A stretch of DNA of 64,000 bases from Verrucomicrobiota bacterium. GTDB taxonomy: Bacteria > Verrucomicrobiota > Verrucomicrobiia > Limisphaerales > UBA11358. The notes below the pieces were generated by a model, which searched no databases, had not been told where the DNA came from, and was given only the letters and a program-made list of their open reading frames with translations. Of this stretch, positions 1-64,000 are shown one piece after another; position 1 is the stretch's first letter, and each line of letters starts with the position of its first letter. The stretch lies in assembly GCA_050008355.1 (NCBI GenBank), contig JBEKMT010000007.1, forward strand, positions 7,844 to 71,843, in the 5' to 3' direction. The position numbers were made by a program, and so were the translations under genes.

Positions 1-1160
1 GCCAGCGACATCGCATATGTGCCGATGGCCGCCAGCACCAGCAGCAACATCGGCAGTCCTTTGACCCCGCTGTGGTAGCCAAAACCCATCGCGATATAAA
101 TGATCGCCAGACCGGCGGCACCGAACAGCATTAGTGGCCGACGTCCGCCACGATCCACGATCACCAGCGCGAACAATGTGAAGACAAGATTCACGGAACC
201 GGTCCACGCGATGTTTTTGAGAACTGACGAAATATCGTAGCCGGCTTGGTGAAAAATCTCCTGTGCGTAATTGAAAATGACATTGATGCCGCACCATTGC
301 TGGAAGACCGCGAGTACCACGCCGAGCGTGATAACCTTGAACATTTTCGGCTCGAGCAGATCGCCAAAACGTACATGTTCGATTTCCTCCGTGGAGAGGG
401 TGGATTTAATCTCTTCGGTCGCCGCGTCCGCATAAATTTTGCCTCCAATCTTTTGCAGGATATCGCGGGCGAGGCTTGCCTTGCCATTTTTCGCCAGCCA
501 GCGCGGGCTTTCAGGCACCAAAAACATTCCGATAAAGAAAAGCAAAGCCGGCGCGGCCGTCAGTCCGAACATCCAGCGCCAGCATTGCTGGCCGAACCAG
601 GAGTTGCGGATGAAGTCGTCGGACGCGCCCGTTGGCAGTTGGTGCCCGAGAAACCAATTGATGTACTGTGCCAGTAGAATGCCGATGACCACGGTGAGTT
701 GATTGATGGCCACCAATTGGCCGCGCATTTGCGCAGGAGCGATTTCCGCGATATACATCGGCGACAAGCTGGACGCCAGACCAATCGCCACGCCGCCAAA
801 GATGCGCCAGCTGATGAAAACCGCAAAATTAGTGGCAAGGGCGTTCCCCAGCGAAGTGACCGCAAAAATCGCGGCGGCGGCAATTAGCAGTCGTTTGCGG
901 CCGAATTTATCGCTCAAGCCACCCGCCGCCAGTGCGCCAAACAGACAACCGATGAGCGCACAGCTGTTTGCCCAACCGATTTGCGCATCTGTCGTCAGCT
1001 CAAAATATGTTTGAAAGAATTGCTTCGCACCGCCGATGACGACCCAATCCCACCCGAATAGTAGCCCACCCATGGCCGCCACCGCGGAAATCAGCCAGAC
1101 ATAACCGAGATTGTATTCGGCTTTGAGTCCTGACGTTTCACTTTGGATTGCAGTAATCAT
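1..1160 (-). CDS. MFS sugar porter (XylE/GalP/AraE family), truncated by the window edge
   Basis: Not in the ORF track. Manual translation from ATG at 1160 gives MITAIQSETSGLKAEYNLGYVWLISAVAAMGGLLFGWDWVVIGGAK...GGLSDKFGRKRLL..., which carries the sugar porter TM1 motif GGLLFG.D and the MFS D.FGRK motif. The frame runs off the left end. Confidence 0.92.
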   Translation of the reverse strand, partial: MITAIQSETSGLKAEYNLGYVWLISAVAAMGGLLFGWDWVVIGGAKQFFQTYFELTTDAQIGWANSCALIGCLFGALAAGGLSDKFGRKRLLIAAAAIFAVTSLGNALATNFAVFISWRIFGGVAIGLASSLSPMYIAEIAPAQMRGQLVAINQLTVVIGILLAQYINWFLGHQLPTGASDDFIRNSWFGQQCWRWMFGLTAAPALLFFIGMFLVPESPRWLAKNGKASLARDILQKIGGKIYADAATEEIKSTLSTEEIEHVRFGDLLEPKMFKVITLGVVLAVFQQWCGINVIFNYAQEIFHQAGYDISSVLKNIAWTGSVNLVFTLFALVIVDRGGRRPLMLFGAAGLAIIYIAMGFGYHSGVKGLPMLLLVLAAIGTYAMSL

Positions 1161-1250
1161 TTCATTTCAGTCTTCGCGACGGAAAACCCATTCGTTTGGT
1201 TGATACGCTTTGTGGAGCCAAGCCATGATGACAAACGGCGCCCCCGCCCG

Positions 1251-1284
1251 GAATGGACATTGCGATGAAGCGCATGGACATTTG
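1251..1284 (-). promoter_or_regulatory. Putative AraC-family operator (TGTCCAT direct repeats 21 bp apart) upstream of the sugar porter
   Basis: Minus strand reads CAAATGTCCATGCGCTTCATCGCAATGTCCATTC, 26/34 identical to the site at 3957-3990. Confidence 0.7.
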
Positions 1285-1334
1285 ACCTAAACCTGAGCTT
1301 CATTTTTCGCGCTTCGAACTCGCATTCCCTAAGA

Positions 1335-2222
1335 CTAGACAACGTAGCGCTGACGGTGTTCAGACGGTGAATGGTTGTGCATCTTTCTGAATGCCCGCGA
1401 AAAATAGAACTGATCGGAGAAACCGAGATGGTCGCTAATCTGTTTGATGGACCAATCCGTTGTGTTCAGCAGCTGCACGGCACGCTGCATCCGCAGGTGG
1501 CTCAAATAAGCCAGCGGTGCATAGCCGGTCACACGCCGGAACAAAGTTGTGTAATGCGAGCGCGATAAATTTACGAGCGCGGCCAGTGTGGCAATGGTCA
1601 AACGCTCGCGCAGGTGGCTTTGCATGAACGCTATGCTGCTATCCATCCGTTCACGAATACTGGTTTCGCCTGACCAGAATTCCTCCTTGTGGCGAAGGAT
1701 TAGTCCCATCAAATGGGCTAGCGAATGAGCGGCGTAAATCAAATGAGTCAGGGTGAAACCGTGTTGCAATCCTTCAAGTACGTCCTCAAATAGCGAAAAT
1801 AATTGCACGTCTCCGCCCAATGAAACCACGGGGGTTTCATCATTAACGCCCAATCGCTCCAGATAGTACGGCACGTTTGAGCCGACGGCATGAAACCAGT
1901 GGATTGTCCATGGATTTTGTTTCGCCGCTCCATAGACATGGGGAACATTCGCATTGATCACCAGCAGTTGATTCTTGCCGATGGCCTGGTGCGATCCGGC
2001 AATTTCACACCAGCCATGGCCCCCGGCGCAATAGATAAAAATCACTTCCGGGCATCCATGTTTTCGGACGCAAGTGTGGCCTTTGGCCTTTGGATAGTAG
2101 CCGGCGTCCGTCGGCAGCAGGTTTTTTAACAACGGATTTTGCAGCAGCGTGGCCAGGACCGGACGCGGCACGACCACGAGGCGCTGGCCTGCAAAACCTT
2201 CGTGTTTCTCGAGTCTTTTCAT
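1335..2222 (-). CDS. AraC-family transcriptional regulator with cupin-type ligand-binding domain
   Basis: N-terminal AraC-binding-like domain (..PHVYGA..PWTIHWFH) and C-terminal double HTH (ISDHLGFSDQFYFSRAFRKMHNHSPSEHR). Likely start is ATG 2222 (MKRLEKHEGF). Confidence 0.92.
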   Translation of the reverse strand: MKRLEKHEGFAGQRLVVVPRPVLATLLQNPLLKNLLPTDAGYYPKAKGHTCVRKHGCPEVIFIYCAGGHGWCEIAGSHQAIGKNQLLVINANVPHVYGAAKQNPWTIHWFHAVGSNVPYYLERLGVNDETPVVSLGGDVQLFSLFEDVLEGLQHGFTLTHLIYAAHSLAHLMGLILRHKEEFWSGETSIRERMDSSIAFMQSHLRERLTIATLAALVNLSRSHYTTLFRRVTGYAPLAYLSHLRMQRAVQLLNTTDWSIKQISDHLGFSDQFYFSRAFRKMHNHSPSEHRQRYVV

Positions 2223-2353
2223 GGAATGAGGAGGGGAAAATGCCGGTTTGCCCAAAAATAGCAAGCCGTCGTCTCAGGTAATCGCCCTGGCAATTTTGTA
2301 ACATTACCTGGCTTGCAAAGCGTCTGATTTGTGGAATTTTGGCTGGCTGCAGC

Positions 2354-3598
2354 ATGAAGAAATTTGTCAAACCGTTCAGTCGCCCGCGAGTGGCTTTGCT
2401 GGTTGAATCTTCCCGCGCCTACGGCCGTGGCATCCTCTCAGGTGTGGCAAAATTTGTTCGTGAACATGATCCGTGGTCCATTTTTTTTCAGGACTTAAAC
2501 CTGTGTGATGACACCCCGGATTGGCTGCAAAACTGGCAAGGCGAAGGCATCATTTCCCGCCTGGAAAATCGGGATGTGGTCCGTGTCATCCAGCGCCTGA
2601 ACGTGCCGGCGGTTTATTTGCGCCATGTCAGTCCCAACTCAAAAATGCCCAGTATTCTTACTGATAACGAGTCCGTATCACGACTGGGGTTTGAGCATTT
2701 GCAGCAACGCGGCTTTCGTCATTACGCCTTTTGCGGCTTTAACGGCGCGGACTATTCCGATGAACGCCGCAACGCCTTTTTGAGGCTGGTGCAGAAGTCG
2801 GGGTTCCGTTGCCACGTTTATACCGACGGACGAAGTCCGGTCAGAGCGGACACCGCGCAATACGAAGGTTGGGGTTTGAAAGATGGCGGACTGGTGGCGG
2901 CTTGGATCAAGCGGCTGCCCAAACCCGTTGGAGTTATGGCCTGCAACGATATGCGGGGCCAGCAGGTGCTGGACGCCTGTCGCGCGATTGGCGTGCCGTC
3001 GCCGGAGGAAGTTGCCGTAATTGGTGCGGACAATGACGATGTCATCTGCAACCTGTGTGACCCTTCGCTTTCCAGTGTCGTCCCCGACACTGGGCGTATC
3101 GGTTACGAAGCCGCCGTGTTGCTGGCACAAATGATGGCGGGAGAAAAACACCCGCCACCTGCGACCTTTGTCGAACCGAGCGGTATCGTTACCCGGCGTT
3201 CAACGGAGGTTCTTGCCATGGAGGACCGGCAAATTGCCGCCGCCACCCGTTTTATTCGCGAACACGCTTGCGAGGGGATAGATGTCAGCGACGTTCTATC
3301 AGCTTTTCCTTTGTCACGCAGCACCATGGACCGGCGGTTTATGAACATCCTGGGTCGTTCACCCAAGGATGAAATCTTGCGCGTCCGGCTGGACCGCGTA
3401 AAACAGCTCCTGGCCGAAACTGACTTTCCTTTGACGCTGATCGCCGAAAAAGTAGGACTCCAACACGTCGAACATTTGAGCCGGATCTTCAAAAACCGGG
3501 TGGGTACCACACCGTCGGAATTCCGTTCGCACGCCCTGGTCAAGGACCGCGCCGATCGCCTGCCTGACGGAAAACTGATTTCAAGGGGGATATCATGA
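2354..3598 (+). CDS. XylR-type hybrid regulator (LacI-like sensor domain plus AraC HTH)
   Basis: RVALLVESSRAYGRGILSGV, KPVGVMACND, PEEVAVIGADND, and C-terminal IAEKVG..HLSRIFK..GTTPSEFR. Likely start ATG 2354. Confidence 0.92.
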   Translation: MKKFVKPFSRPRVALLVESSRAYGRGILSGVAKFVREHDPWSIFFQDLNLCDDTPDWLQNWQGEGIISRLENRDVVRVIQRLNVPAVYLRHVSPNSKMPSILTDNESVSRLGFEHLQQRGFRHYAFCGFNGADYSDERRNAFLRLVQKSGFRCHVYTDGRSPVRADTAQYEGWGLKDGGLVAAWIKRLPKPVGVMACNDMRGQQVLDACRAIGVPSPEEVAVIGADNDDVICNLCDPSLSSVVPDTGRIGYEAAVLLAQMMAGEKHPPPATFVEPSGIVTRRSTEVLAMEDRQIAAATRFIREHACEGIDVSDVLSAFPLSRSTMDRRFMNILGRSPKDEILRVRLDRVKQLLAETDFPLTLIAEKVGLQHVEHLSRIFKNRVGTTPSEFRSHALVKDRADRLPDGKLISRGIS

Positions 3599-3956
3599 AC
3601 ATGGTGTTGCCCACCCCGGCTTGACCCGGCTGGCGGCATTGGTAACGCATTTGGAAAGAATGGTGAAATGACTCCTGACCAAAAACGTCAATTTTTTTCC
3701 CTGATTGTTCATTGGAACAGCTCTGCTCCGATGGTAGATAGTACGCGACACCTTTTGCCGGTCGCACTCATAGCAGCAGATGGTTTGAATGCTGGTTTGC
3801 TCCACGTTCAATATTCTTCGCTGAATGAAAATGCAAGACCGGTGGAAAAAGACACATTAAATTAATGCGTAAGAATCACTAAAAATGGCCAAGAGAATAA
3901 CACTACATGTGTCACCTGCCGTCTTTGCAGTGCCGGCGGTCACTCATTTGAACGGC

Positions 3957-3990
3957 CAAATGTCCATGCGGTTCGGTGATTTGTCTATTC
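3957..3990 (+). promoter_or_regulatory. Putative AraC-family operator upstream of the 4105-10955 operon
   Basis: CAAATGTCCATGCGGTTCGGTGATTTGTCTATTC, with TGTCCAT and TGTCTAT 21 bp apart. It matches the site at 1251-1284. Confidence 0.7.
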
Positions 3991-4104
3991 CTGTGAATAC
4001 TGCTTTATGCGATTTTTATAACATGACCACCAGTTCAAAAATCTAACCGCAACTTGCACCCACGCTCTAACTGATATCCCCCATAAACCCCAACCACATA
4101 AAAC

Positions 4105-7059
4105 ATGAACACACCGAACTTAACGCGCCGCGCTTTCGGCCGGTTTTTTACCTCCGTCAGCTTAATGCTGGTGGCTGCCGGCTCAGCCCGTGCGGATTAC
4201 CAGAGCACAGTGCTCGCTGATAATCCCCTGGCATTTTATGCCCTGAATCCGGCCACGGATCCCGCCGGTACCTCCCCGGATTTGACCGGCAACGGCAACA
4301 ACGGCGTTGCGATTGGGATCTCGGCTGTCGCGGGACCAACAGCCTTTATCACAAATGCAGCATCTTTTGATGGGGAAGCGCTGATTGATTTGAGCGAAGG
4401 CAGCAATCCCAATTTGCTGAACTTTAAGGGTCCAATCACTCTGGAAGCCTGGGCGCAACCTTCCAGCACTTCGCTGTTTGGCGATATCCTTGCCAGAGGT
4501 TATGACCAGGATAATTATAGCGAAATTGCCATCCGGGTTAATGGTCCGTACGGGCAAAATTATTACGGCAGTTCGGGAAGCGTTGGTATTAATGGCGGTA
4601 CGCAAACGACCAATTGGACTTATATCGTCTTATCCAGCGACGGCACCAATTGCAGTCTCTATGAGAATGGTGTGCTGGTGGCCCAACAAGCTGACACGAC
4701 TGGATCCACAACCAATTTTCCTGCTGGAAACGATGATTGGGTCATTGGCAATGGTAGCAGTGCCGGGAACTCCAGGCTCTTCGACGGTGGCATCAGCGAA
4801 GTGGCCATTTATGATCACGGCCTGACCGCAGCCCAGGTCTTAAATCATTATTATGCGGGCGAACTAAATGCTCCCGCCAGCAGCTCTCCCCCCATCATCA
4901 CCACTCAGCCGCAGTCACAACCAAGTTATGTCGGTGGATCGGTGACGTTTACTGTTGGAGTTGTAAGCGCTTATGCCACAACCAATCAATGGTTTTGGAA
5001 TAGTAGCCCGATTAACGGCCAAACTAACGCTTCGCTGACGCTCTCCAATCTGCAGCTCGGCAGCGCCGGTACTTACAGTGTTATCGTCGGTAATATTAAC
5101 GGCACCACCAATAGTTCTTCAGCCACCCTTACCGTCTCCACACCACACGATCTCGAATGGAGTTCTGTTAATAATAATGGCAATTGGGACACCGATACTT
5201 CAACCAACTGGATCAACCTCGCGAACAGTCAGGAAACGGTCTTTAACCCGGGCGACCAGGTTTTGTTCGACGATACACCGGGAGTGCCTACTTCTGTGAC
5301 CGTGAACGGAACGGTTGTTCCCAGCTTGATAACGGTGAATTCCACCAATAATGCCTTCGACATCAGTTCCGGCACCATCAGCGGTTCCGGCGGGTTGATC
5401 AAGGAAGGCCCCAGTACCTTGACTATCACCAGCGCGGGTGGCTTTACCGGTCCGGTGACCATCGGCGGCGGGGTTATCTATGCCGGCAATAATTGTTTTA
5501 ATTCAGTTTCTTCGATTAGCATTACCAATGCCTCCACTTTGGATGTTGGCGGCGGCCAAATCCAGGGCAGCAGACCGGTTACGATATCTGGTGACGGTTT
5601 CAGTGGTGAAGGTGCTCTCTTTAACAGCTACAACAATTACCCCACTGAAGTGATGGATATCACGCTCGCTGGTGACGCCTCTTTCGGTGGCACTGCTCGC
5701 TGGGATCTGGGCTCCGGTTCGCAAATCACCGGGCCTTACACTCTGACGGTCGACTGGTCGGCAGACACGGCCAATGGCTACTATGGCCAATGGAATTCAG
5801 TCGAAATCGGGGCTGATGTGGCTGGTATTACGGTCACCAATGCTCAGAGCGGTAGCGGTGTGACGACAGCGCTCGGGCTGACGGGCATGGACTCGGCTTT
5901 TCAAAATCCTGGCACGCTCGTGACTCTCAACACCAATTGCCAGTTGGTTTTTTATAGTGGTGGATTTAATGGAAGCCTCCATGTCCTTGGCGGCGCGACG
6001 GTCTATCTCGAGACGGAAAACGTGGCGTTCAATGGTGCGAGCCTTACTTTTGAAGGCGGTTCCGCCTGGCAAACCTATTATAATAGTGGCACTAACGCTA
6101 TTAATAGCGCCATCATTTTGGATGGCGTTTCCCACTTCGTGATTGGTGACCACAACATGAATTATACCAACGTGATCAGCGGACCCGGCGGTTTTGTGGA
6201 AGATTATTACAATCACGACATGGTTCTCTCTGCTTCCAACACATATACCGGTCCAACCATCATTGGCAGCAGCGGTAATACCCCGGAGGTTGTCTTGACC
6301 GGAAACGGTTCGATCTCCAGCAGTTCGCTGATTTTCTTCGGCGGTAATATCGCGACGGTGGCCCATATTGATGTGACTGGTCGCTCGGACGACACGCTGA
6401 CGCTGGCCAGCGGGCAGACCCTAGAAGGCATCGGCGGTATCAACGGCAATCTCGTGGTCTCCACCGATGCGATCCTTTCGCCGGGCGGCACCAATACCAC
6501 CATTGGAATCACTACGGGCTCCAACCCTGTTGGGACAGTGGCCGCAAGCGGCAGTGTCACCTTGGACGGTACGACGATTATCAAGCTGGACGGCACGACC
6601 AACGACATTGTTCAGGCAGCGACCGGTATTACTTATGGTGGCACATTGAATCTGGTTAATGTCAGCGGATCGCCACTGGCTGCTGGCAACAGTTTCCCCG
6701 TGTTCGCTGCGGGGAGTTATTCCGGTTCATTTACAGCCATAACGCCGGCAACTCCAGGAACGGGTCTCGCTTGGGACACGTCAAAACTGACCAGCAGCGG
6801 TACGATCAATGTGGTGGCCTCCGGCGGCTCAAGCGTGGTGATCGGGAGTACCACGATCTCGGCTGGAAACTTGGTCTTAGGCGGAACTGGCGGAACGGCG
6901 AACGGCACTTACTATGTGCTGACAGCCACCAATCTGACATCGCCGATCTGGATCCCGGTCTCGACCAACACGTTTGATGCCTCCGGCAATTTCAGCGTCA
7001 CCAATGCCATTAATGCCAATGATCCTCAGCAGTTCTATCGTATTGAACTGGTGCAGTAA
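4105..7059 (+). CDS. Secreted protein: LamG/ConA-like domain, Ig-like domain, autotransporter-associated beta-strand repeats, C-terminal F[FY]R module
   Basis: Signal peptide ending in ARA. LamG motifs ITLEAW and FDGGISEVAIYDHGLTAAQV. Ig motif PIITTQPQSQ...GTYSV. Repeats ISGSGGLIKEGPSTLTI and LSASNTYTGPTII. Ends QQFYRIELVQ. Confidence 0.85.
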   Translation: MNTPNLTRRAFGRFFTSVSLMLVAAGSARADYQSTVLADNPLAFYALNPATDPAGTSPDLTGNGNNGVAIGISAVAGPTAFITNAASFDGEALIDLSEGSNPNLLNFKGPITLEAWAQPSSTSLFGDILARGYDQDNYSEIAIRVNGPYGQNYYGSSGSVGINGGTQTTNWTYIVLSSDGTNCSLYENGVLVAQQADTTGSTTNFPAGNDDWVIGNGSSAGNSRLFDGGISEVAIYDHGLTAAQVLNHYYAGELNAPASSSPPIITTQPQSQPSYVGGSVTFTVGVVSAYATTNQWFWNSSPINGQTNASLTLSNLQLGSAGTYSVIVGNINGTTNSSSATLTVSTPHDLEWSSVNNNGNWDTDTSTNWINLANSQETVFNPGDQVLFDDTPGVPTSVTVNGTVVPSLITVNSTNNAFDISSGTISGSGGLIKEGPSTLTITSAGGFTGPVTIGGGVIYAGNNCFNSVSSISITNASTLDVGGGQIQGSRPVTISGDGFSGEGALFNSYNNYPTEVMDITLAGDASFGGTARWDLGSGSQITGPYTLTVDWSADTANGYYGQWNSVEIGADVAGITVTNAQSGSGVTTALGLTGMDSAFQNPGTLVTLNTNCQLVFYSGGFNGSLHVLGGATVYLETENVAFNGASLTFEGGSAWQTYYNSGTNAINSAIILDGVSHFVIGDHNMNYTNVISGPGGFVEDYYNHDMVLSASNTYTGPTIIGSSGNTPEVVLTGNGSISSSSLIFFGGNIATVAHIDVTGRSDDTLTLASGQTLEGIGGINGNLVVSTDAILSPGGTNTTIGITTGSNPVGTVAASGSVTLDGTTIIKLDGTTNDIVQAATGITYGGTLNLVNVSGSPLAAGNSFPVFAAGSYSGSFTAITPATPGTGLAWDTSKLTSSGTINVVASGGSSVVIGSTTISAGNLVLGGTGGTANGTYYVLTATNLTSPIWIPVSTNTFDASGNFSVTNAINANDPQQFYRIELVQ

Positions 7060-7169
7060 TATTTTGTCTCAAAACAGCGTGACGCTGTAAGAGATTGATT
7101 GAACAGCAAACAGCCGCCGGCTTGACGTTTAGGCTGGCGGCTGGTTTGTCAAAAATGAAAGTACGTAAC

Positions 7170-8000
7170 ATGAAAAGTAACAGGAAAATCAAAGTTGTTT
7201 CGCACCGGGCGGCTGCGTTCACGCTCATTGAGCTATTAGTTGTCATCGCCATCATTGCCATTCTGGCTGCCATGTTATTGCCGGCTCTGGCCAGCGCAAA
7301 ATTGCGCGCCCAGCAGTCCACCTGCATTAACAATCTGAAACAACTGACGCTGTCCGGCCAGATGTATTATGATGACAACAAGACGTTCATCGGCCCGACC
7401 ACCTCCAACCCGGATACCAGCTTGGGCGACTGGATGGGGACGATGCTCGTTTACTATGGTCATGCGACCAACCTGATCTTTGATCCGGCTGCCCCCGACA
7501 AGGGAAATCCCGGCGGACAGAATGCAAACGGATTCGCTGATACGGCCTGGCATTGGACCGTTGGCGGCCCTCCTTACTATGCTGGCAGCTATGGCTTCAA
7601 CAAATGGCTTGAAAGCAATAAGTACTACGGCTATGACGCTCGCAACTTCGGGCAGGAATCGAACGTTCAGCAGCCGGTGATGACTCCTATATTTACGGAT
7701 AGTGCCTGGATCAACTATTACCCGGATGTTGGAGATACACCGCCGACCAGTTTGTATGACCCGATTGATCATCCTGGTGTTAACACGACGGGATTGACAC
7801 GGATATGCATCGCCAGACATGGCGGCAAACCGGCAAGCGCTGCTCCTCGTGCATTGCCTGTCGGTACTACTGCATTGCCCGGAAACATCATAATGGGATT
7901 CTATGACGGCCACGTGGGGTCGGAAAAGCTCCAAACACTTTGGAGCTACTATTGGAATTTGACCTGGGTTCCAAAAGCCAATCCGCCTCCCGTGCTCTAA
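7170..8000 (+). CDS. Prepilin-type N-terminal cleavage/methylation protein of the PVC H-X9-DG (DUF1559-like) class
   Basis: [25 protein letters not shown], then CINNLKQL, and C-terminal RH...GFYDGHV. Start is ATG 7155 or 7170. Confidence 0.9.
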
Positions 8001-8001
8001 A

Positions 8002-10245
8002 ATGAAGTTTCCGCGAGGGGTAGGTTGCGGAATCTTGCTGGCAATTGCTTGGTTGCAATCGACCAGCGCCGCCCCCTCCTTCCGGCAGATCGGAAGCACT
8101 TTGGTCATGTCCAACGGCAATGTCCGGTTGGAATACAACTTGGCCGCCGGCACGACCGACTTTTACTGGGCGAATTCCAAGAAGATTTCAGCCTTTTACA
8201 GCGGTGTCGGGCTGAGTTCGGGATATATCGAAGGTCCCGGTTACAGCAGTTGGGGTTATTCTGTTGTCAACAGCAATCAGGCGGTTGTCGTCGCCACCGG
8301 CGGTGGTTTGCCGACGATGAGGCAATATTTCACGCTGGACCAAAACGACAGTTTTTTGGTCCGCGTTGACTTGACAGGAACCAATCTGAGTGCCAACTGG
8401 ATGGGGCCGGTGGTGGTGGATTCGACCGGTGGCGTGGACATCGGTGTAACCAACGATAATCGCGCACTGTACGTGCCATTTGACAACGATGGCTTCGTTT
8501 CCTACAACGCGATGCCGATAAATGACTCCAGCACCAGTTATGAAGTCGGTGCATTTTTCGATAATACCTCCCGAAACGGGTTGGTGGTTGGCTCGGTCAC
8601 CCACGACACTTGGAAAAGTGGAGTTTATTTTAATGGCGCAAATGACAAGCTGAACCAGATGAATGTGTTTGGTGGGGCGACGTCGCCCTGGGATGTCATG
8701 CCGCATGGATTCGTCTCTGGAAACACGATTTCTTCCCCAACGATGTTTGTCGGGTTTGGTGACGACTGGCGGATGATCATGCAGCAGTATGCCGCTGAAA
8801 ACACCAACTTTACGCCACGAATGATCTGCACCAATAGCGTTCCGTTCGGCTGGAATAGTTGGGGCATCATTCAGGAGAATATCAATTATGCTGATGCTAT
8901 TGCTGTCTCCGATTTTTACCACACCAATCTGGAAACAAAGGGTTTTACCAATAGCCAGGGATTGGTTTATATCAACTTGGATTCCTATTGGAACAACCTG
9001 GATTCTTTTGAACTGCAAAGTTTTGTTAATCACTGTCATGCGCGCGGCCAGAGAGCCGGCATTTACTGGGGGCCGTTCGTATGGTTTGGGTCGGCCGCCG
9101 ACGCGACCAACACTTTTGTGGAAGGCACATCCAACACTTATCGGTATGGCGACGTACTGCTGCGGGATGGCAGTGGCAACTTCGAATCTGTCGACGGCGG
9201 ACTGGCCATGGATCCCACGCACCCGGGCACGCGGGAGTTTATCTCGTATTGGGTTAACCAATTCACCAACTACGGGTTCGATTACATCAAACTTGATTTT
9301 CTATCGCACGGCGCTTTGGAAGGGGTTCATTATGACACCAATATAACGACGGGTATTCAGGCCTATAATGAAGGTATGTCGAATGTAATCAGCCAGATCA
9401 ACGGCACCATGTTTGTCAGCGAATCCATCGCGCCGCTGTTCCCGTATCAATACGGCGAAAGCCGACGCATCGCCTGCGACGCGGAGTCTTCTTTGATCAG
9501 CAACACTGAATATACTTTAAACTCGGTCACTTATGGTTGGTGGTTGGACAATTTGTATCAATTCAATGACCCGGATATCATGGTGTTCAATGGCTACGGC
9601 GCCACCGCCAATGAAAGCCAAAGCCGGCTCATTAGCGGAGCGGTTACCGGAGTTTTTCTCGATGGAGACGATTTGACGTCCACCAATGGCCAACAAGCGG
9701 CGGATTCTTTTTTGACCAATGATGCCGTCAACGCCGTTGCCCGCGTTGGCCGGACCTTCACTCCGGTCGAAGGCAATACCGGAACCGGCGCCGCCGATAT
9801 TTTTGTCCGGCAGGACGGGGCAATCTGGTGCATCGCTGTTTTTAATTACACCTCCAGTGCGACGAACGAAACTGTTGATCTGAATCGCGCCGGTCTGCCA
9901 TCGGGAACTTACGTCGCGACTAATTTATGGGATGGAACGACGATGATAGTTTCCAGCACTTTTAATGTCCTCTTGAATCCAAAACAGGCAAAGTTGTTTC
10001 AGTTGGCAAATTATGTCCCTGCTCCGAAATTTACGGACACGAAGATCGTCGGCCGCAACTTGATCCTCAGCGGCAACGGTGGCGCGAACGGAGTCCCTTA
10101 TTATGTCCTCATGGCGACGAACCTGACGACCCCACTCGCCAACTGGGTGGTCGTGACAACAAACTTATTTGACGCCTCTGGCAATTTTATGGTCACCAAC
10201 GCCTTCAACTCAAATAATTTACAACAGTTTTATCGCATCAAATGA
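8002..10245 (+). CDS. Secreted clan GH-D glycosidase (GH27/GH36, alpha-galactosidase-like) with C-terminal F[FY]R module
   Basis: Signal peptide, PFGWNSWG, YINLDSYW, GFDYIKLDF (nucleophile), RRIACD and FNDPD. Melibiase-like C-terminal domain. Ends QQFYRIK. Confidence 0.85.
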   Translation: MKFPRGVGCGILLAIAWLQSTSAAPSFRQIGSTLVMSNGNVRLEYNLAAGTTDFYWANSKKISAFYSGVGLSSGYIEGPGYSSWGYSVVNSNQAVVVATGGGLPTMRQYFTLDQNDSFLVRVDLTGTNLSANWMGPVVVDSTGGVDIGVTNDNRALYVPFDNDGFVSYNAMPINDSSTSYEVGAFFDNTSRNGLVVGSVTHDTWKSGVYFNGANDKLNQMNVFGGATSPWDVMPHGFVSGNTISSPTMFVGFGDDWRMIMQQYAAENTNFTPRMICTNSVPFGWNSWGIIQENINYADAIAVSDFYHTNLETKGFTNSQGLVYINLDSYWNNLDSFELQSFVNHCHARGQRAGIYWGPFVWFGSAADATNTFVEGTSNTYRYGDVLLRDGSGNFESVDGGLAMDPTHPGTREFISYWVNQFTNYGFDYIKLDFLSHGALEGVHYDTNITTGIQAYNEGMSNVISQINGTMFVSESIAPLFPYQYGESRRIACDAESSLISNTEYTLNSVTYGWWLDNLYQFNDPDIMVFNGYGATANESQSRLISGAVTGVFLDGDDLTSTNGQQAADSFLTNDAVNAVARVGRTFTPVEGNTGTGAADIFVRQDGAIWCIAVFNYTSSATNETVDLNRAGLPSGTYVATNLWDGTTMIVSSTFNVLLNPKQAKLFQLANYVPAPKFTDTKIVGRNLILSGNGGANGVPYYVLMATNLTTPLANWVVVTTNLFDASGNFMVTNAFNSNNLQQFYRIK

Positions 10246-10955
10246 TTATCAAATCGAGCCACACCATGATGATGAAATACCTCCTTACTCTCGCGTTGAT
10301 TGCCAGCTTCGCGACATTTGCCAAGGCGGAACTCTTAACCGATCCGCCCGCAGCCCGCGAATCCATCGAATGGTGTGACATCTGGATTTCACACGCTAAT
10401 GAAACCAATTTGCCGCGCGTTTTGCTGATCGGCGATTCGATCACGCGTGCTTACTATCCCGAGGTTGAGAAAGACCTCGTCGGCAAAGCGTACGTCGGAC
10501 GGTTTTCCAGTTCGGCTTTCATTTCCGACCCGGCACTGCTCAAGCAAATTGAAATGGTGTTGAGCCAGTACAAGTTCGACATCATCCATTTCAATAACGG
10601 CATGCATGGCTGGCAACATAGCGAGGAGCAATATGCGCAAGCCTTTCCGGAGTATCTCAAGACCATACAAAAATACGCGCCCGATGCAAAACTGATTTGG
10701 GCGGACACAACGCCGTTTAAAGTGTCACCGCGCTTGCCGCCGGACAATCAAACCGTTGCCACGGATGAACGTATCGCGGCGCGTAATGACATCGCCCACA
10801 CAATTATCCGGGCGCGGGGAATACCCGTGGACGACTTAAATATGCCGATGCGCGGCCATCCCGAGTATCACTCCGATAACGTTCATTTCAATGAGCTGGG
10901 GATTGCCATCCAGGCCGCACAAGTTGCCGCCCAAATCGAGAAGCTGCTAAATTAA
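10242..10955 (+). CDS. Secreted SGNH/GDSL hydrolase
   Basis: LLIGDSIT, FNNGMHG and DNVHF motifs plus signal peptide. ATGA overlap with the upstream gene, although a later ATG (10266-10272) is possible. Confidence 0.88.
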   Translation: MIIKSSHTMMMKYLLTLALIASFATFAKAELLTDPPAARESIEWCDIWISHANETNLPRVLLIGDSITRAYYPEVEKDLVGKAYVGRFSSSAFISDPALLKQIEMVLSQYKFDIIHFNNGMHGWQHSEEQYAQAFPEYLKTIQKYAPDAKLIWADTTPFKVSPRLPPDNQTVATDERIAARNDIAHTIIRARGIPVDDLNMPMRGHPEYHSDNVHFNELGIAIQAAQVAAQIEKLLN

Positions 10956-11027
10956 GCTCCAGTTTCGCAGTCGACCGGATTCCGGGACGCGCCGATCTTC
11001 CCAATCGGTGGCCGCCCGGCGGATGGT

Positions 11028-12716
11028 TTACTTATTTATCAATTCGATTTCGTTGATGGTCGGCGCGTCGGTGGCGTCGAGTATGTTCAACCGGAATTCT
11101 CGCGCTGACACCGGGTCAAAGGATTGCTCAAAGTGGTTTCCCAGTTTCGTGCCGGAAAAGATCGTTCTCCAGTCATCGCCGTTTCGATACTGAAATTCAT
11201 ATCGTTGCACGCGGTTTGCGTAGGCCTCGGAAATCCGCACGCCGCCAATAGTACGCGGTCCGGCGTAAGCCACCGCTATCCATGCCTGCTTTGTGCCGCT
11301 ATCGGTAGCCCAGCGGGTTTGCTCGTCGCCGTCAAATGCATTCTGAGCGCCATAATCTGCGTTGTCGTTTTGATACACATTTGATGCGTCGGCTTCAAAA
11401 CCGCGTGGCAATTCTACCGCTGGAATCGCCATCGCCGAGCCGCCAAGTTCCAATTTTATCACTGTGTCAGCGGTATCGCGCTCAGCTGCCGGAACCGTGA
11501 TCAACAGTTTTCCGGCCTTCCGGGCGAAGGACACATTGCGGCCGCCTAGAATCCCGGAGGATTTGATTTGACCGACGATGTCTGGCAATTCGACAGTCTC
11601 ATTATCACCGTGCAGGAGGTGAACATAAATCACACTGCCGCTTCGCGTGCTTGCAATAGACTTCGTCGGCTTCCAGGGGCCGCCGCGCGTGCCATATATA
11701 CTTTCGCCATTTTTGGAGAGCCAGGCGCCAACTTGCTGCAACACAGTAATTTGGCGAGGTTCGATGCGGCCATCAGGCATCGGGCCGACGTCCAGTAGGA
11801 GGTTCCCGTCGCCGCCGACGCATTGCGCCAGAATGGAGATTACCTTGCTCGCCGGTTTGATTTCGTCATCGGGTTTCCACGCCCACTGCGTCCCGATTGT
11901 CATGCACGTCTCCCACGGAGTTCTGTCATCGTACGCCCCAATGCTTTGTTCCGGTGTGTAATAATCTTCGTTTGGCTTCAACCGGCCCTGGTGCGCCCAT
12001 TCATAAAAACTATCCATTTGCAAACGGTTGTTGATAATGATGTCCGGCTGCAATCCACGCACCAGGGGATAAGTCGTCGCCGGCTCCCACATTGTTGGAA
12101 GACCGTCGGTGTCAAACCAGAGCACATTGATGGTGCCGTAATCGGACAGCAATTCGCGCAGCTCAGCCTGGATCTTTTTTACAAAACGGGAGTTGTGCGC
12201 GGAACGGCAATCCGGATCGCGCCAATCCATCGGCGAAAAATACCATCCAATTTTCTCATCTTGCGCGTGCGCTGCCGCAGCCAGTTCTGCGCAAACATCT
12301 CGATGGAACGGTGTCGCTGCAATGTTATAAGCGTCCACTTTAGAGTCCCACAACAAAAAGCCGTCGCCGTGTTTAGCGGTCAGCACCATGTATTTCATGC
12401 CGGCAGACTTGGCGGTCCGCACCCATTCGTCGGCGCTGAAATTGGTCGGGTTGAACTGTTTGTAAAGATTATCGTACACCTTGACCGGGATCGGGCCGTT
12501 ATTCGGGCAGTTGGAATTGGAATTCGCGCGCGACCAGCTGATCTCCTGTCCCGTCAGGCTGACCGGGCCCCAATGAATGAACATCCCGAAACGCCCGTTA
12601 CGCCACCACGCCATCCGGGCGGCTGATTGGCCGGGGGATTCAGCATGCACACCAGTGACGATTGCGCAAACGGCGAATAGGATGTAATTCGCAATAGATT
12701 TATTATTTTTCATCAT
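11028..12716 (-). CDS. Alpha-L-fucosidase (GH29) with C-terminal F5/8 type C (CBM32-like) domain
   Basis: RFGMFIHWG, AGMKYMVLTAKHGDGF, VLWFD, WETCMT, GNLLLDVGP, and C-terminal NAFDGDEQTRWAT. Confidence 0.93.
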   Translation of the reverse strand: MMKNNKSIANYILFAVCAIVTGVHAESPGQSAARMAWWRNGRFGMFIHWGPVSLTGQEISWSRANSNSNCPNNGPIPVKVYDNLYKQFNPTNFSADEWVRTAKSAGMKYMVLTAKHGDGFLLWDSKVDAYNIAATPFHRDVCAELAAAAHAQDEKIGWYFSPMDWRDPDCRSAHNSRFVKKIQAELRELLSDYGTINVLWFDTDGLPTMWEPATTYPLVRGLQPDIIINNRLQMDSFYEWAHQGRLKPNEDYYTPEQSIGAYDDRTPWETCMTIGTQWAWKPDDEIKPASKVISILAQCVGGDGNLLLDVGPMPDGRIEPRQITVLQQVGAWLSKNGESIYGTRGGPWKPTKSIASTRSGSVIYVHLLHGDNETVELPDIVGQIKSSGILGGRNVSFARKAGKLLITVPAAERDTADTVIKLELGGSAMAIPAVELPRGFEADASNVYQNDNADYGAQNAFDGDEQTRWATDSGTKQAWIAVAYAGPRTIGGVRISEAYANRVQRYEFQYRNGDDWRTIFSGTKLGNHFEQSFDPVSAREFRLNILDATDAPTINEIELINK

Positions 12717-12793
12717 CGGCTAGCGGCACGTCAGAGGCTACTACCCCCAATCGGCTTGGTTCAGCTGGCTGATGTTGTTCAAGTTGACAGATC

Positions 12794-13852
12794 ATGAACA
12801 AGGAAATCTTGCAAAATTGTTCGGCGAAGAATATTGAACAAGTTGTGAACGCAAGGCCAACCTACCGGGCGCGAAACGCCCAATACGAAATTGACCGTTG
12901 CGAGCCGCAGAATCGCGCGATTGAAATGGGCAAAATCCTCTTTCACGCGCTGACGAAGGGTCATTACCCCGGCACACCCGTCCCGGAAAATGTCCTGTCC
13001 GGCTTGAGCAGCATCGGCTTTTGGAACGCTGGCGGGGCCCAGGATTGGGGCTTGGATGCCCATCGCAACGAAGGCATCGAAATCATGTTTCTGGAAACGG
13101 GCACGACGGCTTTTGTCGCTGACGGGAAAAAATATGATCTGCGTGCGGGGCAGTTCACCATCACCCGCCCTTGGCAGCTCCACAAACTCGGCGCCCCCAA
13201 CATCGGGCCCGGCCGATTGCACTGGTTGATCCTGGATGTTGGCGTGCGGCGACCACACCAGAACTGGCACTGGCCAGCGTGGATGGTGTTGACCAAGGAC
13301 GACCTTGCCGAGCTGACCCGCGAATTGCGTCAGGATGAGAATCCCGTATGGAACGCCACTCCTGCCATCGCCCATGCTTTCCGCGAGCTCGCCCGCACCG
13401 TCGAGGCCTGGAATCAGCCTCATGCTGTCTCGCGGTTGGCCACCCATTTGAACCAGCTCTTTCTGAGCATCCTGGACACTTTGTCCGAACAACCGACGCA
13501 TGAATCTCCCAACCTGACTTCGCGCCAGCGCATGGTAGAATTATTTCTGCATGAAGTGGAAAATAACCCGGCCATCACCCGTGAGCCGTGGACCATTAAC
13601 AGCATGGCGGAACATTGCGGCATGGGCGTGACGGCGTTTTCCCAGTACTGCCGCGAATTGGTTAACACCGGCCCGATGGAATACCTGAACCAGTTCCGTC
13701 TCGAATTCGCTGCGCGCGAACTTCGCGCTGAACCGGAAACTTCCATCACGGACATTGCCTATCGAAACGGTTTTAACGCCAGCCAATATTTCGCCACGCG
13801 TTTCCGCCAGCGCTTTGGTTGCACCCCCAGCGATTACCGCCATCAGAAATGA
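12794..13852 (+). CDS. AraC-family transcriptional regulator, divergent from the fucosidase
   Basis: Cupin HRNEGIE...PWQLH and C-terminal ITDIAYRNGFNASQYFATRFRQRFGCTPSDYR. True start may be GTG 12845. Confidence 0.9.
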   Translation: MNKEILQNCSAKNIEQVVNARPTYRARNAQYEIDRCEPQNRAIEMGKILFHALTKGHYPGTPVPENVLSGLSSIGFWNAGGAQDWGLDAHRNEGIEIMFLETGTTAFVADGKKYDLRAGQFTITRPWQLHKLGAPNIGPGRLHWLILDVGVRRPHQNWHWPAWMVLTKDDLAELTRELRQDENPVWNATPAIAHAFRELARTVEAWNQPHAVSRLATHLNQLFLSILDTLSEQPTHESPNLTSRQRMVELFLHEVENNPAITREPWTINSMAEHCGMGVTAFSQYCRELVNTGPMEYLNQFRLEFAARELRAEPETSITDIAYRNGFNASQYFATRFRQRFGCTPSDYRHQK

Positions 13853-14007
13853 ATCGGCTAAAAGCCTGGTTTCGCAATCCCCCGCTTTTAAAACTCGAGG
13901 CTCTTCGCTCTCGTGGGGATTGCGCGCCTGCCTCGTATGGCGATGAACGATTCTTCTGATTGGAACCTGACCTGTAAATAATAGCGGTCATTGGATTCTG
14001 CCTCAAA

Positions 14008-14038
14008 TTGACAAAACACCATGAATTTGTTTCACTTT
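14008..14038 (+). promoter_or_regulatory. Putative sigma70 promoter for the riboswitch/K+ transporter transcript
   Basis: Perfect TTGACA at 14008-14013 and a weak -10 (TTCACT or CACTTT) near 14031-14038, directly before the riboswitch. Confidence 0.5.
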
Positions 14039-14040
14039 AG

Positions 14041-14192
14041 CCGTTGCAGCCTAAATCCGGCGGTGGGCGGATGCGGGGGAGTCAAGCCCCACAGCCAGCG
14101 TGAGGATGAGGCGAACGACGTGCATCCAATAAGTGACCAGGCCACTGCCAGGCCCAGCCCGTCAGCTAATCTCGTCGGCAATTGGAAGGGCG
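14041..14192 (+). ncRNA. c-di-AMP riboswitch (ydaO/yuaA family)
   Basis: 5' part GCCTAAATCC..GGATGCGGGGGA and 3' part CCCAGCCCGTCAGCTAATCTCGTCGGC..GGAAGG resemble the ydaO consensus (GCCGAAUCC..GGUACGGAGGA..CCCGACAGCUAACUCCGGAGGC..GGAAGG). It sits directly upstream of a YdaO/KimA-like transporter. Confidence 0.85.
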
Positions 14193-14245
14193 ATCCTCTG
14201 GGGCAAAACCGCTCCAAGTTCCCCAAGTTTGGCGTGTACTCGAAT

Positions 14246-16219
14246 ATGAATGCGTTTCGTTTGGTCAAAGACATGGTGATTGGCCGTGCCCGGAATCTTT
14301 CAGACCAACGAATCTTCCACAACATGTCGTTGGTAGCACTCCTGGCATGGGTTGGGCTGGGTGCCGACGGGTTGTCATCATCGTGCTATGGACCGGAAGC
14401 GGCGTTTCTCGCCCTGAAAGGTCACACTCATCTGAGCCTGTTTGTTGCACTGGCCTCCGTATTGACCATCGTCGTCATCTGCGCGAGTTATTCGCAGATC
14501 ATTGAGCAATTTCCCACTGGCGGCGGTGGTTATCTGGTTGCCAGCAAACTGCTGTCACCGACGGTCGGCGTCATTTCCGGTTGCGCGCTCATCGGGGATT
14601 ACATTTTGACGATTGCAATTAGCATCGCCAGCGGCGCCGATGCCACCTTCAGCCTGTTGCCCATGGAGTTGCAGGTTTGGAAATTGAAGTTTTCTGTTGG
14701 AGTGGTGATTTTTCTCACATTATTGAATCTGCGCGGTGTGAAGGAATCGGTCGTGCTCTGGCTGCCGGTTTTTTTTACGTTCGTTGCAACTTACACTTTT
14801 GCGATTATTTGGGCCATTGCCGCGCATTTTGGCGATCTGCCCGCCTTGGCGCACGGCGTTGTCAATGACGTAAAAACTGATTCCGCCGAAGTGGGGATAT
14901 TCGGCATGATCGCCGTGATCCTGCGTGCCTACAGCCTGGGCGCCGGAACTTACACCGGCATCGAAGCCGTCAGCAACGGCCTGAACGCGTTGCGCGAACC
15001 ACGGGTACAAACCGGTAAGCGGACCATGATTTACATGGGTGCCTCGCTGGCGTTTGTCGTCGGCGGTTTGTTGCTGGCCTATTTGTTGTATGACGTCGAC
15101 CACGTGGAGGGCCAGACTTTGAATGCGGTTTTATTTGCGAAAATCACCGCCGCCTGGCCGCACGCCTTGTCGCAGGGGTTCGTCATCGCCGCCATGGCCT
15201 CGTCCGGCGCCCTGCTCTTTATTGCCGCTCAAACCGGTTTCTTTGGCGGCCCGCGCGTATTGGCCAACATGGCCGTTGACCGCTGGATGCCGACACGTTT
15301 TGCCACCTTAAGTGACCGGCTTGTCACCCAAAACGGCGTGCTGCTCATGGGATTCGCGGCTTTGCTCGTCATCCTATTCACCGGCGCATCCGTGAATGTG
15401 CTCGTCGTGCTCTATAGCATCAATGTGTTCATCACTTTCAGCCTATCGCAGCTCGGCATGGTGCGACACTGGTGGCTGGAGCGGGCGCGCACGCCGAACT
15501 GGAAAAAGAAATTATGCGTCAACGGATTTGGCCTGTTGCTCACCGGCGGCATCCTAATCTCGCTCTGTATTGTGAAATTCTTTCAGGGTGGCTGGGTTAC
15601 GCTGTTCGTCACCAGCCTGCTCGTCGGGGTGTCGTTTTGGATCAAACATCACTATCGGCAGACCCAGAAAAAATTGCATCGCCTTAATGAACTGGTCGCC
15701 GTCGCGCTGGCCGATGAAGCACTGGCCAAAATTGAGGACCTGCCAATCTCCGCCTGCGATCCCAACGCGCGCACCGCCGTCTTTCTCGTGAACGGTTTCA
15801 ACGGGCTTGGCCTGCACACGTTGCTCGCCGTCGTGCGGATGTTCCCCAAGGTTTATAAAAACTTCATCTTCGTGCAGGTTGGCATCCTGGATGCGGGTAA
15901 TTTCAAGGGCGTGGCGGAAGTGGACAATTTGCGTGAATATTCCCGTGCCGCTGTTGAGCGCTACGTCAATTATATGAGCCGGCGGGGTTTCTTTGCCGAG
16001 GCTTATGTTGCTCTCGGCACGGACATCGTTGAGGAAGCCGCCAAGGAATGTAATCTCATCGCCGAAAAATATCCGCAGGCACAATTTTTCGCCGGCCAAC
16101 TTGTGTTCAAGGACGAAAGCCTGATTACCCGCTGGCTCCACAACCACACGGTCTTTGAATTGCAGCGCCGACTCTACCAAAACGGTCGTGCCATGCTCAT
16201 CCTGCCGATCCAGGTTTGA
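14246..16219 (+). CDS. APC-superfamily permease, KimA/YdaO-like K+/H+ symporter
   Basis: TM1 ADGLSSSCYGPE (KimA SDALSSVAYG), SYSQII..FPTGGGGY and TGIEAVSNG, about 12 TMs, and a soluble C-terminal domain. Start moved to ATG 14246 because the longer ORF runs through the riboswitch. Confidence 0.85.
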   Translation: MNAFRLVKDMVIGRARNLSDQRIFHNMSLVALLAWVGLGADGLSSSCYGPEAAFLALKGHTHLSLFVALASVLTIVVICASYSQIIEQFPTGGGGYLVASKLLSPTVGVISGCALIGDYILTIAISIASGADATFSLLPMELQVWKLKFSVGVVIFLTLLNLRGVKESVVLWLPVFFTFVATYTFAIIWAIAAHFGDLPALAHGVVNDVKTDSAEVGIFGMIAVILRAYSLGAGTYTGIEAVSNGLNALREPRVQTGKRTMIYMGASLAFVVGGLLLAYLLYDVDHVEGQTLNAVLFAKITAAWPHALSQGFVIAAMASSGALLFIAAQTGFFGGPRVLANMAVDRWMPTRFATLSDRLVTQNGVLLMGFAALLVILFTGASVNVLVVLYSINVFITFSLSQLGMVRHWWLERARTPNWKKKLCVNGFGLLLTGGILISLCIVKFFQGGWVTLFVTSLLVGVSFWIKHHYRQTQKKLHRLNELVAVALADEALAKIEDLPISACDPNARTAVFLVNGFNGLGLHTLLAVVRMFPKVYKNFIFVQVGILDAGNFKGVAEVDNLREYSRAAVERYVNYMSRRGFFAEAYVALGTDIVEEAAKECNLIAEKYPQAQFFAGQLVFKDESLITRWLHNHTVFELQRRLYQNGRAMLILPIQV

Positions 16220-16363
16220 CACGACTTTTCGACTCCAGTTGGTTACTCCGGTGCAGACGTGGCGCGGCTAATTTACCTCGACACAGCGCAAAGGCTGAAA
16301 TACGATTCGCAATCGGGAAAGGAAAGCCACTGGTTGCGGCGGAATTCAAACCAAGGATGCACC

Positions 16364-16861
16364 ATGACGACTCCAATCATCTCCCAAAGAATGACGGCAA
16401 TCATGGAAGGGGAGTTCTGCGTTTTCCTGATCGGAATGAGGATTAATCGCCCGTGGAAATTGCACAAATGGCTCCCGGTGGCCATGGCCATGCCCAGAAT
16501 GCTGCGCGAATTGGCTGCTCACAAGGAACTTGGATTTCTTGGCGGTCGTGCTTGGTTTGGTCGCACCATTATTTCCGTGCAGTATTGGCGCTCCATGCGT
16601 CACCTCACGGAGTATGCCTCAAACAAAGCTCACGAACACCTGCCGGCCTGGATTGCCTTTACTCGCGCCGTCGGAAATAGCGGCGATGTCGGCATCTGGC
16701 ATGAAGCATATTCCGTCAAGCCAGGTATTTTCGAGACCATCTATCACAATATGCCACCGTTCGGTCTCGGGCGTGTTGGCTCGCTCAAGGTTGCTACCGG
16801 AAGATACCAGTCCGCCAATGACCTTATGAAGGCCCCGACCACACCGCCAGCAGGACCCTAA
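16364..16861 (+). CDS. DUF4188 family protein (monooxygenase-like fold)
   Basis: VFLIGMRINR, QYWRS..L..YA, HLPAW, GDVGIWHE.Y and IY.NMPPFGLG match the family pattern. Confidence 0.85.
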   Translation: MTTPIISQRMTAIMEGEFCVFLIGMRINRPWKLHKWLPVAMAMPRMLRELAAHKELGFLGGRAWFGRTIISVQYWRSMRHLTEYASNKAHEHLPAWIAFTRAVGNSGDVGIWHEAYSVKPGIFETIYHNMPPFGLGRVGSLKVATGRYQSANDLMKAPTTPPAGP

Positions 16862-16898
16862 GAGTCGTTTGGCTTTAAATTGAGTCTCTGAAAAAAGC

Positions 16899-19800
16899 AT
16901 GAAAGATCGGCGTTCAATTCCTGGGTTCCTTCGATGCGGGATTGACTCATGCCGGTGGGTTCAAGTTCTCCTCGGCATGGCCAGCTTGCTCGTTTCGCCG
17001 CCCGTGGCTCGGGCCGCCGATGCGGTAGGCGGGGGCTGGCTGCAGGGAGGAGTCTTGGGACAGTACTATCCCAACGCCAACTTTGCCGGCGCTCCGGCCT
17101 TCACACGGCGGGATGTGCGCATTGATTTTGACTGGGGCTCTTTCGGGCAACCGGGCGGCTCACCGGCGCCCGGCTTTAACGCCGTCAGTAATCAGAATTT
17201 TTCCGTCGTCTGGACCGGCCAGATCATGCCCCGATTCAGCGAGACCTACACCTTCACGCTGATCGCCGATGCCGGGGCGACGTTATCCATCCAGCCGACG
17301 AACTCTTCCACTTGGACAACGCTGGTAACAGCATCGACCGGCAACACCAATTCAGCCGCCACAAATATGGTGGCAGGTCAGACCTATAACCTGCAGCTCT
17401 CCTACCACGAGACCACGGGCACGCCTGTGTGCCGGCTGTGGTGGTCCAGCCCCAGCACGCCGGAAGAGGTTCTGGACACCGTCACGCTGGCGGGGCTGAA
17501 TGTGGATACATATGGCGCATACGATTATCAGTTGTATGCCAACGCCATGGACGACGGCCGCGACGAATGGGGCACCTATAATGGAGGAACCCTGATCCCG
17601 ACGCCTCGCGACACCAATGGCTGGCCCACCGCCGACGCCACGAACATAGTGTTCGAAGGCGCCGGCGAAAATGGCGCCAGCATCGTGACCGGTACCTATC
17701 TGCTTCAGTTTCAGGGGCAAGCTTCGGTCCATTGTGCTCTGAACACTGGCACACTGGTGGTTGACGGCACCAACTACGGCAGCAACCTGCCTTTCGGAAC
17801 CGGCTACAATTCGACCAGCAATCTCACCAGCGCCAACCTAATCGTTGCCACCAATAGCGCCGGCATTTTGTATTTGGGTTTCCAAAACACCAGGCGGAAT
17901 CCAGGCGACGCAACCAACACAGGTGTAGCCGATGTGAAGCTCATGCGCCCCGTTAGCCCGGGCAGCACCAATTGTTTTCCGGTGGGCACTTTCTTCTATG
18001 CGCCCTTCGAGAGTGCTGTCCAGCGCTTCACGATCTTGCGTTGGATCCAGAATAATCAGGTGGTACCCGACACCGAGTGGACCAACCGTCCCGACACCGA
18101 GCTGCCGGCTTATTCCACCCATAATTCCCAAGGCACCCTGCGTTATTGGGAATATATGGTCATGCTGGCCAATGAGTGCGGGAAGGATCTTTACCTGTGT
18201 TTTCCTGGGCAGGCATCGAACGATTACCTGACCAATGTCGCCAACCTGATCTGCTATGGTTCCGACGGTGTGAACCCTTATGCCTCGCCGCAGGCCAGTC
18301 CGGTTTACCCTCCGCTCAATCCAAACCTGCGGATCATCCTCGAACACCAGAATGAGGTTTGGAATTTTTCCTTCCTCAACTGGGGACAAAACCTCAGCGC
18401 CATGCTCGAGGCGTACACCAACAATACGCCCGACTGGCAGATTGTTGATTATGACGGAGTCTATGACCCTGCCACCGGTGCCGGCAACCAATTTCAGGCG
18501 GCTATGCGCTGGCACATTCTCCGTGCTTTGCGTTGTTCGGATATTTTCCGCTCTGTCTTCGGGGACGCCGCCATGGGTTCGCGGGTGAGGGTGATTTACG
18601 AATATCAATACGACGACGCCAACAACACAGCCTCGTTTGCACTGCCTTTCATTGACAATTATTTTAATAACAGCGACGGCAGCAACCATGTGGCCACGCC
18701 TTATCCTGTCAACCACTATTTCTGGGGTGCCGGCGGTGCGGTCTATTATGGCAGCGGCGATGAGAATGGCATACAGACCAATATCGTTTTTGCCGACAGC
18801 GGCTTTGAGACTCCCGCCCTGCCGGCAGGTGGAGTGGAGACCAATCCGGCCGACGCCTCCTGGCGGTTCAGCGGTGACGCCGGAATCTACAACGCCGCGG
18901 TGAGTGGGCTCGGGAATCCGCCCGCTCCACCTGATGGTTCTCAGGCGGCCTTCATTCAAGGTACCGGGGCGATCAGCCAGACGGTGAACTTCACTACCAC
19001 CGGCGCGTATGCTCTCGGATTTCAGAGCGCGGAACCCACCAATAATATTAACAGTGTTCAGTTTTATTTTGACGATACTTTGATCACCCCCAATGGCAGC
19101 TACGCCGACGGCCCGTCTGCGAACCAATGGGTGCCGGGTTCCTTTGGAGTAAGCGCCCAAACCTTTAGCTCCTACTCGACTTATGTGTTCCAGGTAACCA
19201 ACCCGGGACCGCACACGCTCACCATTCAGGGTCTGGGGATTGGCCAATACGACCCTACAAACACCCCGCCGAATAACAATTTATTCATCTATTTCGACGA
19301 CTTGGAAATTGCCAGCGCCGCGGCGCTCTTTGCCGGCGGCATTCCCGGCCCCGGGGTTGCCAATGGCCAGGTTGGGAACGCCGGTTATTCTGTGCAACTC
19401 GACGCGCAGGCGCACTACGCGCAGGCCTACGGTCTCCAAGTTGTCGCTTATGAGGGCGGCTGGTCATTGGGAGGCGACTTCAACAAGACCGCCTTCGAGA
19501 ACTGGTGCGGATTCTACGACCCGCAAGCGGAGTTCGTTAATTTAAACGCCCTCAACACTTTTGCCCAGAGCGGCAGCCGCTATTATGTATTCGGCACGTA
19601 CGAAACCTGGCCCGGTTACGATACAGTTAATGTCGGCAACTTTCCTCTCGTTCAGGGCGTGGACGCTGCCAACGCCGCCCTCCCAGCTTCCCCTCTCAAT
19701 GGCATCAACGTGCCCAATGTGCTGACCCCTGCGAACAACAGCTGGCTGGTCAATGCCAACGCCAATTCCGATTCCATCAGCGGTACCGGCGGTTGGTTTT

Positions 19801-21320
19801 ACTGGAGTGTGTTGGCACCGCAAAGCGGAAACTTCGTGATTACCCCCGGTTATCAATCGGGGGCTGGTACCGTGCTGGAAGTGGACGGCCTGGCCGCCAG
19901 CCCCGGCACTACCGTGACGAATTTTCTGACGCAAGGACTGCACGCCATCAAGCTGCGTTCCACCAACGGTGCGCTCACTGTCACCAATGTGACCATCACC
20001 CAGATTGGCGCGCCGAATTCACCCACACTTGAATCTGTCATCCCGGATATCAGCCAATCCGGCTTCGTGAACTTGAATTGGTCACCAGCGGCCAGTGGCC
20101 CACCGGCGCAGGGCTACCTCGTTTACCATGGTACCGCTTCAGGTAATTATGATATCGCAGCGGCAATTGGCGATGTGACAAATTACACCTTCGACGACCT
20201 TCCCGAAAACGCAGCAGCCTATTTCGCCGTAGTGGCCACCAACGCCGCAGGCTACAGCCTTCCGTCCAATGAACTGAACATCACCCCGGTGTCGCCGGGC
20301 GCGAACCAGGCTCTTCTCGTTTGGGATTTTCTCGCGGCCGGTGGCAGTGCGGCTACCGATGGGAGCGAGGCGTCCGTCGCTTCCACCAGCACAGCCTACG
20401 GTATGCAAACCAGCGCGATAACGCGGGGACCCGACACCCCGGCGAGTGCCTTGTATGCATATGGGGGGCTTGGTGCCATTAACTCTCACTCGGCGGCAAG
20501 TTGGGCTGGCGCAAACCTCGCCGCCGCCACGCAAGCCGGCAGCTATTTTCAGTTTGCCGTCGGTGCCCTTGGCGACAACCGGTTCTCCCTTTCCTCAGTC
20601 TCCTACGTCACCTATCAGCAAAACACGACCAGTTCCTCCACAGTCGTCCTTGAATACAGTACCAATGGTTTCGTTAGCGGCGGTGCTGCCTTGGCCACAA
20701 ACCGCCCGATCAACGGTAACTGGGTTGGTACCACCAACACCGTGTCACTTGCCAGCATCGCCGGCATGCAAAACACCACCAACTCAGTCACATTCCGGAT
20801 TTATGGCTATGGATTCACACCGTATAATGACCACGGTCTCGGTCAGGCGGCTGGCCACAATGCGGATGTGGCCGTTTCCGGCTCCGTGTATTATCCCGTG
20901 GCGACCCCTTCGTTCAGCCCTACGCCGGGCAGCTATGCTGCCAGCCAGTTGGTGACAATTTCCACAACCACAACCGGTTCCTCGATTAATTACACCGCCG
21001 ACAGCACAGTCCCTACTGAAAGCCATGGAACGCTCTACACTGGCCCGGTAAACGTGGCCTCAAATGTCACGCTGCAGGCCGTCGCCTATCAAGCTAATTT
21101 CGTTGACAGTGCCGTGGCCACCGCGAGCTATACGATCACGCAGCAGCCGGTCTCCTTGAGTCTCGAGAAGAGTGGCGCAGATCTGCTATTAACCTGGCCG
21201 CAGGGCACTCTGCTGCAAGCAACCAACGTGGCCGGACCTTGGGCGACGAATAATGCTTCCTCGCCCTATACCTTATCACCCGCCAACCTCCAGATGTTCT
21301 TCCGCATTCGCCTCCAGTAA
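16899..21320 (+). CDS. Large secreted multidomain protein: PA14, putative GH-A-like barrel, FN3, chitobiase/hexosaminidase C-terminal domain, F[FY]R module
   Basis: PA14 (IDFDWG..NFSVVWTGQI..SETYTF), NEVWN and YEGG motifs, FN3 (LNWSP..GYLVY..YFAVVATN), PVATPSFSPTPGSY..PTESHGTLYTGP. Ends QMFFRIRLQ. Confidence 0.8.
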   Translation: MKDRRSIPGFLRCGIDSCRWVQVLLGMASLLVSPPVARAADAVGGGWLQGGVLGQYYPNANFAGAPAFTRRDVRIDFDWGSFGQPGGSPAPGFNAVSNQNFSVVWTGQIMPRFSETYTFTLIADAGATLSIQPTNSSTWTTLVTASTGNTNSAATNMVAGQTYNLQLSYHETTGTPVCRLWWSSPSTPEEVLDTVTLAGLNVDTYGAYDYQLYANAMDDGRDEWGTYNGGTLIPTPRDTNGWPTADATNIVFEGAGENGASIVTGTYLLQFQGQASVHCALNTGTLVVDGTNYGSNLPFGTGYNSTSNLTSANLIVATNSAGILYLGFQNTRRNPGDATNTGVADVKLMRPVSPGSTNCFPVGTFFYAPFESAVQRFTILRWIQNNQVVPDTEWTNRPDTELPAYSTHNSQGTLRYWEYMVMLANECGKDLYLCFPGQASNDYLTNVANLICYGSDGVNPYASPQASPVYPPLNPNLRIILEHQNEVWNFSFLNWGQNLSAMLEAYTNNTPDWQIVDYDGVYDPATGAGNQFQAAMRWHILRALRCSDIFRSVFGDAAMGSRVRVIYEYQYDDANNTASFALPFIDNYFNNSDGSNHVATPYPVNHYFWGAGGAVYYGSGDENGIQTNIVFADSGFETPALPAGGVETNPADASWRFSGDAGIYNAAVSGLGNPPAPPDGSQAAFIQGTGAISQTVNFTTTGAYALGFQSAEPTNNINSVQFYFDDTLITPNGSYADGPSANQWVPGSFGVSAQTFSSYSTYVFQVTNPGPHTLTIQGLGIGQYDPTNTPPNNNLFIYFDDLEIASAAALFAGGIPGPGVANGQVGNAGYSVQLDAQAHYAQAYGLQVVAYEGGWSLGGDFNKTAFENWCGFYDPQAEFVNLNALNTFAQSGSRYYVFGTYETWPGYDTVNVGNFPLVQGVDAANAALPASPLNGINVPNVLTPANNSWLVNANANSDSISGTGGWFYWSVLAPQSGNFVITPGYQSGAGTVLEVDGLAASPGTTVTNFLTQGLHAIKLRSTNGALTVTNVTITQIGAPNSPTLESVIPDISQSGFVNLNWSPAASGPPAQGYLVYHGTASGNYDIAAAIGDVTNYTFDDLPENAAAYFAVVATNAAGYSLPSNELNITPVSPGANQALLVWDFLAAGGSAATDGSEASVASTSTAYGMQTSAITRGPDTPASALYAYGGLGAINSHSAASWAGANLAAATQAGSYFQFAVGALGDNRFSLSSVSYVTYQQNTTSSSTVVLEYSTNGFVSGGAALATNRPINGNWVGTTNTVSLASIAGMQNTTNSVTFRIYGYGFTPYNDHGLGQAAGHNADVAVSGSVYYPVATPSFSPTPGSYAASQLVTISTTTTGSSINYTADSTVPTESHGTLYTGPVNVASNVTLQAVAYQANFVDSAVATASYTITQQPVSLSLEKSGADLLLTWPQGTLLQATNVAGPWATNNASSPYTLSPANLQMFFRIRLQ

Positions 21321-21646
21321 GATTTAAGCGGTCGCTTTTCAATCGTTCGACTTTTCAAATGGCTGTCATTGGATTCCTTTATTCCAATGGGGGAACACCC
21401 AATGAGGCTGTTCTTCGCAGTGTTATCTTTTGTTCTGCCAAAACGACAAGCATCAGCAAAAACAAGTTTTATTTTGGAAACACACCGTGGCTTCCATTTG
21501 CCATGGTCCTCCCAGTCCCGTCCGGTTCCTCATCATAATCTGGCCTTGACGCTTAAGGTGAACTGCTAAAGACTATTAGCCTTCACTCATGAAGGTGTTG
21601 AAACCATCCGGCGAAATGCACGCTGCTGCACGTTCGTACTGCGCAT

Positions 21647-22720
21647 ATGGCTAAAGTCAAAATCGCATGCCCCGATTGTGGCCGGGTGCTTCAGTACGAT
21701 GAACTGTACGCTGGCAACAAAATAAAGTGTCCTCATTGCAAGCTTTCGATATTCATTCGACAGGCTTCGCTCGCCGGCATAGCCAGGCCGAGGCAACGGC
21801 GGATAAAGCGCAATGCGGTTATATTCTCCTCTTCATCCATTCTTCTGGCAATAGTTGCAGTTTTGTGGATATGGCTTCTTGAGCCGGTCAGAGTGCAATG
21901 GCCTGACCGGCGCCCAATCGGCATTTTATTTCTCGCCTCCGATTTTCATGCTTCCGCAAAAAATCCAAGAGGTTGGTTCAATGATGCAAACCTCGACATT
22001 GTCGGTCCGGGCGGCGCGGAGCGTTTCCGGAAAGCCCTTTTTGATTACACTGACCGCAGCATCGCCAATCTGAAACGGACTGGAGCGCAGGGAGTCATCG
22101 TCTGGGATTTGGAAGGAGAACAATTTCCTCACAAAATTAGCTTTATCGGCGATCCTCGTTTGCTGGACCGGCTCGCTCCGGAAATGTTGCCGGTGGTGGA
22201 TGAGTTTTTCGGACGACTGCGCGGGGCCGGATTGAAAATTGGTTTGACGATTCGTCCGCAACAGTTTGCCTTTATCAAAGGGCACCCCAGGCAAACTCAG
22301 GTGCTGGATATTAAGCAGATCCTGCTCTCAAAAATTAACTATGCCCGGGCGCACTGGGGGGTGACGATTTTCTACGTCGATTCAAACGGTGGGATTCGAA
22401 GACCCGACGAAGCCGCACAACTTCGTAGTCTGGCAGCCCAACAGCCCGATATCCTTTTGATTCCAGAGCATCACTACCTGCCATACTGGGAGTTTAGTGC
22501 TCCCTATGTCTCTTTGCGCAGAGGTGAGCCAGCCCTTACCGCAACCGTGGCGCGAAAATTATTTCCCGGAGCGATTCAGGCATTGGACATCAGCGGTGCC
22601 TCTCAGGAATCGGCGGAAATTACTGAGGCATGGACCCAGGGTGATATTCTCCTCTTTCGCGCATGGGAATGGAGCCCGGAATGCGACATTCTCGAGCGAC
22701 TTTCGCGCGATTCGCAATAA
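21647..22720 (+). CDS. Zn-ribbon + single TM + extracytoplasmic alpha/beta domain protein of unknown function
   Basis: CPDC...CPHC at the N-terminus, a basic stretch, hydrophobic ILLAIVAVLWIWLL, then about 275 aa of globular domain. Confidence 0.75.
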   Translation: MAKVKIACPDCGRVLQYDELYAGNKIKCPHCKLSIFIRQASLAGIARPRQRRIKRNAVIFSSSSILLAIVAVLWIWLLEPVRVQWPDRRPIGILFLASDFHASAKNPRGWFNDANLDIVGPGGAERFRKALFDYTDRSIANLKRTGAQGVIVWDLEGEQFPHKISFIGDPRLLDRLAPEMLPVVDEFFGRLRGAGLKIGLTIRPQQFAFIKGHPRQTQVLDIKQILLSKINYARAHWGVTIFYVDSNGGIRRPDEAAQLRSLAAQQPDILLIPEHHYLPYWEFSAPYVSLRRGEPALTATVARKLFPGAIQALDISGASQESAEITEAWTQGDILLFRAWEWSPECDILERLSRDSQ

Positions 22721-22880
22721 CGGAACAGCTGGGCTGTCCCTCCTCGGTATTCAGCTATTCACCCTTAACCAGCTGTGGTGCCGACAGTGCCGATGAGCCG
22801 GTGCCTAGGCCCGGTCGGGCCGGAAAGTTGGCTTGCCATATGCTTAATCAAACGTTGCTGAGAAACTCGACCATATTTTC

Positions 22881-25211
22881 ATGAAAGCTAGAAACGCTTG
22901 TTTCGTGGCTCTTGCCGGATTGTTGTTCATCTTTACAACACCTGTTTTTGCCCAGTCCTATGCGTTCACCACCCTTGCCGGCTCCGCAAGTCAAGGTAGC
23001 AGCGACGGCACCGTTACCAATGCACGATTTTTCGCACCACAGGGTGTCAGTGTGGACGTTAACGGTGATGTCTATGTCGCGGATTCGGACAACAGCACCA
23101 TAAGAGAAATCACCCCGAAAGGTCAAGTCAGCACCATCGCCGGTCAAGCCGGAGTCGCAGGTTATTCGGATGGCGTCGGTACCAATGCGCTGTTTTTTCT
23201 GCCAAAGGGTCTTGCAGTGGATGCCAGCGGCAATCTCTACGTGGTGGACACATTCAATGAGGTGATTCGCAAACTCACTCTTTCCGGAACAAACTGGGTG
23301 GTCAGCACGCTCGCCGGCCAGGCAGGTTTGGCGAGCTTTGCCGACGGCACAGGCACCAATGCGGCGTTTAATCGGCCAACCTCGGCCACTGTGGATGCTG
23401 CCGGCAATATTTATATCACGGATCAAGGCAACGATCTAATCCGCAAAATCACACCTCTCGCCGCGGTATCCACCATCGCCGGCGAACTGGAGACCAACGT
23501 CAGCCTCGACGGCACGAATGGCGACGCCCAGTTTGCCAGTCCGACCGGCGTCGCGGTGGACAAAGCCACCAATCTTTTTGTGACGGATGGTGATAACACC
23601 ATTCGCAGGATGATGCCGGTCGGCACGAACTGGGTGGTGACCACTATTTCCGGGCAACCCAACGACTACGGCGGTATCGATGGGCCAGGAACCAACGCAC
23701 TGTTTTCCGGACCGGCTGGCGTGACAGTGGACACTAATGACGATCTTTATGTGGCTGATTCATTCAACAAAACTGTCCGAAAACTCACGCCCCTGGGAAC
23801 AAATTGGATGGTGAGCACCCTGGCCGGGCTGGCGGGCGTTCAAGGTTTCGCGGATGGTACAAACAGTGCCGCACGCTTCGGTTCACCCGTCGGTGTCGCG
23901 ACGGACCGAGCCGGCGACATATTCGTGGCCGACGTCAACAACAACAACATCCGGCAGATCACACCCCTCGGCACCAATGGTGTCGTCACCACCCTGGCCG
24001 GAATCGGCCCCGGTAGCGCTGATGGCCCTGGTCCCGACGCCCGGTTTTGGAACACAACCGGAATCGCCGTGGATGCTTCCGGCATTGCGTTTGTGGCGGA
24101 TTACTTCAACGACACCGTCCGCCGCATTGCCACAAACGGCGTCGTATGCACCATTGCCGGACTGGCCGGTAGCAGCGGCAGCGGCGACGGCACCAACTCG
24201 GATGCACGCTTTTTTAACCCGCAGGATGTCGCTCTGGATGGCCATGACAATGTGTACGTCACCGACATTTTCAATAACACCATCCGCAAAATCAGTCCGA
24301 TTGGCACGAACTGGGTCGTGACCACCATTGCCGGTCAGGCTGGCGCTCCCCCGGCTGAGGCGGATGGAATCGGCACTAACGCCCTGTTTTATAATCCGAC
24401 CGACCTCGCCGTGGATTCGAACACTAATCTCTATGTGACCGACAGTTCGGGTCAGACCATCCGAAAAATCACCCCGGTTGGCACGAACTGGGTGGTCACC
24501 ACCATCGCCGGATTTCCCATGGCGGGTGGCAGCACGAACGGTATCGGTACCAATGCCCTGTTCTTTTATCCACATGGCATTGCCGTGGATGCCGCTGCCA
24601 ATATTTATGTGGCGGATACGCTGAACGACACGATTCGCAAACTGTCGCCGGTCGGCAACAACTGGATGGTCACCACCATTGCCGGCCAAGACGGCTTGAG
24701 TGGCAGTTCCGACGGCCTTGGCACGAATGCCCTGTTTTACTTTCCGGAAAGCGTTGCCCTGGATACTTCTGGCGATCTGTACGTGGCCGACACCTTCAAT
24801 GACACGCTGCGCCGCCTGACGCCGGTCGGTGCCAATTGGAGTTCGTCCACCATCGCCGGACAGGTTCAAATCACTGGCGACACCGATGCGAGCGGCACCA
24901 ATGCGCTGTTTGATTTCCCTGAAAGCATCGCGCTCGACTCCGCCGGCGACCTCTACGTGGCGGACACAGACAACAACTCAGTCCGCGTCGGCCAACTCAT
25001 TTCCAGCCCGTCTTTGCAAATCAGTCTCGTGGACAACCTTGTGTTGGTTTCCTGGCCAGGTGCGGGCAGCTACGCCTTGCAAACGAACAGTGATCTGTCC
25101 ACCTCTAACTGGGTTAGTTACAGCGGCACGGTAACCACGACCACCGGCACAAACAGCATTGCCATTACGCTACCCGCGGGCCAACTATTTTTCCGGCTGG
25201 CGAGCCCCTAA
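22881..25211 (+). CDS. Secreted NHL-repeat (teneurin-like) beta-propeller protein with C-terminal F[FY]R module
   Basis: Signal peptide and 12 repeats of TIAG..G..DG.GTNALF..P.G.AVD..GN.YVAD..N..IRKI. Ends QLFFRLASP. Confidence 0.9.
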   Translation: MKARNACFVALAGLLFIFTTPVFAQSYAFTTLAGSASQGSSDGTVTNARFFAPQGVSVDVNGDVYVADSDNSTIREITPKGQVSTIAGQAGVAGYSDGVGTNALFFLPKGLAVDASGNLYVVDTFNEVIRKLTLSGTNWVVSTLAGQAGLASFADGTGTNAAFNRPTSATVDAAGNIYITDQGNDLIRKITPLAAVSTIAGELETNVSLDGTNGDAQFASPTGVAVDKATNLFVTDGDNTIRRMMPVGTNWVVTTISGQPNDYGGIDGPGTNALFSGPAGVTVDTNDDLYVADSFNKTVRKLTPLGTNWMVSTLAGLAGVQGFADGTNSAARFGSPVGVATDRAGDIFVADVNNNNIRQITPLGTNGVVTTLAGIGPGSADGPGPDARFWNTTGIAVDASGIAFVADYFNDTVRRIATNGVVCTIAGLAGSSGSGDGTNSDARFFNPQDVALDGHDNVYVTDIFNNTIRKISPIGTNWVVTTIAGQAGAPPAEADGIGTNALFYNPTDLAVDSNTNLYVTDSSGQTIRKITPVGTNWVVTTIAGFPMAGGSTNGIGTNALFFYPHGIAVDAAANIYVADTLNDTIRKLSPVGNNWMVTTIAGQDGLSGSSDGLGTNALFYFPESVALDTSGDLYVADTFNDTLRRLTPVGANWSSSTIAGQVQITGDTDASGTNALFDFPESIALDSAGDLYVADTDNNSVRVGQLISSPSLQISLVDNLVLVSWPGAGSYALQTNSDLSTSNWVSYSGTVTTTTGTNSIAITLPAGQLFFRLASP
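22953..24995 (+). repeat. Twelve degenerate ~160-180 bp coding tandem repeats (NHL units)
   Basis: Recurrent GGCACGAACTGGGTGGT.ACCAC.AT.GCCGG and GGTACCAATGC.CTGTT segments inside the CDS. Confidence 0.8.
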
Positions 25212-25369
25212 TTGTCGAAGGGCGAGTTACCCAACTCAGATGTCTCGGCTTGCCGCGGCGCAGCGCAACGTGCGCGGTCCCGCCCACCGCAGTTCGCCGG
25301 CAGTGGGGACCGACTATCATAAGCCGCGAAGCAGTCGCTCCTGGGATTCCTTACCGCCACTATATAAAA

Positions 25370-26068
25370 TTAAGGATTGGAATGCATCTGCTCCAGTATG
25401 GGCCGCAGCACCTTCCAGACATTCTCTGCCACAATTTCGTGGCCTACCGCATTGGGATGGATATGGTCGGGCTGGTTTAATTCAGGATTGCCGCCCACAC
25501 CTGCCAAAACAAAAGGAATCAACGCAGCGTGGTTGGTGGAAGCCAAATCAGGATAAAGTTTCCGGAAGGGTGCGTTGTATTCCTCGCCCAAATTGGGGGG
25601 CATCTGCATCCCCGCGATAATAATCAGGGCTTGCGGATACTTTTGTTTGGTCCGGTTGATGATGGCCTGAAGATTGGTTTTCGTGGCTGTGACTGGGAGA
25701 CCACGCAATCCATCGTTGCCACCCAGTTCCAGGATCAGTACGTCAATCCTTTGTTTGAGAAGCCAATTGATGCGACCCAGACCATCGGCGCTTGTGTCAC
25801 CGCTCACGCCGGCGTTGACCACCTGGTCATTCCAACCGGCGGCTGCTATTTTCTTTTGGATCAGTGCGGGAAAAGCTTCTGACGGATCCACACCAAACCC
25901 GGCGGAAAGGCTGTCCCCCATGAAAACGATTTTATTGGAGGCAACCGGTTCGGCCCCATTTGTCGCGGGCGGCGACACGATTATTATCAGTGCGAACAAA
26001 ACCAGAGCCAACAGAACTGGCACAAGCCGCCGTTTAATCCAACCGAGAAACTTTGCCATGACTTTCAT
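25370..26068 (-). CDS. tesA: Arylesterase / acyl-CoA thioesterase I (TesA-like SGNH)
   Basis: FMGDSLSAG, NAGVSGDTS, LELGGNDGLRG and DHIHPN. Divergent from ybbA-ybbP as in E. coli. Confidence 0.88.
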   Translation of the reverse strand: MKVMAKFLGWIKRRLVPVLLALVLFALIIIVSPPATNGAEPVASNKIVFMGDSLSAGFGVDPSEAFPALIQKKIAAAGWNDQVVNAGVSGDTSADGLGRINWLLKQRIDVLILELGGNDGLRGLPVTATKTNLQAIINRTKQKYPQALIIIAGMQMPPNLGEEYNAPFRKLYPDLASTNHAALIPFVLAGVGGNPELNQPDHIHPNAVGHEIVAENVWKVLRPILEQMHSNP

Positions 26069-26199
26069 AGGTATCGTGGAGACACTATGTCAACGAACAT
26101 GAATCCCATCCCGATGTCAATCACCGCTGGCTTGCCCTCAATTCAACCAATGGCTTTCCACGACTTGCCAGCCGGTTGCACCGGATAAACAATTGAGGT

Positions 26200-26892
26200 A
26201 TGGAGAGGATCATGAATGCCGGCGCCATCTTGGATGTGCGGGGGTTGACCCGAAGTTACTCCAGCGGAAATCGTGTGTTGACGGTTGTAAGAGAAATCAG
26301 TTTCTCGCTCGCGCCAGCGGCCACTTGCGCAATCGTCGGTCCGTCAGGCAGTGGCAAAACCACACTGCTCGGCTTGTGCGCCGGGCTGGATCAACCGACG
26401 GCGGGCGAAGTGCGTCTCGATGGCATCTCGCTTGGGAGCCTCGATGAGGATGGCCGCGCGAAAGTCCGAAACGATCTGGTTGGCTTTGTCTTTCAAAACT
26501 TTCAGCTCATCCCCACGCTGACGGCGCTCGAGAATGTCATGGTGCCTTTGGAATTGCGCGGGCAATCCCAAGTCCGCGAACCTGCCATCGAACTGCTCCA
26601 GCGGGTTGGTTTGGGGGAACGCCTGGCGCACTATCCGGTGCAGCTTTCCGGCGGGGAACAGCAGCGCGTTGCCTTGGCACGCGCATTTATTAACCGGCCA
26701 AAAATTCTTTTTGCAGATGAACCGACTGGAAACTTGGATTCCGAAACGGGCAAGCTGGTGATTGACTGCCTGTTTGCGCTGAACGCCGAAGCGGACACAG
26801 CGCTCGTACTCGTCACGCACGACAACGAACTTGCCCGCCATACGGGGCGCATCATCCGTCTCAAAGGCGGCCTGATGATCAAAGAAGATTGA
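26200..26892 (+). CDS. ybbA: ABC transporter ATP-binding protein (YbbA/LolD-like)
   Basis: GPSGSGKT, LSGGEQQRVA, FADEPTGNLD and VTHD motifs. Confidence 0.9.
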   Translation: MERIMNAGAILDVRGLTRSYSSGNRVLTVVREISFSLAPAATCAIVGPSGSGKTTLLGLCAGLDQPTAGEVRLDGISLGSLDEDGRAKVRNDLVGFVFQNFQLIPTLTALENVMVPLELRGQSQVREPAIELLQRVGLGERLAHYPVQLSGGEQQRVALARAFINRPKILFADEPTGNLDSETGKLVIDCLFALNAEADTALVLVTHDNELARHTGRIIRLKGGLMIKED

Positions 26893-26911
26893 GACTGCCT
26901 ACAGACACGTC

Positions 26912-29509
26912 ATGCGCACAAAGCCTGATCCTGCAGTTGCCTGGCCCGAATCCAGTCGCGGCTTTTGGGGCCATCTGGTTTCATTGTGGATCTGGCGGAT
27001 GGCGTGGCGTGATACCCGCACGAACCGCCGCAAACTGGCATTGTATTCTTCTTCGATCGTGCTGGGGATCGCCGCGCTGGCGGCGATCGGCGCACTGGGC
27101 GCCAATCTGGAACGGGCCATTGAAGAACAAACCAAGACCCTGCTTGGCGCGGACCTGGTGCTCCAATCGCAGGATGCATTCACCCCGGAAGCCGAAAAAC
27201 TGTTCCAGAGCCTCGGCGGCGAACAGGCTCGCGAGATTTCCTTGACCACCATGGTGTATTTCCCGCGCACCGATAATACCCGGCTCGTGCAGGTTCATGC
27301 ACTCAGCGGCAACTTTCCTTTTTATGGAAAACTTGAAACCGAACCGGTGGATGCCGGCGAAACGTTCCGCAAAGCAGGAACGGGCTTGCTGGCGGAAGAC
27401 AGTCTGCTGACCGAGTTTGACGCACGGGTGGGCGACAGCATTCGCATCGGTAATTTAACCACGAATATATCAGGCCGGCTGTTAAAAGTTCCCGGCGAGA
27501 CGATTGGCCTATCGGCCATCGCCCCGCGAATTTATATCGCAATGAGCGATCTGCCCCGGACTGGTCTGTTTCAACCGGGAAGTCTGGCGCGCTTTGCCAC
27601 CTATTTCAAATTCGGACCGGATGCCGATGTTGCGGCACTCGTCGAGCGCATCCGGCCGCAACTTGATAAACTTCGCCTGCGTCCCGACACGGTCGAGGAA
27701 CGCAAACACGACCTCGGACGTTCAATGGACAACCTGTATCACTTCTTAAATTTGGTGGGTTTCATCGCGCTGTTGCTCGGCGGAGTGGGCATTGCAAGCG
27801 CCATCCATCTACACGTCAAACAAAAGCTTGGCACCGTGGCAGTGCTCCGTTGTCTCGGCAGCTCAATGTCCCAGACTTTCGCCATTTATCTCGCACAGGG
27901 CATGGCTCTTGGTCTGTTCGGGGCCTTGCTCGGCGGCGCATTGGGCCTGGCGATTCAATTCTCCCTTCCCAAAATCATGGCCGATTTCATCCCGTTCACG
28001 TTTCAATCTCACATGGCCTGGCTGGCAATCGGGCGTGCCATGGCCATCGGTTTCGGGTGTTGCCTGATGTTTTCCTTGTTACCACTTCTGACCGTGCGAA
28101 AAGTTTCGCCGTTGGCTGCCCTTCGTGTTTCGTTTGAGTTGCAGCCGGCCCGGCATGATCCATTGCGCTGGCTCACGGGCGCCAGCCTGGCCGCCGGCAT
28201 CGTCGGTTTTGCCCTCTTGCAAAGCCGCGACTGGCGCGTGGGTCTTGGGTTTTGCGTTGGTTTGGGTGTGGTGTTTGGAGCCCTGACTGTCACGGCCAAA
28301 CTTCTGGTATCGGCCACCCGGAACTATGTCCCCGCCAACCTGCCGTTTGCCGTGCGGCAGGGAGTTGCCAATCTGCATCGCCCCAATAACCGCACCTTGT
28401 TGCTCCTGTTGTCGCTCGGCCTCGGCACGTTTCTGATGGTGAGCCTCTATCTGGTACAGCATGTCTTATTAACACAACTGATTAATGCGAGCGGTAAAAA
28501 CCAGCCGAACGCGGTGCTCTTTGACATTCAAACTAGCCAGTTGGAACCACTGAACACACTCATTCGCTTGCTGGCCTTGCCGATCCTGGATGAAACTCCC
28601 ATTATCACCATGCGATTAAGTTCGGTCAAAGGCCGCTCGGTGGATTCGCTTTTGTCCAATCGGCCCCGGGATGGCCGGGGCTGGGTGTTTCGCCGCGAGT
28701 ATCGCAGCACGTTCACCGATCATTTGCACGACGGCGAAAGAATTACTGCCGGCCAATGGGTTTCTCAGGTGGCCCCCGACTCCACCAACGTGGTGCCGAT
28801 CTCATTGGAAGAGGGCATCGCCAAGGATCTGCAAGTCGGCTTGGGTGATGAATTGGTTTTTGATGTGCAGGGCGTTGCGGTCGCAACGCGCGTGGCCAGC
28901 CTGCGCGAAGTTGAATGGCGGCGCATCCAGCCGAATTTCTTTGTCGTATTTCCGCGCGGCGTGTTGGAAAGCGCTCCAGCCATGCATGTGCTGGTCACCC
29001 GCGTAAGCTCCAGCCAGGACTCAGCCCGGATGCAGCGGGCGGTCGTGAAATCTTTCCCTAACGTCTCGGTCATTGATCTAACCTTGGTTCTGCAAACGGT
29101 GGATGCCATCCTGACCAAAATTTCTTTTGTCATCCGGTTCATGGCCTTGTTCACGGTCCTGACGGGGCTGCTGGTGTTAATCAGCGCACTGGCCGCTGGT
29201 CGCTACCAACGCCTCCAGGAAAGTGTGTTGCTGCGGACGCTCGGGGCTTCGCGCGGGCAGATTCTTAGAATTCTTCTGGTCGAATATTTTGCCCTTGGAT
29301 TTCTGGCTGCGCTGACGGGAATCTTATTGGCGGTGATCGCCGCCTGGGTGCTGACACGGTTTGTCTTCCACTCACCCTTCGTCCTGGAATGGGAATCCGT
29401 GCTAATTTCTTTGGTGCTGGTGACCGGGCTCACGGTCACGGTTGGCTTCTTGATGAGTCTCGGAATATTAAGCCAATCGCCTTTGAAGATATTGCGCACA
29501 GAAGTTTAA
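26912..29509 (+). CDS. ybbP: ABC transporter permease, duplicated FtsX domains (YbbP-like)
   Basis: RMAWRD, LLGADL, two FtsX-like TM blocks and LRTLGASRGQI. Follows ybbA. Confidence 0.88.
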   Translation: MRTKPDPAVAWPESSRGFWGHLVSLWIWRMAWRDTRTNRRKLALYSSSIVLGIAALAAIGALGANLERAIEEQTKTLLGADLVLQSQDAFTPEAEKLFQSLGGEQAREISLTTMVYFPRTDNTRLVQVHALSGNFPFYGKLETEPVDAGETFRKAGTGLLAEDSLLTEFDARVGDSIRIGNLTTNISGRLLKVPGETIGLSAIAPRIYIAMSDLPRTGLFQPGSLARFATYFKFGPDADVAALVERIRPQLDKLRLRPDTVEERKHDLGRSMDNLYHFLNLVGFIALLLGGVGIASAIHLHVKQKLGTVAVLRCLGSSMSQTFAIYLAQGMALGLFGALLGGALGLAIQFSLPKIMADFIPFTFQSHMAWLAIGRAMAIGFGCCLMFSLLPLLTVRKVSPLAALRVSFELQPARHDPLRWLTGASLAAGIVGFALLQSRDWRVGLGFCVGLGVVFGALTVTAKLLVSATRNYVPANLPFAVRQGVANLHRPNNRTLLLLLSLGLGTFLMVSLYLVQHVLLTQLINASGKNQPNAVLFDIQTSQLEPLNTLIRLLALPILDETPIITMRLSSVKGRSVDSLLSNRPRDGRGWVFRREYRSTFTDHLHDGERITAGQWVSQVAPDSTNVVPISLEEGIAKDLQVGLGDELVFDVQGVAVATRVASLREVEWRRIQPNFFVVFPRGVLESAPAMHVLVTRVSSSQDSARMQRAVVKSFPNVSVIDLTLVLQTVDAILTKISFVIRFMALFTVLTGLLVLISALAAGRYQRLQESVLLRTLGASRGQILRILLVEYFALGFLAALTGILLAVIAAWVLTRFVFHSPFVLEWESVLISLVLVTGLTVTVGFLMSLGILSQSPLKILRTEV

Positions 29510-29927
29510 GACTATGCTGTGCCACTACCGAATTGATGCGGGCGATTTGGCTATACATGTTCAATAGTGACAGAATAGGCGATATGCTGTGCGTCAGAGA
29601 TGCAGACGAGATGCATATGGAGTTCGCGGCACCTGACTTCCAGGCTACCGGGAGAAGGTTGCTTTGAGGAACGATGCAGAACATGAGAGCGATAAATATT
29701 CCAATGCATATGTTCGGAGAGAACCGCTTGTAGTTTTCAGACCAAATATTCGGGTTTCAAAGTTCATGCTCCGTGGAAACACCTTTCCGCAACGCTTTGA
29801 ATGTCTTGGTTTCGAGCGTCTTGCACACATGCCATTGCGTCAGTCTTCGAAGCCCCCGGCTGCTCTTGGCTGACAATCGCAAATAATGATTCCTCGCCCT
29901 CCAACTTCTGGAGTATCCCAAAAGCAC

Positions 29928-29961
29928 AAAGCCGCCTGCGATCGCAATCGCGGGCGGCTTT
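29928..29961. terminator. Bidirectional intrinsic terminator downstream of rpoD
   Basis: AAAGCCGCCTGCGAT-CGCA-ATCGCGGGCGGCTTT hairpin flanked by short A and T runs, 17 bp after the rpoD stop. Confidence 0.7.
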
Positions 29962-29978
29962 AATGAATTCAGATTTGC

Positions 29979-31853
29979 TTAAGCCGGTTCGGCTCCTTCA
30001 AGGAAACCTTGCAAATGGCGTACGCGCGTCGGGTGACGCAGCTTGCGCAACGCTTTCGCCTCGATCTGGCGGATGCGTTCGCGTGTGACGTTATACATCT
30101 TGCCGATTTCTTCGAGTGTGCGTTCGTAGCCGTCCAAAAGCCCGAATCGCATCTCAAGAATCTTCCGTTCGCGCTCGGTCAGGGTTGTCAACACGTCGCT
30201 CAATTTTTCCCGCAACAGACTGTAACTCGTCACGTCGGACGGATTCTCTGCCGACTTGTCTTCGATGAAATCGCCCACGCTGACATCGCCGTCATCACCG
30301 ACGGGCGCGTGCAGCGAAACCGGTTGTTGGGCCATTTTCAGCAACGCGTGGATGCGCGCGACCGGCATGTGCATTTCGTCCGCCAATTCTTCCGGCGTGG
30401 GTTCGCGGCCCAACTCCTGCGTGAGTTGCTTCTGCGCCCGCCACAGTTTGTTCATGATTTCGATCATGTGGACCGGAATACGAATCGTGCGCGCCTGGTC
30501 GGCGATAGAGCGCGTGATCGCCTGCCGAATCCACCAGATGGCGTAGGTCGAAAATTTGTAACCGCGACGATACTCGAACTTCTCCACACCTTTCATCAAA
30601 CCGATGTTGCCTTCCTGAATCAAATCCAGGAACGACTGCCCGCGGTTTGTGTATTTCTTGGCGACGGAAACGACGAGACGCAAGTTGGCTTCCGCCATGT
30701 GCGTTTTCGCCTTCAAACCGCGTTCGGCTGCGGCTTTCAAATCCTTGAACGACTTGAAAAAGTCCTCGCGCGGCATCCGCACAAATTGTTCGAGGGTTGA
30801 GATTTTCTGCTGCTCCGCCTCGATCGCCGAACGACGTTCGGCCGTATTCCGGTGCGTCTCCAGTTCCTGCAAATGCCTGATGCTGGACTGAAACTTCTCG
30901 TAAATGTTGCCGGCAACGACAATCATTTCCTCGGCCACTTTTTGTTTATAGTAGAACTTGGCAAACATGTCCTGCAGTTTCAGGCCGATCTTGTGCAACT
31001 CACGCGCCAGCTTTTCTTTCCGGCCCTTCTGCTGCGCCTTTTGCCATTGGAAATATTTTTCGTCCACTTTTTGGTCGGCCATATGGACTTTCTTGATGAG
31101 TGTGCGCAGGTCTTTCAGGTGACCTTCGCGATTGGCGATCTTTTTATCAACGATCACGCGGTCAAAGCGCTCCTTGGGAGGCTCGGACAACAGTTTTTCG
31201 GCGATGGCGATGTGTTCCTTCGCCGTGAACCCGAGAATGTAAATGATGCCCTTCATCGCGATCTCAGCCTCTTCGATCTTCTTGCAAATCTCGACCTCTT
31301 GTTCGCGGGTGAGCAGGGGAACCTTGCCCATCTGGTTCATGTACATGCGGACCGGATCGTCCAGGATTTCCAGGCGTGAATCTTCGTCAGCCGCTTCTTC
31401 CGGCTGCTCGGGCTGCTTTCGCTCGGCTCGTTCCGCCTCGGCCTGGTCCATGACGATTTCCACGTCCAGACTGCGCAGCTTGGTCAACAGCACATCCAGA
31501 TCGTCCGGGCTCAAGTTGTCCGGCAGAACATCGTTGATGTCGTCGTAAGTTACATAGCCGTGTTCCTGCCCGAGATGCACGAGCGTCTTGATTGTCTCGG
31601 TCAAATCCACGGTGGAGGTTGGAGAGGATGGCGCGGCGGCGGCTTGGCCGTTCGTCGGCTTGGCCGAAGCTGTTGGAGTCGGCGCAACCGATTTTACCTT
31701 AACTGGTTCCGCTGGTAAAGTTTCAGGCTTGAGGGCTTTGCTGGAAATGACAAACCGCCGACGAACCGGGGCGGTTTTGGCCTTGGCCGGCTTGTCGTTG
31801 CGATGACTTTCGCGCGACGCATTTTTAGGCGTCGTAACTTTGCGTTTCAACAT
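29979..31853 (-). CDS. rpoD: RNA polymerase sigma-70 factor RpoD
   Basis: Region 1.1 ([13 protein letters not shown]), 1.2 ([12 protein letters not shown]), 2 ([30 protein letters not shown]) and 4 ([24 protein letters not shown]). Confidence 0.95.
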
Positions 31854-32103
31854 AAATATCTGACCGGGAAATTCCGTTTCAGTTCAGAGAAAATCCTCTC
31901 CGACCGCGGAAATGCGGCTTCTGACGACTCACCTTTACAGGTTTCCATGAATCCAGGATCGCGAATACCAGAAGACTGACGCGGCGTTAAAAATAGCAGC
32001 TTTTGGGAGAATTTCAAGGATAATCTTTTCTTCACAAAGCAATGCAACTTACTGCTTTTATCAACCTAAGCTGCTTTACATGATGGAATTGTAGATTATC
32101 TAA

Positions 32104-33027
32104 TCAAAGCAATGACTGCACTTTGGCCACGTCCAGATTAATTTGCCGGCGTAGCTCCTCCAGTGAGTCAAATCTCCGCTCTTCGCGCAGTTTTTCACCT
32201 ATTTCCAGCTCCAACTCGGCGCCGTAGAGATCGCCATCGTAGTTCAGCAAATGCGCCTCGACCCGCAATTGTGGCTTCGGCGATGCCAGCGTCGGGCGCA
32301 AACCGATATTCAGCGCTGCTCGGTAAAATTGCCCCTGCAGCTTCGTGGCTGCTACGTAAACACCGTTGGGTGGCAGGGTAAGGCGGGTCACCTCCAGATT
32401 GGCCGTCGGAAATCCGAATTTACGGCCCAGCTTGTCGCCCTCAACGACGCGACCACAAATCGTGTAGGGCCGTCCGAGCATCTGGCTGGCTGCGTCAAAA
32501 TCTCCCGCACGAATCGTCTCCCTAATCCGCGTGCTGCTTACGACCTGTCCGTCCAGGGAAACGGCGGCCAGCCCGTGTACCAGAAAATTCAGTTCCTGGC
32601 CGAGTGTTTTCAGCAAACCTACATTCCCACTCCGTTTGTATCCGAAAACAAAATCGGCGCCGACACAAACGCTCTGGATTTTTCCCAAATCGCGCGCCAG
32701 CTCAGAAATAAAGGTTCCGCCGGATTTCTCACTAAAGCTCCGGTCAAAATGAATCTCCAGCAAGGCATCCACTCCCAGTGCTTCAATCGCACGCAGCTTT
32801 TGTGATGGTGAATAAATCAGCGGCGGCACGCGGTCCGGCGACACGACAGAATTCGGATGGCGATCAAAGGTGATCACCAGCGCAATTCCGTCTTGCAAGC
32901 GAGCATCGGCAATGGTCTGCCGGATGATTTGCTGGTGGCCGAGATGCACCCCGTCAAAAACTCCAATGGCTAGGCAAACTTTGCGGTTGCCTTGCCCAAG
33001 CTCATCCGCGGCATGGATGATTTTCAT
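32104..33027 (-). CDS. ribF: Bifunctional riboflavin kinase / FAD synthetase
   Basis: GVFDGVHLGHQ, VSSTRIR, GFPTAN and LREERRF motifs. Confidence 0.96.
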   Translation of the reverse strand: MKIIHAADELGQGNRKVCLAIGVFDGVHLGHQQIIRQTIADARLQDGIALVITFDRHPNSVVSPDRVPPLIYSPSQKLRAIEALGVDALLEIHFDRSFSEKSGGTFISELARDLGKIQSVCVGADFVFGYKRSGNVGLLKTLGQELNFLVHGLAAVSLDGQVVSSTRIRETIRAGDFDAASQMLGRPYTICGRVVEGDKLGRKFGFPTANLEVTRLTLPPNGVYVAATKLQGQFYRAALNIGLRPTLASPKPQLRVEAHLLNYDGDLYGAELELEIGEKLREERRFDSLEELRRQINLDVAKVQSLL

Positions 33028-33212
33028 CGGCGTCCTTAAACTGTATCGTTTAGCGAACTTGACTGGACCGGAAGCAAAACTCGATTGTCGAATTACTATG
33101 ATCTAATCCAGGTCCAGGAATCAGGTTCCCGGTCTCGGTGCACGTGTTCATATCGGATGCGGTCGATGGGAGTTTCTCCGGTATTTAGATGTTTGTACCT
33201 GGAGCTTTAATA

Positions 33213-33926
33213 TCAGGCCACCATCAGTTTCAAGAACGGCATCACGCGGGTTCCGAGTTCCAAGGGTGTCATTTTCAAAATCGTATCAAGTGGTATCGCG
33301 TCGGACACGTCAAATTTTCCGGAAGCACTGCGCCGCAAGGTCGTCAGGTGCGCCCCGCATCCTAGCTTCTGTCCGAGATCATGCGCCAGGCTGCGGATGT
33401 AGGTGCCCTTGGTGCAGGCAACGCGGAAGGTTGCGAGCGGTTCGGTGTACCCCGTGAAGCGGAAATTATAGATGTGAATCAAGCGTGGTTCGCGTTCGAT
33501 TTCAATTCCTTTGCGCGCAAGTTTATACAACGGCACGCCGTCTTTTTTGATCGCGGAAACCATGGGCGGAACCTGTAGCAGGTCGCCGATGAAAGCTGCG
33601 GCCTCCTCGTTCAACTGGTTGAGTGTCATCGGCATTACCGGGAGCGAGCCGGTCAGTTCGCCGTCGGAATCATAACTGTCGGTGGATTCGCCGAACTTGA
33701 TCGTGCCCTCGTACACTTTGTCGTCGCCCATTAGCCGCTCGGACAATTTTGTGCCGCGCCCCAGTACGATGATCAGCAGGCCGGTGGCATTCGGATCTAG
33801 TGTGCCGCAGTGGCCGACTTTCTTGATTTGAAAGCGGCGCCGAATCGCATCCACGACATCATGCGAAGTTGGGCCGGCGGGTTTGTCCACGAGGATGGCG
33901 CCGTCGAACGCGGAGAATTCTTGCAT
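33213..33926 (-). CDS. truB: tRNA pseudouridine(55) synthase
   Basis: DKPAGPTSHDVV, KVGHCGTLDP and CTKGTYIRSL motifs. Confidence 0.97.
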   Translation of the reverse strand: MQEFSAFDGAILVDKPAGPTSHDVVDAIRRRFQIKKVGHCGTLDPNATGLLIIVLGRGTKLSERLMGDDKVYEGTIKFGESTDSYDSDGELTGSLPVMPMTLNQLNEEAAAFIGDLLQVPPMVSAIKKDGVPLYKLARKGIEIEREPRLIHIYNFRFTGYTEPLATFRVACTKGTYIRSLAHDLGQKLGCGAHLTTLRRSASGKFDVSDAIPLDTILKMTPLELGTRVMPFLKLMVA

Positions 33927-33932
33927 AGAAAA

Positions 33933-34916
33933 TTAACCCGCCGCCTTGAGCGCCTTCTTGATCGCCGCAATCATCTTGCGCTGCACCGACAGCGGTTTGC
34001 CGAAGACCCTGGCGCCGGCCGCCGCCGGGTGGCCGCCGCCGCCGAATTGCGCGGCGACCTCGTTTACGCTTACGTTCGCATGTTTGGACCGGAGGCTGAT
34101 GCGCGTCAACTCGGGTTCAATTTCTTCAAACACGCAGGCGACCACAACCGGTTCAATCGCGCGGATATGATCAATCAAACCCTCCGTATCGTCGCTCTCC
34201 GCGCCGGTGCGTTGAAAATCTGCTTTCTTCAACCAGAACCATGCGATCTTGTCATCGGCGGCCAGACGGAATTTACTGTAAACGTGCTTAAGCAGCTTCG
34301 CTCGCGAGAGCGGGTACGACTGGTAAACTTCATTGCAGATTTTCGCCAGGCTGGCGCCACGTGTTACGAGCTCTGCGCCAGCGTGAAATGTGCCGGAGCG
34401 AGTGGTCCCGTACTGGAACGAACCGGTGTCGGTCGAAATCGCCGTGAACAGAAGGTCGGCAATCGGTTTGGTGATCGGCCATTGTGCGACTTTCAACAAG
34501 CGATAGATTAATTCCCCGCAGGAAGGATCCCGGGGCGAAACCCAGTTGACATCGGCGTATCGCGGGTTGCTGATGTGATGGTCAATATTGATGAATACTT
34601 TCCGCGAACGGATGCATTCGCCGACGCGGCCCAGACGCTCAAAACTCGCGCAATCCGTCGCGATGACACAGTCGAATTTTTCGCCATGCCTCGGCTTGTG
34701 GAACAACGCTTCCGTGTTAAGAAATTTGTATTTTTGAGGGACGGAATCCTGGTTCCAGACGGTGATCTTTTTGCCGGCGTTGCGCAGCGCCAGCGCCAGC
34801 GCCAGTTGCGATCCGATGCAATCTCCATCGGGACGGATATGGCCAACGATGCAAAAGGTCTCGTGTTGGCGGATGACTTCGAGGATGCGATCAATGATTT
34901 TCGGATACGACTTCAT
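33933..34916 (-). CDS. nrnA: DHH/DHHA1 phosphoesterase (NrnA-like oligoribonuclease / pAp phosphatase)
   Basis: HIRPDGDCIGS, NIDHH, TDTGSF, SLRS and GGGGHPAAAG. Typical position between rbfA and truB. Confidence 0.9.
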   Translation of the reverse strand: MKSYPKIIDRILEVIRQHETFCIVGHIRPDGDCIGSQLALALALRNAGKKITVWNQDSVPQKYKFLNTEALFHKPRHGEKFDCVIATDCASFERLGRVGECIRSRKVFINIDHHISNPRYADVNWVSPRDPSCGELIYRLLKVAQWPITKPIADLLFTAISTDTGSFQYGTTRSGTFHAGAELVTRGASLAKICNEVYQSYPLSRAKLLKHVYSKFRLAADDKIAWFWLKKADFQRTGAESDDTEGLIDHIRAIEPVVVACVFEEIEPELTRISLRSKHANVSVNEVAAQFGGGGHPAAAGARVFGKPLSVQRKMIAAIKKALKAAG

Positions 34917-34985
34917 GTTAACAACCGGCGGGCAGATTGCGTGGATTTCGGAAGAAAATAAAACCAAAAATGACGCCTCGCCCGT

Positions 34986-35366
34986 TCATTGCGGTTCTGC
35001 CGGACGGTCTGCGGCGCGACCGGTGCCTTGTTCTAATTCTTCAATGATCTGCAAAACGTGGTTCCCTCGAACAATGGAATCGTCCACGACAAACTTAAGC
35101 GTGGGGGTGAACTTTAGCACCACAGCCCGGCCAACCAGCCCCTGGATGCGGATGCGGTGCTCGTTAAGCACTTGCAAGCCCCGCTTCTGCTGTTCGGCAT
35201 TGCCCAAGACACTGACGAAGACCACCGCGGATTTCAAATCACCGCCCACATCCACATCGTTGACGGTAATGAGTCCAACGTCATTGACATGAAATTCCCT
35301 GCGAATGGCCTCGCCGATCTCGCGCTTCAATAATTCGCGCACACGCTCGTGTCGGAGATTAGGCAT
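34986..35366 (-). CDS. rbfA: Ribosome-binding factor A
   Basis: LRHERVRELLKREI..DLKSAVVFVS..LKFTPTLKF..DDS. Start MPNLRH at 35366. Confidence 0.94.
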   Translation of the reverse strand: MPNLRHERVRELLKREIGEAIRREFHVNDVGLITVNDVDVGGDLKSAVVFVSVLGNAEQQKRGLQVLNEHRIRIQGLVGRAVVLKFTPTLKFVVDDSIVRGNHVLQIIEELEQGTGRAADRPAEPQ

Positions 35367-35444
35367 GGTACATGATTCCTCAAATTCCCGAATCGTCAAA
35401 TCGCGAACCGGTTCGACAATCACCCGGTTCTGCGGCTCAATTCT

Positions 35445-37979
35445 TCATAATTTCGCCGCGACCTTTTCCACTGTGTAACACTCAATCGCGTCCCCCACTT
35501 GGAATTCACTGTATCCCTCGATGCGCAGACCGCATTCCATGCCAGCGCGCACCTCGTTGACTTCATCTTGGAAGCGGCGCAGGGATTGGAGGATGCCCTC
35601 GTAGATGATGTCTTTGCGGCGGCGGACGCGCACCTTGCCGCGCACAATGCGGCCGTTGCTGACCATGCAGCCGGCAACGGGCACACCCTTCGACAACTCG
35701 AAGATCTGCCGGACTTCCGCCGAGCCGACGATCACTTCTTTCAAGTCGGGATCCAGCAGGCCGGCCATCGAATCTTTTACCTGGTCGATCAATTCGTAAA
35801 TGATCGCGTACAGCTTGATTTGCACGCCGGTGTGTTTGGCCTTCTCAGCCGCTGTACTATCCACACGGGTGTGGAAACCGAGGATGACGCCTTGGGACGC
35901 CGATGCCATGGCGACGTCGTTTTCGGTGATGGCGCCAACGGCGCTATGCAGGACCTCGAGCGACACCTTGTCCGACTCGATTTTGTTCAAGGCCTCCACG
36001 ATCGCCTCGACCGAACCTTGTGTGTCCGCCTTGACGACCACCCGCAACACCTTGTTCTGAACCGCTTCCAGCGAGGCAAAAAGATTTTCCAAAGTGACTT
36101 TAGAGCGACTTTCCAGATCCTCGCTTTTCGAGGCGAAGGCGCGTTCTTCCGCGAGGGCGCGTGCGGATTTTTCGTCGTCCACGGAACTGAATTCCCACCC
36201 GGCTTCCGGCACACCGTTCAAGCCGAGCACACTCACCGCGACGGACGGACCGGCTTCCTTGAGCCGCTGGCCTTCTTCATTGATCAGCGCCCGCACCTTG
36301 CCGTAATACTCGCCGCAGATAATAACATCCCCGAGATGCAAAGTGCCCTTGCGAACAAGCACAGTCGCCGTCGGGCCGCCAGGCGCAACGCCGGATTCAA
36401 TCACATTGCCCTTCGCCCGGCGATTAGCATTCGCTTTCAACTCCAGCAGATCGGCCTGGAGCAAAATCATTTCCAGCAATTTGTCGATGCCTTGTTTGGT
36501 CAGCGCTGAACACTCAACAAAAATCGTGTCGCCGCCCCAGTCATCAGGCACCAGGCCCTTTTCCTGCAACTGCTGGCGCACTTTAAGTGGATTGGCGTTA
36601 GGATGATCAATCTTGTTGACCGCCACCAGGATCGGAACTTTTGCCGCCTTGGCGTGCGAAAGCGCTTCCAGGGTTTGCGGCATCACGCCGTCGTTGGCTG
36701 CGACAACCAGGACCACAATATCCGTAACATTGGCGCCACGTGCGCGCATGGAACTGAAGGCCGCGTGGCCGGGTGTGTCGAGAAAAGTGATTTGTGCCAG
36801 CTCGTTCTTGCGCTCGGGATGCGGAACTGAAATTGTGTAGGCGCCAATATGCTGGGTGATGCCGCCTGCTTCACCGGCGGCGACATTCGCCTTGCGGATC
36901 ACATCGAGCAGGGAGGTCTTGCCGTGGTCAACGTGGCCCATGATGGTCACGACCGGCGCGCGTGGCTTCAAATCCTCCGGCTTGTCGTCGACGTCGAGCT
37001 CAACTTTCTTGACCGACGTATGAACCACGCCTTCGCCTTTGGCACGTTTTTCCGCTTCAAACCGGAAACCATATTTGGCACAAAGTTGCGCGGCAATTTT
37101 TTCGTCCACCGTCTGGTTGACCGTGGCAAAAACGTTCAAGCCCATCAAATCCGCAATGATCTTGAACGGCTTTTGCTTCAGCCGGTCCGCCAGTTCGCGC
37201 ACGACAATCGGCGGTTTGATAATGATGACCTCGCCGCCCACGGGGGCGATAAATTTAGGCGCTGCGGGCGCGGCGGGCTTGGCGGGTTCGCGGGATGGCG
37301 GCAACGGACGGCCATCGCGTCCGCGTTGAAACTGCTGACGCTGGTCGCCGCGTTGATCTCCACGCTGGTCGCCGCGCGGTGGTTGGCCTGGGCGACTGCC
37401 GTTCTGGGGGCGGGGCGGTTGCGAACCACCTCGATCGCGATCACCAGGACGCGAAGATTGCGGACGCACCGGTAATTGGATGAAACCAACTTTTTCGCCA
37501 ACCTGCGGTTTCGGCGGTGTCGGCGGCAAGGGGGGGGCAGCAGGCCTTGATATGGCCGGCGCCACGGCGGACCCATCGGCCGTTGCGAGTGGCGTCTGGT
37601 CAACTGTCGCCTCGGGCTTGGTCTCAACAGAAGTGGCGCCAGTGGCAGCAATTGAAACCGCAGAGGATTCGGAGGTCGGCGCAAGCGCCGGGGCAGGCGT
37701 CGCTTCTGGCTGGGGCTCAGGCGGGGCCGCTTTAATGATAACAATCTTTTCCTCGACCGGCGCGGGTTTGGGAGCTTCCACGACCGGAGGGGTGGCCAGG
37801 CGGGCGACGACATCAGGACGATCCTTTAAGATCTCGCCTTCAAGCCACTCGGCGCTGATTTTATCCAGCGAGCTCGACGGAACCTTGGCGGCGGCAATGC
37901 CCAGCGACTTGGCCTTTGTGAGAATTTCTTTGCTCTCCAGACCAAATTTCTTCGCAATATCGTAGATACGAACGGGCAT
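35445..37979 (-). CDS. infB: Translation initiation factor IF-2
   Basis: [39 protein letters not shown] and NKID. Long Pro/Ala-rich N-terminal linker. Confidence 0.98.
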
Positions 37980-38082
37980 AATTTTCTTTCACCGACACCA
38001 ACCGAAATGGGCAATTCGCCTTCATGGCTCGAATCGCGCTGACAAGATTATACTATTTTCAGCCGGCGTCATAAATCTTCCA

Positions 38083-39348
38083 TCAACTTTTCACAGTCAG
38101 GGTGCGCTTCGCCACCTCGGCTCGCGCAGCTTCCAAAATCGCGGCAGCGCTTTCACCGATTTGCGGAATCTCCGCCAGGTCACTGGCTTCCGCCGACAAC
38201 AAATCTTCCAGTCGCGTAATGCCTGCATGCACCAGCGCATCCGCCTGCTCGCGAGTAATTCCAGGAATCAACGCAATCTGCGCCACGGCTTCGGCCACTT
38301 TTTCCTCAAAACCCTTGGTGACCACATGTTCGGCGTCAATGTCCACTTCCCAACCCGTCAACCGCGCCGTCAATCGAGCGTTCTGTCCGCGCTTGCCGAT
38401 CGCCAATGATAATTGGTCCTCTGCCACGAGAATCTTGACTCGCTTGCCTTTTTCCTGCAGCTCGATGCTTTTTAGCTGTGCGGGCTCCAGGGCTTTCGTA
38501 ACAAACGCCTTGATGTCCGATGACCACGGTATCACATCCACTTTCTCGTTGTTCAGCTCGCGGACGATGTTTTTTACGCGCTGGCCGCGCATCCCGACAC
38601 ACGCACCGACGGGATCCACCTTGGGATCACGGGAATAAACCGCCATTTTGGTGCGGAAGCCCGGCTCACGTGCGATACCCTTGATTTCAATCGTGCCGTC
38701 ACTGATTTCCGAGACTTCAACCTGAAACAGTTTGATGATAAAACGGGGATCTGCGCGCGACAAAATGATTTCCGGCCCATGCGGACCTTCCTGCACCGCC
38801 TTGACATAACAACGGATACGTTCGCCAACCTGATATTCCTCCGTCGGCACACGTTCCTTGTTTGGCATCAACGCCTCGTATTTTCCCAGGTCGAGAATCA
38901 CGTCCGAACGGTCAAAACGACGAACCGTGCCGCTGACGATATCGCCAACGCGGTCCTTGAATTCCGTCAACAGCATGGCTTTTTCCGCCTGCCTTACCTT
39001 TTGCATCAACGCCTGCTTGGCGTATTGGGCGGCCACCCGTCCGAAACCGGTGGGAGTCACTTCTTTCTCAACTTCATCGCCGACTTTTGAATCCGCCTTG
39101 ATGCGGCGCGCATCGAAAACCGAGATCTGGTCATGCACGGAAATGACTTTGTCCGCCACGATCAATTTGGCGAACGCCTTGATGTCGCCCGTTTTCGGAT
39201 CCAATTCGACACGCAATTCGCGGGCCGGGCCGACCGCTTTCTTCGCAGCAGACAATAATGCTTCATGAACGGCAGCCATGAGAGTCTCACGGCTGACGCC
39301 TTTTTCACGTTCCCAAAATTCCAGTCCGGCTAAAAGTTCTGCATTCAT
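38083..39348 (-). CDS. nusA: Transcription termination/antitermination factor NusA
   Basis: FGRVAAQYAKQ, S1 domain, AREPGFRTK, DPVGACVGMRGQRV and LSLAIGKRGQNARL. Start MNAELL at 39348. Confidence 0.97.
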   Translation of the reverse strand: MNAELLAGLEFWEREKGVSRETLMAAVHEALLSAAKKAVGPARELRVELDPKTGDIKAFAKLIVADKVISVHDQISVFDARRIKADSKVGDEVEKEVTPTGFGRVAAQYAKQALMQKVRQAEKAMLLTEFKDRVGDIVSGTVRRFDRSDVILDLGKYEALMPNKERVPTEEYQVGERIRCYVKAVQEGPHGPEIILSRADPRFIIKLFQVEVSEISDGTIEIKGIAREPGFRTKMAVYSRDPKVDPVGACVGMRGQRVKNIVRELNNEKVDVIPWSSDIKAFVTKALEPAQLKSIELQEKGKRVKILVAEDQLSLAIGKRGQNARLTARLTGWEVDIDAEHVVTKGFEEKVAEAVAQIALIPGITREQADALVHAGITRLEDLLSAEASDLAEIPQIGESAAAILEAARAEVAKRTLTVKS

Positions 39349-39391
39349 AACGAACACCCGGCGGCACACGTTGGCGCTGCATCCGGCGAAC

Positions 39392-39424
39392 AAAAAAGTC
39401 GGAAAGACCAATGTCTCCGACTTT
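39392..39424 (-). terminator. Leader terminator/attenuator upstream of nusA
   Basis: Minus strand AAAGTCGGAGAC-ATTG-GTCTTTCCGACTTTTTT forms a hairpin with a U-tract between the promoter and the nusA start. Confidence 0.7.
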
Positions 39425-39466
39425 CGCACGCTGGTGAGCCAGCTTCAACACCGCTTTAGTTCATAG

Positions 39467-39495
39467 AAGCTAAAGTTTCGAGCCGCATCCGTCAA
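39467..39495 (-). promoter_or_regulatory. Putative sigma70 promoter of the nusA operon
   Basis: Minus strand TTGACG-17 bp-TAGCTT. Confidence 0.6.
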
Positions 39496-39646
39496 GGAGC
39501 AAGTTTTTGGTGGACGCCTTGCTCTTCTCAATTTCATTATTATGTGTGATGCGTGCGCTTCACGCTTGTTTGCGTGGATTTCGCGCATCTGACCGGACCC
39601 AAACTGCCAATTTGCAGGGAGATCAGCATGGCATCGACCATGCTGA

Positions 39647-40253
39647 ATGGATTTTATGAAACCGCTCTGCTCAAACCGGTCAAATCATGCCTTGACCCTC
39701 TTCGAGGTATTGGTGGTCATGTTTGCATTTGCGCTGCTGGTCTTGGCAGCAATGGGATTTCTGGACGCATCACATGCGGGCCGCAAAGCCAAACGAATCA
39801 GTTGCGTAAACAACCTCAAAGAAATCTCGCTGGCAGCCCGTATCTGGGAGGGAAATCATGGCGACGCGTACCCAATGGAGGTTTCGATTTCAAGTCATGT
39901 CGAACGAATTGAGCATACCGAAAGTTTTGCTTTGTCCGGCCGATACTGACCATTCTCTGGCAAAAGATTTTCAGGCAGGGTTTTCTAGGAAATACATCAG
40001 TTATTTCGTCAATCTGGACGCCGTTGAAGCGAATCCCCAAATGATGCTTTTCGGCGATGATAATTTTGTAATCGGCGGTGTTCCCGTCAACCCCGGATTT
40101 CTGAAAGTTCCCGCCAACGCTTCTATCGGCTGGAGCGCCACACGGCACAGATTCTCAGGGAACGTTGCGATCACGGACGGAAGTGTTCAACAATTGACCA
40201 TTCCCGGTTTGCAACAAGCCCTGCAAAACACCAACCGCATCTTGATCCCGTGA
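39647..40253 (+). pseudogene. Frameshifted prepilin-type H-X9-DG protein
   Basis: One frame gives ALTLFEVLVV..CVNNLKEISLA..YPMEVS. A second frame continues FQVMSNELSIPKVLLCPAD..RHRFSGNVAITDGSVQ. Junction near 39887. Confidence 0.8.
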
Positions 40254-40342
40254 TAATTTGAAAATGATCTCTAAAATCAACAGCGGGGAGATTCCCAATT
40301 TCAATTCGTGATAATTTGCACCAACCATGTCAGTTTCTTCTC

Positions 40343-40552
40343 ATGAAGCTTTTCTTCACCGGTCCGGTCGTCAAAACCGAATTGCTGGCGGTCATGCTGG
40401 AAAAGCATGGCATCGCTGCCACGCAGGAATTCGTTGATCCCGCCGCACCTGATGACGGAGACCTCAACCGCCTGGCGCAGATTTTCGTGCCGGAAGCGGA
40501 TTACGACCATGCCCATCAATTATTCTTCACCGAGCGCGAAGACGAACTGTGA
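40343..40552 (+). CDS. Small hypothetical protein, DUF2007-like
   Basis: MKLFF..ELLAVMLEKHGIAA..IFVPEADYDHAHQL resembles the DUF2007 pattern L...GI...V...D...A..L. Confidence 0.65.
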   Translation: MKLFFTGPVVKTELLAVMLEKHGIAATQEFVDPAAPDDGDLNRLAQIFVPEADYDHAHQLFFTEREDEL

Positions 40553-40693
40553 CCCTTCGCGGACAGCTGCGAGATGTGAGTTTGAGCGTGAACCTCACGC
40601 ACATTGCGTGAAATTCACGCGCATTTATCAGCAGGTTTACTTATTTTCTTGATAATTGGGCCCGGCATGGTCTCTGCTTAGTTGTATTCGACC

Positions 40694-41908
40694 ATGAAGA
40701 TTCCACTTTTGCGTCGCAAGGCGGGGGCTTTTACCTTGGTGGAATTGTTGGTGGTCATCGCCATCATCGGCATCCTGGCTGCGTTACTCCTGCCGGCGTT
40801 GCAGCAAGGCCAGGCCAGGGCCAAGCGAATGGAATGTATCAGCAACCTCCGGGAGATCGGCCTCGCATGTCATTTGTTTGCCAACGACCACGGCGGGCAA
40901 TTCCCGACCCAAGTCTCCACTAACGACGGCGGGTCGATGGAATTCGTCACCGCCGGCGACCAATTGCAAACCCGATTTTATTTTTCCTATAAACTTTTCT
41001 TGCCCCTTTCCGGCTCGCTTGGCACACCCAGGCTCCTGGCCTGCCCGGCGGACATGGAGCGGTGGTCCTCATCCAATTTTATAAAGTTTAATAATTGGAA
41101 TTTGAGCTATGCCATCGGCGTCAAAACTGAACCGCTCAACGCCGGCAGTGTCCTCGCAGCCGATCGCACTCTTCCTCTTTGCAAATCTCCCGGCTTTACC
41201 CCCAACCCAAGCATCGGAATCATTGATCCGCCAATTGCGAACGGAAACTGGGGGCCAGGTTTGCATGACTACAAAGGTGACGTTTTGTTCGCGGATGATC
41301 ACGTTGAGGAATCTCGCAATGCACTGCTGCCGTCGGAACTCACCGTGGATAATTTCCTTTTTTTTCCCGATGTCAATGGATCCCCGAATCCTCCATCTGG
41401 CGGAGGCTCCGGCGGCGCTCCGACTCAAAGCGGCCCCTCTACCCCATGGGTGCCTCCAACCGGCAATCCGGAAAACCCGGTCTCGCAAAACCCTGCTGCC
41501 TATACGCCGGTTCAGCCCAATAATCAGGGTTCCCATGCGCAGCCAGGTGCGCCCCCAAGCCCGGTGTCGCAGCATCCTGCGACCCAAACGGCAGATCAAA
41601 TGCTTTCCTCATCCGTTAATCGTCCGAACGTCGCAACCGCCCCCGTGTCCACGACGCCTCCGATGGATTTCTCGAACAGCATCACCGAAGCCGCTCCGGC
41701 CGCAACCAATTTCGCGGCGATTGAAGTCATCGCGACCAACAACGACGATCCGACCCTGTCCCCGGTTAATCAAAGGGTAGCGCATTACTTGAGATGCGTA
41801 TTCGGCTGGATTTTCCTGTTACTCTTATTGTTGTTGCTGCTGGAAATATGGCGTCGGTTGCGTCGACAAAAGGAAAAGGCAAACCGCACCCGCCAAAACT
41901 CCTGTTAA
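40694..41908 (+). CDS. Prepilin-type protein with Pro/Ser/Thr-rich stalk and C-terminal TM anchor
   Basis: [39 protein letters not shown] and [16 protein letters not shown], then a low-complexity linker and [22 protein letters not shown]. Confidence 0.85.
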
Positions 41909-42089
41909 GCTGCAATCATCGCCAGCTTGGATTTTCTGATTCCAACTCCAGGCACAACTCCGGGCTCCTCTTGAAAATTCTAGCGTAAAACGAGACCATC
42001 ACATTTTCTTCATCCGCCTCTCTGTTAATGTCCACGAGATGCAAAACTAGCAACTGGATTCCAGCTCCTGACTTTTGTACTATCCCCCG

Positions 42090-43239
42090 ATGTTCGACCT
42101 CGTCAAACCGCAGATTGCCACCGCCGCCGACAAGCTCACCCACTTGCGGAGGTTTCTTTGACGTCCCCAGATTGAACCAACGCCTGGCCGAACTCGAATC
42201 GCAGATGACCGGGGAATCTTTTTGGAACAACCAGGAAGCCGCTCAGAAGGTCATCAACGAAACCAACGATATTCGAGGCAAACTCGATCCGCTCACGCGT
42301 TTCGGCAAACAAGCCGAGGACCTGGAGGTCATGCTTGAACTCGCTCAGGCTGAGCCGGAAGCCATGCAAATCCAGCTTGAAACTGAAATCACTCAGGACA
42401 CGAACAAACTGCTCGCCGATCTCGACGCGTTCGAACTGCGCACTTTTCTCAATGGTCCACACGACAAGTGCAACTGCATCTTCACCATCAATGCCGGCGC
42501 CGGCGGCACCGAGGCGCAGGATTGGGCGGAAATGCTCTCGCGAATGTACGGTCGATGGTTTGATTCCCGCGGCTGGAAATGGGAGATCACGGACGCGCTT
42601 GCCGGCGACTCCGCCGGTTTGAAAAGCGTCACTTTCCGCGTCGAGGGCGAAAACGCATATGGCTTCTGCAAGGCGGAACGCGGCGTGCACCGGCTCGTGC
42701 GGATTTCGCCATTCGATTCCAACAAGCGCCGCCACACCAGCTTTTCCAGCGTGGACACGATTGCCGAATTGAGCGACCTGGTGCAGACCGACATCGTCAT
42801 TCCCAAAAGCGAACTGCAGCGAGACACCTTTCGATCCGGTGGCAAAGGCGGCCAGAACGTGAACAAAGTTGAAACCGCCGTTCGCCTCACGCACCTTCCG
42901 ACCGGTCTCGTCGCCGCCTCGCAGGCGCAACGCAGCCAGGCGCAAAATGAAGCAACTGCTTTGCAAATGCTCATCTCAAAACTCTACGCTCTGAAACTCG
43001 ACCAGGCTAAAAGTGAGATGGAGCGGTTCTACGGTGACAAGGGCAGCATCTCCTGGGGCAACCAGATTCGCAGCTACGTTTTTCAGCCCTATCGCATGGT
43101 CAAGGATTTGCGGACTGGCGCGCAAACCAGCGATACGCAAGCCGTCATGGACGGCGCGCTCGATTTGTTCGTCAATGCCTGGCTCCGCGCCGGCTGCCCG
43201 CTTAAACGCATGCAGGGCGTGAAGGACGACGAGGAATAA
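42090..43239 (+). CDS. prfB: Peptide chain release factor 2 with programmed +1 frameshift
   Basis: ATG 42090 (MFDLVKPQ..HLRRFL), then GGAGG-TTT-CTT-TGA-C at 42148-42162. The downstream frame has the SPF tripeptide (RISPFD) and GGQ. Confidence 0.97.
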
Positions 43240-43344
43240 TCCTGACTGTGGAGTCGCCGGGCTCCGGAGAAAATTAATCTCTGCGCCGATGTAACTTTGC
43301 GGTAAAATAAACCATTAGGATTTAGGCAAACGGTCCGTGTGGCC

Positions 43345-44148
43345 ATGAGTATTTTAGATAAAATCATCGAGCAAAAAAAAATCGAAGTCGCCAGATTTCC
43401 TGCACGCCTCATTGCCGCCGGCGACCTGCGCGACGCCATGCTGGAGCACGGGGAGCGGCGCGATTTTGTCGCGGCGCTCAGGAATCCCCGCTTCGGCAAC
43501 ATTGGCCTGATTGCCGAAGTAAAAAAAGCTTCGCCCTCCGCCGGCGTGATCTGCAAAGACTTCGATCCCGTCCGCATCGCTAAAGCCTACGAAGCGGCCG
43601 GCGCCAGCTGCCTGTCCGTTTTGACCGACGAACAATTTTTCCAGGGCTCGCTCGATTACCTCCGTCAAATCCGGGCCGCCGTGAAAGTGCCTTTACTCCG
43701 CAAGGATTTCATCATTGATGAACGTCAGATCCTCGAAGCCATTGAATGGGGTGCAGACGCCATCCTGCTCATCGTTGCCATTCTGACCGACGAACAATTG
43801 CAAAAATTTCACTCCCTTGCCGTTGAAGCCGGGTTGGCCGTCCTCGTGGAAGTCCACGATGAAGTCGAACTGGCCCGTGCCCGGAAATTTTCTCCTGCGC
43901 TCATTGGCGTCAATAACCGTGACTTGAAATCATTCGCAGTGGATCTGGCTACCACTGAACGGCTTGCCGGTACGTTGTTCTCATCACCTTCGGTCCGCCA
44001 GTCCGTCGTGCTCGTCGCCGAAAGCGGTATCCACACCCGCGCGGACGTCGACCGCCTGAAAAAAAGCGGCGCCGGCGCCATCCTCGTCGGCGAATCACTC
44101 GTGAAACACGGAGACATCCAGACGAAAGTACGAGAATTGATCGGCTGA
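43345..44148 (+). CDS. trpC: Indole-3-glycerol phosphate synthase
   Basis: IAEVKKASPSAG, LSVLTD..FFQGS, LLRKDFI, GVNNRDL, VAESGI and ILVGESL motifs. Confidence 0.97.
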   Translation: MSILDKIIEQKKIEVARFPARLIAAGDLRDAMLEHGERRDFVAALRNPRFGNIGLIAEVKKASPSAGVICKDFDPVRIAKAYEAAGASCLSVLTDEQFFQGSLDYLRQIRAAVKVPLLRKDFIIDERQILEAIEWGADAILLIVAILTDEQLQKFHSLAVEAGLAVLVEVHDEVELARARKFSPALIGVNNRDLKSFAVDLATTERLAGTLFSSPSVRQSVVLVAESGIHTRADVDRLKKSGAGAILVGESLVKHGDIQTKVRELIG

Positions 44149-44185
44149 AGATCAAAATGAAGCCGGACGCCGAACGCGCCAGTTC

Positions 44186-45184
44186 TTACAATTTTCGATT
44201 TCGCGCCAACTGTTTCGCCAGCCGGATGGCGGAAATCATGCTCGATGGATTGGCGACGCCTTTTCCAGCGATGTCGTAAGCCGTGCCGTGATCTGGCGAG
44301 GTGCGGATGAACGGCAAACCAAGAGTCCAGTTCACCCCTGTGTCGAACGCGACCGCTTTCAGCGGCGCGAGCCCCTGGTCGTGGTACATCGCCACCACAG
44401 CATCGTAATCCCCGCACAATGCATAATGGAAAACTGTGTCTCCGCTCAACGGGCCAACTACGTCAAAGCCTCTTTTCTGCGCCGCGCGAACAGTCGGCGC
44501 GATGATCGAGATTTCTTCATCGCCGAATTCCCCGCCTTCGCCGGCATGAGGATTTAAACCGGCAACGGCCACCCGGGCGCGAGGCAACCCCAAATCCCGG
44601 CACGAGTGCGCCGCCAGCTCGATGGCCAGCATAATTTTTTCCGGGGTTAATTTTTCCGGGATGGATTTGACGGCAATATGAACCGTGGCCAGGGCGACCC
44701 GCAGCCAGCGTTTCTTGTCGTCGTGACCCAGCAGCATCATTGCCGTGTGGTCCGTGCCGGCGAGGGCGGAGAGAAATTCAGTCTGGCCGACAAAATGTTG
44801 TTGGCCGGAGCGGATGATGGATTCCTTGTTCACGGGCGCGGTGACCAGCGCGTCAAGTTCTCGGCACAGACAGCGTTCGCCACCATTGCGCAACCACGCA
44901 ACGGAAGCCTGGGCTGCCGGTATCGCACCAGCTGTCAGGTTTTCCGGCAGCGAACCAGCCAAAGGATCAACCATAAAAAACCTACCGGCGTCTGTGTACT
45001 CGGAAAATTTTTGCAGCGGCAGATCCAGGGAAAGTTGCCGGTTATGTTGCTGGAGAGTTTTCGTGTCCCCGATCAGGAGATACTTGGTTTTGTCGCTGCC
45101 GGCCTCGGCGGCAACGGCTTTCAGCGAAACTTCCGGCCCGACGCCGGTGACATCGCCGAGGGAAATTCCAATCCAGTCAGTCAT
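44186..45184 (-). CDS. pdxA: 4-hydroxythreonine-4-phosphate dehydrogenase
   Basis: GDVTGVGPE, TAPVNK, GLNPHAGE, AMYHDQGL and RTSPDHGTAYDIAG motifs. Confidence 0.96.
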   Translation of the reverse strand: MTDWIGISLGDVTGVGPEVSLKAVAAEAGSDKTKYLLIGDTKTLQQHNRQLSLDLPLQKFSEYTDAGRFFMVDPLAGSLPENLTAGAIPAAQASVAWLRNGGERCLCRELDALVTAPVNKESIIRSGQQHFVGQTEFLSALAGTDHTAMMLLGHDDKKRWLRVALATVHIAVKSIPEKLTPEKIMLAIELAAHSCRDLGLPRARVAVAGLNPHAGEGGEFGDEEISIIAPTVRAAQKRGFDVVGPLSGDTVFHYALCGDYDAVVAMYHDQGLAPLKAVAFDTGVNWTLGLPFIRTSPDHGTAYDIAGKGVANPSSMISAIRLAKQLARNRKL

Positions 45185-45297
45185 ATCAAATTCAAGCTGA
45201 CGAATGGCCCGTCATAATTTGCCGCCAGGCGCTTTTATGGGCGATTCAAAATTCCCGTTGGGGCGGAGCGGGCTTGGGCCGGCTCAATCCTCTCGCC

Positions 45298-46263
45298 TCA
45301 GTTCATAAAATAACGAACGTAAGTTTTCTTCTTGAGGCCATCAATCCAAGCTTTTGACTGGCGGGCCTGCTCCTGAATCCGGAGGGTTTTGTCAATATCA
45401 TCACGCACGTCGGCCAAGGGCTTGAGGTGGGCGAGGCTCTCGTCCTCCACAACGATCAAATAAACGGTGTCGGGCGTATCGATCGGATCACTGACCTGCC
45501 CGCGCTTCAGGGTGAACGCAACGACCGCAAGTTCCTTGCGCAGGTCCGAGCGCGAAACCCAGCCCCGCTCGCCGCCCACGTTCTGTTGCGAGCTTTGTGA
45601 GTAAACACCGGCCATCTCTGCAAAAGACGCTCCAGCCTTGATTTTACCAGCGATCTCGCGCCCCAGCTCAAGCGTATTGGTGTCGTCCGGCGAAGTTTTG
45701 TTCAGCGCGATCATACGGAACTTTACCTGATCCTCCAGCTTGAATTCGTCGGGATGCGTCTGGTAATAGTTTTCGATTTTATAGGGCGAAATGATTATGG
45801 TTTTCTGGACGTTAAGACTCCGCAGGCCGGATTCAATATAGCGGTCCAGCAGTTCCTTGCGATATTGTTCCAGTGTCATGCCCTGCGCCTGCAACGTTTT
45901 GATCATGGTCACCCGGTCACCGAACCGCTCTCGGATGTTGTCCTGAACCAGCTGGTCTGCGAGACTGTCGGGCAGTTTGTTGTAACCACCCGTTTCGTAG
46001 TTGTTCAATATCAGCGCACGCTCAACCAGCTGTTCCAGACTGTCGTGTATGGCCGCGTCCAGCTTCTGCTGATAAACATCCGGCTCGGCGGCATATTGGG
46101 TGCGGAGCGTGTCTTCCACGGGCCGGGTATAGTCTTCCACCTGGGCAAATGTGATAACCTTGTCGGCGACCACCGCCTCGATACCGTCCACAAAATCCGC
46201 CTGGGAATGAAGCGGCACACCGACCGCCATGGCCAGGATTGGAATAGACCGAAAAATTTTCAT
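45298..46263 (-). CDS. surA: SurA-like peptidyl-prolyl isomerase / chaperone
   Basis: Signal peptide, VDGIEAVVADKVIT, parvulin motif GASFAEMA..YS..GGERGW..GQVSDPIDT. Upstream of pdxA. Confidence 0.8.
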   Translation of the reverse strand: MKIFRSIPILAMAVGVPLHSQADFVDGIEAVVADKVITFAQVEDYTRPVEDTLRTQYAAEPDVYQQKLDAAIHDSLEQLVERALILNNYETGGYNKLPDSLADQLVQDNIRERFGDRVTMIKTLQAQGMTLEQYRKELLDRYIESGLRSLNVQKTIIISPYKIENYYQTHPDEFKLEDQVKFRMIALNKTSPDDTNTLELGREIAGKIKAGASFAEMAGVYSQSSQQNVGGERGWVSRSDLRKELAVVAFTLKRGQVSDPIDTPDTVYLIVVEDESLAHLKPLADVRDDIDKTLRIQEQARQSKAWIDGLKKKTYVRYFMN

Positions 46264-46311
46264 CGAATCGCTGCGCATGGTAACAATCACTTCCGTCCGG
46301 TCAAGTCCCGC

Positions 46312-46485
46312 TCAATGAATTGGGCGCGAAAACCACCAGATCAAAACGCACAACAGCCCGCTAAACACCAGCGCCACTGCCACCGTCCAGCAAAGAATAT
46401 ACGTTTGTTTGCGTCGGAAATTTCTTCCTCCCTGACCGGGCAGCAAATAGAAACGCTCTCGTTCCTTTGGTTTTTTGACGGACAC
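46312..46485 (-). CDS. Small (~57 aa) membrane protein
   Basis: GTG start preceded by GAAGGT. VSVKKPKERERFYLLPGQGGRNFRRKQTYILCWTVAVALVFSGLLCVLIWWFSRPIH has a basic N-terminus and one TM, and fills the gap upstream of surA. Confidence 0.55.
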   Translation of the reverse strand: MSVKKPKERERFYLLPGQGGRNFRRKQTYILCWTVAVALVFSGLLCVLIWWFSRPIH

Positions 46486-46563
46486 ACCTTCTTGTATCAA
46501 GAACCGCGATGTGATACAAGTCATGTGCTTGCCGTTGGAGGAAATTCCGCTAACTTTTCCCGC

Positions 46564-47385
46564 ATGAATCTCGAAGATCACCTTGGCGATATCATTCGCA
46601 AGGCACGCATTATGTCTGATGTTTCCGGTGCCAGAGCCGCCGGGGCTGCCGGAGTTTCCGAAGCCGAACTGTCCGCGCTCGAAGCATCCGGTATTTTGGC
46701 GAAGCAAATTAATTATGCTGCCCTCGGAAAAATCATCGGCCTCAATCCGCAAAAACTCGAAACCATCTCCAAGGGCTGGTTGCCGGCAAGGATAGATCTG
46801 TCCATGTGGCACGAGTTACGCCCTTTCACCACCACGAGCGAAGATCTCTCGGTAAATTGCTATCTCCTCTGGGATGAGGTCACGCGTGACGCCGCGCTGT
46901 TTGACACCGGCCTTGACGCTCGACCGGTCCTGGATTGCATCGCCGCCGAACAACTCTTACTCCGCCACATTTTCATCACGCACTCGCACTATGATCATGT
47001 CGAGGCCCTGCCGAAATTTCGCGAGGTATTCCCCAAGGTGCGGCTACATTCCGGGTCCAAAAGTGCGCCCGTGGACCAGCGGAATAAAGTCGCGGAAATC
47101 ATCCATCTCGGCGGGCTGCGGGTAACCCATCGGGAGACGCCCGGCCATGCGGACGACGGCGTGACCTATCTCGTTGGCAACTGGCAGGAGGACGCGCCGT
47201 CCATCGCCATCGTCGGCGACGCACTTTTTGCCGGCTCGATGGGCAACGGCAACGGAGCCTGGGATCTGGCCAGGCAAAAGGTCAGGGAGCAAATTTTATC
47301 CCTGCCTCCAGAAACCCTGATCTGCCCTGGGCACGGCCCTTTGACCACGGTTGGCGAAGAAAGAGAACATAATCCTTTCTTTTGA
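46564..47385 (+). CDS. MBL-fold metallo-hydrolase with N-terminal XRE-like HTH
   Basis: THSHYDH, TPGH, GDALF and PGHG motifs. N-terminus GDIIRKAR...AAGVSEAELSALE. True start ATG 46564. Confidence 0.88.
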   Translation: MNLEDHLGDIIRKARIMSDVSGARAAGAAGVSEAELSALEASGILAKQINYAALGKIIGLNPQKLETISKGWLPARIDLSMWHELRPFTTTSEDLSVNCYLLWDEVTRDAALFDTGLDARPVLDCIAAEQLLLRHIFITHSHYDHVEALPKFREVFPKVRLHSGSKSAPVDQRNKVAEIIHLGGLRVTHRETPGHADDGVTYLVGNWQEDAPSIAIVGDALFAGSMGNGNGAWDLARQKVREQILSLPPETLICPGHGPLTTVGEEREHNPFF

Positions 47386-47556
47386 ACCCTTCGGGGGGCA
47401 ACGCGGCACTCTGCACCCTTGCCCGGGGTTTGGACGTATTTTCATCGGCCTTTCGACCATCTTTTTGCCTTGGACCAATTTGCAATGCCGGAATCCATTT
47501 GCCCGCGGACAATTTTTATTGCCCGCAGGTTTTGTTCGCCTAGCCTGAACCAAAAC

Positions 47557-49116
47557 ATGAAATTCTTTTCGCGTTTATTCTGTGCGCTTGCCGTCGTCGC
47601 GTTTGTCTTTGTCGGTCCGACGTCCGCTGTCGCTGATCTGTTGACCAATGGTGGCGCCTCGGCGACAGCCACCACCGGCGATGTGGAGAACTCGGTGGTG
47701 AAGATTTTTTCAACCATGCGCTACCCCGAGCTTTCCCGGCCGTGGACCAAAGGCTCCGCGACCGAGGTGACCGGAAGTGGCGTGGTCATCAAGGGTAGAC
47801 GCATTTTGACCAACGCGCACGTCGTCGGGTATGCCAGCCAGATCCAGGTGCAGGCCAATCTCGCCGGCGACAAAGATTCTGCGACGGTTGAATTCATCGC
47901 ACCGGGAATTGATCTGGCGGTATTGAAACTGGACGACAACAGTTTTTTTGACACTCATCCACCTTTGGACATGACCCAAACTCTGCCCGAGATCAAGGAT
48001 AGCGTGATGGCCTACGGTTATCCCGAAGGAGGAAACAGCTTGTCCATCACCAAGGGAATTGTGTCGCGCATTGAGTTCACCAGCTACAATTATTCGGTCG
48101 GCGGCTTGCGGATTCAAATTGATGCCGCCATCAACCCCGGCAACAGCGGCGGACCGGCCGTCGTCGGCGATAAAATGATCGGCCTGGCTTTCAGCCGCCT
48201 GGACAGCGCCAATAATATTGGCTACATCATCCCGTGCGAGGAGATCAATTTGTTTCTGCAAGACATTGCCGACGGCCACTATGACGGCAAGCCCGCCATG
48301 TACGATGAACTGCAAACCCTGGAAAATTCCGCGCTGCGCCCGTTTCTGAAGATTGGCAGCTCAGTCCACGGCATGATCGTCAACCACCCGGCGAGCGATG
48401 CGCCGGATTATCCTTTGAAAGAATGGGATGTCATCACAAAAATCGGTGATACCCCGGTGGACGATCAGGGGATGATCAAATTGACCGATGACATCAACGT
48501 CCAGTTCCCCTATCTGGTGCAGAAAATTGCAAAGGACGGAAAAGTTCCTTTAACCGTGGTGCGCGCCGGTAAGGAAATCCCGATCCAGCTTCCAGTCTCA
48601 AACAAACGCCCGCAAGTCATCCGCGATTTGGAAAACGATTATCCGTCCTACTTTATCTACGGTCCAATTGTATTCTCGGAGGCGACCAAAAATTTCGTTC
48701 GCGCCTTGACGGATGGTGAATATAGCGAGCGCGGAATCCGCCTTTTGCTTTATCTGGGCAGCCCGTTACTCGATCGTCTCGATGACAAGCCGGCTTTTGA
48801 AGGTGAACAACTGGTTGTGGTATCCTCTCCGTTTTTCCCCCACAGACTGGCAGAAGGCTATTCACAACCTTATTTCCAGGTTGTCAAAAGCGTCAATGGC
48901 GTCCCCATCAAAAATCTGGTTCATCTGGTCCAAGTCCTTCACGATTTGAAGGATGATTATGTCACGATTAATTTCGACAGCCGGATCGGAGAAACGCTTG
49001 TTTTCCCCCGCAAGGAAATGATAGAGGCCACCGACGATATTCTCACGGACAATGGGATCCGCAGTCAGGGTTCGCCCGACACCATGGCCGTATGGAACGC
49101 CAAAGCGGTGCCCTGA
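47557..49116 (+). CDS. Trypsin-like serine protease with PDZ domains (Deg/HtrA family)
   Basis: Signal peptide and catalytic triad motifs TNAHVV, DLAVL and QIDAAINPGNSGGP. Confidence 0.92.
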   Translation: MKFFSRLFCALAVVAFVFVGPTSAVADLLTNGGASATATTGDVENSVVKIFSTMRYPELSRPWTKGSATEVTGSGVVIKGRRILTNAHVVGYASQIQVQANLAGDKDSATVEFIAPGIDLAVLKLDDNSFFDTHPPLDMTQTLPEIKDSVMAYGYPEGGNSLSITKGIVSRIEFTSYNYSVGGLRIQIDAAINPGNSGGPAVVGDKMIGLAFSRLDSANNIGYIIPCEEINLFLQDIADGHYDGKPAMYDELQTLENSALRPFLKIGSSVHGMIVNHPASDAPDYPLKEWDVITKIGDTPVDDQGMIKLTDDINVQFPYLVQKIAKDGKVPLTVVRAGKEIPIQLPVSNKRPQVIRDLENDYPSYFIYGPIVFSEATKNFVRALTDGEYSERGIRLLLYLGSPLLDRLDDKPAFEGEQLVVVSSPFFPHRLAEGYSQPYFQVVKSVNGVPIKNLVHLVQVLHDLKDDYVTINFDSRIGETLVFPRKEMIEATDDILTDNGIRSQGSPDTMAVWNAKAVP

Positions 49117-49136
49117 ATTGATTAACATTTCCCGCC

Positions 49137-50660
49137 ATGCGACTAAGCCTTTCCGTCCTCATCATGCTGGCGTCGGTCACCTGCCTATTTGCCGAGGATG
49201 TTAACTCGTCTGCCCCCGGAAACTTCTTTCCACCTCTCCCCGCGCGCGAATTTCGCGCCGCATGGGTGGCCACCGTCGCAAATATCGACTGGCCGTCCAA
49301 GCCCGGATTGTCCGTCGCCCAACAACAAGCCGAACTGGTGTCGCTGCTCGACCGCGCCGCGGAATTGCATTTCAACGCGATCCTATTCCAGGTTCGCCCG
49401 GTGAGCGATGCGCTTTACTCTTCGCCCATTGAGCCGTGGTCGGAATATCTCACGGGCCGCCAGGGCCAATCGCCGGTGCCGTTTTACGACCCGCTCGCCT
49501 TTGCCATCGCCGAAGCTCACCGGCGCGGGCTGGAACTGCATGCGTGGTTTAATCCTTTCCGCGCCGGCCATCCCGAATCCAAATCACCGCACGCCCCGAA
49601 TCACATCACCAACACGCACCCTGAACTCGTCTGGCATTACGGCGATCAAACCTGGCTCAATCCCGGGGAACCGGCGGCGCAGGCCCGGGCGCTGGCCGTC
49701 GTGCTCGATGTCGTAAAACGCTATGATGTGGATGGCGTGGTGTTGGACGATTACTTTTATCCATACCCCATAAAGAATTCGGCGGGCCAGGACGTGGATT
49801 TTCCCGACGCCGCGACCTGGGAAAAATACGGGGCTGCCAGCGGCCTGAACCGCGAGGACTGGCGGCGCGACAACGTGAATCGCTTTGTACTTGAAATGTC
49901 CCGGATCATTAAGGCTGCCAAACCCTGGGTGCAATTCGGGATCAGCCCTTTTGGCATCTGGCGTCCGCAAAATCCGGCGCAAATCAAGGGCTTTGATGCC
50001 TACCAGAAAATTGATGCCGACTCGCGCAAATGGCTTGCCAACGGCTGGATTGACTATCTCTCTCCTCAACTCTACTGGCCGATCGCCTCGCGGGAACAAA
50101 GTTTTCCGATCCTGTTAAATTGGTGGCGCGCGCAAAATCTCCGCGAACGCCATGTCTGGCCAGCACTTGCGGATTCAGCGGTCGGCGGCAAATTTTCCAT
50201 TGAAGAAATTCCGCACCAAACCCTGCTCATCCGGCAGCAGTACGACCCCGGCGAAATCCATTATCACTTGCGCAACGTGCTGGATAATCCCGTTCTCGGT
50301 GGAATCATCCGTGCGCAATATGCTCAGCCGGCGCTTGTCCCGGCCTCACCCTGGATTGATGCCACACTGCCGCCACGGCCCGGATTGATCGTGGATACCT
50401 GGAAAACCTCCGCCCACGTTGACTGGGAAAATTCACCGGGCAAGACCGCCCGCTGGTGGGTCTTTCAGACCCGCTCGAAGGGTCTCTGGAAGACACAAAT
50501 TTTTCCAGCTGGTCAGAACGATGTTTATTTGGACAATTCCAATTTGGACGCCATCGCCGTACGCGCCGTGGATCGTTTGGGCAATTTGAGCGGGCCAACC
50601 ATCTGGACGCCCAATAAAACCTGGCCGGAGCACGTGCATCTGCCGGGAACGGGTCAATGA
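49137..50660 (+). CDS. Glycosyl hydrolase-like 10 family protein (YddW/DigH-like)
   Basis: EFRAAWVATVANIDWPS, FQVRP..DALY, LELHAWFNPFRA, DGVVLDDYFYPYP and DYLSPQLYW motifs. Confidence 0.92.
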   Translation: MRLSLSVLIMLASVTCLFAEDVNSSAPGNFFPPLPAREFRAAWVATVANIDWPSKPGLSVAQQQAELVSLLDRAAELHFNAILFQVRPVSDALYSSPIEPWSEYLTGRQGQSPVPFYDPLAFAIAEAHRRGLELHAWFNPFRAGHPESKSPHAPNHITNTHPELVWHYGDQTWLNPGEPAAQARALAVVLDVVKRYDVDGVVLDDYFYPYPIKNSAGQDVDFPDAATWEKYGAASGLNREDWRRDNVNRFVLEMSRIIKAAKPWVQFGISPFGIWRPQNPAQIKGFDAYQKIDADSRKWLANGWIDYLSPQLYWPIASREQSFPILLNWWRAQNLRERHVWPALADSAVGGKFSIEEIPHQTLLIRQQYDPGEIHYHLRNVLDNPVLGGIIRAQYAQPALVPASPWIDATLPPRPGLIVDTWKTSAHVDWENSPGKTARWWVFQTRSKGLWKTQIFPAGQNDVYLDNSNLDAIAVRAVDRLGNLSGPTIWTPNKTWPEHVHLPGTGQ

Positions 50661-50725
50661 AAATCCCGCCAGCCGGTGAGCGGGTTCTCACGCCGGATGA
50701 CGCAGGTCCCCGGCGCAAACATATT

Positions 50726-51604
50726 TCATTTCGTCAACGATGTATAACCGGCCACGATGTCGAACAGTTCCTCATCAATTGAATTTTGGCGCAGCCGGTA
50801 GAAAGTCCGGGTCAGCTCCGCGGACAATTCATCAATATTCTTTTCCGCACGTTGCATGGCAGCGAGACGACTGGCGTTCTCAGCGGCCAACGACTCGGCA
50901 CAGGCTTGAAACAGGGAGATGAAGAAGTATTCGCGAACGAGTGCGCGCACGGTCTCTTCATCGCTTCCTAAAACCTCGGGCAGTATTTTTGTCGGCCATT
51001 TAATTTGTGCGAACACTCGTTGCCATTGGATATCGAGCGGCAACAACCGCCGCCCAAAGGGTTCATAAAGAATCGCTGCTCGTGGACGATTGTGGAAAAT
51101 ATAAACGGGCCTATATTTGTTTTGGCTTCGTTGATATTCGATTTCAACCTGGACTTTCCCGACCAGCGGCGTGACGGTTGCTACAGAATTGGGAACCTCG
51201 AATTTTCCCGCCGGTGACCAGCCGGCATCGGCTAGGGAAGCGTAAACGCGTTCGCCAACCGCCCAGATTCTTTTTCTGCCCGGCAAAGCCCCCAGCGACT
51301 TCACAGCAAAATCGGCCACCACTTCATTGAACTGGCCAACCAGTCCCTGATCCGAACCAAAAACAATCGCCAGGATTTCTTCCTCCTCGTTTTTGTTGCC
51401 GGATGGCGAAGCAATAGGGCCGCCTCGACGAAGGCATACTCCCAATCCTAGACTCAAAGCACGCTCATAATCGACCAGCGCGCGCACAGCGGATTCATAT
51501 TGATTGATGCTGGAGGCGGCGAGGACTTTCATCGTGCGGACAACGGATTTGAGCTTGTTTGCTCCGACGATCTTGTGACGCAGACTGGCCAGGGTGTCGC
51601 TCAT
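50726..51604 (-). CDS. atpG: N-type ATPase gamma subunit
   Basis: [32 protein letters not shown] and RQNSIDEEL motifs. Confidence 0.95.
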
Positions 51605-53166
51605 GACTTTGCCTGGTTTGCCGGCGGCGGTTCCGGATTAACACGGAAAGCAGCCAACGCTTTTTCAGCAATCTGCAGGATGGCTGCGCGGTCCGCCGGG
51701 CTGGGCTTTTTGCCGGAGAGGAATCGCCCGCGCACATCGTGTGGAATTTCCGCGACCGCCCGGCGAATGGCGAGTTCGGCGTCGCGCATTCGCATGAGCG
51801 GCACCTCCGCAAAAAGCCGCTCGATCAAGGCCAGCAAGGTGGTGATTTGTTCCAGGACGGAAACACTCTCAAATTCGGATTGTTTGAGGCAGGCGCGAAT
51901 ACGCAGGCCATGATCAATGACGCGGCGAGTGTTCTCATCGAGTTTCGTGCCGAAACGGGAGAAGGTTTCCAACTCCTCGAATTGTGAATAGGCGAGCTTC
52001 AGGTTGCCGGTGATGGCGTGGTAAGCGGCAAGCTGTGCTTTGCCACCGACGCGCGAAACGGATTTTGCCACGTCCACGGCGGGCAAGATCCCGAGCTCGA
52101 ACAACGTGGGTGAAAGGTAAAGCTGGCCATCGGTGATGGAAATGAGATTGGTGGGAATATATGCTGCAATATCCTGCGCGTCCGTTTCGATGATGGGTAA
52201 AGCCGTTAGGGATCCGCCGCCGAGTTCCTGGAGGAGATGGGTGGCTCGTTCCAGCAGGCGCGAATGAATGTAAAAAATGTCACCGGGAAACGCCTCGCGT
52301 CCGGGCGGGCGTCGCAAGAGTAGCGAAAGCTCGCGGTATGCGCGGGCATGCTGGGTGAGATCGTCATAAATGATGAGCACGTCGCGCCCGGTTTCCATCA
52401 AATGTTCGGCAATGCTGGTGGCCGCATAAGGCGCGATATAATTGAGGCCCGGGGCGTCGTTCCCTTCGCTTACCACCGCGAGCGTATAATCCATGGCGCC
52501 GTGTTCCTGGAGTTCCGCCACCACTTTGGCGACCGAGGACGCACGCTGGCCGATGGCGCAATAAACACAAACAACGTTCTGGTCGCGTTGGTTGAGGATG
52601 GTGTTGAGAGCAATGGCGGTTTTGCCGGTCTGGCGATCGCCGAGAATCAATTCGCGCTGGCCGCGGCCGATGGGTATGAGCGCGTCGATCACCTTGATGC
52701 CGGTTTGCAACGGAGCTGTTACCGGCGCGCGATCCATGATGGCTTTTGCATCCCGTTCTATTGGTAGCCGTCGTGCTGTCGTGATGGGTGGCTTTCCATC
52801 CAGCGCACGACCGAGCGGATCAATGACTCGACCGATCAATTCGACTCCCACCGCGACATCCATCACCCGCCCGGTGCGCTCGACTTCATCACCCGCGCGC
52901 AGTCGCGAATAGTCTCCCAGCAGAACAACCCCCACTTCCGTTTCATCCACGTTGAAGGCGATGCCAAACATGTCACCGGGGAATTTGATCAGTTCTTCAA
53001 ATCCGACGCCCGGCAAACCCGTGACAGTGACAATGCCGGTGGAAACAGTGGCGATCGTACCGACCTCTTGGGATTTAAACTGCGGCTCAAAATTTTCCCG
53101 CGCCTGACTCATGCCGGTAAAAACCTGGTTGAGCGTCTTCAAGATGGTTTCAGACGGCGAGTTCAT
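51601..53166 (-). CDS. atpA: N-type ATPase alpha subunit
   Basis: [29 protein letters not shown] and SVSRVGG motifs. Confidence 0.97.
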
Positions 53167-53186
53167 TTTGAGTTTAAAAGCTCTTC

Positions 53187-53966
53187 TTAAGGCGACACTG
53201 CTGATTCTATTTTGGAATCCAGCATTTCACCGACTTTTTGTTCCAGCGACGCAAGATAATCCGTGATGCTCCACGCGATTTTCTGTCCGTTGGCCAGGAG
53301 TTCCATTCCGCATGTCAGATCGGTCGCCACTTCAAACCGGATCCGGATTTCTGCCGAACACATTTCGTTGAGCGCATTTTGGATCGCGATTCTTTGATCT
53401 GGCGTCAGGTCAAAGGTGCTGCGGACACACGCGGGTTCCGATGCTGTCTTGAGTGCGGGGACAAGTTTTTCTTTCGCCTGGTCATCGAGTGCGCGCAGCC
53501 GGCGAAGGAATACTTCGGCCAACGATGCTTCCAGGCTTGTCGAAGAAAGATCCGCGAGTGCTTTGCGGGTGATGGCAAAAACCTCCTGTTGAGCTCGGCC
53601 CACTATTTCGCGGTTCAGATTTTCGCGTTCGCTTCTGACGGATTCCTGCAATTTGGAACGTAACGCTTCGGAATCACTGCGCGCCTTTTCCAGCATTTTC
53701 TGTCGTTCCGTTTTCACGGTTTCCTCCGCCTGGCCCAACATCGCCGTTCGCTGGCGGTCAAACTCCTCATTCTTGTGCTGGAATTCAGCTTGTATTCTTT
53801 GCGCCCCGATTTTTATTGCCGCGGCATCTTGAAGTTGATCCGCGATCAACTTTTCCCGCGTGGCAATGGCCTTGAGCACCGGTTGGTAAAGAAACCGTTT
53901 CAACAGCCAGACCAGGATCAGGAAGTTGGCTGCTTGAGCGCAGACGGTGAACCAGTCAATGAGCAT
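53187..53966 (-). CDS. atpF: N-type ATPase b subunit with delta-like C-terminal extension
   Basis: [26 protein letters not shown], a long coiled coil, then L.CG.EL..NG.KIAWS..DYL. Confidence 0.92.
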
Positions 53967-53969
53967 AAT

Positions 53970-54251
53970 TCATTTCCCGGCGGCTTGGGCGATGGCGTGA
54001 TTCCAAAACGGATTCGCAAACAGCAGAATCATGGAAACCACGAAGCAATAAATGGCCAGGGATTCAATCATGGCCAAGCCCACGAACAAGGTTCGCGTGA
54101 TCGTGGAGGTGGCGTCCGGTTGCTGCGCCAAGGCGGTCAATGCCGCGGCGACCGCCCGGCCCTGACCCATGCCCGGGCCGATGACGCCCAGACCGATGGT
54201 AATGCCGGCGGACAGAATCGAAGCCGCCGCGATGATGGTGATGTTATCCAT
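53970..54251 (-). CDS. atpE: N-type ATPase c subunit
   Basis: GPGMGQG, QQPDA, TLFVGLAMIESLAIY and FANPFW motifs. Confidence 0.96.
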   Translation of the reverse strand: MDNITIIAAASILSAGITIGLGVIGPGMGQGRAVAAALTALAQQPDATSTITRTLFVGLAMIESLAIYCFVVSMILLFANPFWNHAIAQAAGK

Positions 54252-54262
54252 AACTTTTTCCT

Positions 54263-54952
54263 CTAGTTTTCTTTGTTGTTGGTTCTTTGGTGGGTGCCGA
54301 TGGCCGCGGCGATATAGACCGTCGCCAAAACACCGAAGATATAAGCCTGAACCATGCCGATGAGCAGACCCAGGGCGCTCATGATCATTGGAAAAATGAG
54401 TGGAGTAATGATCAGAAGGATCGCCAGAATCATGGTTCCACTCATCATGTTGCCGAACAAACGCATGGCGAGAGCAAGCGTGTGTGTCAGCTCGCTGACA
54501 ATGTTGAACGGCAGCATGATGATTGTGGGTTCCGCAAACGATTTAAGATACGCGGCCAAACCGCGCTCGCGAATGCCATAATAGGGCACAGCCACAAAGA
54601 CGCTCAGGGCGAGCGCGGTCGTCGTGGAAAGCGAACCCGTGGGCGGTTCGTATACCGGAAAAACCGTAAGGATATTGGCCGTGGCAATGAATAAAAACAA
54701 CGTGCCGATGAATCCGATGTATTTTTCCGGCTGCGACAGACCGACTTCTTCAATCTGCTTTTTTATGCCGGCCACAATGATTTCCAGCGCCGCTTGCCAG
54801 CCGGAAATTTCAATTTCCGTGCTTAGCTTTCGCGTGATCAGCCACGCGCCCGGAACCATCAGGAGCATCAATCCCCAAGTGGTCACGATGGTTTCATTCA
54901 GCTTTAACCAGCCGTGCTGCCAGAAAACCAAATCGTCGGAACTAAGGTGCAT
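54263..54952 (-). CDS. atpB: N-type ATPase a subunit
   Basis: PPTGSLSTT, LALAMRLFGNMMSG and VQAYIF motifs. Confidence 0.95.
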   Translation of the reverse strand: MHLSSDDLVFWQHGWLKLNETIVTTWGLMLLMVPGAWLITRKLSTEIEISGWQAALEIIVAGIKKQIEEVGLSQPEKYIGFIGTLFLFIATANILTVFPVYEPPTGSLSTTTALALSVFVAVPYYGIRERGLAAYLKSFAEPTIIMLPFNIVSELTHTLALAMRLFGNMMSGTMILAILLIITPLIFPMIMSALGLLIGMVQAYIFGVLATVYIAAAIGTHQRTNNKEN

Positions 54953-55232
54953 GGTTTGTCTCCGGTTTTCGGCGGGTTAATCTCAAAGCAACGAAGCGGG
55001 CGACGACAAATCCGAGCAGGCAAACGGCCGCCCTTTTCCAATCGCCCCGCGCAATCAGGTAAAATCCAGCCAGGGCCACGGCAGTCCGGAACAGCGAACT
55101 TCCAAGAAACCAAAGTGTGGGATGTTTGGCGGTCACGCCTTTGCGAACGGTCCACCACAGCCCGCCGAAAAAAAATGCGCCGAGCAAAACCCCCGCAACC
55201 AACACCGCCGTCATGATCAGGATTTCATTCAT
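54942..55232 (-). CDS. atpR: N-ATPase accessory subunit AtpR
   Basis: LGAFFFGGLWWTV and two Arg residues in TM helices (LFRT, VARF), at the position between atpQ and atpB. Confidence 0.88.
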   Translation of the reverse strand: MNEILIMTAVLVAGVLLGAFFFGGLWWTVRKGVTAKHPTLWFLGSSLFRTAVALAGFYLIARGDWKRAAVCLLGFVVARFVALRLTRRKPETNHAP

Positions 55233-55555
55233 CTTGGTCTTGCGAATCATCGTGGATGGATTTGTTTTCCTCGGCGACCCAACGCCATGCGTTCAGACAA
55301 CCAAGGCACAAGCCGATAATCAGCAGTGTTAAGGTCCACGAATGTTTGCCGGGATATTTGGCATCGAGCCAATGGCCCAGCATGGCCGCGAGCAATGTGG
55401 GAACAGCCACGGACCAGCCGACGATTCCGAACATCCGGAAGCCGAACCAGGCACTTTGTGGCGCGCGTCGTCTGGCCTTAAGTTTGCGCGTCTCCTGCTC
55501 GCCCACCTTCTGGCTGAACGTCTGGGCGCGTTTCGACGGTCGGAGGTCGGGATTG

Positions 55556-55563
<8 letters not shown>
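55225..55563 (-). CDS. atpQ: N-ATPase AtpQ (AtpZ/AtpI-like) protein
   Basis: GIVGWSVAVPTL..LG.WLD..SWTLTLL..G...G.LNAW.WV motif. Confidence 0.88.
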
Positions 55564-57392
<1,829 letters not shown>

Positions 57393-57982
57393 CTATTCGG
57401 CTGACACTCCCGCTCCAAAGCCTTCTGGTGCCCGGCGTCTCATTAACTTTGTTTTTGATGGATTTGCATCTTTGCTTTAGCCCCCCGGACCTCGCTGCGT
57501 TCAAGCTCGCCTGAGTGAACAACTCCCACGCGAAGCCGCTCTCAGTTGATGGAATGAATAAATTAATTCATAACCCATCAATTAAGAGTCTAATTCTGCC
57601 GGCAAAGATTTACTTTGCGGGATTTGCAAAAACCTCACCGCTTTTTGCCAATATTGGAAAAAATCAGCACCGATGGTTAGAGCGCAACTAATTGCTAGTC
57701 AACCTCATTTGTGTAATACTTGGCGGTCTCCAAGGTAATCCAGCCCTTGTCGTGCAATTGCCGCAAAGACCGATCAACACTCAAAAGGTTCGGAGCTCGA
57801 ATGGTTCACATACCATGACTGCACACTTTGGATGAAAATAACCGCGCAAAAAATACCAGACTTTTGAGATCACGATTGGCAAAGGCATTTCATCTGCGGC
57901 GGGAACAAGGCCGAAATCGGCTATGCTGAAGATGGCGCAAGGAAAAACCTGACTTTCCCCCGGTTTCAGCATTGATGGCCAG

Positions 57983-58381
57983 TGGTTTTGGAAGGGCTGT
58001 AAGCCGAATTTTGTCTGCGCCTTGCGGCGGAGAGAATCATTTGTCTTAGCGACCGATACCCGAAACCTGTTTCGCTTTCACGAAACACGGAGCGGGCCGC
58101 TCCTCGGTTTCCTATTTGGCCTTGCACCCGATGGGGTTTTCCCTGCCGCGCCGCTTGCGCGTCGCGCGGTGCGCTCTTACCGCACCTTTTCACCCTTGCC
58201 GCGTTTCTTGCGAAACGTGGCGGTCTGCTTTTCTGTGGCACTGTCCGTCGGAAGGTCTTTCAACCTTCCTCCCGTGTATATCTCCGACTTAAGTCGAAGT
58301 TACACGGCATCGCGCCCATTGGTGTTCGGACTTTCCTCTTTTGGCTCGCGCCAAAAGCGATCCTCCGCCCTTCCAAAACCA
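57983..58381 (-). ncRNA. rnpB: RNase P RNA (bacterial type A)
   Basis: Minus strand has GAGGAAAGTCCG near the 5' end, GGTGAAAAGGTGCGGTAAGAGCGCACCG, GGTGCAAGGCCAAATAGG and ACAAAATTCGGCTTAC near the 3' end. P1 is formed by GGTTTTGGAAGGGC pairing with GCCCTTCCAAAACC. Confidence 0.97.
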
Positions 58382-58430
58382 ATCTCAGCTTACACTAAAA
58401 AATGGATTTAACAAGCGGTTGCCGGATGTA

Positions 58431-59537
58431 TTATGGACTCGTTTTGGCAAGAATGTCGCGGATCACTGCGGCGCCATCCGGAAAATCTTTCAAAGCTTCT
58501 TTCCGCACCAGCAGGCGATGCGCGAGCACCGACACCGCAATTGTTTTCACGTGTTCGATCGTAACCGACGCGGAGCCTTGAATCGCCGCCAGCGCTTGCG
58601 CCGTGTGGAACAATCCCAGCGAACCTCGCGGGCTGGCACCCAGCCGTAATGCCGGATGTTCCCGCGTCGCGCGCGTTAATTCCACGAGATAACCACAAAC
58701 ATCCGTGCCGAGAGATATATTGCGAACGCCCCGCTGGCATTTCAAAATTTCATCTGCCGTGGTAATGGGCCTGAGTGTATCGATCGGATGCTGCTGTTGC
58801 GCACGAATGCACATTTCCTTTTCCTCCGCGGCGCTGGGATAACCGAGGCTTAGCCGGATCAAAAACCGGTCCATCTGCGCTTCCGGCAGCCGGAAGGTGC
58901 CCTCCTGTTCGATCGGATTTTGTGTCGCCATCACCATGAACGGTTTTTCAAGGCGATACGACGTGCGATCCATCGTCACCATGCCTTCCCCCATTGCTTC
59001 GAGCAGAGCCGCCTGCGTGCGCGGGCTGGCACGATTAATTTCATCCACCAGGACCATTTGTGAAAACAAAGGGCCGAAACGAAAGTCTTTTCGACCGGTG
59101 GTCGGGTCGAGAATGAAGTCACCAATGACATTTTCCGGCTGCAAATCCGGCGTGCATTGGATCCGTTTGAAGGAACAGCCGACGCTTTGTGCGATCGCCC
59201 GCGACAGCATGGTCTTCGCCACTCCGGGAACGTCTTCGAACAGGAGGTGGCCCTCGGCAAAAAGTCCGGCAACGGCGAGCCTGACCTGCTCCGGTTTGCC
59301 GACAATGACCCGTTCGACGTTGGTTATGATCTGCTGGGAAAGTTCGGCGAGCCTGGTTGCGGGATAAATCTCCTCCGGCGGCGGAGTCACCACCAGTTTG
59401 ATCTTTTCATTCGGCTCCCGGTTCTGGCGCGGTTGTAACAAGCTTTTGCCGCAACTGGGACAGGCGAATTCCTCGCCGACCAGCCAGTCAGGGATTTGAA
59501 AACTATGGCCGCAATGCTGACAAACACGTTTGGGCAT
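58431..59537 (-). CDS. MoxR-family AAA+ ATPase with N-terminal Zn ribbon
   Basis: EDVPGVAKT, RIQCTPDL, DEINRASPRTQAALLEAM, ATQNPIEQEGT and LGASPRG, plus N-terminal CQHC...CPSC. Confidence 0.93.
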   Translation of the reverse strand: MPKRVCQHCGHSFQIPDWLVGEEFACPSCGKSLLQPRQNREPNEKIKLVVTPPPEEIYPATRLAELSQQIITNVERVIVGKPEQVRLAVAGLFAEGHLLFEDVPGVAKTMLSRAIAQSVGCSFKRIQCTPDLQPENVIGDFILDPTTGRKDFRFGPLFSQMVLVDEINRASPRTQAALLEAMGEGMVTMDRTSYRLEKPFMVMATQNPIEQEGTFRLPEAQMDRFLIRLSLGYPSAAEEKEMCIRAQQQHPIDTLRPITTADEILKCQRGVRNISLGTDVCGYLVELTRATREHPALRLGASPRGSLGLFHTAQALAAIQGSASVTIEHVKTIAVSVLAHRLLVRKEALKDFPDGAAVIRDILAKTSP

Positions 59538-59570
59538 AAGAATTTGCGCCGGACGGGCGTGGTGGCTTTT

Positions 59571-60386
59571 TTAAACCACGACACCACGCTTCGACAGCAT
59601 GCTCATTGCATATCGTCCGGCTTTCATCCGCAACTTAGCTTTAGCGCCAAAGGTTTGCGACAAGATTTTCGCGGACAAAGTCACGGATTTTTTACCGGAG
59701 CCAAGCACGCGACCATTCTTCAAAATCAACACATGCGAAAACACCGGCATGATTTCCTCAACGTGATGAGTCACCAGAATCAGCGTTGGCGAACTCTGGC
59801 GGCGCCCCAGGCGCTGGATGAACTGCAAGAAATGTTCGCGTGCGGCGGGGTCCAATCCGGCGCACGGTTCATCCAAAATCAACACCTGTGGATGGGACAT
59901 TAACGCGCGACCAATCAACACCCGCTGGCGCTCGCCCTGCGAAAGTACGCCCCAAGCGCGGTCAGCCAGGTAAGTACATTCGATTTGCCTCAAAAGTCCG
60001 AGGGCTTCAGCCTTTTCGCGGCGGGTCAGCCGCCCCCAGAAATCAATCATCGCGTATTTACCGCTGGCGACGGATTCGAGCGCTGGTTCGTCGTCCGACA
60101 TCATTTGGCGCACGGAGGAACTGACGATACCAATTTTCTTGCGCAATTCGCGCCAATCGGATCGCCCATAAGTCTCTCCAAGCAGGGAAACTCTTCCGGC
60201 CGTCGGCATGAAATACCCGGTCAGGGCGCTCAGCAGTGAGGTCTTCCCGGAACCGTTTGCGCCGAGAATAACCCAATGCTGTCCATGCGCGACGTGCCAC
60301 GAGATTTCTTCCAAAATCACGGTCCCGCTACGCTTGATGCATAAACCTTCCACGTCTAAGACTGCCCGGGATGTCTTCAATTTCAC
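59571..60386 (-). CDS. ABC ATP-binding protein (YlmA/ModF-like)
   Basis: HWVILGANGSGKT, LSQGERQRV, ILDEPCAGLD and VTHHVEEI. No permease nearby. Confidence 0.9.
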   Translation of the reverse strand: MKLKTSRAVLDVEGLCIKRSGTVILEEISWHVAHGQHWVILGANGSGKTSLLSALTGYFMPTAGRVSLLGETYGRSDWRELRKKIGIVSSSVRQMMSDDEPALESVASGKYAMIDFWGRLTRREKAEALGLLRQIECTYLADRAWGVLSQGERQRVLIGRALMSHPQVLILDEPCAGLDPAAREHFLQFIQRLGRRQSSPTLILVTHHVEEIMPVFSHVLILKNGRVLGSGKKSVTLSAKILSQTFGAKAKLRMKAGRYAMSMLSKRGVVV

Positions 60387-60886
60387 AATTCCTCTATTTC
60401 CCCCCACAGCGGTTGCAAGTCCTCATCGGCCAGCGCCATCTTCTTGATAGCCTCCTTTTTACCGGCCATCACGGCGCGTTGGAGCCAATGCCTCGCAATG
60501 TCGAGCTGCTTCATCTGGCACGCGTAACAGGAAAGGTTGTAAGCGATGACCGGCTCGGTGGGAAATTTCTTGGCTGCCGGCAAAAGCGCGTCCCACGCCT
60601 GCGATAATCCGCCATCGCTCACCCGGCGTAAGGCGTAGGCACGGTGCAGCCAGCCGGAGGCGTCGTCCGGCGCCAGTGTCAACTCGACACAGGCAATTTG
60701 CAGCGCGTCGCTCCATTGCCGTTCATGCGCGGAAATGCTCCATCGCACCTCGAGTACATCGGGATGATTTTGGTTCGTCGCCGCGATCCGCTCCAGTTCG
60801 GTACTTGCCTCGGCGGCACAACCCAGACCGAGCCAGCCGATGGCGGCGTCAAGGTGATGTGAATCCGGAGGTTCCAAACTTTGCAC
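60383..60886 (-). CDS. TPR-like hypothetical protein
   Basis: HLDAAIGWLGLG..EA..ELE and YNLSCYACQ..A..WL..A..DEDL.PL show a helical repeat pattern. Confidence 0.8.
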   Translation of the reverse strand: MQSLEPPDSHHLDAAIGWLGLGCAAEASTELERIAATNQNHPDVLEVRWSISAHERQWSDALQIACVELTLAPDDASGWLHRAYALRRVSDGGLSQAWDALLPAAKKFPTEPVIAYNLSCYACQMKQLDIARHWLQRAVMAGKKEAIKKMALADEDLQPLWGEIEEL

Positions 60887-60976
60887 CCGCAGATTTTAGC
60901 GCGCCTGCCGGGGATTGAAACGTGAAATCGAATCGCACTGGCAATTTTTCCCTTTAGGGTTTATTTGTTGGAGGTT

Positions 60977-61750
60977 ATGAAAACGCTAATTTCAACTCTT
61001 TTGCTGATGAGCACAGTGCTAGCTTCGCGCGGTGCGATTCACACTGAAAACGTCGAATATAAACAAGGCGATGTGACCCTCGAAGGTTACCTCGCATATG
61101 ACGATTCCCTTGCCGGCAAACGTCCCGGAGTGCTGGTCGTCCATCAATGGCTCGGCCTAACCGACTACGAGAAGCATCGTGCCGAAATGCTTGCTCAACT
61201 CGGCTACGTCGCATTTTGTGCCGATATTTACGGCAAAGACAATCGTCCGCAGAATGTGCAGGAAGCCGGCGGGCTGGCTTCTAAATTCAAGGCTGACCGG
61301 ACGTTGCTCCGTGCGCGCGTCAACGCCGGATTGGACACATTGCGCCAGCAGCCCCTGGTTGACCCGCAATACATCGCCGCCATTGGCTATTGTTTCGGTG
61401 GCACGACCGTGATTGAACTTGCCCGCAGCGGCGCGGACATTGCCGGGGTCGTGAGCTTCCACGGCGGCCTCGATTCGCCAACGCCCGCCGACGGCAGTAA
61501 TATCAAGTGCAAAGTGCTCGCATTGGCTGGTGCGGATGATCCTTTCCAAACCCCGGCCGACCTCGCCGCTTTCGAGAAGGAAATGCGCGATGCCAAGGTG
61601 GATTGGGAGATTACTTTTTACGGTGGCGCGGTTCATGCCTTCACCCAGCCCAACCCGGGTTTTTCAAATCCCGGCGCGAAATATAATGAGAAAGCCGACA
61701 AACGTTCATGGCAGGCGATGAAGGATTTTTTTGCCGAAATTTTTAAGTGA
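60977..61750 (+). CDS. Dienelactone hydrolase family protein (secreted)
   Basis: PGVLVVHQWLG, nucleophile elbow GYCFGG, SFHG and HAFT motifs. Confidence 0.93.
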   Translation: MKTLISTLLLMSTVLASRGAIHTENVEYKQGDVTLEGYLAYDDSLAGKRPGVLVVHQWLGLTDYEKHRAEMLAQLGYVAFCADIYGKDNRPQNVQEAGGLASKFKADRTLLRARVNAGLDTLRQQPLVDPQYIAAIGYCFGGTTVIELARSGADIAGVVSFHGGLDSPTPADGSNIKCKVLALAGADDPFQTPADLAAFEKEMRDAKVDWEITFYGGAVHAFTQPNPGFSNPGAKYNEKADKRSWQAMKDFFAEIFK

Positions 61751-61831
61751 TCAACCAGCACGGATGTTCGGCGCGTCGCCGGCCCCGCAAAACCGGCCGA
61801 CGGCAAAATCCCGGCTTCCTCTTATTATTTC

Positions 61832-62413
61832 ATGCGCATCACTGGCGGCAACGCAGCGCGGCGGATATTGAAAGTCCCCAAAGGATTGGATGTCCGTCCC
61901 ACACCGGATTTGGTCAAGCAGGCGGTTTTCAATTCGCTGGGCTTGCGGGTGGAAGGGGCGAAAGTTTTGGAATTATTCGCCGGCAGCGGAGCTTTGAGCC
62001 TTGAATGTCTGAGCCGGGGCGCGGCGGCCGTGATGTGTGTCGAAAAATCCCACCGCCACGCGGAATTCATCCGCAGCAATGCGGAATCGGCCGGCTACAG
62101 TGAAATTCTCGAGGTGCGGACGCAGGACGTTTTTCCCGTCATGAATCAATTGGCGGAACACGGGCGCCAATTTGACTTGATCCTCGCCGACCCGCCTTAC
62201 GGCGAAAAGAATGTGAACCGCCGCTCCACTTCATTCGCCCAACAGTTGCTCGATGACAAAAACCTGCCCAAGCTGCTTGCGTCTGGCGGGCGTTTCGTGC
62301 TCGGTCACACCAAACGCGATACCCTGGAAATCGTCGCCCCCTGGTCCGAAGCGAAACTACTCAAACACGGGGACACGTTGATGCATTTTTTCGAAATCAA
62401 AGCCGAAAATTAA
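61832..62413 (+). CDS. rsmD: 16S rRNA m2G966 methyltransferase (RsmD family)
   Basis: MRITGG, RPT.D.VKQAVFN, LELFAGSGAL and DPPY motifs. Confidence 0.92.
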   Translation: MRITGGNAARRILKVPKGLDVRPTPDLVKQAVFNSLGLRVEGAKVLELFAGSGALSLECLSRGAAAVMCVEKSHRHAEFIRSNAESAGYSEILEVRTQDVFPVMNQLAEHGRQFDLILADPPYGEKNVNRRSTSFAQQLLDDKNLPKLLASGGRFVLGHTKRDTLEIVAPWSEAKLLKHGDTLMHFFEIKAEN

Positions 62414-62419
62414 GGCCGA

Positions 62420-63616
62420 TTAAGCCGAGGTTTCCTTGACGGCATCGCGAATGGACTTTTTGAATTTCTCCAAGCCCTGATCGAATGCGGCGGAAATTGG
62501 CAGCGTGGGGATCTTTTTGATTTTCCTTTTGAACTGCTTCAAATTTTCCTCAGCGATGGATTCATCCATTTTGTTGGCGACCACAATGCGGGGCTTCTCT
62601 ATAAGTGCTGGATCATAGAGCTCTAGTTCGCGCAGCAATTGCTTGTAATCGTCCCACGGCTTGCGGTTATCCGTGCCGGCCATATCGAGCAGCAGCACCA
62701 GAACCTTGCAACGCTGGATGTGGCGAAGAAATTCGTGGCCGAGGCCGACATTATTATGCGCCCCCTCAATCAAGCCCGGGACATCACAAACGGTAAGCCG
62801 TTTCCAATCGGCGTATTCAACGATGCCAATCTGAGGGTGCAGCGTGGTGAATGGATAGGGCGCGATTTTAGGGCGCGCCCGGGAAATGGCTGCCAGCAGG
62901 GTGGATTTACCCGCATTCGGGTAACCCACCAGTCCGACTTCGGCCATGATCCGCAATTCAAAAAGAAAATCGCCTTCGTCGCCCGGCTCACCGGGTTGCG
63001 CAAATCTGGGCGTCTGTCGGGCAGCGGTCGCGAAATTGCGATTGCCCAATCCGCCCCGTCCTCCTTTGCATAAAACAAATTCCTGCCCGTTTTCAGTGAG
63101 GTCGGCGACCAGTTCGCCTTTGCCCATATCTGCTGCGACCGATTCGCTGACGTCTTCTTCCTTGCTCAAATCAATTTCCTGGGCAAATACGCCGCTGGCA
63201 CTTCGGATCACCGGTCGCTTTCCAGTGCTGGTTTTAAAAACAGGCCTTTCTTTATCTCCCTCGTCCTCAAGTTCGTCATCCTCGTCCTCGGGTTCTTGAG
63301 TGGCGATTGGTTTTGGCGACGGCAACCGCCAGATGAGCGTGCCGCAGGGGACTTTGACAATCAAATCCCCCCCGGCATGACCATCCATGCCTTTGCCCAT
63401 GCCGGCTTCGCCTTCCTTCGCGATGAGTCGCGGAACATAGTATTGTTGGATGAGATTGTTAAGGTCGTGGTCGGCCTTGAGAATGACGCTGCCGCCGCGG
63501 CCGCCGTTACCTCCACTTGGTCCGCCTTTCGTGATGTACGCCTCGCGGTGGAATGCCACGCAGCCTTTGCCGCCGTGTCCCGCGCGTGCATAAATTTTTA
63601 TCTCATCAATAAACAT
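62420..63616 (-). CDS. obgE: GTPase ObgE/CgtA
   Basis: Gly-rich Obg domain, GYPNAGKST, YPFTTL, DVPGLIEGA and NKMD motifs. Confidence 0.97.
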   Translation of the reverse strand: MFIDEIKIYARAGHGGKGCVAFHREAYITKGGPSGGNGGRGGSVILKADHDLNNLIQQYYVPRLIAKEGEAGMGKGMDGHAGGDLIVKVPCGTLIWRLPSPKPIATQEPEDEDDELEDEGDKERPVFKTSTGKRPVIRSASGVFAQEIDLSKEEDVSESVAADMGKGELVADLTENGQEFVLCKGGRGGLGNRNFATAARQTPRFAQPGEPGDEGDFLFELRIMAEVGLVGYPNAGKSTLLAAISRARPKIAPYPFTTLHPQIGIVEYADWKRLTVCDVPGLIEGAHNNVGLGHEFLRHIQRCKVLVLLLDMAGTDNRKPWDDYKQLLRELELYDPALIEKPRIVVANKMDESIAEENLKQFKRKIKKIPTLPISAAFDQGLEKFKKSIRDAVKETSA

Positions 63617-63687
63617 TACTGACCTTTTTCAATCTCGTTCAGACTAAAGCCGGACTTATTTTGCCGGTTAACTTGCTCTCGGAAAAC

Positions 63688-63714
63688 AAAAAAGGCGAGG
63701 CCGTTGACCTCGCC
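63688..63714 (-). terminator. Intrinsic terminator after rpmA
   Basis: Minus strand GGCGAGG-TCAACGG-CCTCGCC-TTTTTT. Confidence 0.75.
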
Positions 63715-63738
63715 CTGAAATCCGGTTTGAGAAAATCA

Positions 63739-64000
63739 TCAATTCTTCGCCGCCGTGGCTTCGGCCACGACGTTTACGCGGCGGCTGCCCTTGTCGAACA
63801 AAACTTTGCCGTCCGCAAGTGCAAACAAAGTCCAATCGCGGCCTGTGCCGACGTTTTTGCCCGCGATAAACTTACTGCCGCGCTGGCGGATAATGATGCT
63901 GCCCGCCGTGACGACCGTACCGCCAAATTCTTTTACGCCGAGACGCTTGCTGACGCTGTCGCGTCCGTTTTTGACGCTGCCTTGACCTTTTTTATGTGCC
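63739..64000 (-). CDS. rpmA: 50S ribosomal protein L27 (start codon cut by the window edge)
   Basis: Manual translation: (M)[54 protein letters not shown]. Confidence 0.97.

Follow-up and report, generated by a model that had tools for sequence, protein, structure and literature searches.

Which gene does a type IV pilin-like gene belong with when it lies among genes for glycan utilisation? The question is raised by a locus of a Verrucomicrobiota bacterium (GCA_050008355.1 JBEKMT010000007.1:7844-71843). The window, by which we mean the whole stretch of DNA analysed, is 64,000 nt long, and the locus occupies its positions 1-13852. The host is a Limisphaerales/Pedosphaera-like verrucomicrobium from soil or wetland.

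Gene content of the locus

Positions 1-13852 and the 7.8 kb to the left of the window form a fucose/alpha-galactose glycan-utilisation cluster without SusC/SusD; it is the family names that suggest this glycan substrate. The left flank encodes a GH36+NPCBM protein, an aldose epimerase (mutarotase) and a DUF5107-TPR protein. The features of the locus are as follows.

3-1160, minus strand: MFS sugar porter (Pfam Sugar_tr, E 1.7e-82), its C-terminal end cut by the left edge of the window
1335-2264, minus strand: AraC-family regulator (Pfam AraC_binding and HTH_18)
2339-3598, plus strand: XylR-type regulator (Pfam Peripla_BP_3, E 1.6e-36; HTH_18; PBP1_XylR)
4105-7059, plus strand: P0001, secreted lectin-like protein of 984 aa (Pfam Laminin_G_3, E 8e-17; Ig_3)
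7106-7150, plus strand: stable hairpin between the P0001 gene and the pilin gene (RNA folding)
7170-8000, plus strand: P0002, type IV pilin-like protein (pseudopilin; N_methyl, TIGR02532), with alternative starts at 7095 and 7155
8002-10245, plus strand: P0003, secreted clan GH-D (GH27/GH36-like) glycosidase of 747 aa (weak profile matches to PDB)
10242-10955, plus strand: SGNH/GDSL esterase (Lipase_GDSL_2, E 5.9e-11)
11028-12716, minus strand: GH29 alpha-L-fucosidase with an F5/8 type C domain (Alpha_L_fucos, E 2.1e-76)
12794-13852, plus strand: second AraC-family regulator (HTH_18 and AraC_binding/Cupin_2)

Every gene that an earlier note on this DNA had named in 1-13852 was recovered in place with Pfam. 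The three AraC/XylR regulators that it counted were also present, as two AraC-family proteins and one XylR-type protein; the latter combines a periplasmic-binding-protein-like sensor domain with an AraC-type HTH. The LamG-Ig lectin-like protein, the pilin-like protein, the clan GH-D glycosidase and the SGNH esterase are encoded in a co-directional run, and this four-gene cassette is the core of the cluster. The junctions within it were as previously described: a single base (8001) separates the pilin gene from the glycosidase gene, and the glycosidase and esterase genes share an ATGA overlap (10242-10245), by which the esterase is predicted to be translationally coupled to the glycosidase. Orthologues of the outer genes occur in related loci, namely the MFS porter in L007, L009, L116 and L151, the first AraC regulator (1335-2264), which is kept beside the cassette, in L007, L009 and L013, and the XylR-type regulator, upstream of the cassette, in L003 and L144.

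The assignment of P0003 to a GH27/36-like family was consistent with profile matches, but these were weak, and P0003 itself matched nothing in Pfam or NCBIfam. A profile of its relatives (n = 24) matched the PDB entries 5awo (GH27, E 2.2e-7), 3cc1 (E 1.7e-6) and 1zy9 (GH36, E 1.6e-4) in alignments of about 50-140 residues. Among the relatives, some have Melibiase_C or an alpha-galactosidase annotation from their source. K430, D432 and F433 are invariant in the 24 relatives and align with YFKIDF of 1zy9; in clan GH-D the catalytic Asp lies in a K-x-D-F strand motif, which these residues may represent. Of the 11 loci found from the glycosidase, nine have an SGNH esterase after this enzyme; none was seen in L006 and L009.

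The cluster has no SusC/SusD

Neither SusD nor a TonB-dependent receptor was found in window positions 1-13852 or in the 7.8 kb to the left. The absence of SusC/SusD claimed earlier therefore stands, and the case that would have overturned it, a SusC/D pair just left of the window, was looked for and is absent. SusD_RagB had no match in the whole genome (94.3% complete), and the four TonB_dep_Rec matches are all on contigs other than that of the locus. Like a Bacteroidota PUL, the cluster brings together CAZymes, regulators and a transporter (GH29, GH36, the GH-D-like enzyme, SGNH, mutarotase, MFS and three regulators). Unlike a PUL, it has no SusC/SusD pair, in a genome with no SusD match; import is by an MFS porter, and a pilin-like gene is a conserved member. 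Clusters of this kind have a counterpart in the SusC/D-free 'CAZyme-rich gene clusters' that were defined in metagenome surveys (PMC10877868). What they have in common is a set of glycosidases and an esterase, a candidate for surface glycan binding, regulators that respond to sugars, and a transporter, all for one glycan class.

The pilin-like gene is paired with a LamG-type gene

We found the pilin-like gene next to a LamG-type gene at 20 more loci, all in other genomes, with the pilin upstream in 11 and downstream in nine, while the other genes shuffle. The related loci belong to one order and might share descent; the loci of the two collections share no 31-mers. When the search was seeded with the glycosidase, the two genes were neighbors in all 10 loci with enough flank. 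The pilin lies upstream of LamG in L003-6, L010, L011 (partial) and L012, and between LamG and the glycosidase in L007, L009 and L013. With the pilin as seed (150 genomes of the order), all five matches that reached 250 bits lay immediately downstream of a LamG-type gene. With LamG as seed, an adjacent pilin was present in 5/5 full-length orthologues, in 4/4 long forms and in the weaker relative L156; for the relatives L151, L153 and L155, there was no pilin on the side covered by the fetched locus.

The pairing is kept by two pilin subfamilies (65-74 vs 243-378 bits) and in both gene orders, while other neighbors change. Where the pilin is downstream, the gene after it encodes a GH-D enzyme in seven of nine loci; the remaining two have DUF5107 or MFS there. 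The invariant neighbor of the pilin is the LamG-type protein, not the enzyme. The conserved adjacency bears out the view that the pilin is a member of the glycan cluster and not a chance insertion. A single protein that naturally joins a pilin to Laminin_G_3 (P0457) was also present among the 120 longer relatives that were listed out of 649 matches.

Pilin neighborhoods in the genome

The genome has about 99 pilin-like genes in 5.46 Mb, the gene calls for these genome-wide statistics being crude ORF picks. A LamG neighbor on the same strand was found for 7 of the 99, compared with 1.9 +/- 1.3 (maximum 6) in 500 length-matched permutations. Among operonic pilin neighbors (n = 78), Ig_3 occurred in 10 and Laminin_G_3 in six; the listing of 25 families for 78 length-matched controls, which goes down to single-member rows, contains neither. 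Canonical CAZymes were not clearly enriched among the operonic neighbors in this genome; Ig_3 and Laminin_G_3 proteins were. The order of Ig-domain protein, pilin and GH78 rhamnosidase is present at two other places (contigs C31 and C291), which repeats the arrangement of Ig/lectin protein, pilin and secreted glycosidase seen in the locus.

Such numbers of paralogues could mean that there is no functional coupling at all: pilin-like genes would often sit among genes for large secreted proteins, and the adjacency would be inherited or neutral. The density of pilin-like genes fits this explanation, as do the length-matched controls, which gave higher chance adjacency than plain controls, and the origin of the related loci in one order with possible shared descent. 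We consider it quite improbable, however, as the adjacency persists when the gene order is inverted, another pilin subfamily takes over or the neighbors turn over, across many families of the order, LamG adjacency in the genome exceeds all 500 permutations, and the three-part order recurs with unrelated enzymes.

The shared C-terminal domain

In P0001 a signal peptide is followed by LamG, Ig and a region of beta-strand repeats and, at the C-terminus, by an Fn3-like domain with an F[YF]R motif, the predicted model of which has a pLDDT of 90. The repeat region after Ig has a marginal match to TIGR02601 (18.9 bits, below the cut-off of 19.85). The two proteins flanking the pilin, P0001 and P0003, had been reported to end in related domains; we confirmed this with 45% identity over 105 aa (E 9e-20). 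The domain is an uncatalogued Fn3/Ig-like module carried by about 122 genes of the genome. Five isolated tails matched no Pfam family at E <= 10, Por_Secre_tail included, and the whole proteins gave no C-terminal-domain match in NCBIfam at E <= 0.01.

A domain on both sides of the pilin might be its ligand, the pilin being a cargo-specific type II secretion adaptor that recognises the F[YF]R domain and so drives the export of both flanking proteins. In line with this, the sandwich of domain protein, pilin and domain protein is seen again on C31 and C291, the genome has secretins and ATPases, and 9 of the 99 pilin-like genes have an F[YF]R-domain neighbor on the same strand, which is about twofold the 4.5 +/- 1.9 of length-matched permutations. 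However, the observed nine lies inside the permutation range (maximum 11), and about 110 of the about 122 domain genes have no pilin neighbor. In the two loci where DUF5107 or MFS follows the pilin, no domain was seen in the fetched part. The domain also forms 2-12 tandem copies inside some proteins, unlike a terminal signal. Among the sampled genomes of the phylum, 39 of 81 had a match to the domain, and pilin and domain counts were not coupled in the 80 other genomes (Spearman -0.08). No match was found in any of the 12 genomes with at least 100 pilin candidates, although divergent copies may escape the profile; in one genome, 41 domain matches went with 12 pilin candidates. The special link between pilin and domain that had been proposed was thus not borne out, and the adaptor explanation is very doubtful. 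The shared domain is more probably a general Fn3-like module of secreted proteins in this phylum than a handle recognised by the pilin.

The domain resembles type IX secretion C-terminal domains in being a small beta-sandwich of about 60-80 aa with which many secreted proteins of one genome end. It differs from them in having no match to the Pfam/NCBIfam models searched and in its tandem internal copies elsewhere. The type IX parts SprA (TIGR04189) and GldM (TIGR03517) had no match in the genome, nor in 14 control genomes.

Nature of the pilin-like protein

P0002 matched N_methyl (PF07963) with 31.0 bits (cut-off 21.2) and TIGR02532 with 24.2 bits (cut-off 16.3). It has a class III signal with Glu5, and the (G/A)-F-T-L-x-E motif is present. 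Residues F17, T18, L19, I20 and E21, which include F1 and E5 of the mature form, are invariant in 64 orthologues. A class III signal with F1 and E5 is a hallmark of polymerising subunits. As to the role of tip subunit that had been suggested, the retained Glu5 does not suit a capping subunit.

The protein had been called an H-X(n)-DG pseudopilin. The pilin signal and the H...DG tail were found, with H217 and D246 nearly invariant among orthologues, but the family thresholds were missed: the DUF1559 (PF07596) score was 16.6 bits, below the curated cut-off of 23.3, and TIGR04294 was absent among NCBIfam matches at E <= 0.01. According to the translation and the conserved columns, the tail motif is H-X28-DG, not H-X9-DG. 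A few orthologues carry PF07596 (precomputed hits). P0002 shares with the DUF1559/H-X9-DG paralogues of Planctomycetota and Verrucomicrobiota (PF07596, TIGR04294) the N-terminal signal, a similar size, the H...DGH tail and many paralogues per genome, and differs in falling under both curated thresholds and in having 28 residues, not nine, between H and DG. The function of these prepilin-type paralogues is described as unknown in PMC10632474. In the predicted AF2 model (pLDDT 85), P0002 has a long N-terminal helix (19-70) plus strands. Foldseek gave no match to this model at E <= 0.001; with VIA-align, pilins form most of the top rows, but weakly (Z 3.0-4.1).

The pilin-like protein might instead be a periplasmic protein anchored in the inner membrane, for example a glycan/oligosaccharide binder or a sensor partner for the regulators or the MFS porter, and not a filament subunit. 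Pfam names DUF1559 as SBP_bac_10, and the family is termed solute-binding proteins in PMC2754498. The head domain is large and weakly pilin-like, the locus has three sugar regulators, and ECF sigma factors are operonic neighbors for 4 of the 78 partner genes. Many database entries also fuse LacI/GntR-type sugar regulators to pilin-like genes, although these joins may be gene-calling run-ons. As the class III signal and the invariant F1 and E5 are kept in 64 orthologues, and the gene invariably beside it encodes a secreted lectin-like protein rather than a transporter or regulator, we regard this explanation as unlikely.

A proposed minor pilin working with a lectin-like protein

We tentatively favor, at somewhat less than even chances, that P0002 is a specialised minor (pseudo)pilin that uses a type II secretion or type IV pilus machine and works there with the lectin-like protein encoded next to it. 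The genome encodes parts of such machines and a prepilin peptidase: a Peptidase_A24 on contig C341, 14 T2SSE matches (six of GspE/PilB size, plus PilT-size ones) and six secretin matches. The prepilin peptidase would cut P0002, which would then be handled by the machine. P0002 would present P0001 at the cell surface or be needed for its export; we infer a physical interaction of the two from their pairing, whether for display or export. The glycan might thus be kept at the cell for trimming by the secreted glycosidase and esterase. Breakdown of the fragments would then fall to GH29, GH36 and the mutarotase and sugar uptake to the MFS porter, with the AraC/XylR regulators turning on the gene set.

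Precedents exist in type IV filaments. According to PMC9934059, PilC of Streptococcus sanguinis is a pilin that bears both an Ig-like module and a lectin module of the concanavalin-A-like type, and diderm pili display the non-pilin adhesin PilC/PilY1. As in these tip complexes, a pilin-type subunit is here genetically tied to LamG/concanavalin-A-like and Ig-like modules, with machine parts elsewhere in the genome. Unlike S. sanguinis PilC, the lectin P0001 is a separate 984-aa protein secreted by a Sec- or Tat-type route and is not grafted on the pilin; unlike diderm PilC/PilY1, it is not a PilY1 homologue. The pair also lies in a sugar-catabolic cluster, not a pilus operon, and contains a single pilin instead of four. 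The arrangement would be a variant on the theme of minor pilin plus adhesin. This reading would make abundant, unexplained pilin-like proteins helpers of glycan capture or export. The P0001-P0002 pairing can account for only part of the paralogue family, because 92 of the 99 pilin-like genes have no LamG neighbor.

The hairpin at 7106-7150 has a folding energy of -31.3 kcal/mol (z -5.3), and none of 200 shuffles was as stable. G+C-rich palindromes lie at the matching position in L007 and L113. The hairpin may be an attenuator or an mRNA-processing/stabilising element, and it could separate the expression of the lectin-like and pilin genes.

Gene content of the locus

The window lies within an 80-kb contig of an assembly of 5.46 Mb in 359 contigs (94.3% complete, 6.1% contamination). 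Close relatives of its proteins carry the source names Verrucomicrobiae, Limisphaerales or Pedosphaera. All of the genes that the earlier note had named in the glycan-utilization locus were borne out by Pfam and NCBIfam.

Genes of the locus (window coordinates, strand, assignment)
3-1160, -, MFS sugar porter (Pfam/NCBIfam)
1335-2264, -, AraC regulator (Pfam/NCBIfam)
2339-3598, +, XylR-type regulator (Pfam/NCBIfam)
4105-7059, +, P0001, lectin-like protein of 984 aa: signal peptide, Laminin_G_3, Ig_3, repeat region (marginal TIGR02601), C-terminal domain
7170-8000, +, P0002, prepilin-type protein (Pfam/NCBIfam)
8002-10245, +, P0003, glycosidase of 747 aa, without a Pfam family
10242-10955, +, SGNH esterase (Pfam/NCBIfam)
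11028-12716, -, GH29 fucosidase with F5/8 type C domain (Pfam/NCBIfam)
12794-13852, +, second AraC regulator (Pfam/NCBIfam)

The 1-base gap between P0002 and P0003 and the ATGA overlap between P0003 and the esterase were verified. A profile of P0003 and 23 relatives matched structures of GH27 and GH36 (5awo, E 2.2e-7; 3cc1, E 1.7e-6; 1zy9, E 1.6e-4) and Melibiase_C is present in some of the relatives. Therefore, the description of P0003 as GH27/36-like is fair at the clan level. No paralogue of P0003 was found in its own genome.

The locus had also been described as free of SusC/D, and SusC/D genes just left of the window had been named beforehand as one of the findings that would refute the interpretation. 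The 7.8 kb of contig on that side encode a GH36 alpha-galactosidase with NPCBM, an aldose 1-epimerase and a 1202-aa DUF5107-TPR protein. No SusC/D was found in them, and the objection therefore did not arise. SusD_RagB had no match anywhere in the 94.3% complete assembly, and the four matches to TonB-dependent receptors were all on contigs other than that of the window. In gene content, junctions and lack of SusC/D, the locus was thus as first observed.

The signal peptide of P0001 (4105-4200) includes T-R-R-A-F-G, which resembles the twin-arginine export motif. The signals of P0003 and the esterase were judged by eye to be of the ordinary Sec type. Just right of the locus, 16899-21320(+) encodes a protein of 1473 aa that combines PA14, fn3 and chitobiase/hexosaminidase C-terminal domains, preceded by an amino-acid permease and an af470-like monooxygenase.

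Pairing of pilin-like and LamG-type genes in other genomes

A search seeded with the glycosidase yielded 11 loci from named MAGs, one of which was too short to judge. In all 10 judgeable loci a pilin-like gene lay directly beside a LamG-type gene; two of these pilin genes were identified by reading frames rather than by the ORF picker. The order pilin, LamG, glycosidase was found in seven loci (L003-L006, L010, L012 and L011, the last with only the end of its pilin gene on the contig), and an esterase followed the glycosidase in six of them, with none seen in L006. The pilin gene lay between the LamG and glycosidase genes, as in the window, in L007, L009 and L013.

Searches seeded with the other two genes were made in 150 genomes of the order. 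The pilin search gave five matches scoring 250 bits or more; each comes after a LamG-type protein with the domain shared by P0001 and P0003 at its end, and the gene after the pilin encodes a glycosidase in three, a DUF5107 protein in one and an MFS protein in one. Among more distant relatives of the pilin, only 3 of 24 had a LamG-like neighbour within 1.5-kb flanks. With the LamG protein as the seed, an adjacent pilin gene was present in all five full-length orthologues (four upstream, one downstream). It lay downstream in all four long forms and in one weaker relative (L156). Three partial relatives had no pilin on the covered side, and in one match the glycosidase and the repeat region formed a single fusion protein.

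The loci of the two collections had no 31-mer in common. Altogether, 20 further loci carried the pair, with the pilin upstream in 11 and downstream in nine. The paired pilins fall into two subfamilies, scoring 65-74 and 243-378 bits against P0002. The earlier note had interpreted the pilin as an adaptor or tip subunit of a machine related to type II secretion or type IV pili. That interpretation was supported in part: the pilin does form part of the locus, but the partner with which it is conserved is the lectin-like protein rather than the enzymes or the C-terminal domain. A pair that is kept through rearrangements in a cluster of predictable substrate offers a testable handle: a single pilin with a single lectin-like partner and one class of glycan.

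In genome G212, the pilin-upstream and pilin-downstream arrangements occur about 17-20 kb apart on one contig, C6 (L147; L116/L154). In the pilin-upstream loci L003, L004, L005, L006, L010 and L012, a conserved protein of about 247 aa is encoded directly before the pilin gene; a scan made for L004 alone (5400-6143) showed a PEP-CTERM motif in it. Further upstream are GH95 and galK/galT.

Additional genes of the pilin-upstream loci encode galactokinase, Gal-1-P uridylyltransferase, GH95 fucosidase, a small PEP-CTERM protein, GH27 with NPCBM, and proteins of the enolase superfamily and the SDR and FAH families; the last three, judging by family names, presumably serve fucose catabolism. Together with the GH29, GH36, mutarotase and MFS genes of the present cluster, they point to a probable glycan target rich in fucose and alpha-galactose.

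Neighbours of pilin-like genes within the genome

LamG-family neighbours were present at 7 of the 99 pilin-like genes of this genome, compared with 1.9 +/- 1.3 (maximum 6) in permutations. We also compared 78 operonic neighbours (same strand, at most 150 bases from a pilin gene) with 78 length-matched control genes. Among the neighbours, Pfam matched Ig_3 in 10, Laminin_G_3 in six, ECF sigma factors in four, GH78, GH16 and T2SSK in two each and GH97 in one. In the controls, neither Ig_3 nor Laminin_G_3 was among the 25 commonest families listed, of which the lowest had one member. Overall, 135 families were matched in the controls versus 86 in the pilin neighbours. Therefore, lectin-like and Ig proteins are enriched beside pilin genes in this genome, and canonical CAZymes are not clearly enriched among the 78 neighbours relative to the 78 controls, in tallies of the 25 commonest families that count rare CAZyme families incompletely.

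The three-gene order of the locus recurs at two other sites with different enzymes: on contigs C31 and C291, an Ig-domain protein is followed by a pilin and a GH78 rhamnosidase, and the Ig protein and the GH78 both end in the shared domain. The closest P0002 paralogue, on C157, is flanked by an Ig_3 protein and by a 748-aa member of the LamG-partner family; a PDB search with the latter gave no match at E <= 0.01.

Sigma-70 domains occurred in 4 of the 78 operonic neighbours. On each of C100, C293 and C2, one of three related ECF-sigma-like genes immediately precedes a pilin-like gene. The window has a second pilin-like gene at 40682-41908(+), unusually long at 408 aa, with a 403-aa gene next on that strand (42028-43239(+)).

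The shared C-terminal domain

Over 105 aa, the tails of P0001 and P0003 share 45% identity (E 9e-20). An HMM iterated on the ORFs of the genome found this domain, the F[YF]R module, in 127 ORFs, in 120 of which it lay no more than 25 residues from the C-terminus; better gene calls gave 122 domain-bearing genes. Pfam gave no match to it even at E <= 10, and the nearest clusters of a protein atlas were unnamed, without a Pfam family and mostly from Verrucomicrobiota. The model is a six-strand sandwich (pLDDT 90). Foldseek found nothing in the PDB at E <= 0.001, and VIA-align returned only generic Fn3/Ig sandwiches (best Z 8.1; 327 chains at Z >= 5). Among 1.84 billion representatives, a profile search found the domain in 46,751 proteins (representative clusters) at E <= 0.001 and in 5,069 at E <= 1e-10. 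Of the best 150 matches, 129 had 2-12 copies, in a ranking by total score that favours multi-copy proteins. Among 22 full-length carriers scanned were Ig_3 (four), BspA-type LRR (three), Laminin_G_3 (three) and GH78 (two), the remaining ones including beta-propellers, PA14 and GH13. A crude regular expression, too rough to use, found signal-like N-termini in 77 of 122 domain-bearing and 199 of 500 random genes.

Judging from its spread, fold and carriers, the domain is therefore a module in general use among the surface or secreted proteins of this phylum, and is nearly always protein-terminal in this genome. Large as it is and with no Pfam model, the family merits an entry of its own.

A special tie between the pilin and this domain is hardly apparent. 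A same-strand neighbour bearing the domain was found at 9 of 99 pilin-like genes, against 4.5 +/- 1.9 (maximum 11) in length-matched permutations, which supersede an earlier test without length matching (8/97 against 2.7 +/- 1.7). Of 81 sampled genomes of the phylum, this one included, 39 had a match to the domain and 80 had matches to pilin-like genes. Across the 80 other genomes the two counts were not correlated (Spearman -0.08). All 12 genomes with at least 100 pilin candidates lacked a domain match, and one genome had 41 domain matches yet just 12 pilin candidates; the profile was built from this lineage, so that divergent copies may escape it, and related genomes are non-independent samples. 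Complex prediction of the pilin head (residues 40-276) with the domain scored 0.00 in two runs without controls, which speaks neither for nor against binding.

Within the window, a 776-aa NHL-repeat beta-propeller protein (22881-25211(+)) ends in the domain (...QLFFRLASP). P0244, P0247, P0248 and other Verrucomicrobiae proteins carry it in 5-12 tandem copies that no Pfam family covers.

The pilin-like protein, RNA evidence and the machinery

The signal of P0002 is of class III ([10 protein letters not shown]), and its F1 and E5 do not vary among 64 orthologues. Its model (pLDDT 85) has an N-terminal helix of 50 residues. Foldseek found nothing in the PDB at E <= 0.001, and the structural neighbours were mostly pilins and pseudopilins at low Z (3-4.1). 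The protein reaches the curated threshold of neither DUF1559 nor H-X9-DG, and 28 residues separate its H from its DG; on its sequence, the most fitting description is a divergent relative of that family. The genome encodes a prepilin peptidase, six ATPases of GspE/PilB size, several of PilT size and six secretin matches. One natural fusion of a pilin to Laminin_G_3 was present among the 120 longer relatives listed.

In three wetland metatranscriptome runs, small shares of words were found (0.05-0.12). Of the lectin-like gene, contigs covered 4036-5070 and 6426-7000 (0-1 differences), and of the glycosidase gene a single part (8083-8313). Matches to the pilin gene comprised only 30-33 bases at 7242-7274 with two differences each, for which origin from a paralogue is possible. 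Neither transcription of the pilin gene nor co-transcription was established in these runs. Between the lectin-like and pilin genes, 7106-7150 can form a very stable hairpin (-31.3 kcal/mol, z -5.3), which may be an attenuator or a transcript-processing site. L007 and L113 have G+C-rich palindromes at the same intergenic position.

Relation to known systems

Verrucomicrobiota are important glycan degraders without SusC/D, and the pairing described here bears on how they capture polymers. PMC10877868 treats SusC/D-free, CAZyme-rich clusters as a recognised category. According to PMC9934059, type IV filaments present adhesins via minor pilins, S. sanguinis PilC is a pilin with a concanavalin-A-like lectin module and an Ig-like module, and diderm pili bear the non-pilin PilC/PilY1. 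Unlike in S. sanguinis PilC, the pilin, LamG and Ig modules are here split over two adjacent genes, inside a catabolic cluster. By this analogy, the pairing appears to be a variation on the known theme of minor pilin and adhesin. As to mechanism, a type IV filament machine may display or export the lectin-like protein, a tentative reading to which we give somewhat less than an even chance.

DUF1559-like prepilin-type proteins are among the largest paralogue families of Planctomycetota and Verrucomicrobiota. In the searchable literature, supplements aside, we found no function given for DUF1559 and no paper linking such pilins to glycan clusters; the family's function was called unknown, and two essential members were reported, in PMC10632474. 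A broader and rather improbable reading is that the hundreds of solo DUF1559-type paralogues of PVC bacteria would be interchangeable, substrate-specific tool heads, each with its own secreted lectin-like or Ig-domain partner and often an exo-glycosidase, so that one shared type IV filament or type II machine could be re-equipped for many glycans. If so, they would form a SusC/D-independent counterpart of PULs and explain the largest unexplained paralogue family of the PVC phyla.

In 11 database entries (P0432, P0439, P0452, P0472, P0478, P0480, P0495, P0501, P0506, P0519 and P0522), from sources that include Verrucomicrobia, Lentisphaeria and Omnitrophota, a LacI- or GntR-type sugar regulator is joined to a DUF1559-type pilin within a single predicted protein. 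Whether such entries are genuine fusions or gene calls that ran on into a neighbour, adjacency of regulator and pilin is recurrent.

Follow-up and report, generated by a model that had tools for sequence, protein, structure and literature searches.

Four otherwise unrelated exported proteins encoded within 64,000 nucleotides of a Verrucomicrobiota genome (the window, i.e. the whole stretch of DNA analysed here) end in the same kind of small domain, predicted to be a homologue of fibronectin type III (FN3) that stops short of its last strand. At least 138 terminal copies occur in this genome, nearly always one per protein, and we hold both the identity of the domain and the rule that places it last with high confidence.

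Terminal modules of four exported proteins

The preliminary description of this DNA quoted the C-termini of four secreted proteins as sharing a common tail. These termini are exact in the translations, all four genes lie on the + strand, and a signal peptide is visible in each of the four proteins. In P0001 (positions 4105-7059; 984 aa), LamG, Ig and autotransporter-type beta-strand repeats precede a terminal FN3-like module without a G strand (hereafter G-less; 6826-7056, start approximate) of the subtype YYVL..TNL..W..FDxxGNF..FYRI. P0002 (8002-10245; 747 aa) joins an alpha-galactosidase-like cargo to a module of the P0001 subtype (10018-10242, start approximate). P0003 (16899-21320; 1473 aa) consists of PA14, a large unassigned region, fn3 and CHB_HEX_C/Fn3_assoc, followed by a short module of ~57 aa (21147-21317; LTWPxGTLLQA..GPW..SPY..FFRI), and P0004 (22881-25211; 776 aa) carries NHL beta-propeller repeats and a module at 25002-25208 (LVSWP..YALQTNSDL..W..FFRL). 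The cargoes are as unlike one another as had been claimed.

A leave-window-out profile, made from 60 non-window tails only, matched the C-termini of P0001 (residues 900-982, E 5e-17), P0002 (residues 664-746, E 3e-13) and P0004 (residues 699-776, E 4e-8), and none of 100 shuffled tails. The P0003 tail was matched neither by this profile nor by the A1 profile used for the genome-wide counts. Its short subtype, with nine strict regular-expression matches genome-wide, is linked to the main family by profile-profile comparison (hhalign, 96.9%, E 1.7e-10, 56 columns), the match at the end being partly by construction because the set was chosen by an expression that contains the terminal motif. Regarding the two tail subtypes proposed earlier, the P0001/P0002 pair stood, with 41 of 68 positions identical, whereas P0003 and P0004 share just 17 of 65 and are of unequal length. 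That P0001 and P0002 bear tails of this identity on unrelated cargo points to shuffling of the module.

A beta-sandwich related to fibronectin type III

AlphaFold predicts the tail to be an autonomous folded beta-sandwich domain of ~57-75 aa and not a peptide signal. The model of the P0001-type module (pLDDT 89.5) has six strands, the last of which is FYRIEL; that of the P0004 type (pLDDT 87, and above 89 over the module) has six strands plus one short extra one, again with the FYR strand last. Together with the differing cargo, these models bear out the earlier notion of a beta-rich module on unrelated Sec-exported proteins. The best structural matches (VIA) were FN3/Ig-like domains, with Z 7.5, rmsd 2.4 and 67 aligned residues for one search and Z 8.0, rmsd 2.2 and 68 aligned for the other.

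Profile comparison likewise identifies the module as an FN3 homologue. In hhalign, A1 aligned with 60 canonical FN3 copies at 96.2% (E 2.6e-9, 74 columns), these copies having themselves been found with A1; the module profile also matched PDB FN3 chains at E 1.2e-3 and 1.9e-3, and its positions 21-85 aligned to residues 13-74 of 103 in the Fn3-like 3mpc. Against canonical FN3, the end of the module falls on template column 93 of 116. It stops right after the F strand, 4-5 residues past the Arg of the F-strand motif F-[FY]-R-[LIV], and therefore lacks the FG loop and the G strand. Where a complete FN3 domain has seven strands (A-B-C-C'-E-F-G, with G pairing with F), both models finish on the FYR strand. 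The module has the B-strand LxW, the C-strand Y and the F-strand Y/F-Y-R-V motif in common with FN3 (PF00041), as well as FN3 structural neighbours, and arrays of canonical FN3 are picked up by the A1 profile too. It differs from FN3 in its shorter AB region, in a tandem period of 77 aa versus 90 aa, and in its strong bias to the C-terminus and to a single copy.

The module falls outside the coverage of Pfam and NCBIfam. Pfam fn3 detects canonical copies (P0108, E 4e-83), yet it matched none of 64 tails at E <= 1 and none of the tails of the four whole window proteins, and Pfam found no family in P0008, an array of eight G-less copies. More generally, no Pfam family was consistently matched among the 64 tails, and NCBIfam gave no match on the window tails. 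A whole-domain match to the ~130-aa jelly-roll of discoidin/F5-8 type C/CBM32 was not seen among the 64 tails, one of which matches PF22633 at E 0.15. A partial profile match links positions 21-77 of the module to residues 53-110 of 136 in PDB 2rv9/4zxe (discoidin/CBM32, glucanase; E 1.2e-5), and CBM21 and CBM56 are included among the Foldseek top matches listed.

Position, cargo and spread

The shared C-terminal pattern occurs well above chance: F[FY]R[ILVM] followed by 0-6 residues ends 122 of the 43,606 stop-terminated ORFs of at least 60 aa, against 23.3 expected from the overall frequency of the motif, and the same ending is found in 100 of the 4,712 ORFs of at least 200 aa in the whole genome. 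Counts of the module itself were taken with the fixed A1 profile, an earlier iterated HMM having drifted to 146 positions, and refer to a draft genome (94.3% complete, 6.1% contamination). On this basis, 129 of 151 matches lie at most 10 aa from the stop codon, 102 of these 129 terminal copies end 4-5 residues past the motif Arg, and 147 of 149 ORFs contain a single copy; about 3% of the genome's long ORFs bear the module. Of 40 further Verrucomicrobiota genomes, 35 have their best match 0-6 aa before the stop, and the module comes last in 110 of the 119 proteins homologous to the P0002 alpha-galactosidase cargo, so that placement at the extreme C-terminus, as first described, is overwhelming.

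Signal peptides, scored by a crude heuristic, were present in 60 of 79 tail-bearing ORFs compared with 795 of 2,334 other long ORFs, in agreement with the expected co-occurrence. Several of the 19 misses have a clear signal peptide when read from a different start. The tail-bearing cargo of this genome includes LRR_5, NHL, RCC1, Ig/Big and CAZymes, amounting to more than 100 diverse exported proteins. The module is shuffled onto such unrelated Sec-exported cargo and remains last despite domains inserted ahead of it, as illustrated by the long alpha-galactosidase forms, in which ~550 aa of autotransporter-type repeats precede the module and it is still last in 50 of 51.

The earlier idea of a strictly C-terminal location, for which internal HMM matches had been named beforehand as counter-evidence, had to be given up. 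With canonical and G-less copies told apart by a regular-expression heuristic, this genome has 16 non-terminal (N-terminal or internal) G-less copies, for example ahead of GH5, GDSL esterase and multihaem cytochrome domains, and other genomes encode head-to-tail arrays in which as many as 13 G-less copies follow one another. G-less copies also close arrays whose other members are canonical FN3 or a different subtype, as in P0151, where one caps eight canonical copies. The motif Arg is found in 450 of 524 non-terminal copies (86%) versus 124 of 129 terminal ones, which makes the FYR motif a structural feature of the fold and rules it out as a terminal-specific signal.

Within Verrucomicrobiota, the module forms a large paralogous family. 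It was present in 77 of 201 genomes sampled, with a patchy distribution by lineage: families at 16/17, 7/7 and 5/5 contrast with others at 0/32 and 0/17. A search of representative proteins returned 90,458 matches at E <= 1e-3, canonical FN3 included, with a top 150 skewed toward multi-copy proteins; among 106 representative proteins with mostly G-less copies, 96 have a terminal copy. In a protein atlas, the nearest clusters were unnamed Verrucomicrobiota clusters, and cluster names are mostly 'hypothetical protein'. Listings of openly accessible papers contained no description of this module.

Possible roles and known counterparts

The preliminary description compared the tail with the C-terminal domain (CTD) of T9SS substrates, regarding it as an export or attachment tag. 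The two are indeed alike in position, size and fold class and in the diversity of their cargo, both being small C-terminal beta-sandwiches on many unrelated Sec-exported proteins, with tens to hundreds per genome. The relationship itself did not hold: none of the 64 tails matches PF18962 (T9SS CTD; TIGR04183) at E <= 1. In structure, no T9SS CTD is among the best 50 matches listed in each of two VIA searches or among the Foldseek matches listed, although a family outside these lists may still be similar. Unlike T9SS CTDs, which are strictly C-terminal and present once per substrate, the module also occurs internally, at the N-terminus and in arrays, and its profile matches place it in the FN3 lineage, as a truncated homologue and not a T9SS CTD. 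A true sorting signal for a dedicated Verrucomicrobiota machinery, resembling the T9SS CTD in function and possibly removed after transport, would fit the extreme C-terminal location in 85-92% of cases across genomes, the >100 diverse exported substrates per genome, the CTD-like size and fold class and the lineage-wise distribution (77/201 genomes). However, the internal, N-terminal and arrayed copies weaken this reading, terminal copies have no conserved feature particular to them, and no candidate machinery is co-localised with the tail genes in the 64-kb window. Neither the T9SS CTD nor SprA (TIGR04189) found a match in the genome (94.3% complete), though the control genomes (14 of 14 for SprA) were silent as well. 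An N-methyl ORF lies within 500 nt of 11 of 117 tail genes (9.4%) versus 127 of 2,406 other long ORFs (5.3%), a weak prepilin adjacency that vanishes within 5 kb (17 of 117 versus 300 of 2,406), and the module is on none of the N-methyl ORFs of the genome; the proposed pairing of subtypes with pseudopilin adaptors thus received almost no support and was dropped. Nor do the tails, which are beta-rich without a hydrophobic helix, have the PEP motif, transmembrane helix and basic tail of PEP-CTERM/exosortase signals; the eight matches of PF07589 in the genome are all on other, short ORFs of 198-274 aa. We consider a dedicated sorting signal quite unlikely; the module probably does not serve a dedicated translocon as a targeting peptide that is cleaved off.

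Very unlikely in our judgement is a role of the folded module as a recognition determinant for type II secretion (T2SS) on unrelated periplasmic substrates. The precedent would be the pectate lyases Pel3 and PelI, in which Fn3 loops contribute to a composite T2SS signal (PMC7949064). The structural matches listed include the Pel3 Fn3 domain (Z 6.5, rmsd 2.6, 67 aligned), tied with many other FN3 domains, and the genome has six secretin matches. Secretin is found in all 77 module-positive genomes sampled, but also in 120 of 124 module-negative ones, and with 197 of 201 genomes overall, co-occurrence is uninformative on a T2SS link. Known T2SS signals, moreover, are not portable terminal domains, and arrays of the module would be hard to account for as signals. 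In the Pel3/PelI case, an FN3-type domain of a secreted enzyme does aid recognition by an envelope machine; it is, however, N-terminal and complete, acts via loops together with the catalytic domain, and is not a portable terminal module on >100 cargos (PMC7949064).

An ordinary extracellular Ig/FN3-like domain, be it a spacer, a stabiliser or a generic ligand or carbohydrate binder, that comes last mainly through easy gain at the 3' end appears rather unlikely, even though FN3 homology, tandem arrays with their 77-aa period, non-terminal copies ahead of GH5, GDSL and cytochrome domains and equal conservation of the motif in non-terminal copies all speak for it. The CBM21 and CBM56 matches and the weak discoidin/CBM32 match, which covers about 58 of 137 residues, fit a binding domain, yet the F5/8-type-C model touches only that one tail in 64, and the cargo is much wider than CAZymes (LRR, NHL, RCC1, cytochromes). 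A spacer at the very end, in turn, has nothing left to space. Further points against an ordinary domain are that the module is still last after ~550 aa have been inserted ahead, that a G-less copy closes arrays otherwise made up of canonical FN3 or a different subtype, and that single copies prevail (147/149 ORFs) with an end fixed 4-5 residues past the Arg.

Tentatively, and as somewhat less than an even chance, we favour non-covalent docking or retention of exported proteins at the envelope. The cargo would be exported by Sec and then probably pass the outer membrane, and the module would retain enzymes and adhesin-like proteins on the cell surface via a free sheet edge or face. The terminal placement with its fixed end, the prevalence of single copies, the diverse cargo and the enrichment of signal peptides are tag-like features in favour of this reading. 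Arrays and N-terminal copies are consistent with non-covalent anchoring modules. Against this, an ordinary Ig-like domain acting as spacer or binder would equally show the 16 non-terminal copies and the arrays, internal copies display the FYR motif as much as terminal ones do, and easy domain shuffling at the 3' end could be partly behind the terminal bias. A more specific proposal, which we regard as highly unlikely, is that the G-less cap is one half of a new Verrucomicrobiota surface-display system, the exposed edge of its F strand being completed in trans by a strand from a receptor or from a scaffold made of the same module. If true, one type of outer-membrane or surface receptor could dock over 100 distinct exported enzymes and adhesins, making the system a counterpart, based on beta-strand complementation, of cohesin-dockerin or T9SS CTD attachment. 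A two-copy complex prediction of self-association scored 0.01, which counts neither way.

Verrucomicrobiota are major polysaccharide degraders of soil, water and guts, and to our knowledge it is largely unknown how they retain or release their exported enzymes and adhesin-like proteins. A family definition of the module would improve the annotation of many thousands of hypothetical proteins and offer a straightforward marker of the proteins that the phylum exports. Should docking prove true, the module would offer an experimental handle on a new mechanism of surface display; if it is only a structural domain, it would still be a new Pfam-type family and a clear case of a stable FN3 without a G strand.

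Two further groups of known systems lend themselves to comparison with the module. Chaperone-usher pilins have incomplete Ig-like folds that are completed in trans by donor-strand complementation. Like these, the module is a beta-sandwich without the final G strand whose F strand forms a free edge; unlike these, it is modelled confidently alone by AlphaFold, and its arrayed copies are trailed by a short Pro-rich linker only, which on sequence grounds excludes the downstream sequence in arrays as the source of the missing strand. SLH, dockerin and WxL are non-covalent anchoring modules that also occur repeated and at either end of proteins. The module resembles them in being modular, shuffled onto diverse exported cargo and usually terminal, though sometimes repeated or at the other terminus, while it has no relation to any of them in sequence or fold.

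Tail-bearing proteins in the window and the source genome

Four window proteins end in a module of ~57-75 aa whose last strand carries the motif F-[FY]-R-[LIV]: P0001 (4105-7059, +; 984 aa; LamG, Ig and autotransporter-type beta-strand repeat), P0002 (8002-10245, +; 747 aa; no Pfam family), P0003 (16899-21320, +; 1473 aa; PA14, fn3 and CHB_HEX_C, with a shorter subtype of the module) and P0004 (22881-25211, +; 776 aa; NHL repeats). Their C-termini as quoted in the preliminary description match the translated ORFs exactly; a signal peptide is visible at each N-terminus, and the cargo differs, with unrelated domain content in Pfam and NCBIfam. Neither library reports anything for the four tails. 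The tails of P0001 and P0002, encoded 3 kb apart, are identical at 41 of 68 positions, and their cargo is without meaningful similarity, which points to shuffling of the module.

Although P0002 lacks a Pfam family, 1,196 homologues of it reach E ≤ 1e-20; the close ones carry an alpha-galactosidase C-terminal sandwich and that enzyme's name, and some of the whole set are so named or match PF17801. Two forms exist, one of ~747 aa and one of ~1300 aa; the longer one has autotransporter-type repeats ahead of the terminal module, a layout also seen in the C-terminal half of P0001.

Across the source genome (a 5.46-Mb draft in 359 contigs; completeness 94.3%, contamination 6.1%), 43,606 ORFs of 60 aa or more end at a stop codon; 122 of them close with F[FY]R[ILVM] followed by 0-6 residues, with 23.3 expected from the motif's overall frequency. 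For ORFs no shorter than 200 aa, the corresponding figure is 100 of 4,712. A fixed profile, A1, built from the last 90 aa of P0001-P0004 aligned with 60 diverse tails from the same genome, detects 151 domains in 149 ORFs genome-wide, 147 of which hold a single copy. In 129 of these domains, the end lies no more than 10 aa from the stop codon; the others comprise 16 non-terminal copies without an FG-loop pattern, four non-terminal, canonical-FN3-like copies and two cut at contig ends. The terminal copies have a fixed end: the stop follows the motif Arg by 4 or 5 residues in 102 of 129, and 67 finish with Pro and 31 with Gln.

Rebuilt without the window rows, the profile recovers P0001 (E 5e-17), P0002 (3e-13) and P0004 (4e-8), misses the P0003 tail and matches none of 100 shuffled tails. 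A strict regex finds the P0003 subtype (~57 aa) nine times in the genome, each time where A1 has no match; only profile-profile comparison aligns this subtype with the main family (hhalign 96.9%, E 1.7e-10), in a set chosen with a pattern that contains the terminal motif. Added to the 129 terminal A1 copies, these nine bring the number of terminal modules in the genome to at least 138. By a crude heuristic, signal peptides occur in 60 of 79 tail-bearing ORFs versus 795 of the 2,334 remaining ORFs that reach 300 aa, and several of the 19 misses have an obvious signal peptide at an alternative start. A random sample of 10 of the 68 eligible tail-bearing ORFs contained BspA-type LRR (2), NHL/propeller (2), RCC1 (1) and Ig/Big/MBG (3) proteins and two without a family.

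A truncated FN3-like domain family overlooked by curated libraries

AlphaFold models built with A1 give the P0004 tail a mean pLDDT of 87 (above 89 over the module), with strands at 27-31, 34-40, 46-50, 66-68, 71-77 and 84-88, a two-residue bridge at 59-60 and FFRLA as the final strand; a P0001-type tail (pLDDT 89.5) has six strands, FYRIEL being the last. Foldseek returned no PDB match at E ≤ 1e-3 (top rows CBM21 and engineered FN3), and an exhaustive structural aligner gave only FN3/Ig-like domains among the 50 rows listed per search. The best matches were a cytokine-receptor FN3 in the first search (Z 7.5, rmsd 2.4, 67 aligned) and, for the P0001-type tail, a SiiE BIg domain (Z 8.0, rmsd 2.2, 68 aligned) followed by many FN3 domains, scores that denote a common fold and do not single out a specific relative.

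Even at E ≤ 1, 64 tails matched no Pfam family consistently, fn3 and Por_Secre_tail included. Against PDB sequences, A1 matched discoidin/CBM32 domains of a glucanase (partial, E 1.2e-5, ~58 residues); next came a Fn3-like protein from a bacterium, with profile 21-85 on residues 13-74 of 103 at E 1.2e-3, and the FN3 of neuroglian at E 1.9e-3. The discoidin/CBM32 resemblance, to a Paenibacillus-type glucanase, covers A1 positions 21-77 (LxW...YxLQxSxxL...W..) and could reflect either convergence or distant kinship; sub-threshold F5/8-type-C matches occur in the database protein P0018, whose copies lack the G strand.

By profile comparison, the module is homologous to FN3 and lacks the last strand. 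A search of 1.84 billion representatives gave 90,458 proteins at E ≤ 1e-3, of which 10,363 reach E ≤ 1e-10; both totals include canonical FN3. Among the best 150, a set skewed to multi-copy proteins, a regex heuristic classed 18 as mostly canonical, 106 as mostly G-less (ending after the F strand) and 26 as mixed. Canonical copies recur every 90 aa in tandem and continue after the F strand (YYYRL, for example) with an A.N..G.S..S-type FG loop and the G strand; G-less copies have a period of 77 aa. Pfam fn3 covers the canonical arrays P0108 (10 stretches, E 4e-83) and P0151 (E 5e-27) and finds nothing in P0008, an eight-copy G-less array. Aligned by hhalign with 60 canonical copies extended beyond the G strand (96.2%, E 2.6e-9), A1 ends on the F strand, at column 93 of the 116 in the template, leaving the final 23 columns without counterpart; as these copies were collected with A1, the probability is inflated, the end mapping not.

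Since nothing but a short Pro-rich linker separates each arrayed G-less copy from the first strand of the next, the module folds as a unit that lacks the G strand. The motif Arg belongs to the fold and not to the terminus, because non-terminal copies also retain it (450 of 524, versus 124 of 129 terminal ones). Literature listings contained no description of the module. Close homologues come from sources named Verrucomicrobiae, Limisphaerales or Pedosphaera, and the nearest protein-atlas clusters are Verrucomicrobiota.

Last position and its exceptions

Matches at E ≤ 1e-5 occur in 77 of 201 genomes of a phylum sample, patchily by family (e.g. 16/17, 7/7 and 5/5 versus 0/32 and 0/17; one genus 0/16), with match counts in each genome subject to an upper cap. 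When the best match in each of 40 other genomes was followed into downstream DNA, 35 ended 0-6 aa before the stop, three continued for at least 150 aa, one for 47 aa and one was cut at a contig end. Of the 106 mostly G-less proteins among the best 150 representatives, 96 have their last copy no more than 10 aa from the C-terminus. P0151 carries eight canonical copies and then one G-less copy at its end, and P0006, P0015, P0030 and P0036 are arrays of one G-less subtype capped by another ending in RFYR[LV]xxP.

The position also survives insertion. Among the 119 closest P0002 cargo homologues (from the best 120 of 1,196 matches, all at least 69% identical), 110 end in the module, including 50 of the 51 long forms; in the latter, a stretch of ~550 aa made of autotransporter-type repeats (PF12951, precomputed annotation) separates cargo and module. 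The nine exceptions, which end inside repeats or in off-frame-looking sequence, are probably fragments.

In the source genome, non-terminal modules lie directly after the signal peptide and ahead of a GDSL esterase domain, ahead of multihaem cytochrome domains, ahead of a giant PA14/DUF1800 protein, between an N-terminal and a GH5 cellulase domain, and inside a cytochrome-c-peroxidase-like protein with CxxCH motifs. An ORF of this last kind (674 aa; contig C190:50761-52782, +), without a Pfam family at E ≤ 1e-4, has a P0001-type module in its C-terminal part that ends in YYQI, not FYRI. The preliminary description had proposed a tag like the T9SS CTD and named strict C-terminal location as a check; the 16 non-terminal G-less copies therefore disfavour a strict sorting signal.

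Candidate machinery and possible roles

The window holds carbohydrate-utilisation-type genes (XylR/AraC regulators, fucosidase, GDSL esterase, permease, MacB-type ABC pair) and no shared candidate machinery for the tail proteins. A gene with a prepilin-type N-terminal methylation motif (7095-8000, +; PF07963, E 1.7e-7) lies between P0001 and P0002, and a 357-aa ORF without a Pfam family at E ≤ 1e-3 (21647-22720, +) between P0003 and P0004. Directly downstream of P0004 is the MacB-type pair (26200-29509, +; ABC_tran, then MacB_PCD and FtsX). The suggested pairing of subtypes with pseudopilin adaptors finds little echo genome-wide: a motif scan gives ~93 N-methyl-like ORFs, none bearing the module, and their linkage to tail genes is weak (11 of 117 within 500 nt versus 127 of 2,406 other long ORFs; 17 versus 300 within 5 kb).

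The T9SS CTD model and SprA have no match in the genome, the control genomes being silent too; there are eight PEP-CTERM, five exosortase and six secretin matches. The PEP-CTERM matches fall on short ORFs (198-274 aa) that do not bear the module (PEP-CTERM/exosortase system, e.g. C247:2648-2716 and C343:8365-9141). Secretin occurs in 197 of the 201 sample genomes, namely every module-positive and 120 of 124 module-negative ones.

The tail is thus shown to be a truncated FN3-like domain that curated libraries overlook, and statistically it behaves as a terminal tag: single copy, last place kept through domain insertions, a fixed end, highly varied exported cargo and over 100 copies in a genome. 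We tentatively prefer to see in it a domain that would dock or retain its protein non-covalently, because this fits both the internal and arrayed copies and the preference for last position. In the boldest version, decidedly unlikely, a receptor strand would complete the free F-strand edge in trans. A generic FN3/Ig-like domain, plain spacer included, is a somewhat less probable alternative. A plain spacer sits badly with a terminal place, where it would separate nothing, and with arrays of other domains that a G-less copy caps.

Compared with these, a dedicated sorting signal is unlikely, and one cleaved as in the T9SS agrees poorly with internal and arrayed copies. A T2SS determinant seems very improbable, even with a precedent in the Fn3 loops of Pel3/PelI (PMC7949064).
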